The translations under genes and the position numbers were made by a program. 64,000 nt of DNA from Chiloscyllium plagiosum (taxonomy: Eukaryota): contig NC_057718.1 of NCBI RefSeq assembly GCF_004010195.1, positions 82,052,711 to 82,116,710 on the forward strand, in the 5' to 3' direction. A model generated the notes under the pieces. The model did not search any database. It was given only the letters and a program-made list of their open reading frames with translations, and was not told the origin of the DNA. Positions 1-64,000 of this stretch are shown here, in pieces (the first letter of the stretch is position 1; every line of letters begins with the position of its first letter).

Positions 1-280
1 GGAAAAAACTTCTGACTATCCACCCTATCTATGCCTCTCATAATTTTGTAGACCTCTATCAGGTCGTCCCACAGCCTCCATCTTTCCAGTGAAAACAATC
101 AGAGTTTATCTAACCTCTCCTCATAACTAAAATCTTCCAGACCGGGCAACATCCGAGTAAACCTTCTCTGCACCCTCTCCAAAGTATCTGCGTACTTCTG
201 GTAGTGTGGTGACCAGAGCTGCATGCGATATTCCAAATGTGGCCTAACTAAAGCTTTGTACAGCTGTAACATAACTTGTT
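1..280 (-). mobile_element. CR1 LINE 3' fragment
   Basis: Same RT C-terminal region as the other CR1 copies in the window (e.g. 63350-63530). Confidence 0.8.
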
Positions 281-1253
281 AACTTTTAAAATTTATCAAA
301 TGATTTCTGGAAATCCATGTAACTATGACAATAAATATTACACCTATGTACCAAAATAGTTTCCTGTTCGAAAACTTCAATTGAGTTGGTTAGACATGAA
401 TATTCCTTTACAAATCTAATTATGAGGACAAAAATTCCTGAAGACTCAGGAGGTCTGGCAGCATCTTTGGGGAAAGAACAGAATGAACATTTCAGTTTGA
501 TTGACTTTTATCAGAGCTAGAAAAATAACTGACATTTAGCAAGTGTAAGAGGCAAGGATTTTCTTTCAGTGATTAGCCACTTTATCCTTAATTATACATA
601 CCCAGCAATTTATCCGTAATAATTGTTAAGCTAGAGTGCCTATGGCTGGTTTTTATTTCTCAATTTTCACAATGATCAGCTGATATGCTTTTGGTGTTGG
701 ATCAAAATTCACCAGGATACTGCAGGACCTCTCCTGCTGTTCTTTGGAAAAGTGCCATAGGATTTTCTTTGTCTACAGATATGTTTACCATCTCATCTGA
801 AAAGGAGCAATTGGATATTAGGCAGAATTATATGCTCAAGTGCTGGTGTAGGATTTGAATTGTTCCCTCTTTGACACAGGTGCGTACATCTATGCAGTTA
901 ACCAGTGATGGCAGTTAGATCATTAAAGCTTTGTTGTTGACCACGGGATACCTAGGCATAGGCATTATTCCTGCACTCAGTAGATGATTCTCGAGAACAA
1001 AATGCTTGGATAGGAACTAAATATGATGGTTCCCTTTATTTGAGTTGCATGCAAACACAGTTTGCTATGATAACAGTCAATGTCAGGGCAGTACCCCAGA
1101 TTGAATCACATCACAGTCTATTTATTTCCCCAAACCTAACAGCTGTTGACTTTGTAAAGGTGTGAAATGTTGAAAATGTTTTGCGGAGGCAGATTGCAAC
1201 TTTACCATGTACTGTGAACGTTTATAAAGAAAACAAGTCACTTATTATTTCAG

Positions 1254-1353
1254 GAAACTCAAGAGGGGTTGGGACCCCCCACAGCTACATTCAATACAAC
1301 TCCAAGCAAGGAAATCAAGCACTCTTGGGAAGAGACAATAGAAAAAATTCCTG
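1254..1353 (+). CDS. DZANK1: DZANK1 internal exon (ETQEGLGPPTATFNTTPSKEIKHSWEETIEKIP-), phase 0 to 1
   Basis: Acceptor ttattatttcag, donor CTG|gtaagc, 100 nt open. SW...K.P ending resembles the corresponding human segment. Confidence 0.75.
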
Positions 1354-1519
1354 GTAAGCAATCTCAAATTTATGATTTCATCTTGCAGCAGCTCCTTCAC
1401 ATGCTCATATATATGAGACATCAAGACTCAGTACTAAGGAAATGCTATATTGTTGAAGGTATAATTTAAAAACAACAATAGATTGTACTTCAAAAGCCCC
1501 TTCAGTTTAATAAAATAAA

Positions 1520-2140
1520 TAGGAGCATTCTTTAGCAAAATTTGACATTACGCCAAACAAAGAGCTATGCGGGCACATGCCCAAATGCTTAGCGAAGAAG
1601 TGGGTTTTAAGGATTGCTTTAAAAGAGAAAAAAAAGGACTGAAAATATGCAATGATGGAGAAATTAAATTCAGGATGCTCAAGAAATGGAGGGTGCAGCA
1701 TGAGTGACCAGCTCAAAGTGAATTTAACTAGTCATTGAGAGCTATCAAAGGCATGGATCAGGACTTCTGCAACAGATGAGCTGAAGCAAAGGTAGAGTCA
1801 GGTAGTCTTACTGAGCTGGAAATAAACAGTTATGGTGTAATAATGCTGTTGGAAGCTTACCTCAGGGTGATTAATGAGCACTAAAATGCAAATATTCTGG
1901 TTCAATCTCCAACAGTTGCTTGGATAAACAGTGGAGTTAGTGGTTAGGATATGGAGTTTGTTGTAGGAACCAACCACTGTCCTAACAGTAATTAGTTGGA
2001 AGTTTAGTTTAGTTTAGTTCGTCAGTTCTGGAGATTGGACAGGCAGTCTGTCGGTTTAGAGACAGTGAATGGTTGACAGAAGTATTGCTATAATCAGTGT
2101 ACATGTGAAAATTGATGCGGTACCTTCAGACACCAACACT
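1520..2140 (-). mobile_element. Old L2-like LINE remnant
   Basis: Degenerate similarity to L2 3' regions elsewhere in the window; no intact ORF. Confidence 0.4.
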
Positions 2141-3939
2141 AAGGTACTATTCGACTCACCAAGTTCCCGCAATATAATCTTTTGAAGAAGAACCAAGGAT
2201 TTTTCCCCAGTGTCCTGGCCAATACCTATCACCCAACCAACATCACTAAAAACAAATGGACATAAGTATATGAGGACCAGGGTGCAGGAAAGGATAGTGC
2301 AGGTGTTAGCTCAGCAGAGGATGAAGTCCCACAATAGTTTGACTACAGATTAGCTTTTGTTACGGCCCAGCTCCTGTTCTCGTACTCGTACCATGCACAC
2401 GATATCAGGAACTATGGAAAAATAGAGGTCACCTATATACAGATCTTTAAGCAGAGCTCACTTCACCACTCACTTCACCCCATCCATGCACTCAGTCACC
2501 CAAGAGTGATAGTTAATTGACCACTTAAGAGGTTTAATTGATGTTGTAAAGGGAAGGTGGACTTTCTGGCTCAGAAGGGCACTACCATTGCACCACAATA
2601 GCACTTAACTGTTATATGCTTTCTTATCATTGAATTGTTTTCATCCTTAATATTTAAGGCTGCTCCTCCATCTCTCAGTTTTCTCGATCATTCCTGTTGA
2701 CTTTTTAACCTGGTGTACTTAGTTTCCAGTCCTAATCATCCTGCAGTCGTGTCTATACATTGGTTACCATGTTAAAACTTCTAAGTTTTTAATTTGTGCT
2801 TGCAATTCATTAAGTTCTGTCTTTATACTTCTTGTTTGTATAAATAATGTTTATTTGGGTCACATAATGTAACTGCTTTGATCCCATGTTTCCTATTTTC
2901 CATCAAGGTTCATTTAGTTTACGTCTTTGGCACTACTTATAAACAAAATAAACTTAATGATTGATTTCTGACTGATCTATTTTCTTCTCTTTTATTTGTT
3001 CTCAAACTATTATGTATCTATCTTTTGCATCTGAACCATAAGCTTGCACCCATCCTCCAACTTTGTTCTTTAAAGTCCTTGTGACTGTCCTATTTATTCA
3101 CGTCAGTGTGCACCTTGTCCCAGCCCGATTCAGTTATAACATGTCCATAGGCATGATTTCTTCCAATCCCAGCATTGATGCTAATGTTCCAAAAATTGAA
3201 ACCACTTCTCAGCCATTTACCTTTTTTATTATCCTTATGTCAATTTAGATGTGGCTTGAGTAGTAATCCAATAATTACTATCTAGTAATTTCCAAACAGG
3301 ACCTCCTGCCTACCTTTGTTCCTCATGTTATGTCACATGGAGCACATGGAATCATCTCTATAATCAATCTTGTGGTTCTTCATTCTCAATCTCATCTGGG
3401 TTTCCCTTAGTCTGAACTTATTGGTCGCATCCATTCTAATTCTAAACATGAACCTCTCAGTGACTGAAACTTGGAACAACCTGCCTCAACTGCTATCTCT
3501 CCTTTGTGTCTGTTTCCAATTCATACTCCAGCATGATGACTTTGCACTGCAGAGATTTCAGACTGAAACATCTGTGTCTGCATGTAATGGTATGTTCTCA
3601 CTGTTCACAGGTTCTCACACGCTACAGTCTAGACACTCAGCCTGCTTCCCCATATCAGGATGTAAATGTTTAAAACTGAGCAGCATTTTTAATTTTGGGG
3701 GCAGATCAGAGGCAGTCAAGTAGCTGGTAGCAAATTGACCTGCTTAAGGATTTTAGGCCAACTGCTGGAGGCTAAGTAGAAGCTTGGGTTTCTGTTGGAT
3801 TGGTAGGTGGGTGCCAGTGTGGTGGAGAAGAGGCAGCAGAATCCCAGTCTCCAAGGAACATGGCAGATAAGGGACACCGGGAAAGTGAGAACAGAGGAGC
3901 CAGGATTTTGACAGGGGTACAGCAAGCAAAACTAGAGTG

Positions 3940-4200
3940 GCTGGATAGAAGGAGTACTGAGTGAGTGGGGTAATGGGGTTAGTCGAAGGAGCTGCTGAGT
4001 AAGTGGATTAGATGGGTTTTGGAGAGGAGCTGCTCACTGAATGAGGATGGTAGAGAAGCTGCTGACCGAGTTGGGTAGGGTGCATTGAGGAGAGGGGATG
4101 TTGAGTGAGGGGGTTAGGGGTGTTTGTGGAGAGGGGATGATGTGTGAGTTGGGCGGAAAGGTTGAGGAGAGGTGCTGCTGAGTGTGTGGGGCAGGAAATA
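3940..4200 (+). repeat. Degenerate G-rich minisatellite (~35-38 bp units, core GGAGCTGCTGAGTGAGTGGG)
   Basis: About seven related cores at approximately 3951, 3988, 4026, 4055, 4094, 4132 and 4171. Confidence 0.6.
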
Positions 4201-4734
4201 GTTTAGGAAGAAGCTTGTGTGTGGTAAGGGCCTGATTATGTTGTGATAGCAGGGAAAGAGGGTTTACTTCTGTTGATTTGATATAAATGTATCAGGTTTT
4301 AGTTTTGGTGGTAATAAAAAGTCGACAAAAGTAAAACTAATGTTTCTAGCCACTAGTATGATCATTCTAATAATTTCTCCAATGGTAGTGACTGAGAAGC
4401 ATTTGCGTTGACTGCATCGCTAGATCACACGAAGTGCTGTATTTAAATGATTCCTTGTCCTAAATGGTTTTCCAGATTTTTGTATGGCCATTCACCACAA
4501 AGTATGTGTGCTAGTGCTGTGGGATGATAAAAGATAACTTGCAGGGCCTAAAAATAAGCACTGGCACCAACAAATGCTAAACAAGGAATCCTCCATTTTC
4601 ATCAGACCTATTCAGTCTCCTATTTGCAATGGAATCTTGGGACCTGCAAGATCATCAGGTTTCTGATCATTTGTAATTTGATTGTCAAACATATTGGCTT
4701 ATTGGCATATTTTTGGCCACAAGCATTTTTTTTT

Positions 4735-4848
4735 TAGATTCCCTACAGTGTGGAAATAGGCCAACCCTCTGAAGAGTAACCCACCAGACCCATTTCCCTC
4801 TGACTAATGCACCTAACACTATGGGACAAATTAGCTTGGCCAATTCAC
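4735..4848 (-). mobile_element. HE1-type SINE 3' fragment
   Basis: Matches the 3' part of the full copy at 44551-44905. Confidence 0.7.
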
Positions 4849-5632
4849 AAATCTTTTTACAATGCTTGCATCCTTTCCTTTGACTAGCTGAACTTAGTGT
4901 CTCCAAGTTGTGACAGCAGTTTCTTGGAAGCATGTAGCTACTTGCAAGGTGGTATACATAAAAAATATTCATATTTACAAATGCCTCCATGTATGGGAAG
5001 TTTCAGGAGCATTTCAACATATTTTGTTTTTAGTGGTGGTCTTTTGGAGCATTGGGATTTCTAGATTGAAAGGAAAGAATAATATCCGTCTGGTTCATCC
5101 TGTTAGCTAATTATAACTTTAATTATAATTTTATCAGTTAGTCTCCAATGTACCCAACATGGCAAAGGCCCCAATAGTGTACCACAAGTCTAAAGTCAAC
5201 CTTTTCTTCCCAAGAAACTAACCGTATACAGTAGAATGTAAATGTGAACCCAACCCATTATCCTCTTAGAATTCCTTTCCTCTGCAAATGATTTTCAAAG
5301 AATTACAATGGAAGAGCAGTACAGTTTCACCTACATAAATTTGTGTCTGGAACAGTCAACTAGAATTGCATACATGGATCATTCCATGCATGTGAGTATT
5401 AGCTGGTCTGTAACATTGGGTGAGTTGGCTTTTTGGAGTCAATGTCTTTCCTTATTTTGACTAGACCATTCAGCTAAATTAGTGGATTTGTTAGAAAATA
5501 CAGAAAATCCATATCATGATGGAGGAAGTATCTACTTCTGAACAATTGTGATTTGTAAAGAAAAATATCCCATGTTTTATGTAGGAATACACTTTAATGT
5601 CTTGTTATTTGTAACTTTCCTATATTCTCCAG

Positions 5633-5703
5633 TTGGTCACTTCTATCGATGCCAGCCCTCCCAAGACCTTGAGCAGTATCCAGAGGGAGACTGACTTTCT
5701 GAA
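5633..5703 (+). CDS. DZANK1: DZANK1 exon LVTSIDASPPKTLSSIQRETDFL(K), phase 0 to 2
   Basis: Acceptor ttcctatattctccag, donor AA|gtatgt, conserved IQRETDFLK. Confidence 0.92.
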
Positions 5704-6007
5704 GTATGTGACTGTGTACCAGATTTTCTAATATCAGTTGATACTTGCATTGTTTGAAGTAAATTACATGGTTCAATATGCCTAGAGTCAGTGGGAAATT
5801 TTGCACATGATCAGATGCGAGATGCAATTAAAAGGACCAAACCCCAATCTTCTACTGGTATATAACTTCATTGCTGTATCTGCTGTGTATTCATTATTAT
5901 TCTTCCTTAATAGTCTTCTCAGTATTCTGCTTTGGCTTCTTTAGGGCCAGTTCAGAAACCAGTGTAAGCACAACCGACTGAACGGCCTCATGTGCTGTAA
6001 TTATTCC

Positions 6008-6208
6008 AGGGAGCCAATTAGTTCAGCTGGCTGGACAACTGGTTTATGATGGAGTATGATGCCAACAGCATTGGTTCAATTCCTACACTGGCTGAGGTTA
6101 TCATGTAGATCCTGCCTTCTCAATCACACTTCTAACTCCACCAGTTGTGTCTGTTTAATGAGAGAGCAGCCCTATGGTTGACTGGGACTATTTAAAACTT
6201 TACCTTTT
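6008..6208 (+). mobile_element. tRNA-derived SINE remnant
   Basis: A-box-like TAGTTCAGCTGG, B-box-like GGTTCAATTCC, ACTTTACCTTTT tail. Confidence 0.45.
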
Positions 6209-6494
6209 AATTATTGTGTTTTCTTTAAATGGAGATTGAACAAGTTCAATTCCAATTAAATTATTAACAAAAAAATACCAATGGTAAGTCTTGATCTTAC
6301 ATGTTAGAGATCCAGGCTAACAAAGCAATTTTTCTGTCCGTTATAATCTTTCTTTAATTGAGTTTTTGGTGCTATTTTAAAGGACTGTAGCAGTGAATCA
6401 TGTGGTAATTTCTCCCAGGATGTATTGATGTTGCAGGCCTTTTAAATCTCACCTCCATCAAGCATACATCACATTCAGTGTGAGTGGGGAAAAA

Positions 6495-6945
6495 AAGACT
6501 TCTATTTAAATTGTGCCTATCAAGACCTTGGGAAATCCCAAGAAGCTTTAAACCAATGAATTACTTTTGGAAGTAGTAACTGTTGTAATTTAGTAAATGC
6601 AATAGCTAATTTACAGACAGAAAAGGCCCACAAATACAAATGGAGTAGTGATTAGTTAATTTGTTTCATTTGTGATAGTTGAGAGTTAAATATTGGCCAG
6701 GACACCAGGGAAATATTCCCCCACTCACCTTAAAAATAGTGCCATGGATTTTTTACGTCCAACTGAGAGAGCAGAGGGGGCCTGGATTTAAAATTTCTTC
6801 CCAAAGACCACACCTCCTGCAGCAGAACACTCCTGTACCATGTTGAAATGTCAACCTATGTTTTGTTTTCAAGTCTTGAGTGGAATTCAAGTCCACAGTG
6901 TTCTAGAGTGAAAGTGAAAATTCTACTATTGGACCACAAGCTGAC
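6495..6945 (-). mobile_element. DeuSINE (SacSINE1/AmnSINE1-like) copy
   Basis: Deu-domain-like aaatagtgccatggattttttacgtccaactgagagagcag with L2-type tail. Related remnants at ~690-910, 10040-10210, 27750-28110 and 38790-39140. Confidence 0.6.
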
Positions 6946-7712
6946 CTTTACTGTGATGTTTGAGACATACAACCTTTCCTCCTGGAGGGGTATGATTCAA
7001 CCTGTTTTATGCCCTCTGTTTATGGCTTTTTTTTTTGTCCAAAAAGCTTTTAGCCACAGAGATGTATTTTTAGTTTCTTTTATGGTTTTTGTGCAGAGGC
7101 TTTTACATACTTAGCCCTGTCTTGCTTCTTTCTGCATGCCTCCATCTAGCCAAAATACAAAATAAAATGAACCAAAGACAGTAACTCTATGCAATTAAAG
7201 TTTAACCTCTTTGTCTACATTAAAATAACACGTTGCTTCAGGTTTTCTTACAAACTGCAAGCCATTGAGTGAGGTTTTAGTTAATATTAAAGTGGTCTAT
7301 AATTAATTCTTTATGATCTAATGCTATTCTCTTTGGTATTTTTTTCTCTAACACACGTTTTCTGAAAGAGTATGCAAAGTCATTTAAAAAAATGTTTTTA
7401 CACCTATATGACAATGTAATATTTTGGACATCCCAAAGTGCTTTGCATCCAATAAATTCTGAAGTATAGTTACTGTTGGTATTTATGTAAAGTAGGGAAT
7501 TACATTTTGAAGAATGCTATAGTGGGAATGTATTGAGACTATCAGAATGAGAAAATGTTGATCTGTTTTACAAACCATACAATTTGCACAGCATGGATTC
7601 TGATAAAATCATTCACGTCTAAATTACTGTATTGAACTATGCTATCCATAGACAATGTTATGGACGTCAGGCCCAAACTGGGTGGAAGAATCAGTTATGA
7701 ATTCTTTGGTGA

Positions 7713-7910
<198 letters not shown>

Positions 7911-8352
7911 TGACCTTACTAATGTAAAGATTAGCTTGCATTATATAACATTGTATATAACCTCAGGATACCCCCAAGTTCTTTATAACCAGCGGTTTTT
8001 TTAAAAGCTTTTGGAATGTTCTCACCAGTGTAGTGTAAGAAATGTAGCAGTCAGTTTGTGTACAGCAGGTCTTGCATATTGTAATAACAAAAGCAAAACA
8101 CAAAACGGGGATATCAAGGCCCTTCAAACCATATTGTGATAATGGTCTATTTCTTATTGCTGCTGTTGAGGAATAAATGCTGGACACCAAAAAGAAACTC
8201 TGCAGCTCTTTTGTGGAGTGATGTCATGTGATCTATTGCAATACTCTGGTGGGTTGCTCTTCGGAGGGTCGGTGTGAACTAGTTGGGCCAAAGGGTCTGT
8301 TTCCTTGCTGTAAGTAATCTATCTATAAATCTATAACTAGATGTTAAACGGA

Positions 8353-9945
8353 TGTGATCACACCGTGACTTTAAGAGGTATATTTTATCCTTTGAAGAGA
8401 GGTTGAGACAGAGGTGACGATTGGTTTGTTCCCAAACCAAGAAACTAAACAGGTTGTACGGCCTTGGGTTTTTTAAAAGTTGGATAAATAGAAGCAGCAT
8501 GAATGGGTGGGGCCTCGCTCCCGCAGAGCCAGGATTTTAGTTTTAGCTTTCAGTAGTTGCTGGGGTCTTGAAACTGGATGTAGAAGCTCTTTTTCCTCTC
8601 TCTGTTACAGCTAAAAGCTTGGATTCTCTTCCTGCTGCGAGAATTGCATGTGCAACAATCTATTTTACTGAATTTGCCTTTGCCAAGGATGTGTTTATGG
8701 AATGTTACTATATTGGAATAGTTGCTGTTTAGTAGTTAAATAATCTATTATTGTGTTAAGTATTCTGACATAAGTTAAATTATTCCAATTCTTCTTTCTT
8801 TAGTTTATACTTTAACTATAGCATATGAATAAAACTTGTTTTGCTTTAAGCCTGGTAGCTTGACCAATCAAATTGCATCCGGAACGCACACCTTTAAAAA
8901 TCAAGAAAAGCTTGGGTGTAGGCTAACTTCTTAAAATATTTTGATGGGGTTTTGTCTGGTCCATAAAAAAACTGGGGGGGTCATTCAGAGTCAAATCTCT
9001 AACTCCAGGTTGGGTTTAGAATTATTGGACTCAAAGGCAATGAGTGGTAAGTGCTGGTGTTCCTTTTCAGGTGTTGCATTTGGTTGGTTTAAATAGAATG
9101 TGCCTTGTGTAGTAAAGGTTGTTTCAGTCACTAAGAGATTCTTGAGGGTGGAAGATGTCATTTTGCAAGTTTTACAGAAAGTGAACAATTTTGAGATTGG
9201 AAAACAAGCTGGAGTTGGGGTTGTCTTTGTCTGTGCAAAAAGGGGAGGTAATTGCAGCAATTGCCAGAAATGTCATCGGAATGTTTGGAAATGCCTAAAA
9301 TTCAGTTGCAAATAAAACAACTTGAATATGAAAGGAAATGAAACTGTTTGTTTGAATTACAATTGAAAGTAGAAGAAAGGGAGGAAGACAGAAATTTTGA
9401 ATTTCAAACTTTGGAACTGAAAACTCAAAGTCGACTTAAGTTAGTGGAAATAGAGATGAAAGATAAAAGTAGTGATGAGAAAAGCAATTAATCCCATTGT
9501 AGCCAAAGGGCTGATGGGGATCTGTTTAAATATGTCTGAACGTTGCCTTAGTTCGATGAGAAAGACAGAGAAGCCTTTTTGATTTCATTTGAGAAAGTGG
9601 CTAAACAAATGAAATGGATGGTGATCATGTGGATATTGTTATCCAAACAAAGTTGGTAGGTACAGCTAGTGAGGTGTTTGCATCCCTGTTAGAAAAGGTA
9701 TCTGGGAAGTATGGGGACATGAAAAAAGCCATTTTAAGTGCATATGAGCTTGTACCAGAAGCCTATAAACAACGTTTTAGGAATCCAAGGAGGGAGCCTG
9801 GTCAAATATATGGAGAGTTTGAAAGGATCAAATAAACTAATTTTGATAAGTGGATAAGAACATTGAAAATAGATCAAACACAATTGGAGACACGATTATT
9901 TTGGAGGAGTTCAAACTTCCTGAAGTAGTGAGACCTTACGTAGAA
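8353..9945 (+). mobile_element. Truncated Gypsy (Gmr1-like) LTR retrotransposon: 5' LTR (~8353-8966), PBS (~8973-8990), decayed gag
   Basis: LTR starts TGTGA and ends GGTCCATAA. TGGGGGGGTCATTC is a degenerate tRNA-Pro PBS (TGGGGGCTCGTCC). gag remnant FEKVAKQM.W...QTKLVGTASEVF...KKAILSAYELVPEAYKQRFR. Confidence 0.8.
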
Positions 9946-10646
9946 TTTAGAAATGAAGTACGACATGTTCTTGTCAAACTATATATGAAATATTTTTAAA
10001 AAGGGACATAATTAATCTCTTAAAGTCATTGTGTCATCATGGAGCCTTGATTTACTGTTTCATCGAAAGACTGCAGTCTTAATAGTGGAGCACTCCTTTC
10101 ATACTATACTGAAGTACCATCTAGATTTTGTACCATGGGTTGAGACAACCCAGTCCCCTGAACCTACAATTCTTGTAACTCCAGTAAACGTTCTACCACT
10201 GAGTAATGACTCAGATGTTGGATTCTATTTTTAGAGCCTGAAGTTGTGGGAAGAGATAGATTAGCATGGGTTTCCAATATTCTGATTGCCTTGTTGGAAC
10301 ATTCATATGTGTCGATGCTGATCATAGGTTAAAATAGAATCAGCTGTGTGGAATTCCCAGAGTGAACTAGCCATTTAGTGAAGGAGCTCTCTTGTGACAC
10401 ACTGGTATTGTCCCTAACCCTAGACTAGAAACCCTGGATTCAAATCCCACCTGCACCAAAGGTGTGCAATAACATCTCTGAACAGGTTGATTAGAAAAAT
10501 AGTTTAAAATATATTTTAAAAAGGCCACTTAGTGAAGAAAGCAGCTGACACCCACCAAAGAGTATCTCTATCTCACCTCCAAGTGAAAAGCAGTGTCTTA
10601 GGAAGAAAACTAATTAATTATCAAATTATGCATTCAAGCTGAATGA

Positions 10647-10835
<189 letters not shown>

Positions 10836-11577
10836 TAACATGGAGAAAATGTTTAATATGGAGAAAATATTCACAGAACACAAACTTTGCTGACTTTTCA
10901 TGTAGGCCAAACAATCTTATCTATTTGAAGACGTTTATTCACTGGGTATCAAACTTTTCAGTCAAATGTCACAAACTTAAAATTTAGCATGCCGTATAGC
11001 TGACTAACGTCTGGAATTAAGAGTCTAACAATGACCATGAATCCCTTGTCGATTGTCAGAGAAACCTATCTTGTTCCTTTAAGAAAGGAAGCTGCCATCC
11101 TCACCTGCTCTGGCCTACATGTGATTCCAGGCTCTCAACAATGTGGTTGACTCCTAATTGCCATCTGGGCAATTAGAGATGGGCAATAAATGCTGACCTA
11201 ACCAGCAGCACCCTTATCCCATGAATGAATGAAAAAGAATCTAAACTTAAAAGTTGCTTTGGGGCTACCAATCAGTGGTACTAATACATCAGATAAATAA
11301 ATGAATTGTCATATTTCTTAACATATCTTTAACAATTATTTGAAAGTAAGGGGGTGAACTTTTCAAAACAGTATTGTTGCTGAAAGGTTTTTCTGGGGGT
11401 AATTTTCAATATTCATGGGGGAAGAAATTGGCAATATAAAATTTTTCAACCAATTTATGAAAATTTAGCCCCCCACTTGCACTTTGGGTAAAAATGAGGT
11501 TGTTTGGACATTAATGTATTCAGAGATGTGCATTTTATTTAGGTATTGCTATTAAGTAACACTTTTTTTTAAAATAG

Positions 11578-11670
11578 GACAAGACTATCTGTCGATCCTG
11601 TGGGACAGGCAATCCAGCTAATATCCAGCATTGCCTTACTTGTGAGACCAGGCTGTCAGAATCACCAAAA
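11578..11670 (+). CDS. DZANK1: DZANK1 zinc-ribbon exon DKTICRSCGTGNPANIQHCLTCETRLSESPK
   Basis: Acceptor tttttttaaaatag, donor AAA|gtaagt, 93 nt. Confidence 0.96.
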
Positions 11671-12296
11671 GTAAGTCACTGTCACTGTGTGTTTAATGAG
11701 ACTTATTGGATATAAATCGAGGAACCTGTGATTTTCCTTGCGAATTGCAGGACAGAAGGAGTGATGAAATGTCACTGCAGCTTTTTGAAAATGGTTTAAA
11801 TCAAGACTTCAGTTGGCCTTTTGGGTCGAAAAAAAATCCTCTGGCACTATTTAAAACATAACAAGGGACTCTTCCCCTGTGTCCTGTCAATAATTGCCCC
11901 TCAACCACCATCACTAAAAAGTCAGATTAGCTGGCTGTCATCACATTGCTGTCTGCCGTACATTATGGTATACAAATTGAAACATAATTTCCTAAATTGC
12001 CACAGTGACTATGCCTGAAAACTACACATTGGCTATAAAATGCTTTAGGGCAATCCACATAAAAGTAAGTCGTTCTCTTTTTGTTTTCAAATTCAGTTAG
12101 GACCAATCTGACTGTCGGGCAGCAACACCGGCTGCACAAAAGTCCTGTGAATTTGTTATTGGAGAAGCCAAATTAAGGAAGGAACCATGGTTTGGCAAAA
12201 TAAATTAGAACAGTTACGAGATAGAAGTTGAAAGTGTTCCACCAGGCAGTGGTTGCCCAAATGTATCCCTTGGAGGTCTGTTTGAAATCACCCAGT

Positions 12297-12962
12297 TATA
12301 GAGTCAAACAGATCTACAGCATTCCATCCAGTTCTCGCAATTAAACTAGTCCCATTTGTCTCTGTTTGGTCCATATCCCTCCAAATCTACCCCATCCACG
12401 TACCTGTCTAAATGTTTCTTCAGTGACAAAGTTGTACTCACTTCCACCATCACCTCTGGCAGCCTGTTCCAGACATTCACCAACGTTTTGAAAAAAATGC
12501 CCCTCTGAACTCACCCTTCGGTCTTCTACGTTTCAGGGGGAAAAGGTCCTTCCCTAACCAACCTCAACTTATAACTCAAACCTTCCAGTCTAGGTAGCAT
12601 CCTAGTAAATATTTTCTGCACTCTTTCTAGTTTAATAATATCCTTTCTATAGTAGGGCAAACAGAACTGTATGCTGTACTCCATATGTGGCCTCACTAAC
12701 ATCTTGTACAGCTGCAACAAGATGTTATATACTCCTATACTCACTGCCCTGATTGATGAAAACTATGGCGAAAGCCTCCTTCACCACCCTGTCTACCTGT
12801 GACTCCATTTACAAGGAGCTATGAACCTGTACCCCTTTGTTCTATAACATTCCCCAGGGCCCTCCCATTGACTGTGTAAATCGTGCCCTGGTTTGCCTTA
12901 CCAGAATTCAAAACCTTGCTTTTATCTAAATTAAACTCCTCCTGGCATTCCTCAGCCCAGTT
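12297..12962 (-). mobile_element. CR1 LINE 3' fragment
   Basis: ORF LLQLYKMLVRPHMEYSIQF..PYYRKDIIKLERVQ is typical of the CR1 RT C-terminus. Confidence 0.9.
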
Positions 12963-13793
12963 CTTTGAACTTCCAGTTCATAGGTTTCTATTGGGGGAAG
13001 GAGAGTTAATTATAATTCTGTTTATAAAAACGGTGCCCAGAAGAAATCTCGTTGCAAGCCTTATTCTGGAACTTGCAAGTCTTTGCCAGAAAACTTGAAA
13101 AGCTGGGCTTTCTGGAGCATCTCTCCATAGCTTTGGGTCTAGACCTTCTTGCAATAATTTAAACAGATAATACAATTTCAACAGTTCATTTTACAGCTTC
13201 AGTTAAAGTCAGTGGAGACGGGCTACTGACTTGCTACTGTTCTTTTTACACAATTGTGTGAGAAACCAAGTATTTTCATGACCTTTAGGGAAAAAAATCT
13301 GCTATCCTTACCCAGCCTGGCCTAAATTTGAATCCAGACCCAGAGCAATGTAGTTGACTATTAACTGCTGCCTGAAATGGCCTAGCAAACCATTCAGTTC
13401 AAATGCAATAAAGTATGGACAACAAAAGCTGCCCTAACCAGTGACATTCACATTCCAAGGATAAAGCAACAACAAAAAAAAACACAAGCTGGCTAGCAGC
13501 AGAGCAGGCAAGTGCCCTGGTCAGGTTGCAGGCAAGTCCAAAGTCCCAGTCCCCTCAAAATAGGAGAAACAACAGCTTGTTTCAGAAGGCCAACTGTTAG
13601 CAAATAAATCTTGCACTTTTCCTAGTGTAGCTTGTCTGAATACAGCTTGCAGCTGCAGCTGGTGAATGATGACCTGCTAACTAATGCATTCTGTCACATG
13701 CAGTAAGTGAATAAAATTGAATTGTCTGTATGTGTTACTTTGTTTTGCAGATCTTACTAAAAAAGATTGCTTAACTGCAGAGTATATCAGAGT

Positions 13794-13820
<27 letters not shown>
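13794..13820. repeat. (CT)n microsatellite
   Basis: Direct reading. Confidence 0.9.
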
Positions 13821-13825
<5 letters not shown>

Positions 13826-14137
13826 CCTTTACAAAACTTCTATCAATCTCAGTCTTTTCCTCCTAAAATGACTTCACTCTAATGTTAAAGTCACACTCTT
13901 GGATCTGAATTTCCCCATCAATTCTATTGTACCCGTTTCCCAATTTAAAACCTCTTGCTTAGATCATCCTTCAACTTTCTAAATGCAAGGGAGAAGAAGC
14001 AAAATTTACAAAACAATAATTTGAACAGAAGTAAAATAGATTTATCCATTATTTCACGTTTTCTATTTCTTTCCACGTGCACTGAAATTGTTTTAGAATT
14101 TGGATGTTAATTTTTTTTTCTTGTTTCTATAAAACAG

Positions 14138-14260
14138 ACTCATTTTAATGGAGATTTCCCTCCACCATTACCAAGTCATGAAGGAAAGATGCTGGCATGT
14201 TCCAAGTGTGGCCGGATTAACAACACTGATGCACGATTCTGCGACTGGTGTGGAGCCAAG
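14138..14260 (+). CDS. DZANK1: DZANK1 zinc-ribbon exon THFNGDFPPPLPSHEGKMLACSKCGRINNTDARFCDWCGAK (GC donor)
   Basis: Acceptor ttgtttctataaaacag, 123 nt. Ends AAG|gcatgc; read-through hits TAA after three codons. Confidence 0.93.
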
Positions 14261-17200
14261 GCATGCAACTAAATAAAGCATTAAATAATGGAGTTAGATG
14301 TCAGAATTTTATCACACTTTTTGTCCTTGTCCAAATACCTTCATCTGGTTCAATACTAAAAGTTGTCTGATGATGAAGGTCATTTGGGATGATATTTCCC
14401 AAAGTAAACACACTCTAGAAATGCAGGTTGTTGAAATGTCAGGAGGTGAATTGAAAGGATTTCCTTCAGGAAGATAAAAGGAACATAGATTTGGAGGCAA
14501 TGTGGCAGATTATGTTGTAAAGAGCTCACATGCCCCTATCCACTCCCTCTAATTCTGCTGACTTCTTATTCTTAGCCTTGGTGCAAATTGAAGCTTGTCA
14601 TCTTCTCACAAAATTTATTCAGTAAGTCATTCTGCTGCATATGAGTGGGTACAACAATCTGAAATTTGAATTACTACATTACTGCATTTAGATCATCAGC
14701 GATACAGCTCAAAATTCCACTTGAAACAGCCCTGGGTCTCATCAAAGTTTTTACATCTAAAGTCCTATGGTATCACTGAAAGCCCCAATGTCATTTTAAC
14801 TCTCAAAGTATTCGGTGGCACTGGATTTGTATTGGCCAACATTTCGAGGCACTATTTGAAGCGGCGGTGCCTGCAAATACTCCGCATAATGGGAATTCAG
14901 TAACTTTCTTTTTTTTTTTGGAGACAGGATCAGCCATGTCATATTGTGGGATCTCGAGGAGCTGTGATTAGCCTCTGAGACCCACACATGAAGCGGTTCC
15001 CTTCTCCTGCCCAAGAGGTTTCTCGGCTCAAGATTTCTGGGGAGCATTGTGTCAAGAGGCAGTGCTTCTCTATGATACTGTCACAAAGCTGTGCAGTTAT
15101 TGTGGGTGTATTTACTTCACAAGGACTACAGAAAATCAAGAAGGCAGCTCATCACTGCTTTCTCCAGGATAAAAAGGGATGGGCAATAAATACAGCACTT
15201 GACAGCTGTGCTGACATCCCACAAACAATTTTATTAAAACACCAATGCCAGAGTTCAGCTGGAAAGGGCTATAGGTTTTTCTACTGATATAATTGACCCC
15301 TAAGCTGAGGCTGAGACTGATGGAATGTATAAAGCCTTCAGGAAACCTTTGAATCAGCTAGTATCCTTTATGGAAACAAAACATTTCTTCTTCCTTAACT
15401 TTCAACTGGCAAGTGCTTCTTGCCCTTTTTACTGCCGAGCAGTCATAGTGCCAACATAGTGTGCCAATCAGCATCACTTCCCACCACTCAATCAGCACAT
15501 TCAAAACTGGGTCCTTAGGTCAAAGACAATGTAGTTTACACCCAGCCAATGTTAGTACAATCCATCCCATTCCTCTATGTTAATGTGTTCCCGACCTGAA
15601 CTGAAAATATCTGACAGATTTTGGGCTTCAGATGTAAAAAGATCTTTTATTCTTCAGCTGTAAAATTCCTTACCTTTAATAAATGCAAAACAAGAGTTTA
15701 TCCCAAATCAAAAAATAAATTCCTCCAACTTCATTTATGAGAACATCATTCAGCCCTTTGATTCTACTCTATTATTTAATTAGATCATCAGCTGAGTTGT
15801 ACCTTCAAGTCCTTTTTCACTTGGTGACTTTACAAATCTTTTATCAATCTCAGCCTTAAACTCCAATTGTCCTAACATTCACACTATATTAGGCAGGAGA
15901 ACTCCACATTTCTGTTGTCATTTGCCTGAAAAGGTTTTCTAATTTCTTTCTTAAATGGCTTTGCTGTAATGTTAAAGTTATGTTCTCTTGGGTCTGAATT
16001 TTCCCAGCAGAGGAAGTAGCATTTCTGCATCAACCTTATTGTACCCTTTTCTCAATTTAAAACACCTTATTTAGATTATCCTTCAATTTTTTAATGCAAG
16101 GAAGAAGAAGTTAAATTTAAAGAGTTCTTCTCAAATTTCAACTGGCGAGTGCTTCTTACCCTCTTTACTGGCAAGTAGTCATGGCACTAACATGCTGTGC
16201 GAATTAACATGGCCTCCCACCACAACCTTTTAGCTCAGTGCATCCAAAGCTGGGTCCTTAGGTCAAAGTCAGTGTAGTTTACACCTGCCCCATGTTAGCA
16301 CAATCCACACCACTTTCACCAGCTGAACAGATACAACCTGAATGGCAGGATCACTGGAGCTATGACAGAACACACTAATGGACAGCTCAAGCAAGGCTTA
16401 CACAACCTGGAGTGCATGAGAGTGACTGCTGTATGGCCTCCTGAGAGTCTGGCCGCAGGTGTTCTTACAAATTGACACTGCAACTTGGTAAAATACTGTT
16501 TGCTGATGTCTGATATTGGAACATAATATAAGCCAGAAATCCAAGCTTTCATGCTCTCAGATGTATTTTCATTCCTACTATGTGGTTCCATGGTGTGGAA
16601 AGTTGCAGGTTTTCTTTGTGGATTGGACTTCCAGTATTGCCCTCTGTGATCTCCTTGACGTAGCTTGGAGCCAAGCTTTCTCCTTTGCTGTCCTTTTTCA
16701 GTTTTGTGTTCTGTGATTCATTGGGCACAGATCCCTCTTAAATTGCTTTATATTTATGTGTTGGTGCTTCTTCAAGTCAACTGTCACTTCTCCAAGTCCT
16801 ATTCTGCGGACTCCAGGTCAATAGGCATATCTAGAAATCAGAGAGTGCAACAAGAGTTAACGTGGCATGGATGGAAGTAGATGATTGATGATGTTATGGA
16901 ATTCTAGATTGCTGCACTGCCTGATTATGGAATTGTTTCCAGAAAGCGAAAAGGCAAAACTAATAGCCAAGACACCTTGCTAAGTGTAGCCTATAGACTT
17001 ATTGCCATTGATACTCCATTAGACAGCCCAGCCACTGCTTGAAGACTGCAACAGTAAAATGTTTCCTATCGAGTTTCATGTGAAGTGCTTTATGAACATT
17101 TTCCAGATGTATTTATAAGCTATTTTTTTAAATATTTCTTAATACTATATCCTTTCTGATTCTTGCTCATTTCCCTGTTGCAGAAGTTGATTCCTTGGTC

Positions 17201-17303
17201 AGAGAAGCTTAACCAAGATGCTTGGATGAAGCGTTACTTCAAATAGACTTGGGCAAATAAGCTACAAATGTGTTGGATTATCCAAACACATTCTCATGAT
17301 TTA

Positions 17304-17472
17304 TGATTTGGAGATGCCGGTGTTGGACTGGGGTGTACAAAGTTAAAAATCACACAACACCAGGTTATAGTCCAACATGTTTAATTGGAAGCACACTAGC
17401 TTTCGGAGCAATGCTAGTGTGCTTCCAGTTAAACCTGTTGGACTATAACCTGGTGTTGTGTGATTTTTAACT
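17304..17472. mobile_element. Short PLE-derived fold-back element (60-bp arms)
   Basis: 17341-17400 is the reverse complement of 17413-17472 (2 mismatches). Flanked by ctcatgattta / ctcctgattta. Same termini as the GIY-YIG-bearing element at 28771-31062. Confidence 0.9.
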
Positions 17473-17948
17473 CTCCTGATTTAGGCAATCTTAAAAAAAA
17501 AACTAGAAAGTGCTGGTCACTATCAGCAGTTCAATCAACATCTGTGGAGGGAGCCGCTTGCGAGCTTCAGTTCAGCATGATTGCTGGTGCTTATGCTGCA
17601 GAAACTCAATGTCCCAAATATTGATCAGAATGGTTCCAATCCAGGTGATATGCTGCAGCAGTAAGAGCACTCATGCTTGTGTGCAATTAGTACCATGACT
17701 ACACTCCCTGGTTGCTGTAAAAGATCTTAAAAAAAAAAGGACATTTCCAGATTTTCTGGTCAACATTAATCTTTCAAGTACCACTATCCCATTTTTTTAA
17801 AAAATGCTGTGTGCAAATTAGCTGCAATGTTTCCTACATTGTAATATTGACTGCAACTCTCAAACTGTTTCTTTGAATGTGAAGTGATTTGAGATGTTAT
17901 GAGAACATGAAAAAGACTAAATAAATGCTCCTTCTTATTTTGTTATAG

Positions 17949-18113
17949 CCTGGTCCTCCCATGAGCTACCTCAGCTGCTCAAAGTGTGGAGCAACTAACC
18001 ATCCATATGCTCGTTTCTGTGGAAGCTGCGGCCTTTACCTGGAACCCCCTGTGCGGATGGATTCACACAACAGTACACTTCTTGGTTCTGGCCAATCCAC
18101 AGTTCTGGCGGAG
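17949..18113 (+). CDS. DZANK1: DZANK1 zinc-ribbon exon PGPPMSYLSCSKCGATNHPYARFCGSCGLYLEPPVRMDSHNSTLLGSGQSTVLAE
   Basis: Acceptor ttattttgttatag, donor GAG|gtaggt, 165 nt. Confidence 0.96.
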
Positions 18114-18379
18114 GTAGGTCCTATTAAATAATCCTCATCATCAGCACTGACCAAATTCCTGCGTTTCTTTCTAGCACATTTGAAGCCCAAAACTAACTGC
18201 ATCCCCATATCGATGTCACTCAGGATCGATAGCCCTGCAGAATTGTTTTGTAGTCTTCAAGAATTAAGCTTTAACCCCCAGACCAGTTCTGAAAGCAATC
18301 AGAAAGAAAATGAATGTATTATGTAGTGTTCTTCTCATTATCTTTGAACCCTCTCATTTATAACAAGCTGAACATGAAA

Positions 18380-20235
18380 AGTTCAAAAGGGAAGGAAACA
18401 AAGAGACTATGAGAAGGAACTGGCAGCTAACATAAAAAGGCAATTCAGAAGTCAACTATAGGTATTTCAAAAAAGTAGAGAAGGGAGTAGGGTTGATTAG
18501 ATATTAAAGAGGGATATGGGCATGGAGGCGGCGGGCATGATTGAAACAATAAATGAGTATTTTGCAACAAAACCAAAAAAAAGCTGGAGAAATCCAACAG
18601 GTATGGCTGCTTCTTTAGAGAGAATGACCTGGACTACATCTCCTCCCACCCAGTATCCCACAAGAACTCCATCCTGTTCTCCCAATTCCTCCGCTTCCGT
18701 GTCATCTACTCGGACAAGGAGACATTCCATTCCTAAGCATCCCAGATGTCCACCTATTTCAAACAATGTGCTTTTCTTCCCTCTGTCATTCAGACAACCC
18801 TCCACTGCGCCACCTCCATACCCCGTTCCACTGCTCTAAACCCCCCCATGCAATTAAAACATTGTCCTTGCCTACCAGCCCACTTTTCTCTGTGTCCGAT
18901 GCATCATCCTTAAACACTTCCACCAACTCCAACTAGACACTACCACCAAGAGCATCTTCCCCTCCCCACCCTTCTCTGCCTTCCACAAGGACCATTTCCT
19001 TCACCAGTCCTTGGTTTGCGCCACTCTCCCCACCAACACCTCTGAACCCCCAAGTAGCTTCCCCTGCAACAGGAAAAGGTGCAAGACATGCTGGCACACC
19101 ACCCCCCTCATCCCCACCCAGAAGCCTAAACAGTCCTTCTCGAAGATACAGAGATTCATCTGCCCCTTTTCCAACTTAGTTTACTGCATCAGGTGCTCCC
19201 AATGTGGTCTTCTTGACATCAGGGAGACCAAATGTTAACTTAGGGAATGGTTCACTGAGCATCTCAGCCAGCCCCACAGGGGCTGACCGGACTCCCAGTC
19301 GTCATCCATTTTACTTCCCATTCCCATTCCCTTTCCAACATTACCATCCTTGGCCTCCTCCATTGCCACAACAAATCAAACCGCAAATTGGAGGAATAAC
19401 ACCTCATCTTCCACCTGGGCAGCCTACAGCCCAGAAGGGTCAACACTGAGTTCTCCAATTTTAAATATCCCCCCTTCCCTGCCCCCCCGGCTCCTCCCAG
19501 CCACCTTCCAGATTCATTCCTTCCATTGACCAACAAGGTCATACCCTCTACCTATCTTCTTCACCTAACACCACTTCACCACCCTGCCCTGCAAACCCTT
19601 TTGTCTGCAGCTCCCCTTATATCCACCCCTAGACCTGAAGAAGGGTTAAATCCGAAATGTCGATTTCTCCACATCCTGATGCTACTTGCCTTGCTGTGTT
19701 CTTCCAGCCTCTTGCTTGTCTATCTTGGATTCCAGCATCTGCAGGTTTTTTTTCTCTCTTTAGAGAGAAAGCAGAGTCAACATTTTGGGTCCAGTGACTC
19801 TTCTTCAGAATGCATTCTGAAAGAGTGTCACTGGACCTGCAACATTGACTTTGTTTTCTCTCCACAGATGCTGCCAGAGCTGCTGAATTTCTCCAGCTAT
19901 TTCTGGTTTTATTTCAGTTTTTTTTAGCATCTGCAGTTCTTTTATTTTGTTTGATAAGTACGTTGCATCTGTCTTTGCCAAAGGAGAAGATCCTGTCAAA
20001 CTCATAATGGAAGAGGAGGTCGTTGAGATATTGGATGAATTAAAAATTGATAAAAAGGAGATGTTAGACTGGTTGTATGTAAAGTTGGTAAGACACTTGG
20101 ACTGGACCCAGGTGCATTCAAGGATATTGAGAGAAGTAAAGGTGGAAATTGCAGACGCATTGGCCATCACCTTCCAATCATTTTGATGCAGGAGTGGTAC
20201 CAAAGTATTAGAGAATTGCAAATGCTACATTCTTC
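18380..20235 (+). mobile_element. CR1 ORF2 fragment (18380-18566 and 19950-20235) interrupted by PLE insertions
   Basis: ...MIETINEYFA continues as KYVASVFAKGED...VHSRILREVKVEIADALAITFQS after the insert. Confidence 0.75.
18625..19756 (+). mobile_element. Penelope-like element 3' portion (RT C-terminus and GIY-YIG endonuclease), decayed
   Basis: SFPCNRKRCKTC..., NLVYCIRCSQCGLL.I.ETK. 13-bp TSD tctttagagagaa at 18612-18624 and 19757-19769. Confidence 0.88.
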
Positions 20236-20480
20236 TTGAAAAGAAGTTGGAAGATGATTTGCAGACATTTAATCCCCTGTCCAGGTGACATTGTCAGTGC
20301 TTAGGAGCATCCTGTGAAGCACTGCTGTACTATGTCCTCTGGAATTTATTTGGTTCCGTTCCTGCTGCTTCAGGTTACCAGTTCCGGTCAGTCGTTGCAG
20401 TGGTCAGTATGTCGGGTCTAGATCAATGTGTATTTGATGGAGTCCATGGATGAGTGCCATGCTTCTAGAAATTATCTGGC

Positions 20481-21031
20481 TAGCGAGTTTTGAGAAGATT
20501 TGCAGCTCAGGTTGAGGTTCTGGATGTAGGTGTGCTCGCTGAGCTGGAAGGTTCGTTTTCAGACATTTTGTCACTATACTAGGTAACATCTTCAGTGAGC
20601 CTCCGGATGAAGTACTGGTAGTGTAGCCCACTTACTGCTAGTGTAGCCCCTAATGTGTTTGGGTTTCCTTGGGTCGAAGATGTTATTTCCTGTGGTGACG
20701 TCATTTCCTATGGTGATGTCATTACCTGTTTTTCTCAGGGGGTGGTAAGTGGGATCCAAGTCAATGTGTTTTTGATAGAGTTCAGATTGGAATGCCATGC
20801 TTCTAGGAATTCTCATCCGTGTCTCTGTTTGGCTGGTCCTAGGATGGATGTGTTGTCCCAGTTGAAGTGGAGTCCTTCTTCATCCGTATGTAAGGATACG
20901 AGTGAAAGTGGGTCATGTCTTTTTGTGGCTAGTTGATGTTCATGTATCCTGGTGGCTAATATTCAGCCTGTTTGTCCAATATAAAAATGCCTGAAAAGAA
21001 CCTTGCAGCTCAGTGAGCAACCCTGCATCCA
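20481..21031 (-). mobile_element. Second PLE 3' fragment nested in the element above, with short inverted end
   Basis: 21006-21031 is an inverted copy of 20520-20546. Degenerate TSD aaattatctggct / gaattctctcgct. Decayed hammerhead motif at 20559-20598 (-). Confidence 0.7.
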
Positions 21032-21868
21032 GAATTCTCTCGCTGTCCTCTGTTTAGCTTATCCTAATACTGTTGTGTTGTCTCAGTCAAATTTGTAATC
21101 CTTGTCATCTATGTGTGTGGCTACTAGGGACATCTGGTCATGGCGTTTAGTGGCTAGTTGGTGTGCATGGATGAGGATTGCTAGTTGTCTGCCTGTTTGT
21201 CCTATATGGTGTTTTATGCAGTCTTTGCATGGAATCTAGTAAATTACGTTGGTCTTGCACATGATACGTATTGAGTCTTTTGTTCTTGTTAGTTATTGTC
21301 TGAGCGTGTCTGCCGGTTTATAGGCTGTCATGAATCCGAGTAATTGGAGATGTCTGGCTGTTAGTTCTGCCATTTTTGTTTATGTAAGGTAGTGTGGCTA
21401 GTATATTGGGTCGTGGTATGTCCTCGTTGTGTTGTTTATCTGCTAGGTATCTGCAGTTGAAGTTGTGGGGATATGTGTTCTTGGCAAAGACTTTTTAAAG
21501 GTGTTCTTTTTCTTTATGCAGGGTCCTAATGCAATTTTTCTTGTGTGTATTTGTGTGGTTGCTGTTGTAGTTCAGGATCTGGTCCGTGTGTGTGGCTTTT
21601 CTGTTCGACTTTTGTTGTGCACTCACCGTTCTGTGTTCTTTCTAACATCACATTCAGGAATGGGAGTTAGTTGTTGGTTACCACCTCTCTCATAAACTTG
21701 TTCCCGGTGAGCAGTGTTGATAATCCAGTTTGTGTTCTCAATCTCTGTTCTCTTAATTATTACAAATATGTTGTCAACATATCTGATCCAGAGCTTGGGT
21801 CGGATTTGTGGGAGGGCTGTTGGTTCCAGTTCTTGCATCACTGCTTCTGCTATGAGCCTGGAGATGGG

Positions 21869-22450
21869 TGTTATGGACCAGGCCAGACCCCTCAAAACAT
21901 TTCAAGAAGGTAGCTCAGACCCTAATTTTGCTATTTGACTTAAGCAGGTGTACAGTGGATATTCCATGAAAGAATCAGCTGGTCAAACCATTTAGTTTTA
22001 AACAAAACAGAATCAATTTACACGGTTGCGGAATGAAACACAAAGAACCAAACGCAGAATACCGAATAACTTATCTTATCTGCAAACCCAACAGACTATC
22101 CCAACTTAATGATGCTGTTCCAAAATACTTCAACAATCCCTATTAACGCCAGTTCTTACAGGGGGAGAGAGAGAGAGAGACCCGCAGCCTCTCATCACAT
22201 ACACGCGCACACCCTCTGCTGCTTTACAACCAAACCAGAGAACAGCTCAGCTAGGCAAACTGGCCACTCCTCTTTCATTATACAAGTGTATTTATTAAAC
22301 ATAAAAGCTTTCTGCCTGAGGCAGTATCTGTTAGTTGTCAACGAATTGCCCTAAAATCCATCCAATCACAGATTTTTCAGAACATGTCATTTATCACCTC
22401 TCTGGAAAAAAATTGCCAAGGACAACATAACCTTGTTAAAAGAGCCTACG
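21869..22450 (-). mobile_element. Solo Gypsy LTR, related to the LTR at 8353-8966
   Basis: The reverse complement of 21869-21925 (tagggtctgagctaccttcttgaaatgttttgaggggtctggcctggtccataaca) aligns with 8912-8966. Interrupts the PLE RT motif GxPMGSP. Confidence 0.75.
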
Positions 22451-22758
22451 TGAACTCATAGGCATCCATTAATCTGTTCATACATGTGGCTGTTTAATGT
22501 GAACTGTGTCGTCAAGCACAGGTCTACTAGAATGCTGTCGTTGTTGATAGGTTCCCCGTCGTGTTGTCTGTTCTGTTTGTCCAGGAGGTTGGCTGTTGTC
22601 TCTTTGGCTAGGGTTTTGTCAATTGAGGTAAATAGTACCGTTACATCGAATGACACCATTGCTTCGTCCTTGTCTATGGTTTTGTTCTTGATGTTGTCTA
22701 GGAATTCCTGTGATGATTGTTTGGAGTGTTTCATCCGCTGATAAGATGTTTCAGTTTT

Positions 22759-24946
22759 TAGAGTCATAGAGATGTACAGCATGGAAACAGACCCTGCGGT
22801 CCAACCATCCATGCCAACCAGATATCCCAACCCAATCTAGTCCCACCTGCCAGCACCCGGCCCATATCCCACCAAACCTTTCAAATTCATATACCCATCC
22901 AAATGCCTCTTAAATGTTGCAATTGTACCAACCTCCACCACATCCTCTGGCAACTCATTCCATACACGTACTACCCTCTGCGTGAAAAAGTTGCCCCTTA
23001 GATCTCTCTTATATCTTTCCACTCTCACCCTAAACCTGTGCCCTCTAGTTCTGGACTCCCCGACCCCAGGGAAAAAGACTTTGTCTATTTATCCTATCCA
23101 TGCCCCTCAATTTTGTACACCTCTATAAGGTCACCCCTCAGCCTCCGACGCTCAAGGGAAAAACAGCCCCAGCCTGTTCAGCCTCTCCTTGTAGCTCAGA
23201 TACTCCAACCCTGGTAACATCCTTATATCTTTTCTGAACCCTTTCAAGTTTCACAACATCTTTCCGATAGGAAGGAGACCAGAATTGCACGCAATATTCC
23301 TACAGTGGCCTAACCAATGTCCTGTACAGCCGCAACATGACCTCCCAACTCCTGTACTCAATACTCTGACCAATAAAGGAAAGCATACCAAATACTGCCT
23401 TCACTATCGTATCTACCTTTGACTCCACTTTTCAAGGATCTATGAACCTGCACTCCAAGGTGTCTTTGTTCAGCAACACTCTCTAGGACCTTACCATTAA
23501 GTGCATAAGTCCTGCTAAGATTTGCTTTCCCAAAATGCAGTGCCTTGCGTTTCTCTCAATTAAACTCCATCTGCCACTTCTCAGCCCATTGGCCCATCTG
23601 GTCAAGATCCCGTTGTAATCTGAGGTAACCCTCTTCGCTGTCCACTACACCTCCAATTTTGGTGTCATCTGCAAACTTACTAACTGTACCTCTTATGCTC
23701 GCATCCAAATCATTTACGTAAATGACAAAACGTAGAGGGCGCAGCACCAAAACTTGTGGCACTCCACTGGTCACAGGCCTCCAGTCTGAAAACCAACCCT
23801 CCACCACCACCCTCTGTCTTCTACCTTTGAGCCAGTTCTGTATCCAAATGGNNNNNNNNNNNNNNNNNNNNNNNNNNNNNNNNNNNNNNNNNNNNNNNNN
23901 NNNNNNNNNNNNNNNNNNNNNNNNNNNNNNNNNNNNNNNNNNNNNNNNNNNNNNNNNNNNNNNNNNNNNNNNNNNNNNNNNNNNNNNNNNNNNNNNNNNN
24001 NNNNNNNNNNNNNNNNNNNNNNNNNNNNNNNNNNNNNNNNNNNNNNNNNNNNNNNNNNNNNNNNNNNNNNNNNNNNNNNNNNNNNNNNNNNNNNNNNNNN
24101 NNNNNNNNNNNNNNNNNNNNNNNNNNNNNNNNNNNNNNNNNNNNNNNNNNNNNNNNNNNNNNNNNNNNNNNNNNNNNNNNNNNNNNNNNNNNNNNNNNNN
24201 NNNNNNNNNNNNNNNNNNNNNNNNNNNNNNNNNNNNNNNNNNNNNNNNNNNNNNNNNNNNNNNNNNNNNNNNNNNNNNNNNNNNNNNNNNNNNNNNNNNN
24301 NNNNNNNNNNNNNNNNNNNNNNNNNNNNNNNNNNNNNNNNNNNNTATCTGACATATGCTTCCTTCTTTTTCTTTAACCAAACCCTCAATTTCTTTAGTCA
24401 TCCAGCATTCCCTATACCTACCAGCCTTCCCTTTCACCCTGACAGGAATATACTTTCTCTGGATTCTTGTTATCTCATTTCTGAAGGCTTCCCATTTTCC
24501 AGCCGTCCCTTTACCTGTGAACATCTGCCTCCAATCAGCTTTTGAAAGTTCTTGCCTAATACCGTCAAAATTGGCCTTTCTCCAATTTAGACCTTCAAAT
24601 TTTAAATCTGGGGTCTATTCTTTTCCATCACTATTTTAAAACGGATAGAATTATGGTCGCTGGCCCCAAAGTGCTCCCCCACTGACACCTCAGTCACTTA
24701 CCCTGCCTTATTTCCCAAGAGTAGGTCTAGTTTTGCAACTTCTCTAATAGGTACATCCACATACTGAATCAGAAAATTGTCTTGTACACACTTAAGAAAT
24801 TCCTCTCCATCTAAACCTTTAACACTATGGCAGTCCCAAGTCTGTTTGGAAAGTTAAAATCCCCTACCATAACTACCCTATTATTCTTACAGATAGCTGA
24901 GTTCTCCTTGCAAGTTTGTTTCTCAATTTCCCTCTGACTATTGGGT
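22759..24946 (-). mobile_element. Young CR1 LINE (endonuclease end to 3' UTR) spanning the assembly gap
   Basis: MVGDFNFP, WIQNWLKGRRQRVVVEG, SGVPQ, SKFADDTKIGG, FFTQRVVRVWNELP; (CTATGACT)-type tail. Confidence 0.93.
23852..24345. other. Assembly gap (494 N)
   Basis: Run of N. Confidence 0.99.
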
Positions 24947-25299
24947 TCATTTGCCAGTTTATGCCATGGAATTCTTGGAAGTACCACAATAGGTCGAAGT
25001 GGTATGTCAGTGTACCTTAGGTAATCCATAAAATCTTAGGATGTTGTTGCCTTCTGGCATCATCTTTTGTGGGTCTGTCCAGGTTATCAGTCTGTGTTTT
25101 TTGTAGGTTCTGTAGTGTGCTGTTTATTCTATTGGTTACCTGGGGCATGTGGTCATACTCCCTCTATAGGTTGGTGTCGGTATCTGCAAGTAATTTCTCT
25201 GCTTTTTGAATGTATTCAATCTTGCCCATAATAGCCGTTATTCTGCCTTTACCTGCTGGTAGTAGGATTATGTTCTTATCCTTTTTGAGTGTTTTTAGA

Positions 25300-25780
25300 A
25301 CATATTGGTCACGTATCTCCAGTCAGAAAAATACCATTCCACCACTACTATCTGTCTTCTATGACTAAGCCAGTTCTGTATCCATCTTACCAACTCACCG
25401 CAGATCCCATATGGCTTCATCTTGCCATGAGGGATCAACCTGCCATGAGGGATCATGTCAAAGGCCTTTCTAAAATCCTTAACGACAATATCTACTACCC
25501 TGCTCTCATCAATCATCTATGTCAGTTTCTCAAAAAAAATCTGTCAAGTTTGTGGGACTATCATTGATAAGTCCAAATATTTCCAAATGTCAGTAAATCC
25601 TATGCCTAAGAATCTTCTCCAATAATTTCTCTACCACGGATGTAAGGCTCACCAGTCTGTAATTTCCTGGAATATCCCTGTTGCCCCTTTTAAACAAAGG
25701 AACAACATTGGCTATTCTCAAGTCCTTTGGGACCTTTCTTGTGACTAAAGAGGATATAAAGACAAGGTAACAGAGAAGGT
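25300..25780 (-). mobile_element. CR1 RT fragment
   Basis: ANVVPLFKRGNRDIPGNYRLVSLTSVV, DFRKAFDMIPHGRL. Confidence 0.88.
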
Positions 25781-28275
25781 TTCTGAGGGTATTGCGTTTG
25801 ATGCATTGCACATGGTCTTCCAAAATGCACTTGCAAATGTGCCACATAACAGACTTGTTGGCAAAGTCAAAGCCTAAGGAACAATGGTGACATGTCCAGT
25901 GTCTGCAGTCCTCACTTTCTGCTGTAACATTCTTTAGGATATCCTGAGTTCATGAAGTGCAGTGTGAAAACAAAAAAAAGTCATTTTCTCCACCTGCAGG
26001 TGGTCATGGCTGACTTCTGTTCAGCAATTATTTCACCTGATACCAGTAATTATACAAAAGAAAAGTGTCCTTTTTATATGCCTTGCTGCACAACAGCAAA
26101 TATCAAATTGACTTCAAACGTAGGTATTGGGTTTAATATATAGGTATGGGCATGAAAAGCTTTCAATTATGGAAAACGTATATAGTTTGAATGCAGTTTT
26201 ACGCTGCTGATGGATAATTTCCATTTCAAGCCACAGGATGGCAGACTGTTCCCTTGTTTAAAAAAAAATTGGTTATTATTTTCAGAGTCTGAATAACAGC
26301 TGCATATTATGCTAAACCGGTATCAGGTCTAAGTTGAATTGTTTGTTTTTCTATCCTGTGCTATTTCATTGTCTGTAAAACAGACTTCTATTGTGAGACT
26401 TTACGATCATATTGTACATTTAACAGATCAGTGAATTACAGTTTCAAGCAATTTACGTTTAGTTTCTTGTTGGCTGTGTAAGAAGAGGATGACTTAATTG
26501 AGAAAGCATTAAAGAAAAATTTTATAAACAGTGAAAATACTTTAAATCATATAAATATGCAAATGATATAGCATCTGAAAGACAGAGTTTATTTTTAAAA
26601 GCATTCTTCCTGGTCCCCTTCCTGGTCTTGTTGCACTAGATCAGAAAAGATAGAGGCATAAAAATACACTTGCAACAACTTTCATTTGTTTCACTTTTGC
26701 ATTTGCTTTTGTTTGACCAAGTAGGCTTACCTCATGAAATAATTTTAGGAAAAGTTCTGGAAGTGGACAAATGCTGGATTAGTGCAAACTCCAACAACTC
26801 ACATTGCAAAGAACTTCTAGCACCAAAATGAGTCAGTCAATTCAACTTATCTATGCCAGTGTTTGTGCTCCGTTCTGCCTTCCTCCCACCTTACTTCATC
26901 TCACCTCCTGGCATCAGTTACTGTTCAGTAATGAGCAACTCATTAGATGACTTGAGTTGTTAGGAGTCACACTCATTTTGGCATAACTGCTTTGGGGCAG
27001 CTCAAGCTTGCATATGGCAGCAATGCATCCATTGATTTTTCTCTTATAATTATCTACTGAAGGGTTTGACATTTTTGGAAGCATAAATCTCAGTGCTACA
27101 GTTTTACTGTTAAGCTTTAATTATAAAGTTCAGCAAAGTTGGAGGGAGCGGGGGGGGTAGTTGGATTAGGTTGTGTAAAATGATACGCTGTCAGCCGATG
27201 ACTATACAGTTTGTCTCATCCAAAAACACAATTTGTTTAAAAAGCAGCCCTGACTTCTATCTGTGTATTTATCTTTTGTTACTGTAAACATGGAAAGTTC
27301 AATTATGTGAATGCTGGCACAATGTTGCCTCTAATCATTGAAATGAGTTTTTACCTATAGCCACCTTGAGTAATATTTGTTAAAAGCTTTTTAACCACCT
27401 AAATACAGAACCTGTTTATAATCCAACTTCCATTTAATCTTTCACCTTTGGAATCCATGATACACTTATCTCAAAGTCCATTAACGGCAGGTTTAAATTG
27501 CCTTGAGTATTGAATGTGTTATCATCAGTGCTTCCATATGTTTTATATAGCATTTCAGTTGTATGTCTAGTAATACAGTCTAAAGTCTAATGTTATTAAT
27601 TAAACCATGCCTTTGTCAAAGTTGATTTTGAGATTAACTTGACCTAACAGCAAATTTGGTGCAATAAAATTGGTTGTAATTTGTGGCTCTGTAGCAGTGT
27701 AGTTTTATTAGATTGACAAAGACAATTTTAGGTGTGAAACTTTATCAGTTAACACCTGTGGCTCTGAATCAAAAGGTTTTGGATTCATCGGTTTTCAAAG
27801 AGTTAAGCACAGACCAGTGAAGGAGTGCTGTCCTGTTGGAGGTGCTGTCTTCTGTGCAAAATGTCAGTCTGAAGCCTCGTCTGCACTAATTGTTGGGCAT
27901 AAAATGTCTCAAAACACTTCAGGAGAGAGCAGGTTTTTCTTAGTGTCCTATCACTCCATGTACATGATTCCAAATAGCTATTCTCGTCATTATCAGCAAG
28001 TAATTGTCCCCTTTCTTGGATTACAACAAAATAAATGCTGCACAAATACATAATTGTCTGTAAAGCAAATTGCAATCTTGTGTAAGATGCTATATAAATA
28101 CAAGTTTTTTTTCTAACGGTTATCTATTCTGTTAAAATAGCTTGAACAAGAACTTTAAAAATACATATTAAAGATTGACCTCTAACACAATTAGTTGCAA
28201 TTTCTCTCTCATGGTTACAAGCCCTAAAGACATTCAAAACATCATCTCATTTCTATTATATTTTTTGCCCTGAAG

Positions 28276-28498
28276 ACCACAGATCTGCATTCTTCTCCAA
28301 TCTGGCAACCTTTGACTATCCCACTACAGAGGCTGGGGTTGGAATCTAAGAAGGACCAAAGCACCCAAACGGTTGGTCTATTTTACCCATCCTGTAAGAT
28401 GCTGGAGAAGAAGGAGATGGAAGTCATAATGGAACAAGAAAGACAGCAGAAGATGACCGATCGACGTCCCCTTCTAACAGCCATCAGCCCTGGAAGGG
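28276..28498 (+). CDS. DZANK1: DZANK1 exon TTDLHSSPIWQPLTIPLQR...STQTVGLFYPSCKMLEKKE...DRRPLLTAISPGR(G), phase 0 to 1
   Basis: Acceptor tttttgccctgaag, donor AGG G|gtgcgt, 223 nt. Conserved TQTVGLFYPS and PLLTAISPGRG. Confidence 0.94.
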
Positions 28499-30508
28499 GT
28501 GCGTAATGTTGCTTATATGCTTGAAATCCAAACGTATCTAGGATACAGCATCCAGTTTAAGCAGACCCTACTTAACATACTACAATTCTATCATGTCCAA
28601 TAACAATCACTGAGTCAACATAGGTGTGGCAACAGTAACATTGTTTTAGCTGCGATGCATTCATTTTAGCATAAAAGACCTTGCTTACATGTACACAGCA
28701 GAGGTAAATGTACTTCCTGTGTTTACTGACTGAACAGACAGCTTCCACATTTAAATAACCAAGACAGTAAAGATTTTCAGGTGCCGGTGTTGGAACGGGC
28801 TGTACAAAGTTAAAAATCACATGACACCTAGTTGTAGGCTATCAGGTTTATTTGTAAGCACTAGCTTTTGGAACACTGCTCCTTCATCAGGTGGTCGTGG
28901 AGTATAAGATCGTAAGACACAGGATTTAAAGCAAAAGTTTACAGTGTGATGTAACTGAAATTATATATTGAAAAAGACCTAGATAGTTTGTTGAGTCTCT
29001 CATCTTTTAGAATGAACATGTTCATTTCGGTTCTTTCATATGTAAATTCCAGAACTTTTTTAAAGTTACATTCTCAAGTGAACTTTAACAATAGGTGCCA
29101 TGTTGGCCCAGATAGTGCATTGAAGGTGTGAGGCTGTCTGTGCCACAATGTTCAGACTGTCTCTAATCTAAAAAAGGGCTTTACAGAATCTTATGTGGAT
29201 TCATGCAGTTTTTGAGCAAAATAAAATGTAATTCTGCAAGTACAAATTCGCCCCACAAACTTTGTGTGTGTGTGTGTGTGTGTGTGGTGCAATGGTGTCA
29301 CCTGCAGTGTGACATGAATCCAAGGTCCCTATTGAGGCCATCCCCATGGGTACCGAACTTGGCTATCAGCCTCTGCTCAGACACTTTGCATTGTTGCCTG
29401 TCCCGAAGTCCACACTGGGGGATGATCACCTGAAGGTCTGAGGTTGAATGTCCTGGACCACTGAAGTGTTCTCCGACGGGGAGGGAGCAATCCTGTCTGT
29501 TGATTGTTGTGCGGTGTGCATTTATCCATTGCCATATCCTCTGCTCAGTCTCACCAAAGTACCATGCCTCAGGGCATCCTTGCCTGCAGTGTATCAGATA
29601 AACAACGTTGGCCGAGTCATATGAGTACCTGCCACTTACATGGTGGGTGGTGTCCCCACATGTAATGGTGATATCCGTGTCGACACTGACACATCTCAGA
29701 CGCTGCAAGATGTGTCAGTGTCAACAAGGATACCACCATCATACGTGGGGACACCACCCACCATGTGCGTGGCAGGTACTGATGTGACTTGGCCAGTCAA
29801 GGATGCCTTGAGGCATGATACAGCAACGGATAACGGATGAATGGATACTGCACAACAATCAACAGACAGGATTGTTCCCTCCCAATCGGAGAACACTTCA
29901 GCGCTCCGGGACATTCGACCTCAGACTTTTGGGTGACCATCCTCCAATACAGACTTTGGGACAGGCAACAAAGCAAAGTGACCGAGCAGAGGCTCGTAGC
30001 CATGTTTGGTATCCATGTGATTGGCGTCAACCAGGACCTTGGGTTTATGTCACACTACAGGTGAACACACACACACCCTACAGACCCACGAGCACCCACT
30101 CACAGACTTATAACCGTTTACACTCACACTCACATACATATGCATTCACACTCTCTCATAGACCCACATACACCCTCGTGCGCAGACACCCACATGCGCG
30201 TACACACACACAGACACTCATACCCCCCTCGCGTGCACGCACCGACATGTACGCACACACATATAAGTTTGTGGGGTGAATTTGTACTTGTAGAATTTCA
30301 TTTTATTTTGCTCAAAAACTGCATGAATCCATATAAGATTCTGTAAATCCCTTATTTAGTCAGTCTGAACATTGGGGCACAGACAGCCTCACACAAGACA
30401 CCTCACACCTTAAGTGCATTATCTGGACCAGCATGGCACCTATTGTTAAAGTTCACTTGAGAATGTAACTTTAAGAAAGTTCTGGAATTTACAAATGAAA
30501 GAACGGAA

Positions 30509-30812
30509 ATTAGATTACTTACAGTGTGGAAACAGGCCCTTGGGGCCAACAAGTTCACACCGACCCGCCGAAGCGCAACCCACCCATACCCACTCCCCTA
30601 CATTTACCCATTCACCTAACACTACGGGCAATTTAGCAGGGCCAATTCACCTAACCTGCACATCTTTGGACTGTGGGAGGAAACCGGGGCATCTGGAGAA
30701 AACCCACGCAGACACAGGGAGAATGTGCAAACTCCACACAGTCAGTCGCCTGAGGCCGAAATTGAACCCCGGTCTCTGTCGCTGTGAGGCAGCAGCGCTA
30801 ACCACTGTGCCA
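30509..30812 (-). mobile_element. HE1-type tRNA-derived SINE inserted in the right arm of the fold-back
   Basis: Reverse complement begins GGCACAGTGGTTAGCGCTGCTGCCTCACAGC, B-box GGTTCAATTTC; absent from the left arm. Confidence 0.9.
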
Positions 30813-30975
30813 TCACTCTAACTCTAACCCTAACCCTCGCCCTCGCCCTATGAACATGTTCATTCTAAAAGATGACAGACTCAACAAACAATCCAGGTCT
30901 TTTTCAATATATAATTTCAGTTATATCACACTGTAAACTTTTGCTATAAATTCTGTGTCTTGCGATCCTATACTC

Positions 30976-31010
30976 CACCTGATGAAGGAGCGGCGCTCCG
31001 AAAGCTTGTG
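30976..31010 (+). ncRNA. Minimal hammerhead ribozyme motif (PLE type)
   Basis: CAC-CTGATGA-A-GGAGC(ggc)GCTCC-GAAA-GCTT-GTG. Confidence 0.7.
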
Positions 31011-31498
31011 CTTCCAAATAAACCTGTTGGACTAAAACCTGGTATTGCGTAATTTTTAACTTAAGACAGTAAGAAGCTCTATGATCAAAAATGATTGCCC
31101 ACTCTATATCTTTCATCTCATTATTTTTCTATAATGCAGAAAACATCATTCAAGTTTACGATCATAGCCAGCACTGTATATTGTGCATTTTTGAAACTAA
31201 TCAGAAATGCACCTAGCCACATGCCTTCCAGTTGGCCACATGTCGCTTTGCTGTAAGCTAAGTGTAGCTGATGACTAATGTATTTAGCAACACAGCTCTA
31301 CTTTTTACAGTTTCTGCTCCACTGATGCAAAGGCATTGTTAAGAATGGAGACACTAAGCTTGTGAAATTCTAATGACCAAATGTAATGGAATTACAGTAC
31401 AGTAAACATTCAAGAAACAGTGCTACTTGCAATTACTGAGTGACTAGAACTGGATGGCCTCCACTAAAGCTCGAGTTCAGATAGGGTAATGTTTAAAA

Positions 31499-32380
31499 CA
31501 GTGTGGTGCTGGAAAAGCACAGCAGGTCAGGCAGCATCCGAGGAGGAGGAGAGTTGGGCATGGACGTGACGAGGGAGTCGCGGAGGGAACAGTCTTTACA
31601 GAAAATGGATAAGGGTGGGGAGGGAAATATATCTCTGGTGGTGGGGTCCGTTTGTAGGTGGCGGAAATGGCTGAGGATGATGCGATGTATACGGAGGTTC
31701 GTGGGGTGGAAGGTGAGGACCAGGGGGATTCTGTCCTTGTTGCGGTTAGAGGGCTGGAGTTCGAGGGCGAAAGCGCAGGAAGTGGATGAGATGAGCTGGA
31801 GGGCACCATCAACCACGTGGGAGGGGAAATTGTGGTGATTAAAGAAAGATGCCATCTAGTGTTTTCTGTGGTGGAACTGGTCCTCCTGGGAGCAAATGCG
31901 GAGGAGGCGGAGGAATTGGGAATAAACTGTATATTGGGAATTGGGAATAAGGTGGCGCCAATGCAGTCATCAATGTAGTGGAGAAAGAGGTGGGAAATGG
32001 TGCTGGTGTAACTGCAGAAGATGGACCGTTCCACATACCGACAAAGAGACAGGCATAACTAGGCCCCATGCGGGTGCCCATGGCTCCCTCTTGCGTCTGG
32101 AGGAAGTGGGGGGATTCAAAGGAGAAATTTTTGTGGGTGAGAACCAGTTCAGCCAAATGAATAAGATTGTCAGTGGAAGGGTACTGGCAGGGATGTCGAG
32201 AGAGGGAAAAACAGAGGGCTTGGAGACCGTGGTCATGGCGGATGGATGTGACTAGGACGGGATGTCCATGGTGAAGATAAGGCATTGGGGGCCAGGGAAG
32301 CAAAAGTCTTGAAGGAGGTGGAGCACGAGGTGGTGTCTCAAATGTATGTATGGAGTGCCTGGACTGGGGGATAGGACAGT
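31499..32380 (-). mobile_element. Penelope-like element RT fragment
   Basis: LAELVLTHKNFSF..FLQTQEGAMGTRMGPSYACLFVG, FLHYIDDCIG, RIPLVLTFHP. Confidence 0.9.
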
Positions 32381-32409
32381 ACTCCTGGTGAACAGTTGGT
32401 GTAGACTAT

Positions 32410-32830
32410 TTTCATAGAAACATCAAAAATAGAGCAAGAGTAGGGGCCTTTGAGCCCTCTCCACCATTCATTATATCATAGCTGATAGTCCAACTCAATA
32501 GGCTATTCTTGTTTCTTTCCCCATATCTTTTGAACTCTTTAGCCCCAAGTGCTATATCCAATTCCTTAAAATCACAATGTTTTGGAGTTGACTGTGTTCT
32601 GTGGTCACAACTTCTGCAGGCTCACCAGTCTGGGTGAAAAAATTTCTCCTCTGTGCTAATGACCTACTTCCCATCCTCAGACTGTGACTCCTGGTTCGGA
32701 ACTCCTTCACTATTTGGAACATTCTTCCTGCATCCACCTTGTCTCTTCCTGTTGGAATTTTATAGGTTTCTATGAGATCTCCCCTCATCCTTCTGAACTC
32801 CGGCAAATGCAATCCTAACTGCCTCAACCT
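32410..32830 (-). mobile_element. CR1 3' fragment
   Basis: EFRRMRGDLIETYKI...TRSHSLR. Confidence 0.8.
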
Positions 32831-33944
32831 CTTTTCGTGGAGATTTCATGGAATAAAATATTACTGTGGTTGGAACCTGATCTAATTCACTTTGGTAGGA
32901 CGAGGTGTGCCTTGGATTACCTCTTCAAGATGAAACTCTATGAGAAGAGAACATGACATGGATTGCCTTGTGAAGGTTCTCTGGACTGAATAACATTGGG
33001 TGAGATTCAACTGGTGAATATATCCTTGCCTGTATCACTAGGGTATAGTAAGATGGTACTGATAAACGAGTGTTTTCCATGTCTACTTTTGGGTTAATTT
33101 CATAATAGGCAATATGCACATCATGAGGATTTCTACCATCAAATAAAAAAACTGCTGCTCGGAAGGTATTGTTTCTGTAGCGACAAATGTGCATAAGATA
33201 AATAATGTTAGGAATTCAGATCTCATTTTGTGGAAAATAAGAACAGACATAGACCATTCAATCTCTAAAGTTCTGTCTTGGCAGATTTCTATATTAATGC
33301 TGTTTATCCACTTTTATGTCCCTTGATGCCCATGTAAATATTGCGTCTGATCTTTGCCTTACTTGAGGTAACTGGAAACTTGAAAACCACACCACTCAAA
33401 GATATTACAATATTATTTCTTTGACTTCTGCATTTTTTTGGTAAATCTGTCTTCCAGAGAACTGATCAGTTAGTAACACTGTTTATAATCTCTCCAGTAG
33501 CTATCCATAATAGAAAAGAACACTTGTCATTTATATAGCACCTTTTACAGCCTGAGGATAAACCGAGGAGATTTGCAGGCAATAAGGGTTTTTTTTTTTG
33601 GCAGTATATGTTAAACTTTTTGCAGCCAGTGGGTGAATGGAGAGACCAGAAATCAATGTTTACTTACTTTTAGATTTATTAACCAAGTGAGAAATTGAAA
33701 CGTCTAGCTCTAACTCTAGAAACATGCCACCAGAGTCAATAAATGTTTCTTTATACTTGTAATCAGTTAAAAAAAACAAGTTATCAACCCCTTAAAGGGC
33801 ACTTTCACATTATTGCAACAAAACAGGGTCTACAAGAGAAAGTCATTAAATTAAAAGTAACATTTCCAGAATGAACGGGGCACACCGACTGCTGCGGTAC
33901 TCTGGTTGTGGAAAGGCTCATGTGCTTTGGTTGATGTCACATGC

Positions 33945-34740
33945 ATTTTTTTTTGACTAATTGATTTGATTTATTGTCACATGTACCTCTGTACAGTGAA
34001 AAGCTATGTTTGCAAGCAGTACAGGCAGATCATAGTAAGCAAGGACTCACAGATCATAGGGTGAAAAAGAAAACTTGCACAGAATGAGGCATACAGGTTA
34101 CATCACACAGGATGTGCATGAGACAAAATCAGCATTAACAAGATCAACATTATTTGAAGTTGGAGAGTCCATTAATCTGTCTAATAACGGCAGGAAAGAA
34201 GTTGTTCTTGAACCTGTTGGTGCATGCGTTCAAGCTTCTGTATCTTCTGCCTGATGGAAGAGGTTGCAGGAGAGCATTACTGTGGTGGGATGGGTTTTGG
34301 ATGATGCTCGCAGCCTTTCCGTGGTGAAGAGAGTTGTAAATGGAATCTATGGATGGCTTCCATGATGGTCTGGGCCGTGCCTACAACCTTCTGTAGTTTC
34401 TTATGGTCTTGGGCAGAGCAGTTGCCATACCAGGCCATTATCCACCTAGATAGTATACTTTCTATGGTGCATCTGTAAAAGTTGGTGACAGTCCTTATGA
34501 ACATGCCAAATTTCCTGAGCCGCCTGAAGAAGAGGTGTTATTGTGCCATCTTGACTGTTGCATCTACATGGGAAATCCAAGACAAGTTGCTGGTTATTGT
34601 CACTCCTAGAAACTTGATGCTCTCAACCCAAAAGATGTTTTCTTTTGTTTTGCTGACACAGAGAGAGAGGTTGATATCATTGTACCACATCACCAAGCCC
34701 CCTATCTCCTTTCTGTATTCTGACTCATCATTGTTTGATA
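33945..34740 (-). mobile_element. Rex1/Babar-type non-LTR retrotransposon 3' fragment
   Basis: NFYRCTIESILS..I.AWYGNCSAQD.KKLQKVV; AATCA-type tail. Confidence 0.82.
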
Positions 34741-35076
34741 TGCTTCATCTCCAGGGACACGTATGGATCTAACTGCAGAAGAGAGGCAGGCAGTTAAACC
34801 CAATGAACCCCCTTAGCCACTGGTTGCCTGAAATTATTTATGGCCATCTCAGCCAGGGCTGGGAGCAGACCCAAATCCAATCTGCTCATCTGCTTCTGCA
34901 CCAAATTGTTGCACTTGAACCCCCACATTCCTGATCTATAGCCAAACTTTGAGGTGTAGTCTGTACAAGTGATGGAAAGTTTCTGCAACCTGACATATTC
35001 TGTATGTCCATGGCACACTGACTCCTTAAAGCCACAGAAAATAAGTGTGATCTGGGAGTCTGTGTTTTTTTCTATA

Positions 35077-35288
35077 CAGGTAGTTCTTCAATAACACGAT
35101 GGTTGCTTTCTTGTGCAACCCCGAATGATAGAAAAATCGTTCTATAGAAATTGTACTTAAATTGTTGACAATGTAATGGCGTTACAGCCGACACTCATTT
35201 TAAAAGTTTGTATGTTTAAACAGTATCCCCAATTCATCAATATGGCGAATTCACGTTAACGAAACGCACATTATAGCAGAAAGACCTG
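35077..35288. mobile_element. Tc1/mariner (Tigger-like) MITE, ~212 bp
   Basis: TA|CAGGTAGTTCTTCAATAA ... TTATAGCAGAAAGACCTG|TA: imperfect terminal inverted repeats with TA target duplication. Confidence 0.7.
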
Positions 35289-35302
35289 TACAATGTGAAC
35301 GA

Positions 35303-35658
35303 TTACTTGCAGCTGGTGTTTTTTTGTCACTGCCTTTATCCCTTCCAAAACAGTGTACTTAGCTGGCTCCTTATGCAGCCACTGGTGCACAGCAGGAACC
35401 GATGGCAGTGTGCCGTTGTAATGGGGCATCCAGGGAGGAGATGTCAACTGCGATGTTCTCAAATATCATTGATGAATGAGTGCATGATGATGGCCTTAGA
35501 GGCTGTATCCATGTCAGGATTAACCTCCATTGGAGGCATAATAATGGAATAATTTTTTTTCTGTATCTTTTTCTCTTAACGTCCTGTGCTTCCTTGGCAT
35601 CCTTCATGGAAACTAGAGCTTTCTTCTCATCAACTCTGGATACAGCCACTTCGGGCAC
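35303..35658 (-). pseudogene. Degenerate histone H2B-like pseudogene, antisense in DZANK1 intron
   Basis: Mosaic of three frames: (M>V)PEVAV...KRKRYRKK.NYSII..VNPDMDTASKAIIMHSFIND/IFENIAVDISSL/..HYN...AVHQWLHKEPAKYTVLEGIKAVTK/TSCK*. Collinear with H2B ([62 protein letters not shown]). Start codon lost, several frameshifts. Confidence 0.88.
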
Positions 35659-36049
35659 TGAATAACTTGTGCTCTGTGTTTGAAAATGATGGTATCAAGA
35701 CCATACTTTAAAGTGACATTTTAAAATTTCACCAGTCATTTTTGTTTTATCTGTGCATGGGATGTGAACAATGAATTATCCAATCAGCCCTCCCCCACCC
35801 ATCTGCACTCAAACCTTAATTGATGCAATGAACAGTGTAGCCATTGATTAACATACAAAACATAGCAGCCATTTTGTACCCAACATAGTTCTATAAACAT
35901 CATGCAATAAATGACCAGATCATTTGCAATGATTTTGTGGATTTAAAGCAACAGTGTACAAGGTGCAACTCCCTTTTTGTACGTCAGTTTGATAGTCTGA
36001 GACACAACTCAAAAGCTGGGGAATGATGACTATAATTAAGCAAGGTTTT

Positions 36050-36835
36050 AATGTGCATTTATAGAGACAGTACAGTATAATTTAGAGGATATAGGCCGTT
36101 CTCTGCACAATGAGCGTGAGTCCAGGAGGCTGTGTTGCCTGCATGGTGCCATGGTTAAGAACATCTCCTTGGGGTTGGAGAGAAACTTGGAGTCAGAGAG
36201 TAGTGATCCAGATGTTGTCATCCACAGTGATACCGCTCACATTGATAGAACTAGAAAGGGGATTATGTTGGTATGAGCCTAAACTAAAAAACATCATCTC
36301 TGGATTACTGCTGAATCCACAGGCAAATTAACAATTTGTATATAAAGTCAAGGACTTAAATACATGACTTAGAGTGGCATAGCAGGAATGGGTTTCTGTT
36401 CCTAGGACACAGACAACATTACTGGGATAAAAGGAATCTGTTGTGATGGAATGGGCTTCACTTGAACCATGCTAGGACCAGTGTCCTGGCAGATCATGTA
36501 ACTAGTATTGTAGAGAGCACTTTAAGCTAATTATTGGGAGTATGGTTTTGAAGAGAGGATCCACAGTCTCATCAAGCAAAAGGATATGGCAAAATTGGAT
36601 AACGACTGTTTTGATGATGATACCCAGAGTGGGATGGGAAGAAACAGACTATACAAGCATAAAAAAGCAGCAACTAGGATCAACAGGAGAAAAAATATAA
36701 TAAAAAGGCAAAATTAAAGGGTCTTTCCTTAAATGTGTGTGGTATTCAGAATAAAATAGATGATTTAACAGACCAAATAGAATTAATGGGTATGATTGAA
36801 TAGCCATTAAAGAGACATGTATACAAGGTGATCAA
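36050..36835 (+). mobile_element. Decayed CR1 5' region (ORF1 esterase and start of ORF2 endonuclease)
   Basis: Frameshifted CCLHGAMVKNISLGLERNLE..DPDVVIH and ...IQNKIDDL..QI...GYD.IAI.ET. Confidence 0.65.
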
Positions 36836-36849
36836 AGTCTCAAGCATGC

Positions 36850-37930
36850 CCAGTTGAGTCAAGTTGCTAAATCTGTTCAAAGTCGGCATTGTTTAACGTG
36901 GTAAATAGTATCATGCAACATGATAGAAGGTAATATGAAGACAGGACTTTGTCTCTACAAGGACGATGTGGTGGTCACTCTTACCAATGTTGTCATGGCA
37001 GCTGCATATGCGACAGGCAGATTACTGAGAATGGCGTTCAGTATGTTATTCCCTCACCACCTGCCACAGACTCAGTCCAGTAGCGACACTGTTAAAGACT
37101 CAACCGGCAGATTACTGAGAATGGTGTTCAGTATGTTTTTCCCTCTTGTTGATTCCCTCACCACCTGCCACAGACTCAGTCCAGTAGCGACACTGTTAAA
37201 GACTCAACCAGTTCGGTTGGTAGTGATTGACATTGAAGTTGCCCACCAGAGTACGTTCTGCTGCCTTGCCCACTCGAAGCTTCCTTCAGATTTGATGTGC
37301 GTGGAGGAATACTGATTCATCAGTCAGGAGAGGAATGGGATATGTGGTAATCAGCAGATGAGCTCCTCACCATTCTTTGACCCGAATCATGTTGAGGCTT
37401 CATAGGGCAGCTCCCTCCCTATTTGTACCTGTGCCTTCAACTCTGCTAGGACTGTCTTGCTGGTGGGGCAGAACATACCCAGAGATGGAGAAGGTGACAG
37501 TGGTGCTTGGGACATATGATTCCATGAGTATGACTGTCAGGCTGGTGCTTGACAAGTCTGTGAGACAGCTGTCTCAGTTTAGCACTTGCCCCCAGTTGTT
37601 AATATGGAGGACTTTGCAAGGTCAGCAGGGTTGTGTTTTCTTTTGTTGTTTTCAGTACCAGGTCGATGCCAGCATCTCCATCTGATTTCATTCCTTTCTA
37701 CATGGTCCAGAAGTTGATACAGCTGAGTAGCTTGCTGGGCCATTTCAGAAGGCATGTGAGAGTTAACCACATTGTTGTGGATGTGGAATCAGACAAGATA
37801 AGGATGACCGTTTCCAGTGAAGCCAATGGGTTTTCACTACAATTGGGGATGGTTTTGTGGCCATGATGATACCCAGAGCAGGACAGGATGAATTCCAGAC
37901 TTTTATTGAATTCAAATTCCACCATCTGAC
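36850..37930 (-). mobile_element. Old CR1/L2-clade LINE remnant containing a 90-bp tandem duplication (37016-37209)
   Basis: G(D>N)FNV.H endonuclease motif on -. Related sequence at 46770-47030. Confidence 0.55.
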
Positions 37931-39694
37931 CTAATGTGGTGCACCAGGTAGGTTACTTTTAAAAAAAATAAAGGAACACTTACAAGTGCTTTCACAACTC
38001 TAGGATCCAATTCATTTTAAAAGTCAGTAGAATACTTCTGAAGGGTAGTCAATGTTGAATGTACAAAATATAGCAACTGTCTTCCATACTGTGTTGGAGT
38101 GTCAACTTTGTGCTCCACTCCCTAGACTCAGTGGGGCTTGCAACCACAATCTTCTGATCCAGGAATGAGAGTACTCTCATTGAACCACATCTGACCCTAA
38201 ATAGGTAAAGGACAGGTGAGATGTAAATAGGAAGTGTACAATGAAACTAAGGGCTTAATTGCAATAACAGGTACATGCCAGCCTTAAAATTCACTTCAGT
38301 TTTTGACATTTTCATTAAAATTTACTTTGAATTATAAAGTGCAACTGATGGAAGAAGAGTCACTGTTTTTTCTTTTCAGATTACACGTGTTTTCTTTTTC
38401 TCTATAATTAACATGCAGGGTTTGGATCCAGCTTTTATACATAACTCAAAACAAGTCATGTGTTAGGAATGCAGAACTACCTTTCAAGAGCCTCATGGAA
38501 CCGCAATCATTACTAAGATGTAGGTGTTGTCAGCTAATCACAGTGTGGGCTTATCTGTCTTACAAAGAAGGTGGTTCCTTAAAATGGAGCCAAAAGCTGA
38601 CTCTTCACATAAAGCATTGCAGTTGTGTTTTAATGTTTTTTGCACGTCTCCACATTGTAGTGATGTGTCCAACATGGAGTGTGAGTAGAGCTTTGCAGGT
38701 GTTTATTTTTCCCCAGTGCTGAGTTAGCACTCTCCATATACTTACAGAAAAATGCAAAACAAAGGCAGAATCTTTCTTGCCACAGAGCCAATTGTGTCAT
38801 TATTGGTAGCTTTCATGCCACTGTGGTAGATGCGTGTTCAAGTCTCACTTCAGAGATTTGAGCATGTAATCCAGGCTGAGACTATGGTTTGAAAAACAAC
38901 ACAGTGTTACCGTGTTGTTGCATGATATGTTAAATTAATGTCTGATCTGCCGTCTTAGCTGGATGTTTAAAAAACCATAGCAATCTTTTTAAAAACCCAG
39001 TTGGTGATTCTTAATGGTGCCCTGGCCATCTGTCAATGAACAGGTCATTATCTCAATGTGCAAATGGCATCTGCATTTCTTTCTTAACAATCATGATGAC
39101 ACTATAAAAGAACTTCATTGACTGTAACATGCTCTGGGACATAGTTGATAAGGTTACCTTCCATCACATTCCACTACAAAATGTTTACGGGAAGCACACC
39201 ATGAGTCAATAGCCGCACAATGTCAGTTTAAAATGGTCGTCAGATCCACTTGAGATTGTGAAAGTGCAACATAGGAGGACTTTTATTTCTTAAATTACCA
39301 GTCTGCCAGTCATGACAGATTCTCGCACTAGCTTCCTCAGCCAAAAAATAGAGAAGTTTGCATCTATCTTATTGTGTTGGCCAGCCCAGATCAGCTGTGA
39401 CAACTCTTGACAGATTTATTGATTGCCTTGCTGAGCCAATCTTACTATATTTATGTTACATGGTGTAACATAACCATTTATGTTGCATGGTGTGGTTAAC
39501 CAGTAGTAGGTATGTTTGCTGAGTGAACTCCTTCCTAATCAGTATTGAAGACACCCCTGCAAATTTGCCATGCAGCTGGATTTTCCCCAGAGTGAGGAGA
39601 GTACATCTAGGTCAAAGACTTTAAATCTGTCCTCACATGTAAGAGCAGGCTAGGATATCCTCTTTGCACCCAGATGGTAGATGCTGCCTACAAG

Positions 39695-39708
39695 CCACCA
39701 GAGGGCAG
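39695..39708 (+). promoter_or_regulatory. Candidate CTCF site CCACCAGAGGGCAG
   Basis: Exact fit to consensus CCASYAGRKGGCRS in non-repeat-looking sequence. Confidence 0.5.
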
Positions 39709-41980
39709 AGGCACTAAACAGAGAACCCGCCCCCATGGAGTGTCATGCTACCTCTGACAGCACTAGTGTCAGTAGGGCTCATTTTAACTTGGGGCAATAA
39801 TCTAAAATGGTTATCAGTTCAGCCACTCTTGAGATAGTTCTCTTATTTTCCATTTCTATTTAAGTCATTGTAAATAGAATCAGGAGAGGGGTTTAACCAG
39901 CTGGAATCAACCTGTTCTACAATACCATCAGTGCTATTGTGTCTATATGATTATCTCCAATAGCAGGTTTGCCAATATAGTTTACCAAAAGATAGTGGGA
40001 ATCTGAAACCTCTCCCTCAAAAGATTGCGGATGCAGAGGATCAATTAATACTTTTTCTTTGGGCGGGGGCGTAAGGGTATCGAGGCAAGGTAGATAAATG
40101 GTGTTGAGTCACAAATCAGCTTTGATCTGACAAGTTCATGGAGCAGGCTTGATCTCATCCAGTTCTCATATGAATGAAATGGGGTGTCAGGTGTAAGCAG
40201 TGATGGCAATGATTTACCTCAATTCATAGAATGTCATACATGATCAGTTTTAACTTCACATTTACTACTGACTCAGCAATTGCTGTTTGGGCATCAGAAT
40301 CCCTTCATGATGACTATACAATTTCAGAATCACATGGAATCTAAAATTGTCCAAAATGTTATCCTTGAAAATTAGCACATTGCTGCAATTTTCTGAACCA
40401 TAATTACAGCTCCGTGATGTTATTTCCAAAGAGACTCAGATTTGATCTAGTTATAGTTCTTCTGGATTGAATTGCATTATAAGCTTTTGACATTTTTGTG
40501 TTTTGTTCACTTTAAGAATAGCAAAGCCACTCCCAATATTATTTGCAACCAGTTCCAAAGAATGTAGATCTAACACAAATTGCTGTATCTTTACCCTGCC
40601 CCTCAGTACCTGCCAGTGCTTGTGAGATACAGGCCAGTGCACGAACTTTCCCAGAGAAAGGTGGGGCTCTTTGTTAGTCACTGCCTTTGGCATCAAACCC
40701 TTCCTGCAGTCATCCATACAGCATATTGAGTTCTTGCAGTCTGAACAAGCATTTGCACTCTGCCATGCATTTCTTTGTAAAATCTGCTTTGCAGTGTTTA
40801 AAAAAAAACCTTAACTTCTAACTGTACCTGTGGTAAAATATGTTTTTTTTTACTGTTAAACCTACAAATATTCAAAGTTATTCTTGTTGAATATTAACAA
40901 AACAAATGCTATGTACCTCAATACAGGAATGTTTCTCTACATTTTAATCTTATTTTCCTGAGGTATATGCGAAAAAGTATTTGACTAAAGGTTTAATATC
41001 TGCCCTTTGTATTCTTGATATCAGAAGTAGAAAAGTAAGTTGGTATTTCACAGAACTCTGTTTAGTTGTTTGTACGATCCTGCTCCATTTTATTATTTGG
41101 GAACATAATTAGCCCCAGGCAGTTAAAGGTTTTTATTTGTTTTAGTCATCAGCTCTTTCTATGTTTAACCTTGTGAGTGCTGTTTTTGTTTCCCGTTACC
41201 CCTTCAATCACCTAAATCTGCCTGTTTACATTTTGTACTTAACATAAATTCCATTTCCAGAAAATACAATACTTGAAAGTTTGGTGTAATGGTAGTTTGA
41301 ATGCTCACTTCTCAGTTATGTGTAAAACTGGATAGTCAAGGTGTTTGGCGCCATTACTGCTCCACTGCATTCAAAGTACTGCATTTCATTTTGGAAACTG
41401 AAGAAGCATATATCAGCTTTTGGTGCGATTGCAGTGCAAATTCACCAGAATGATACCCAACCGAAGAGACAGCAGGGATAGATTAGGCCTGTGTTCTCTT
41501 GAATATAGAAGATTTTAAAAATATTTGTTCATCGAATGTGGGTGTCATTGGCAAAGCCAGTATTTATTGCCCATCCCTAATTGCCAAGAGGCAGTTCAGT
41601 CTATCACACTGTTCTGCTCTGCCTCTGCAGCCACATGTAGGCCAGACTATATAAGAACAGCAGATTTCCTTCTCTAAGGAGCAATAATGAAACAGATCGT
41701 TTTTTTATGACAATTAGCAGTTGTTACACGGTCACTCCTTATTCCAGATTTTATTGAATTCAGATTTCACGTCCCCGAAAGATGGTATTTATGGATTGCT
41801 AGTCCAATGACATTACCACGACACCATCCCTTCGGCTTAATTGAATTGTTTAAGATGCTTGAAGGATTTGATGGGGTAGATTGAGAGAAACTGTTTCTTC
41901 TGGCTGTGAGTCAAGAATTAGGAATATAATTTTAAAATTAGAACTAGGCCAGTCAAAGTGACATCAAGAAGCAATTCTTT

Positions 41981-42720
41981 TGAATTTGAATTGAACTTAT
42001 TGTCACATGTACCAAAGCACAGTGAGAAGCTTTGTCTTGTGACCAATACAGGCAGATCAAATAGTTAAATAGCATAGATAAGTAAATAATAGGTAAACAG
42101 TGGTGAAAACAAAAACGCAGGTACAGGCGAATGCTAAGAGTTTGTGAGTCCATTAATATTCTAACAACAGTAGGGTAGAAACTGTTTCAAAACTGGCTGG
42201 TGCGTGTGTTACAGCTTCTGTACCTTTTCCCAGATGATAGAGGTTGTAGAAAAACATTGCCAGGGTGTGATGGAACTTTGAGAATGCTGGAGGCCTTTCC
42301 TTGACAGCGGGCCTGGTAGATGGATTCTATCATGGGAGGTTGGCCTTTGTAATTGCCCGAGCCGAGTCCTCCACTTTCTGTAACGGTCTCTGATCTTGAA
42401 TGGTGTAGTTGCCATACCAGGTAGTGATACATCCAGACAGAATGCTCTCGATGGCGCACCTATAAAAATGGCAAGGGTATTTGTCATCATGCCAAATTTT
42501 CTCAGCTGCCTGAGGAAGAAGAGACATTGTTTGGCCTTTGTAACCAGTGTGTCCATATGAAGAGTCCAAGAAAACTTGTTGATGACCACTCCCATGAGCT
42601 TGACACACTCCACTCATTCCACCTTTGTGCTGTTAATGTGTAGGGGGGGCATGAGTAACATCCTGCCGAAAGTCAATAATGTGTTCCTCGGTTTTGCTGG
42701 CATTGACAGCTAGTTGTTCT
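41981..42720 (-). mobile_element. Rex1/Babar-type 3' fragment inserted in a CR1 tail
   Basis: KAKQCLFFLRQLRKF, FYRCAIESILSGCITTWYGN, SSILKVPSHPG. Confidence 0.85.
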
Positions 42721-42986
42721 CACTGCGCTAAAGTCAAGAAATCTAAAGAAATCTCCAAAAGGATATTGAAGATAGGTCAATTGAATATTTCAAAACTGAG
42801 ATTGATAGATTTTTGTGGGGAAAGGGTATCAAGAGCTATTGTACACAGGCAGGTACCTAGGGCTAAGATACCTACCTGTGATGATCTAATTGAATAGCAG
42901 AATAGGCTTAAGGAACCGAATGACTCTCTTCCACTGTTTCTGATCATGTGATGCTGGATCGAATCTCGTCAAACTTGTATTAACAT

Positions 42987-43733
42987 AGTTAAAAATCACA
43001 CAACACCAGGTTATAGTCCAACAGGTTTAATTGGAAGCACACTAGCTTTCGGAGCGATGCTCCTTCATCAGGTGATAGTGGAGGGCTCGATCGTAACACA
43101 GAATTTATAGCAAAAATTTGCAGTGTGATGTAACTGAAATTATACATTGAAAAATTGATTGTCTGTTAAGCCTTTCATCTGTTAGAATACAGTGATAGTT
43201 TCACTTCTTTCATGTGTAAATCACAAAACCTTTTTTTTAAAGTTGCATTTCGGGTTAGCTGTTAACAATGGTGATAGCTAGACAATATGTTCAACATATT
43301 GTCCAGATATCACCATTGTTAACAGCTAACCCGAGAAAGTTGCATTCTCGGGTTAGCTGTTAACAATGGTGATAGCTAGACAATATGTTCAACATATTGT
43401 CCAGATATCACCATTGTTAACAGCTAACCCGAGAATGCAACTTTAAAAAAAAGGGTTTTGTGATTTACACATGAAAGAAGTGAAACTATCACTGCATTCT
43501 AACAGATGAAAGGCTTAACAGACAATTAATTTTTCAATGTATAATTTCAGTTACATCACACTGCAAATTTTTGCTATAAATTTGTGTTACGATCGAGCCC
43601 TCCACTATCACCTGATGAAGGAGCATCGCTCCGAAAGCTAGTGTGCTTCCAATTAAACCTGTTGGACTATAACCTGGTGTTGTGTGATTTTTAACTTTGT
43701 ACACCCCCGTCCAACGCTGGCATCTCCAAATCA
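42987..43733. mobile_element. PLE-derived near-perfect palindrome with duplicated palindromic core
   Basis: Arms of ~250-300 bp are near-identical reverse complements. Perfect 12-bp TSD ttgtattaacat at 42975-42986 and 43734-43745. Confidence 0.95.
43609..43643 (+). ncRNA. Minimal type I hammerhead ribozyme motif (PLE type); mirror copy on - at 43040-43074
   Basis: CAC-CTGATGA-A-GGAGC(atc)GCTCC-GAAA-GCTA-GTG: intact core, stem II, CAC/GTG stem I, palindromic AGCT in place of stem III. Confidence 0.75.
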
Positions 43734-44550
43734 TTGTATTAACATGTTTAATATGTTTATTTTTAAACGGCAAAATGTGCATAATCAAGGGATTAAAGTG
43801 GAAAAACTGGAAATAATTCTATTGTTCTGAATTAACATGAATATACCTTTAAGTTTCATCTATTTCCTTAAAGGCATATAAGCTGTACGTAGATTTTCCA
43901 CTGAGATGTTGGCTGCTGGAATGATTGGGGGTTTAGAAAACCTTACTGTTCCTGGAGCAAATCATACATGATAGTTTAGCAATTTTGTCAAAAGTTGCTG
44001 ACTAATTAGTATTTGTGAAAAGTTAACCTAAATAAAATTTCCAGTCAAAATAGACAAACTGTATTTCAACCTGTTAGGCATGATTGGACATGAATCAAGT
44101 GTTCAGAAACTCTTTAACATAATTGCCTTTTCATGTTTGTCTTAGGTCTTTTTCAATGCCATTTAACATTTTAAACTCAAATTTAAATATTATTATAAAA
44201 AACATTTTTAAGTGAACTGTTTAAAGATTATCCATGCTGCTGACACAAGAAATTATTGTCAAAAAATGCAATGTATACCTGAATTGGTAATATTGAAAAT
44301 AGTGCTGATGGATAGAGTCATGTGCTTTAGTTCTTGCATAAATAATGAGATGATTTCTGGGTCAGGAACCCAGAAGCAAGAGTAGAAGACCTTCTGTCTG
44401 AATTTTTCCACTACATGTCCAATTCTTCACTTCTTTTCTATCATTTTGCAACCTTCTTAACCGTCTCTTGCTATCTCTCTGCTGATAACCCTCTGTGCAT
44501 CTCTTGAGATATGTTGCGTAAAGAAAACTCATCAAGTAGCCTCCTGGTTA

Positions 44551-44905
44551 GGGGCAGTAAGGTGGCTCAGTGGTTAGCACTGCTGCCTCACTGTGCCAGG
44601 GACCCTGGTTTGATTCTAGCCTCTGGTGACAATGCGGACTTTGCACATTCTCCCCATGTCTGCGTGGGTTTCTTCCGGATGCTCCGATTTCCTCCCACAG
44701 TTCAAAGATGTGCAGGTTAAGTGAATTGGCCATGCAAAATTGCCCATAATGTTCAGGGATGTATAGGATAGGTGCATTAGTCAGAGTAAATGTAGAGTAA
44801 TAGGGTAGGGGAATGGGTCTGGATAGGTTAGTCTTCGGAGGGTCAATGTGGACTTGTTGGACAAAAGGGCTGTTTCCACACTGTAGAGTTTCTATGATTC
44901 TATGA
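44551..44905 (+). mobile_element. Near full-length HE1-type tRNA-derived SINE
   Basis: A box TGGCTCAGTGG, B box GGTTTGATTCT, CR1-like tail TTCTATGATTCTATGA. Confidence 0.9.
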
Positions 44906-45049
44906 TGCTTCTTATCCATTTATTTATGTTAACAAGACATTGACATGTGTGAGCTGTTGTGGAGGATTCATTAGCAACATGGCCTTTATGCAAACTTGAC
45001 TGATGGATAATGACACCATTATTTGCCCTTAATAATGTTTCCACACCAG

Positions 45050-46060
45050 GCTTGTGACCAATGGTGTTCCACAGGGATTGGAATGGGATCCAGTTTTGTT
45101 AGTCATTTATACAAATGATTTGGATGTGAAGGCGTGGTTAGTAAGTTTTCAGATGACACCAAAACTGGTGGTCTACTGGACAGTGAAGAAGCTTATCTAA
45201 GATTACAAAGAGATCTTGATCAATTGCGTCAATGGGCTGTGGGGTGGCAGATGGATTTTAATTTGAATAAATGTGAGATATTGCATTTTGGTAAACCAAA
45301 CAAGGGGAGGACATATACAATTAATGGTGGGACTGTAGATAATGTTGTCGAGCAGAGAGCCCTAGGGGTTCAGGTACATAATTCGTTGAAATTTGCATCA
45401 CACATAGGCAGGGTGGTTAAGAATGCATTCAGCACCTTCATTGCTCAGACCTTTGAGTACTGGAGTTTGGGTGTCATTGAGGTTGTACAGGACATTGGTG
45501 AAGCCTCTTCTGGCACAACATGTGCAGTTCTGGTCGCCCTGTTATAGGAAGAAAATTATTAAACTGGAGAGGGTTCAGAAAAGATTTATCTTAATGTTGC
45601 CAGGAATGAAGGGTTTGAGATATAAAAATAGATGGGAAAGGCTGGGACCTTTTTAACTGGAGTGTACAAGGTTGAGGGGTGACCTCATTGAGGTTTATAA
45701 AATCATGAGTGGCATAGATAAGGTGAATGACATCCTAGGGTCTTTTCCCCAGGATGGGGGTGTTCAAAACAAGGGGGCATATTTTTAAGGTGAGAGGCGA
45801 AAGTTTTAAAAAGGACATGAAGGAGCAACAGTTTTACACAGATAGTGGTTCATGTGCAGAATGAACTGCCAGAAAAAATGTTAGATGTAGGTACAGTTAC
45901 AATGTTTCAAAGACATTCAGATAAGTTCATGAATAAGAAAGGTTTGGCGGGTCATGGGCCATGCGCAGTCAGGTGGGATTAGTTTAGTTTGGGAACATGG
46001 TCAGCATGGACTGGTTGGACCAAACAGTCTGTTTCCATGCTGTATGATTCTATGACTCTA
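45050..46060 (+). mobile_element. CR1 RT to 3' end
   Basis: SKFSDDTKTGG..LQRDLDQL..W...WQMDFN..KC..LHFG; VQFWSPCYRK.IIKLERVQKRF. Confidence 0.92.
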
Positions 46061-46517
46061 TACCTTCCACCACTTGCCCATTCAGACCCCTGTGATGGCA
46101 TTATTATTCTTAACATAAAACTACAGCTTATCTGCCACCTGCTCCCCCATCACCACCACCTTCCTCTGGCAGCTTCTCCTTTAAACATCTCACTTTGATC
46201 CACCATTCTTCCCTCAACTTTAAATTCCTCAATCATTACTGCCTACCCAAGTATCACACCGCATTTCATACCGAGATATCTTCAATGCTATCCTCAGCCA
46301 TTCTCTGCACTGATGTTTCACCCGTAATGATTTCAGTTTCCATCCTGTCTTGTTCTTCTTTGAGTTCACTGTCTTCCTATCTTCCCAACCCATGACATTG
46401 CAGATTGTGTTGGAGTACAAGTCTGCTGCTGTTGGTGGTCCACAGTGCCTTTTGGATTCCCAATCTTGAGTTGCCAGGTCTGTTCAAATGCTGTCCCATT
46501 TAACATGGTAATAATAG

Positions 46518-46729
46518 GAGAAAGTGAAGACTGCAGATGCTGGAGATCAAAGTCAAGAGTGTGGTGCTGGAAAAGCACAGCAGGTCAGGCAGCATCTGAG
46601 GAGCAGGAGAATCAACGTTTCTGGCATAAGCCTGATTCATTTCCGATGAAGGGCTTATGCCTGAAACATTGATTCTCCTGCTCCTCGGATACTGCCTGAC
46701 CTGCTGCGCTTTTCCAGCACCACACTCTC
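46518..46729. mobile_element. Short PLE-derived fold-back element
   Basis: 46556-46631 inverted at 46651-46729. Degenerate TSD aacatggtaata / aacatagtgata. Confidence 0.88.
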
Positions 46730-48446
46730 AAACATAGTGATAGAGCCACACAACATGATGAAGTGTATTCTGGATATAAAGGTACTGTCATGGACAGATG
46801 CATCTACAGCCGGCAGATTATAAAGATGAGGTCAATTTGTTTTTCTCTCTTCCCTCACCATCTGCCACAGACTCAGTCTTGCTGCTATGTCCTTTAGGAC
46901 CTGACTAGCTTGATTAGTAATGCTGTTACTGGCCCACTCTTGATGTTTGACATTGAAATCCCCCACCCAGAGTACATTTTTCATCCTTGTCACCTTCAGT
47001 GCTTCCTCCAAGTGTTGTTCAATATGGAGGAAGGCTGGTTGTAGTATTTGGCAGGAGGTTTTTTTTTTGCCAATGTTTACCCTGAAGCCTTCCTGCGCCT
47101 AATCCAAATTGCTTTTCTGTTTAACTCAAAAAAATGTTTCTCCCAAATCACGTACTTTCAAATTCCTTACAGTCTTAACTTTTGCTCCTCTACTCACAAT
47201 GACATATGCGGCTAATCTCGCACTATTAATATCTCATTCTCCATTAAAATCATTAGTGTCTCTCACCCTGGTTGTTTCCCGGTATGATCCACATCTTAGG
47301 TCCTCAAGATTCAGGCTTGAATGTTTATGGTGAAGGACTAGTTTAGTCATTAATCACCAGATCTCGTTGTCAGTTTGCGCTTTCCATTACCAAAACTGGT
47401 TGTTTATTGGGGATCATTCTGAACTGGAACATTGCTCCACTGCCCCTAATTTGTCACATGGTCTTGTCCTTTATTCTGCCTTGAATGATTAGACATTTCC
47501 TATAGTCTGCAATGACCAATTACATTATCTACAGTCCCCTCTAAAATACTATTCCTTAGTCACAGACTCCATTCCTCTTCCTGCCCACACTCTGGGACTG
47601 AGTGTTGCAAGATGAGTCCTCATAACAGCTTGCCATGTTGCATGAGCTGTCTAGTAGAGTTGATGGTACCGGCCTTTGGTAAGGATGTTCAGGGAGTACT
47701 TGGTTTAATGTGGAAAAGGAGAGCCACTCGGTAGTCGAATGAGAAGAAGCTCTTAAATAGTAGTTTATTGCAAGATTGCAAGTATGTTCTAGTTACATTG
47801 ATATGATAGTTTCTGTAATAATATCTATAAGGAAGAACAAGATAGTAGATCTTACCTCTTCCAATCTTTGGTTGTTCTCCTGGCCACATCCCTGTGATTT
47901 TATCACAGTAGTTAGCATTTAAAATACTGCTCAGCATTAGCGCTTTCAGACCCTTACATCCTTATACAAAACTGAGTTTCAGATTTTATATTCTGTCCAT
48001 TATCAATGCAATCTACTCACACCTCCAAGTCATCACCTGTCTTCTCCTGTGCTTAACTCACTGCTGCTGAAGCTTTATCCACCTTTTCCCTCGCAATCTG
48101 ACAATACCAATATGCTCCTGGCTGGTACCCTCTGTAAAATTGGGATTCTTTAAAATTCACCATCCACTCTCATTCACCCCAAATCTTTGCACTCGCTAAC
48201 CTGCTTTTGCTCCTGTGGTCATCTTCATTTAGTGTCTCCATGGGCTTATCCCACCCTGTCTTTGTGTTCTCCTTCAGCCTGATAATCTTCTGAGAACTCT
48301 GCATTCTTAAACTTTGGCCAGCTGAAGATTGTGATTTGAGTCATTTCACTGTGGCAGATGTGCTGAGGCCTAAAGCTCTGGAGTTCCCTTCCCAAATCTC
48401 TGCATATCTATCCATCTCTCCTCCTTTCAGCTATTACTTCAAATCC

Positions 48447-48628
48447 ATTCCTTTGACTTTGGTCACCTCTAGTAATATCTCCTGGCCGGTGATGGTCAAA
48501 GCTCTAGCATCATCTGTTTGCTTTTATTTTCCAATCTATTCCTTTGACTTTGGTCACCTCTAGTAATATCTCCTGGCAGGTGATGGTCAAAGCTCTAGCG
48601 TCATCTGTTTGCTTTTATTTTCCAATCT
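48447..48628 (+). repeat. Tandem duplication, 2 x 91 bp
   Basis: attcctttgactttggtcacctctagtaatatctcctggc...ccaatct repeated with 2 mismatches. Confidence 0.92.
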
Positions 48629-48967
48629 CATTCTTTAGTCATTTAATCCACATAATCATTATCCCATAGATGATCGTGTATTTTATCTTCTTGTTGACAA
48701 ATGGGTTTGAATTTATTTCACAGCCTGGATAAACATAAAAAGAGCAAAAGACTGCAGGAAAGGAAATCTGAAATAAAGAAACAGAAGCTGAAAGTGCTGG
48801 AAAAATCCAGCAGGTCAGGCAGCATTTGTGGCAAGTGGAACAGCTAATGTTTCAATTCTAATGTAATTTCGTTGCAAGGTTTGTACTCAACCTCTAGCAC
48901 TGGATAAGCAGAGGATTTCTCTATTTAAATGTGGAGAAGGTGTAACCTGTCATTTTCATTAGGTAAA

Positions 48968-49435
48968 CATGAGGACTGCAGATGCAGTTTAGATCAGAAT
49001 GGTGCTGAAAAAGCACAGCAGTTCAGGCAGCTTCCCTTCATCAGGAATAGAAGCAGGAAGCCTCCAGGGTGGAGAGTTAAAATAGGTGAATGGGGGTAGG
49101 GATGAAGATGATAGGTCAGAGGGTGGAGTGGATAGGGGGAAGGGAGATTGGCAGGTAGGACAGGTCATGAGGCCAGTGCTGAGCTGGAAGGTTGGAATTG
49201 GAGTAAGGTGGTGGAGGGGAAATGAGGAAACTGGTGATGTCCACATTGATGCCCTGGGGTTGAAGTGTTCCGAGGCAGAAGATGAGGCGTTCTTCCTCCA
49301 GGTGTCGTGTGGTGAGGGAGTGGTGGTGGAGGATGCCCAGGACCTGCATGTCCTCAGCAGAGTGGGAGGGGGAGTTGAAATGTTGGGCCATGGGCAGTGG
49401 GGTTGATTGGTGCGGGTGTCCCGGAGATGTTCATC
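48968..49435 (-). mobile_element. PLE 3' fragment (endonuclease C-terminus and terminal repeat)
   Basis: AQHFNSPSHSAEDMQVLG...LEEERLIF.LGTLQPQGINVD. Confidence 0.88.
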
Positions 49436-49830
49436 CTTAGCTACTGGCTCATTCCCACTTCCTGGCACAAACTGAGACTAAACCAGTTTGTTCACCAGCT
49501 TAGAGCAGATTTTACCCATGAGCTTTGGGACCCTGTTCGTGGGGTTAAATAGGGGTTTGGGTCCATTCTGTGTCGAGACATAATTGGCTTTAATTTTCCC
49601 TAAATTGGCCAATGAAGGCCAGAGGATGGATTTTCCATCCAAGTAAGGATGACAGGTGGGCTCTCTGATCTGGATAATTCATTAAAAAGCAGGCAGCCCT
49701 TAATGGTAAGTGACAGAGAGAGGGCTCCCAGAATAGATGCTCACTCTCCCTAACTTTAACCATAAAGGAAAGCATCATCCAAGCCATCACTACAAATGGT
49801 GAATCTGCCACTGTCAGACCCACCTCAAAG

Positions 49831-50020
49831 CAGAGTCAAAAGGTGTGGCGTTGAAAAAGCACAGCAGGTCAGGCAGCATCCGATGAGCAGGAGAGTCGAC
49901 TTTTCTGGCATAAGCCCTTCATCAGGAATATGCCCAAATTGTCAACTCTCCTGCTCCTCTGATGCTGCCTGACCTGCTGTACTTTTCCAGCGCCACACTT
50001 TTTAACTTTGATCTGCAGTC
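49831..50020. mobile_element. Short PLE-derived fold-back element
   Basis: 49831-49911 inverted at 49930-50010, same family as 46518-46729; no clear TSD. Confidence 0.85.
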
Positions 50021-52482
50021 ATAGAGTCATAGTGTTGCCCAATACATTCAGGAATCTGATGGTCCACTCAGGCAGCCTTTTTAGGGCGTTAACGAGGAGA
50101 ATTAGCTACTCGTCACTTTAACCCTGCCATCCCACCCCCATCCTATCTCTTTAAATAAAGTGGCTTCTGGATAGGGTGATGCCAGGAAATTGGTATGATG
50201 TCTGCCAGCATAAATGTATGCACTCACCTCACTATGAACTCACCCCATCAGGGCATAAAAGTGCAATATTTGATGTATAATGACTCCAATATAACCTTAT
50301 AACCACCTATTCACCCTTCTTTACGCCTCCGAAACATTACTCGACATTGTCCCTGTCACAACTTATTTGTGCTGAAATCCTCACCCAAGCCTTTGTTGCA
50401 TCTGGACTATTTCATTCCTGGTTGGTCTCGTACATTGTATCCCCTCTAAACCGGAAGTCATACAAGATTTTTCTATTTGTGTCATTCTTATCAATTCCCA
50501 TTTGCCTATTACCCCTGTGCTCATGCATCTGCAACAGCTCCCATTAAGTAACATCTTGTTTTTAAAATTCCCATTCTTATTTTCAAAGCCACCCAGGACC
50601 TCATTCTTCCCTGAACTTAAAATCTCTGCCAAAGCCATAGCCCTGTGGAATACCTGAATTCCTCAAATCTAGATCACTCAAACTTGATTTTAATATCTCC
50701 ACCATTGCTGACTGTGTCTTCAGTTGCATTGGCCTTAAAATCTAGATTGTCTCCTCACCTCTGCTTGTCTACCATGCCTTTGTCCTTTAACACATGCCTT
50801 AAAACCATCCTCTTTCCCCAATATTTTGGTGATCTGACCTCTGTGATTGTGTCATGTTATATTTTGTAGCACTCCTGTAAAGCGCCTTGGGACGTTACAT
50901 TAAAGGTGCTACATAACTTGAATTGTTATTGTAATTTCATCTTTTGAACTTCCCAGTGTGCCCTTTGAAACTGTCTACGCAGTGATCTCTGTGATGCCAA
51001 AGTGCATCATTCCAGAGCTGCCCAGTTCCTGAGCTCTGGAATTCTCTCCCTAAACATCTCCTCTCCTTTATCTTCAGTTGCTCTTTTGAGACACTCTTTA
51101 ATACTCTGAAGGTTTTAGTACTAATGTTTCTTTGTGTGGAAAGTGCCAAATGTTGTTAAATTATGTTCTTGTGAAGTATCCTAGGCTGTTTAAGGTGTTA
51201 CGTAGACATAAGCTGTCATTTTTAATACACATTTTTTATTTTTTTTAGATGTTGACTTTACTAAGTTTCAGCTCTTATGCTAATTCATTTGTCAGGTTTA
51301 TTGCTGAGAGGGGAGTGCTGGAAAAGCACAGCAGGTCAGGGGTTGGAGGGAAGGTAGTTGAGAATTCGATAGGTAGAATTGAACTCAACTCTGCACACCT
51401 TGACACCATTCTGTCCTCCTTAGTCCAGAAACTCTCCACCTATGTTCGGGACACCACCCGCGCCCTTCACCACCTCCAAGACTTTAGTTTCCCTGGCACC
51501 TAATGCCTCATCTTCACCATGGACATCCAGTCTCTGTACACATCCATCCGCCACGATGAAGGTCTCCAAGCCATCTGTTGCTTCCTCTCTCACTGTCCCA
51601 ACCAGTGCCCTTCCACCGATACCCTCATCCACCTGGCTCATCTAGCCCTCACCCATAACAACTTCTCCTTCCAATCCTCCCACTTCCTCCAAACCAAAGG
51701 AATAGCCCGTGGGCACCTGACCCAGCTATGCCTGTCTCTTTGTCAGGTACATGCAACAGTCCATCTTCCACAGCTACCTTGGCGCCACTCCCCACCTGTT
51801 CCTCCATTACATCAATGTCTGTATCGGCAATATCTTGTGCTCCCATAATGAGATTGAACAGTTCATCAACTTCACTAACACCTTTCACCCTGACCTCAAA
51901 TTCATCTGCACCATTTCGGACACCTCCCTCCCCTTCCTCGACATTTCCATCTTTGGCGACCAACTAACCATGGACATCTACTACAAGCCCACTGACTCAC
52001 ACAGCCACTAACACTTCACCTCCTCTCACCCTGCCTCCTGTGAAAACACCATCCCTTATTCCCAATTCCTCCGCCTCTGCCGCATTTGTTCCCAGGAGGA
52101 CCAATTCCACCTTCTTCCAAGATAGCAATTTCCCTTCTCTCATGGTTGATGATGCCCGCCAGCACATCTCCTCCTCTTCCCACACCTCCGTCCTTTCAAT
52201 GCAACAAGGACAGAATTCCCCTGGTCCTCACCTTCCATCCCACAAACCTCTGTGTACATCGCATCATCCTCTGCCACTTCCGCATCTACAAATGGGCCCC
52301 ACCACCAGAGATATATTTCCCTCCCCATCCCATCAACATTTCCTCCGCGACTCCCTTGTCAAATCCACACCCCGTGCCAGCCCACACCCCACTCCCGGCA
52401 CCTTGCCCTGCCACCACAGGAAGTGCAAAACCTGTGCCCACACCCTCTCCCTCACCTCCATCCAAGGCCCCAAAGGATCCTT

Positions 52483-52692
52483 GAGGAGAAAGTGAGGTCT
52501 GCAGATGCTGGAGATCAGAGCTGAAAATGTGTTGCTGGAAAAGCGCAGCAGGTCAGGCAGCATCCAGGGAACAGGAGAATCGACGTTTCGGGCATAAGCC
52601 CTTCTTCAGGAAGGGCTTGTGCCCGAAACGTTGATTCTCCTGTTCCCTGGGTGCTGCCTGACCTGCTGCGCTTTTCCAGCAACACATTTTCA
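52483..52692. mobile_element. Short PLE fold-back element nested in a PLE of the same family
   Basis: 52520-52604 inverted at 52610-52694. Perfect 16-bp TSD gccccaaaggatcctt at 52467-52482 and 52693-52708. Confidence 0.93.
52577..52612 (-). ncRNA. Minimal hammerhead ribozyme motif of a second PLE family
   Basis: Reverse complement TTC-CTGAAGA-A-GGGC(ttat)GCCC-GAAA-CGTC-GATTC, with ACGT palindrome and GUC triplet. Confidence 0.7.
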
Positions 52693-53393
52693 GCCCCAAA
52701 GGATCCTTCCACATCCGACAGAAATGTACCTGTATTTCCATAATGTCATCTACTGTAACTGTTGCACCCAATGTGGTCACCTCTGCATCAGGGAGATGGG
52801 ACACCAACTTGTAAATCGTTACAGAGAACATCTGCACAAACGAACCCCACCACCCTGTGGCTGAACACTTCAACTCCCCCTCCCACTCTGCCAAGGACAT
52901 GCAGGTCCTGGGCCTTCCCCATCACCAAACCCTTACCATCTGACACCTGGAGGAAAAACACCTCATATTCTGCCTTGGGGCCCTGCAATCACATGGGATC
53001 AATGTGGACCAGTTTCCTCATTTCCCCTCCCCCCACATTATTCGAGTCCCAAGCCTCCAATTCGGCACCGCCCTCCTGACCTGTCCATCATCTTTCCCAT
53101 CTATTCACTCCACCCTCCTCTCTGACCTATCACCCTCTCCTCCACCTTCATCTACCTATTGCATTCTCAGCTACCTTCTCCCCAGCCCCATCCCCCTCCC
53201 ATTTATCTCTCAGCCCTTCCAGCCCACAAGCCTCATTCCCAATGAAGGGGCTTATGCCTGATTCTCCTGCTCCTTGAATGCTGCCTGAACTTTTCCAGCA
53301 CCACACTCTGATCTCCAGCATCTGCAGTCCTCACTTTCTCCTCAGGTTTATTGCTGCCAGTCACGACACCCAGCTTGGGAACATGTCAGCTAA

Positions 53394-53540
<147 letters not shown>

Positions 53541-55766
53541 TAAACTCACTATTTTTGATTCTTGAGAAATAGGTTAGAAGGCTATTTAAAGGTAATTTAA
53601 TTAAACTTGCATTTAGATAATTTCTTTCACATCGTTGGAAATCACCATGGGATCTCTTATTGACAAATGTTTCAACTAAAAATTATAACCTTCCACATTG
53701 CATCTCTGAGTCTAATCTAGCTACACTACCCTCCACTGTGCTGGTGCAGGATGTAAGCAAATGCCTTGCCAATGCATCTTCAGAAGGCTCACAGCCATCA
53801 TCTTTGAGCTGGTGTGGGTGGTGCTATTGAGCAGATGTTGTATCTACCTTTGGTTTGCTGTATGTTGTTGACCATCCGTATCTGTGGAAGAGAAGAGAAA
53901 GAATTATTGGTGAAGGTGTATAAACCCTGATGTAGAGGACTGTGGGAGACTTCCAACCTTTCTGTGAAGAGTACACTGCAATATACCTTGCGGGTTTGAT
54001 CTACCTGTTCCTATCCCTCCATCAACATGGAGCTAGTTATTTTGCTGAGTTTCAGACATTTCTGGGGCTGCTGGGAATGAGGACCGTAGACACTAGGTTA
54101 CTTCTGGCTTGCCGTGTGTGAAGTGCTTTTAAATATAGTGCCAGAACATCCAACCCCAGAAATTCCCAGCAGGGAATATAACTTCTGTTTGCCTGTCTTA
54201 TTGATTCCCTGTTTAGGGAGTGCATCAACTCATTTACCTAAAACAAAAATTAATGGCAAAGGGCATGATCAAGAGAGAAAACTTGCCACTGACAATGACA
54301 GAAATGACACTAACTTGGATGCCCAATGTCACAGTTTAAATCCAAATGAATGATGCTGGCCCCATCTCCAACACCCCTTTCTTTTCCAAAGTTCTTTAAC
54401 AACTTTTTACCTCCCAAATCTGTTCTTCATCTTTTCTATTACTTCATGTTTGAATCCCTCCAATGAGGTTTCGGTTCCAGCCAATGCACTGGAAAGTGGT
54501 TCTTCTTAAAAAATCACAAATGATTTGTGACTTGTATGACTCTGAAAAGGTAAACTATCCCTCCCTACCTTCCACAACTTGATTGCAGTCTCAATAGAGA
54601 TGATCTTACCAGCTTCCTCTCACACCTCTCCACTCTCAGCTGAATAGGACTGCACTTTATTTATTCCATTCTTATCTATCTAATTGAAGCCAATTTGTTG
54701 CTTTTCCTTTTACTCTGCAGCATTGTCTCTGGTGTCTTCCAACAATCTTACTTTGTCCTCATACCCCTTCCTATTATTTAAATATATGCTGCTCTTGTAG
54801 ACATATTCTAAAAGCACAGCCTTTAGAACACTCTGATTTTAATTCTTCCACATGTTGGGGACAACTTTCAGCTAACCAAGCACTCTAAACTCTCGGGGTC
54901 CCTGCCTAAGCTTCTCCACTGCTCAATCTCTTTCTTCCTGTAATTCACTCCTTAAACATATCTCTGACCAAGCTTTTGACTATCTGTCCTTGCGTCGCAG
55001 TCTAACTTTGCTTTACAAAGCTCCTGAGGATTCCTTGTGACATTTTGTCACTTTACAAATTCAAGTTATTGCTTCTTTCGACAATGTTCTGAAATGTTTT
55101 CAAATTTGTAAGCTACTGAAAATTGTTTTTCCTTATTTACCTGATAAAAGCTCCTTAGAGGTATTGTACTTACAATTCTATCAGATTTCTTCTCCACCTC
55201 CTCTATCCTATTTTTTGTCATCTGTCTTAATATCTCCTTATATTAGTTAGCATCAGTTTTCCTTTTTGATTTTTTTTCCTGTGAAGTGCCTTGGGATGTC
55301 GTGCCGTATTAAAAATGCTTTATCAATTCAACTTGTGGTTTTTCTGTATCTAGTGTCTCTAATTGATCCTCATAACTAAAGCCTGCCCTTCCCCTTTCAA
55401 ACTTGACATCATCTTCACAAATCACTAGTGCACATTCTCCCTGGCCTTGACATCATAAGGCATGCAAAACTGAACGTGATATTCCAATTGCTGTTGAAGT
55501 AATAGTTTAGCTTTACATGTTTGATTTTGTGCTGTTTGTGTTCTTGACTCCATACACTGATGGTGTCAGCAGCCAATGGAAAAAGAAATGAGGTGGGTGT
55601 AAAACAGGTAATTGATTCAATGTTACTCATTTTGTGCTACAGGTCAAACTTTTCCACCTGTGTCCTGTTAAGCAAATCTACAATCCTGTATACACCTTGT
55701 AAAAAATCAGCTTTAACTTACTTACACATTTTAAAGCTATGTGTTTTATGAATTGCTAAGGCCCTT

Positions 55767-56740
55767 ATAGAGTCATAGAGACATAAAGCACGAAAACAGA
55801 CTCTTTGGTCCAACTCGTCCATGCCGACCAAGTTTCCCAAACTAAAATCGTCCCATTTCCCTGCATTTGGCCCATAACCCTCTAACCCTTTCCTATTCAT
55901 GTACTTGTCCAAATGTCTTTTGAATGTTGGAACTTTACATGCATATACCACTACCTCTGGTAGTTCATTACACATTCGCACCATTCTCTGTGTGGAAAAG
56001 TTGCACCTCAGGTCCTTTTTAAATCTTTATCCTCTCACCTTAAAAATATGTCCTCTAGTTTTGAATTTGCCTACTCTAGCTATTCACCTTATCTATGCCT
56101 GTCATGATTTTATAAATCTTTAAGATCATCTCTCAACCTTGTATGGTCCAGTGAAAAAACGTCCGAGCTTATCCAGCCTCTCCTTATAACTCAAAGCCTC
56201 CAGTCCCAATAGCATCCTTGTAGGTATTTTCTGCATCCTTGCCGATATAGGAAGGATATTATTAGGGTAACTAGAACTGTGCACAGTTCTCTAAGTTGGC
56301 CTCATCGTTGTCCTGTACAACTGCAACGTGATGTCCCAATTCCTAAACTCAGTGGTCTGAATAATGAAGGCAAGCATTCCAAATGCTGCCTTTACCACTC
56401 TGTCCACCTGTGATGCAATATTCAATGAATCATTTACCTGAACCCTTTGATCTACCTATTCTGTAATGTTCTCTCTGTCCCCAATGCACTACCATTTACT
56501 GAACAAGTCCTTCCCTTTCTCATCTTAGCAAAATGCAATACTTTGTATTTAGCCAAATTAAATTCCAACTCCTTAGCCCATTGGCCGAATTGATCAAGAT
56601 CCCTTTGTAACCCTAGATAATCTTCCTCACTGTCAACTATATCACCAACGTTGGTGTCATCCGCAAACTTACTAATCACGCTTCCTGTGTTCTCATCCAA
56701 ATCGTTTGTATAAATGAGAAATAACAGTGGACCCAGCACA
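55767..56740 (-). mobile_element. CR1 RT to 3' end
   Basis: LGPLLFLIYTNDLD...ISKFADDT; CR1 tail. Confidence 0.9.
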
Positions 56741-57150
56741 TGCAGAACACGGAGGCTGGGGCTATTTTTCCTGGTGCATCAGAGGCTGAGAGGCGACCTT
56801 ATGGAGGTTTATAAAATCATGAGGGGCATGGATAGGGTGAGTAGACAAGGTCTTCTCCCCTGGGTGGGGGAATCCAAAACTAGAAGGTATAGGTTTACGG
56901 TGAGAGGGAAAAGAATTAAAAGGGACCATACAGAGGGTGGCGTATATATGGAGTGAGCTGACAGACGAAGTGGTGGGGGCTGGCACAATTACAACATTTA
57001 AAAGGCATCTGGATGGGTACATGAATAGAAAGGTTTCAAGTGGTATAGGCCAAATGCTGGAAAACAGGACTTGGTTTATTTAGGATATCTGGTCAGCATG
57101 GACGAGTTGGCCCGAAGAGTCTGTTTCCATGCTGTACAGCTCTATGACTA
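56741..57150 (+). mobile_element. CR1 3' end, opposite orientation, abutting the previous copy
   Basis: RRLGLFFL.HQRLRGDLMEVYKIMRG; tail CTCTATGACTAT. Confidence 0.9.
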
Positions 57151-57151
57151 T

Positions 57152-58170
57152 AAGGCAGCTCACTGTCATCTTCTGGAATGCAACTAAGATTAGGCAATAA
57201 ATGCTGACAGAAAGAATAGTGATGTATTTCCCAAGTATGAAGGTGGCAATGTTCCCACGATCTGCCCTTGTCTTTTGAGATGGCAGTACTTGTGGGTTTG
57301 AGACATGTTGTCCAAGGAGCCTTGGTAAATGTCTGCAGTGCATCTTATAGATAGTATATAGTGCTGTGTTGGTGGTGGTGGAATGAATGTTTGTGGTGCC
57401 AATCAAGTGGGCTGCTTTGTCCTGGATGGTGTCAAGCTTCTCAAGTATTTTGGAGCTGCATTGATCCAGGCAAGGGGGAGTGTCCAGTGACACCCCTGAC
57501 TTGTGCCTTTAGATTATGGCCAGGCTTTGGGAAGTCAGGCGGTGAGTTACTCACTGCAGGAGTCCTAGCCTCTGAACTGGTTTTGTAGCCACAGTATTCA
57601 GATGGCTCGTCCAGTTCAGCTTCTGGTCAATGGTAACCCCAAGGACATTTATAGTAGATTATTCAGCAGTGGTTAACCTGTGAAAGTTAAAGTGATTAGA
57701 TTTTCTTGTGCTGTAGATGCTCATTTTGTGAAACTTATGTGGCCATTTGTCAGTCTAAACCTGGATATTGTCCAGGTCTTGATGCATTTGGACATAGACT
57801 ATTTCAGTATCTGATGAGGTTCTGAACATTGTGAAATCATCAGCAAATACCCCCCTTCTGACGTACGTAATGATAAGGGAAGTCATTGATGATGCAGCCA
57901 AAGATGATTGAGCCCACCACAGTCCCTGACCTGCAGAGATGTCCTGGAGCTATGAATGTCCTCCAGCAACCACAACCATCTCCCTACATGTTAAGTATGA
58001 GCAGCCAGAGGAGAGTATTCCCCAATTCTCAATGGTTCTAGTTCCATTAGGGATTCTTGCTACAACACTCGGTCAAATGCAGCCTTGATGTCAATGGATA
58101 TCATTTTCGTCTCACCTCTGGAATCAGATCTTTGTCCATGTTTGAACCAAGGCTGCAATGAGGTCAGGAG
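57152..58170 (-). mobile_element. Old CR1/L2-clade LINE RT remnant
   Basis: LEKLDTIQDKAAHLIG; LDIKAAFDRV on - near 58070-58100. Confidence 0.7.
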
Positions 58171-58447
58171 TAGATTGGGGAAACTAGACAGTTTTTTAAC
58201 CCATTGGGTGGCAATGGCAGATGTCAAGCCATAAATTGCCTACTTAAGGCCTCAATTGCTGGCAAGTTGTGAAAGTCCCCAATGGACCTTCTTGCCCAGC
58301 ATTAGTTGCAGAGATGGTGAGACAATTCTCTCCAGAGCCAACCCACTCCATTATTTCCCCTTCTTTCCACTTCCAAGGAGAGAAAAGTCATGGCCACAAC
58401 CCTCTGACTCTGGTATGAGAGCTACCAACTGAGCAATAGCTGACTCC

Positions 58448-58842
58448 ATAGAATCATAAACTCCCTACAATGTGCAAACAGGCCTTTGACCCATCCAGTC
58501 CTGACTGTTGTCTGTACAGCATCCCATGCAGATTCTACCCACCAACGCTCCCCCCCCCCCCCTCCAAACTCAATCAAACCCTATCCCTGTAACCCTGCAT
58601 TTCTTATAGCTAGTCTACCTCACCCTGCACATCCCTGGACATTATGGGCAATGGGCAATTTAGCATGGCCTAACCATCTAATCTGTGTGTCTTCGGACTG
58701 TGGGATAAAACTGGAGCAGCCAGAGGAAATCCACACAGACATAAGGAGAATGTACAATCTCCACAAAGTCGCCTGAGGCTGGAATCAAACCTGGGTCTCT
58801 GGCGCTGTGAGGTAGCAGTGCTAACCACTGAGCCACCGGGCT
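58448..58842 (-). mobile_element. HE1-type SINE
   Basis: Reverse complement GGTGGCTCAGTGGTTAGCACTGCT..., B box GGTTTGATTCC. Confidence 0.88.
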
Positions 58843-58972
58843 ATTTCATTTTATTGTTATTCCTTCACAGGGTTGTGGATATTTTTGGCAAGGCCACTAT
58901 GGTTCATTCCTAAGTTAGTGATTACTTGTTTCATGTTGGGAGCATTAATTGGTTTACTTTTTTCTCTGACAG

Positions 58973-59047
58973 ATTGTTTCAGCTGCTGTCCATGAAGATG
59001 GTTATGAGCTTAGTCTCCAAGTGAACTTTGTCCTTGCAGGAAATAAG
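58973..59047 (+). CDS. DZANK1: DZANK1 exon IVSAAVHEDGYELSLQVNFVLAGNK
   Basis: Acceptor ttttttctctgacag, donor AAG|gtttgt, conserved VHEDG. Confidence 0.95.
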
Positions 59048-60975
59048 GTTTGTTTGCTGTGGAGTTGCATGTTATCTGCTGGTTTTGAAATGATGTAAAG
59101 GCCCTCTGTAATGTTTACTGGTCGCTCCCCATTGAAATCAAGTAACTTGAAACACTGACCCAGATTTTAATAGATGCTAAAAAACATTGTAGGTTGCAAT
59201 TATGTTTTAAAATGACTGATCACTTGAATAAAAATGAAATTTCCTGCCAACCTCCTGCCTACATTACTTATGATTCAGATATCCTGTTCTACTTGTGAAG
59301 GTTTAAGAAAAACATGTAGGTTTCTATCGGGTTCAAGCTTGCTTGCCTTCCTGGCATTGTCAGCTTCCTAAAGCGACCTGGGCGGATTTCAGAGACCACC
59401 ACCTCCACAATGTTCCTCCAAATGCCCCCAGCCTGGGCAAACTAGCCACTGTTCTCACTCACAAAGGAAGTGTTAGGCCATTAATTGACCACATAATGCC
59501 CTCAATTGCTGTGATTCTCGATATTTTTGATTTTTTTCACGGCTATGAATTAAAACTATTTCTAAAAATCAGACAGAAATAGGAGAGGGATCATTTGGAT
59601 TTGGTAAAATGGCATTTCACCAGCCAAGAAACTGGGTGAGGGTGGAGTGGTAAGAAATGTCAACAAATGTTTTTTTAAATTCATCTTGGGATATGATGTG
59701 GCTGATATTGCCCTTCCCTTGATTCTGAGAGAAGGTCCTGGTGGACAGCCTTCTTGAACTGCCCATGTTGGGGTGAAACATTGTAGTGACTTACTCAGCC
59801 TTTTCCCAGGGTAGTTTAAAGCACAGCCACTGAGTGCAGTTATGTGCTGATCAGGGAAAGACAGCAGATTTCTTCATTGGTAAACCAGTTAAGTTTCATA
59901 ATGACAATATGGCAGTTTCATGATGACTTTTACTAACACCAGATTTTTGTTAAACTTATATTAAATTCTCAAACTACCCTGGAGGGATCTGAATTTTCAT
60001 CCTCTGCATTATTAGTCCAGGTATCTGGTTTACTCAAGCAATTACATAACCTCTACACTCTCATAGCCCCTAACAACATCTTTATGTTGTAAATAAAAGT
60101 CTCCTCTGCCACCAGTGGCACTGGTCCTCCTCAACTAGCCCAATCCAGGTGAGGAAGCCTTCAGTCTGCCCAGCCCTTCTTCCCTGATCATCATCACAGC
60201 CTGATCCTTTAACCTTTTCCCTTTCCTGATCATCACTTTGATCTTTGGTCATACTTACTGCTATCATGTTATAAATCTGCTTGTTACTGCAGTGCCTCTT
60301 CTGGTAAATATTTTATGGTGGCATACTCTCTACCATGAATCACTAGATAGGCCCAAGACAAAAGAAGGACAAGTGACAGCAACCTACGTGCAACTGCACT
60401 TACCCGGTCTCGCATGCTGCCACAAGTGGCTAATACCACAGGGGGACAGCACTGCTCAGCTGGGAAAATAGACTTCCCACTCCCAGCAGAGGACCAGATC
60501 CTGCCCACTCTTCCAAACTTACTCCAAATCATAAATCCTTAAAACATGTCCATAACCATCCTCAAGGAAAACACAAAATTGAAGATTACCCAGATGGCTG
60601 GGAAAGATGAGATAAGGACAGAGGAGGAGGGGTTATTAATGTATTTGGTAATGTTTGAACCCACTGTTACTGGTAGAAACTGATTTTCTTCAGTGTACGT
60701 TGAATATTAACCATGTTACACACTCAATGAGGAGCACTGGAACAGAAAATTAATTACTTGTATTGAAGACTATTTAGAAAATGAAACAGCTTTCATTCAA
60801 TAAAGTTGATGCTAGGCATATTCATAGCCTTGTGAAAGTCTGCGTTTAACAATGGACTAGGAGGCAGGTTGAGTGATTTGACCTTGGTTGGGTAAGTTGT
60901 CATCAGTAAAATTTAGTTGTGATGAGGAGTCACATGCTCAAGGTGCCTTTTTATGCTTTGTTTTCTGTCCAACAG

Positions 60976-61075
60976 AGCATTCTAACTGGAAAGGCAAGGA
61001 AGCTTTCTGAGAACAACTTCCTTAGTAGTGTGACTGAAGGCAGAGATGGTTGCCATAGTAGTCTGACCAGTTTAG
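60976..61075 (+). CDS. DZANK1: DZANK1 exon SILTGKARKLSENNFLSSVTEGRDGCHSSLTSL-, phase 0 to 1
   Basis: Acceptor ttttctgtccaacag, donor TTA G|gtgagt, LSS..EG motif. Confidence 0.92.
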
Positions 61076-61699
61076 GTGAGTTCCACTGATGCAGTATGGA
61101 TTTGACGGCAGTTGTTCAGTTTAAGGGAGTGGGTGGCATTTAGAGCACAAAATACTTTCTGTTTGAAAATGTCACACAGATTCGATGTAAGAACACCCTG
61201 CTTGTATTTTGTTGCTAAAAGTATCAGCTAAAGGAATCTGGCTCCTTTGTACCAAATCATGTTCTGGCTACGATTGTATAAACTACATCAGTACAGAAAC
61301 CAGCTCCACCTCAACAAAGCAAGAAAACACCTTTCTTTATTAAAAAAATCCCAATTTTTTCAATTATTAAACAACCAATTTGTGCTCTGCATTGTATTTC
61401 TATCTGTGTCTATAATGTGTTTATATAAAAATCAGCTTCCTTGTTAGAATAACAACAAATATGTGAAAAAAAAACTCATTAACAATGCAAAATGAATTAT
61501 ACCTATCCTCTCCCCAACCATATTTTAGTTGCCTTTTATACCTCAACAGTAGGTGGAAGTGATTTGTGTACTTGGACATATCAAGCTTTGTTCCTCCACA
61601 GCTTGTAAGTCTCTCATTGCTTATAAAAATAAATTCCAAAGTATCTGACATAGAAATGTGGAAAGTTCGAGTGTCAGCTGGCTATTTGTCCAATTGTGT

Positions 61700-61990
61700 C
61701 TCCTCCACCATCCAATGTGATCATGGCTGATCCTATATCTCAATGCCATGCTCCAGCTCTCTCCCTATATGCCTTGGCATTTTTAGTCTCTTAAAATCTA
61801 TCAGTTTCTTAAATATATGCAGTGATGTGGCCTTCACAGCCTTCTGTGGTAGAGAATTCCACAGGTTCGCCACGCTCTGAGTGAAGACATTTCTTCTCAT
61901 ATGAATCTGAAATGGTCTATCCCTCATGCTGAAACCCTTGTGACTTTCTGATGATGACAAAGGGAACATCATCCTTGCATCCAGTCACAC
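61700..61990 (-). mobile_element. CR1 3' fragment
   Basis: MRRNVFTQSVANLWNSLPQKAV. Confidence 0.8.
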
Positions 61991-62447
61991 TATCCCACAT
62001 TGCTCCGTTGGCCATGACTTAATCTAACAATGGCCCTTTGCAGCATCCATCTCCCATTTACAATATTTACTGTGGCTTTCTCAATGTAATTTATAGGTAA
62101 ATCCAGTGGCCTACTGTCCCCTTCTACTAAATATATTTTAAAAGTGGAAAACCATTTGGTGCACATTCCAGAGGAGACGTGCAGCAGATACATTTGCAAC
62201 AGTGGGGAAAGGCTTGCTGTATTTTCAGAGGTCTTTTGTAATGTTAATCTAGTGAAATCTTTGAGATATGAATAATCTTTGCAGTTTTCATAATGTGGAA
62301 ATTTCAGATACCAGATCAGCATAAAATGAAATAACCTCTAGCACATCAAGGAAACACAATTCTATTTGTCACCAAAACTGTTAACTGTGACTGGTTCTGA
62401 TGTTACTACAATGGTCATCCTTCTCAGTGCAATATTTCTGTATGCAG

Positions 62448-62542
62448 CCAGTGAGTCTCATTCAGACGAAGCATGCTCAAGCAAGAAACCCAAAAGTTCA
62501 AGGAGGAAAAGACAAGTGACAACAAAAGAAGAGAGATTGCCA
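62448..62542 (+). CDS. DZANK1: DZANK1 exon (A)SESHSDEACSSKKPKSSRRKRQVTTKEERLP
   Basis: Acceptor tttctgtatgcag, phase 1 start, donor CCA|gttggt. Basic linker expected before the ankyrin repeats. Confidence 0.78.
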
Positions 62543-62995
62543 GTTGGTATTCCTTATAATATCCTTAAATATTGTGAAATGCTAACACCAGCCTATGAGA
62601 AGTACTTGTTCTGAATTTTATTTCAGTTTGTATAATAACTTGCACTAAAATGTTATGCTGCGGAATGGTAGCATGTCTAACACAATGAGATCCTGATCTT
62701 AGCCTGGGTCACTTTGCAGAGCCCTCTCGTCCCTTAATTATCCTTTCCTAAGAAAAGCCATCGACCTCAGTTTTAAAAACTGAAATTAAAACTTGTGACT
62801 TGGAGGAGCATGTTCCAGATTTCCTCTCTCCTTTGTGTGAAAGCATGCTTTCTGGTTTCACTCCTAAGCTGTAAGTTTAGGTTTCAGTTCCTTTGATTTT
62901 GGTTTCTTTTTGAAGATTTCTCTTTGCCCCACCGAATCCCTTTGTAAATTCCAATCTTCTAAACTTGTAGGGATGCAGACCATATTAGTTTAACC

Positions 62996-63533
62996 TCATA
63001 GAGTCATAGAGATGTACAGCACGGAAACAGACCCTTCGGGCCAACCCATCCATGCCGACCAGATATCCCAACCCAATCTAGTACCACCTGCCAGCACTCG
63101 GCACATATCCCTCCAAACCCTTCCTATTCATATTCCCATCCAGATGCCTTTTAAATGTTGTAATTGTACCAGCCTCCACCACTTCCTCTGGCAGCTCATT
63201 CCATACACGTACCGCCCTCTGGGTGAAAACATTGTCCTTTAGGTCTCTTTTATATCTTTCCCCTCTCATCCTAAACCTATGCCCTCTAGATCTGGACTCC
63301 CCCACCCCAGCAAAAAGACTTTGTCTATTTATCCTATCCATGCCCCTCATATCTTTTCAACCTCTATAAGGTCACCCCTCAGCCTCCTAAGCTCCAGGGA
63401 AAACAGCCCCAGCCTATTCACCCTCTCCCGATAGCTCAAATCCTCCAACCCTGGCAACATCCTTGTAAATCATTTCTGAACCCCTTCAAGTTTCACAACA
63501 TCCTTCCGATAGCAAGGAGACCAGAATTGCATG
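62996..63533 (-). mobile_element. Young CR1 3' end
   Basis: Nearly identical to 22760-23290; VFTQRAVRVWNELPEEVVEAG. Confidence 0.92.
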
Positions 63534-63842
63534 CTGTTAGCTCAGGTATAATTTAAGGCATCTGCATTGTACCCCGCCAAGACCAATGTATTCTTTGGTG
63601 CCCTAAACATAATGCAGTAGTCCTGATAAGGTCAGACCAAAGTTTTACAGAACTGAAGAGCACTTAAGGAACAGGTACTGCGTGTCCTTGGATAAGCATG
63701 TACCCAGCAGGCAGGGTGGAAGTGGTCGAGCAAGGGAGCCATGGTTTACTAAAGAATTTGAATCTCTTGACAAGAGGAAGAAGCAGGCTTATGTTATGCT
63801 GAGGTGTGAAGGCTAAGTTAGGGGCTTGAGAGTTACAAGTTA

Positions 63843-64000
63843 GGGGAAAGTGAGGACTGCAGATGCTGGAGGTTAGAGTCGAGAGTGTCGTGCTAGAAAA
63901 GCACAGCAGGTCAGGCAGCATCCGAGGAGCAGGAGAATCGACATTTCAGGCATAAGCCATTCATCAGGAATGGGGCTTGGGGCCCAGGGGGGCTGAGAGA
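63843..64000 (-). mobile_element. PLE 3' terminal repeat running off the window
   Basis: Same terminus (GAAAGTGAGGACTGCAGATGCTGGAG) and decayed hammerhead as 52483-52692. Confidence 0.85.

Follow-up and report, generated by a model that had tools for sequence, protein, structure and literature searches.

Short head-to-head Penelope-like insertions in a shark genome and the tendency of their longer arm to stop just ahead of a hammerhead ribozyme motif

Insertion units of endonuclease-positive Penelope-like elements (PLEs) are described as consisting of an inverted 5'-truncated copy and a 30–40 bp tail (Craig et al. 2021, PMC8557442; Arkhipova et al. 2013, PMC3846280). In vitro, PAc, a Poseidon element from Anolis, is reported to nick and extend both strands, using two internal start sites that bracket the tail and lie about 100 nt downstream of a hammerhead whose cleavage is not needed (Frangieh et al. 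2024, PMC11167929). The accessible text of that study leaves the later steps open and describes neither hairpin products nor a 5' stop; how internal priming near the RNA start yields full-length copies as well as tandems and inverted ends is given as open (PMC11167929, PMC8557442). Minimal hammerheads in PLE terminal repeats are reported mostly as solo copies, with Schistosoma carrying pairs on opposite strands, 100–700 bp apart (Cervera and de la Pena 2014, PMC4209133). In non-LTR retrozymes, the units are described as arranged head to tail, each carrying a ribozyme (bioRxiv 10.64898/2026.07.22.740005).

We analysed a 64-kb window of shark DNA (the whole stretch, 64,000 nt) in which an earlier note had listed seven inserts from three families of PLE origin. 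All seven sites carry inverted repeats, but 18568–19945 is a composite rather than a single insert, and ten two-armed inserts were found across the 64 kb (Table 1). The three families were recovered by alignment: A (17304, 28771, 42987), B (46518, 49831, 52483) and D (18568/19757). The short hairpins have arms of 56–87 nt with 79–96% complementarity. Judged from protein matches, the inverted repeats are derived from PLEs of the shark genome, in agreement with the note, and a linker motif marks these as of probable Neptune type. Arm translations have their best matches in shark RT/GIY-YIG proteins (76% identity, E 5e-56), and the homologues match RVT_1 and then GIY-YIG in Pfam, so the arrangement of an RT with a C-terminal GIY-YIG endonuclease is seen through the shark homologues of the window arms. 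Searched alone, none of five window translations gave a relevant Pfam match, and no intact ORF was found in the window. A PLE feature defined in PMC8557442 is present in the translation of 29298–29714 (minus strand). A C-x4-CxxC linker occurs in the translations of 18858–19238 and 51968–52495 and in family A homologues; it fits the C-x2-5-CxxC linker between RT and endonuclease expected of Neptune, which is described as common to Neptune, Nematis and Naiad (PMC8557442). Both terminal patterns gave no match in a viral sequence collection. A metagenome collection gave 81 matches, with five loci reaching only 24–28 nt by BLAST and none extending, and these were treated as chance.

Table 1. Features of the window. 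Signed arm-end positions are counted from C3 of the CUGA core.
Positions	Strand	Feature	Arms and ends	Fold or junction	Hammerhead core	Target duplication
17304..17472		Family A short hairpin	Left arm antisense, 37-nt tail (17304-17340), reaches +10; right arm sense, no tail, starts at +25	3-nt overlap, 17413-17415		Imperfect, 10/11: 17293-17303 / 17473-17483
18568..19945		Family D short hairpin, left arm split by nested element	Both arms start at -4	Apex between 19812 and 19813, no spacer		Flanking repeat of 7 bp only
18625..19756	+	Separate single-arm 5'-truncated PLE nested in left arm of D hairpin; tblastn matches shark PLE proteins	C-x4-CxxC linker, endonuclease remnant, 3' UTR, tail		19635, descriptor match	Own, exact 13 bp: 18612-18624 / 19757-19769
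20482..21032		Family E two-armed insertion, absent from the earlier list	Long tailed antisense arm; short tail-less sense arm from ~20985, within GAAA part of motif		20595	12 bp, 2 mismatches: 20470-20481 / 21033-21044
28771..31062		Family A long hairpin, older	Arms extend into GIY-YIG coding region; identity 84% (coding part), 91% (UTR); later SINE-like insertion in right arm, ~30511-30849	11-nt spacer, 29697-29707	28890 (-), 30979 (+)	Exact 10 bp
31491..32400		Family B insert	Antisense arm 31491-31556, short and without tail, stops ahead of the motif and is followed directly by internal PLE coding sequence (tblastn)			Looked for, none found
42987..43733		Family A medium hairpin, young	Arms 300/307 identical, end at -220/-221; tail 43697-43733	1-nt spacer; apex spanned by 100-bp tandem duplication, 43239-43337 / 43336-43435	43071 (-), 43612 (+)	Exact 12 bp
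43575..43581	+	TATA-like box, family A (motif search), 33 nt upstream of the -4 boundary				
43652..43672	+	Poly(A) signal (43652-43657), addition sites near 43669-43672				
46518..46729		Family B short hairpin	Left arm carries the tail and reaches +9 (46632); right arm lacks it and begins at -6 (46637)	4 extra nt	Decayed	Imperfect: two transitions and a 3-nt slip
49831..50020		Family B short hairpin	Left arm ends at -4 (49929); right arm begins at +13	1-nt overlap		Looked for, none found
51308..53343		Family B classic insertion	Left end a 33-38 nt tail-less inverted arm; sense copy long, 5'-truncated, RT to endonuclease remnant (tblastn), tail		Decayed motif near 53240	Exact 15 bp
52483..52692		Short hairpin of family B inside the 51308 element	Left arm with tail and intact minimal hammerhead, ends at -3; right arm without tail, from +5	3-nt overlap, 52610-52612	52609 (minus strand)	Exact 16 bp

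The shark inserts share with the canonical PLE unit, as described, the head-to-head arms, the tail on one arm, the target duplication and the palindromic junctions; duplications are given as 8–10 bp in rotifer PLEs and are 10–16 bp here. They differ in that an insert can be just two terminal arms, 170–210 bp in all, and in that such inserts are dense. The head-to-head design is the published PLE insertion pattern, of which the shark stubs are the smallest form, and because it is published (PMC8557442, PMC3846280) the system is not new. A stop before the hammerhead recurs in the shark inserts, and no description of a fixed one was found in the available text of those two papers. PAc has the same tail-bracketing start sites and hammerhead placement but is assigned to another clade; the C-x4-CxxC linker is a feature of the shark elements. 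The shark motif has in common with the hammerheads described in PMC4209133 the CUGANGA, a bulged base, stem II, GAAA and a 2-nt palindromic loop III; however, paired arms are 0–11 nt apart in the shark and usually only one of them holds the full core. Non-LTR retrozymes are likewise PLE-derived, hammerhead-bearing and non-coding, and are reported in the sole cartilaginous fish sampled (bioRxiv 10.64898/2026.07.22.740005), whereas the shark inserts are head-to-head and dispersed, with unique junctions; head-to-tail units with a complete hammerhead each were not seen in the window, where most arms lack the full core. A literature search by title, abstract start and term counts returned no shark hairpin stubs and no PLE strong-stop transfer, and older PLE papers, Repbase or Dfam may describe stubs. 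MITEs are short, with long terminal inverted repeats and a target duplication. The shark stubs resemble them in all three respects, but have unequal ends, duplications that vary from 10 to 16 bp and non-recurring centres, and their sequence is continuous with RT/GIY-YIG coding copies.

The 3' ends of the two arms lie at two fixed positions. A tail is present on one arm only, measuring 36–37 nt in family A (3/3) and about 39 nt in family B (46518 and 52483), while that of 49831 is internally deleted to about 10 nt net; the note's account of one arm with the full 3' end and a shorter inverted arm therefore stands. The tail-less end is at the same place in all three family A copies aligned from the window, and loose read ends pile up at 43695–43698 (551 and 669 in one DNA run, 655 and 742 in a second). 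Direct repeats of 10–16 bp had been said to bound most inserts. We count a clear target duplication in five of the seven, exact in three and imperfect in two; it is weak at 18568 and absent at 49831. Exact repeats of at least 10 bp occurred in 1 of 2935 random position pairs and of at least 7 bp in 16 of 2935, a control that covers exact repeats only. An inverted 5'-truncated arm, a 30–40 nt tail at one end and a duplication, the marks of a PLE insertion, are all found here. As a separate observation, DNA depth over 43665–43690 is about tenfold higher than upstream in both species, a depth measure that does not give copy number and was set aside for that reason.

Five arms in the window fit a descriptor of the minimal type I hammerhead (CUGANGA, bulge, stem II, GAAA-NN-UH, short stem I), and four of the five have a stem I of at least 2 bp; 30 simulated windows gave one match. 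The motif named in the note is thus a real hammerhead motif, for which self-cleavage is predicted. Among the five short hairpins, the full descriptor is matched by one arm only, the left arm of 52483. An Rfam search of the window gave no hammerhead match at E up to 1. No read-end pile is listed at the predicted cut site in the RNA data, which come from one poly(A) single-cell library, a type unsuited to show one.

The longer arms of the five short hairpins end at -4, -6, -4, -3 and +10, that is, 3–6 nt ahead of the CUGA core in four of five, from two families. In simulation, four of five ends fall in a 4-nt window with a chance of 0.004 if the range is 60 nt and of 0.011 if it is 40 nt, both post hoc. 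The noteworthy detail is that the longer arm tends to stop before the ribozyme, away from the cut site. The exception, 17304, stops inside stem II, and its right arm starts 1–4 nt from the cut. The note had placed the apex in or at the edge of a CTGANGA...GAAA motif. This holds for all five short hairpins, but is partly circular because a hairpin of this size has to fold close to the motif, and the longer-arm end is the part that is not. The apex does not coincide with the ribozyme cut site: nine of the ten short arms continue at least 14 nt beyond (5' of) it, and the recurring stop lies about 33 nt upstream. The long hairpins fold much further upstream, in the left arm of 28771 at about -806.

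Read data from two species place strand switches at the same boundary. Family A joints were surveyed in contigs, and the best 15 of 92 by support were displayed, a selection that favours recurring positions and in which some joints are uncounted in one run. Seven of the eight displayed joints in the head region, apparently head-to-head, have one side at 43607–43612 (-5 to 0) and the eighth at +5; the clustering spans both species, with a simulated chance of 3.5e-5 over 60 nt. A displayed head-to-tail joint restarts at -2 (43695 to 43610).

We consider it probable (about 0.6) that the hairpins are one-off insertion products of Neptune-type PLEs, with no mobile family of their own, and that the stop is the 5' end of the transcript. 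The PLE protein would nick both target strands 10–16 nt apart, and both target 3' ends would prime cDNA on the element RNA, the distal start site giving the tailed arm and the proximal site, 36–39 nt nearer, the tail-less arm. Both-strand nicking and extension and the two internal start sites are carried over by analogy from PAc. As each cDNA would be antisense, the product would be head-to-head with its 3' ends outward. Transcription would begin within the terminal repeat, a few nucleotides ahead of the hammerhead, and where the 5' end of that RNA serves as template, copying would run off after 90–130 nt and the fold would fall at the front edge of the motif; a template broken further upstream would place the fold at the break. 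Two cDNA ends, or a single cDNA snapping back, would then be joined over the 0–3 nt overlap. From the position of the stop and the form of the junctions we infer both the transcript 5' end and this manner of joining. The longer arm thus probably stops where the copied RNA begins: a stop 3–6 nt before the core, in arms that run through the cut site, is more in keeping with an RNA 5' end than with self-cleavage. The two arms of 42987, which end near -220, have the same length to within 1 nt, a match that suggests a common template end or snap-back. In favour of this reading, the arms of one insert share private differences (52483), a TATA-like box precedes the boundary in family A, and an initiator-like TCATT stands at it in family B. 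Against it, no transcript 5' end was seen in the RNA reads, the base at the boundary varies between families (T, A, C), the TATA spacing is 2–4 nt longer than usual, 17304 does not share the stop, two of the seven inserts have no clear duplication, the arms of 49831 and 28771 are little nearer to one another than to further copies, and family B showed no poly(A) signal. Of the note's proposal that reverse transcription from both nicked strands, or a template switch, ends at the ribozyme, the priming or switch is retained, and the ribozyme holds as the position of the end but not as a cut. A genome rich in short two-armed inserts with a sharp pre-hammerhead stop provides data on the PLE priming question.

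A tentative extension, which we regard as possible but doubtful, likens the terminal repeat to a retroviral U3-R-U5 and the short hairpins to failed strong-stop-like transfers from both primed strands. A promoter would start the RNA just before the hammerhead, poly(A) addition would follow about 60 nt after the core, and both RT start sites would lie beyond the poly(A) site. A mature unit transcript would therefore have them only near its 5' end, so copying would have to run off and jump to the 3' hammerhead repeat, and repeated jumps would build pseudo-LTRs and tandems. If so, the short hairpins would preserve, in the genome, a trace of PLE transposition's missing step. The family A poly(A) signal and sites lie inside the terminal repeat, upstream of both 3' ends; in family B a poly(A) signal was looked for and none was seen. 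The TATA-like box of family A is a putative promoter element, judged from its motif. No position with many RNA read starts or ends is listed for the poly(A) single-cell library. A splice acceptor at the boundary, as described for a Drosophila element at the corresponding place (PMC4209133), was rejected for families A and B, with no AG there in the aligned copies.

The same insertion chemistry with a stop set by the ribozyme fold or a bound protein, through stalling or snap-back of the reverse transcriptase among the short inverted repeats there, or through 5'-to-3' nuclease trimming of the RNA as far as the protected motif, is unlikely but deserves weight. In three families the boundary keeps to the 5' edge of stem I irrespective of the boundary base (T, A or C), the junctions exploit complementarity within the motif (GCT, GAA), the PAc ribozyme is described as protein-assisted (PMC11167929), and self-priming has been proposed for palindromic junctions (PMC3846280). 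However, a polymerase moving 3' to 5' would have unwound the motif before reaching its front edge, the overlaps span only 0–3 nt, and local folds show no extra stability over shuffles (z -1.03 to 0.74, five of five segments).

Long palindromes are unstable, and the short hairpins could be long palindromic insertions later cut by central deletion. The short junction overlaps and the 100-bp rearrangement at the 42987 apex are in keeping with this, as are microhomology deletions described in PLE copies (PMC3846280). We nevertheless hold it improbable, in that central deletion gives no reason for a one-sided stop at -6 to 0 in three families, the non-palindromic tandem joint begins at the same place, and long hairpins are still present at two sites, with spacers of 1 and 11 nt.

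The note had also raised a self-propagating non-autonomous hairpin RNA class, considered here as a MITE-like or retrozyme-like family copied as a unit, and had proposed looking for identical apex junctions at different loci. Some joints do recur across contigs and in both species (43608/43654 in 6 contigs of one species' run and 4 of the other's). All seven window junctions differ, however, with no recurrence within the window, and the best-supported joint has a depth of 97.7 against about 18 for single-copy flank, hence some five loci, a number that a one-sided hotspot explains. These joint counts concern family A, with families B and D outside them, and near-symmetric apices are poorly represented in contigs. 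Many copies with one internal junction and symmetric ends were not seen among the best 15 of 92 family A joints. The arms of 52483 differ from each other at 1/60 positions and from the other B copies compared at 7–15/60, the range in which the three B hairpins differ mutually, and the motif is intact in just one short-hairpin arm. With junctions that vary from copy to copy and displayed joints at no more than about five copies' depth, a self-amplifying class is unsupported, and we rate it very improbable. Arm-to-arm differences are hardly smaller than those to other copies in 49831 (7/60) and 28771 (12/52); RNA editing or strand-biased mutation was rejected for the 28771 arms because their changes are symmetric transitions.

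Termination at the self-cleavage site, with cleaved RNA as template, is largely refuted, for although the right arm of 17304 starts close to the cut and +32, 3 nt past it, is one side of a displayed joint, nine of the ten short arms read through the site as described above, and PAc ribozyme mutants are reported to insert normally with uncut RNA as the main substrate (PMC11167929).

Two minor observations concern annotation and transcripts. Rfam gave 22 sub-threshold matches, 21 of them to microRNAs and lying on the hairpin stubs; such stubs could be mistaken for microRNA precursors as well as for MITEs. An increase in RNA depth near 43600 was not taken to mark a start, since first mates reach back about 80 nt from the poly(A) site. 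Of 3758 aligned RNA reads, 442 carry A-runs after 43669 and 539 after 43672; the family A end supplies working poly(A) sites to transcripts.

The inverted repeats that the earlier note had placed at seven sites were found in all seven stretches, and alignment bore out its three sequence families of Penelope-like elements (PLEs). Its single insert at 18568-19945 stands as a short family D hairpin, with the left arm split by a separate truncated PLE. Flanking direct repeats, which it had ascribed to most inserts, are exact in 3/7 (10, 12 and 16 bp) and imperfect in 2/7, while one insert has 7 bp and one has none; as a control, duplications of at least 10 bp occurred in 1/2935 random pairs. Three further two-armed inserts lie in the window, each joining a short tail-less inverted arm to a long partner, and the short hairpins are therefore one extreme of a size range of inserts. 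Two PLE-into-PLE insertions are clear within the 64 kb (52483-52692 and 18625-19756) and 20482-21032 is probably a third, which suggests that PLE sequence is a preferred target. The 42987 hairpin has two apices owing to a 100-bp tandem duplication (43239-43435, 99% identical) across its apex, which may reflect genuine re-copying or an error of assembly. In the 28771 insert, the 3' UTR contains a CA-rich stretch that measures ~190 nt in the right arm (30065-30250) versus ~35 nt in the left.

Element positions are counted from C3, the C in the CUGA core, as 0. On the 3' side, the arms have two fixed ends spaced 36-39 nt apart. On the 5' side, the predicted ribozyme cut would place the new 5' end at +29 (family A) or +28 (family B) by the hammerhead descriptor, and at about +30 (family D) by alignment. 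Nine of the ten short-hairpin arms reach at least 14 nt beyond the predicted cut site and the tenth begins 1-4 nt ahead of it. The usual template of the short hairpins was therefore not cleaved RNA. In 4/5 short hairpins the longer arm ends between -3 and -6, for which the simulated chance, calculated post hoc, is 0.004-0.011. In the two long hairpins the fold lies elsewhere, at -220/-221 and about -806, and folds away from the motif are thus also common.

Two-armed inserts and a separate PLE copy in the window, with arm 5' ends as element positions
Feature	Position	Arm 5' ends	Junction	Remark
Short hairpin, family A	17304-17472	+10/+25	overlap 3 nt	
Short hairpin, family D	18568-19945	-4/-4	overlap 0	apex between 19812 and 19813
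Separate truncated PLE in left arm of family D hairpin	18625-19756			exact 13-bp duplication
Additional two-armed insert	20482-21032			short tail-less inverted arm, long partner
Additional two-armed insert	31491-32400			short tail-less inverted arm, long partner
Short hairpin, family B	46518-46729	+9/-6	overlap 0, 4 extra bases	
Short hairpin, family B	49831-50020	-4/+13	overlap 1 nt	
Additional two-armed insert	51308-53343			exact 15-bp duplication; host of 52483 hairpin
Short hairpin, family B	52483-52692	-3/+5	overlap 3 nt	

Evidence from outside the window comes from one protein search and four public runs on a single family A arm. Contigs of two species (DNA runs X1 and X9) were aligned to this arm, 43392-43770, with families B and D outside the alignment, and the best 15 of 92 joints were taken by support, a choice that favours recurring places. 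Strand-switching joints, of inferred orientation, make up ten of these best 15, in contigs that represent near-symmetric apices poorly; two lying wholly at 3' ends were excluded, leaving eight for the 5'-side tally. One side falls at -5 to 0 in seven of the eight and at +5 in the eighth, and the opposite side at +32 to +61 (15 contigs in X1, where counts are incomplete, and 14 in X9). The 215 nt upstream of -5 hold no side of any of the ten, and a tandem joint among the same best 15 likewise restarts at -2. The strongest joint has a summed depth of 97.7 versus ~18 for single-copy flank and thus represents about five loci. At the tail-less family A end, loose ends with random flanks pile up at 43695-43698 in contigs of both species.

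The insert design is real and mostly known already, being a further example of the PLE pattern of a truncated inverted copy, a 30-40 bp tail at one end and complex junctions (PMC8557442; PMC8969392). In a rotifer, palindromic junctions accompanied by 8-10 bp duplications were reported and ascribed to self-priming (PMC3846280), and Schistosoma has minimal hammerheads paired on opposite strands (PMC4209133). In the case of PAc, the Poseidon PLE of Anolis, the purified protein introduces a nick into each target strand and extends both, copying begins at two internal sites bracketing the tail, and ribozyme cleavage is dispensable (PMC11167929). Priming from both target strands would put an antisense arm on the left and a sense arm on the right, one of them tailed, within a duplication, which is exactly the geometry observed. 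At 52483 the arms differ from each other at 1/60 positions, versus 7-15/60 from other copies. Since private differences are often common to both arms of one insert (not clearly so in 49831 and 28771) and, at a distance from the motif, arm lengths can agree within 1 nt, both arms probably derive from one template end or from snap-back, and the final DNA fits either.

Judged from sequence, the best reading of the stop at -6 to 0 is that the template RNA has its 5' end there, because family A carries a TATA-like box 33 nt upstream of this boundary and family B an initiator-like motif at it, both judged by consensus and spacing. The same reading draws on the terminal repeat being a known site of PLE promoters, as described in PMC2377424 and PMC6765202. 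In the main rival reading, copying stalls or the RNA is trimmed at a motif bound by protein, and this sets the stop. Tested against retrozymes and against a MITE-like family, the window inserts fit neither. A literature search, with key older papers and repeat databases outside its scope, found no report on such stubs in sharks or on arms that stop ahead of the hammerhead.

In the poly(A) single-cell RNA library X21, 981/3758 aligned reads finish in A-runs that follow 43669 or 43672. These two positions lie 12-15 nt past the family A poly(A) hexamer, and the family A end (43652-43672) holds a working poly(A) site. These reads may be host transcripts using the family A signal, and the many copies of this end may terminate host transcripts. 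No place with many read starts or ends was flagged in X21 on 43392-43770, and the second RNA run, X22, gave no aligned reads. Taken together, the boundary before the hammerhead and a poly(A) site that, in family A, separates the hammerhead from the priming sites suggest a testable strong-stop-like step in PLE copying, which we consider less likely than not.

By translation, the 28771 long arm encodes a GIY-YIG C-terminus, and the protein search returned shark proteins as its closest relatives, among them one from Chiloscyllium punctatum (76% identity, E 5e-56). These shark homologues contain RT and GIY-YIG domains and also match the other long copies in the window. Five arms in the window match a minimal hammerhead descriptor, versus 1 hit in 30 simulated windows; no Rfam hammerhead model matched at E up to 1. 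Family A endonuclease sequence is also embedded in shark proteins annotated as PPP1R12A-like, septin 5a and a 7TM-domain protein (P0008, P0011, P0012-P0014), as exonised fragments or gene-model errors. A further reverse-transcriptase fragment at 22456-22836 (-) is unlike families A and B and had no hit in a Pfam search; by resemblance, it looks PLE-like.

An assembly gap of 493 N (23852-24344) lies within a LINE copy. At 55763-57155, two LINE 3' ends of about 970 and 400 bp, presumably CR1-like by resemblance, stand head-to-head. They are 68% alike and agree in their terminal bases, and represent either separate insertions at adjacent sites or a LINE fold-back product.
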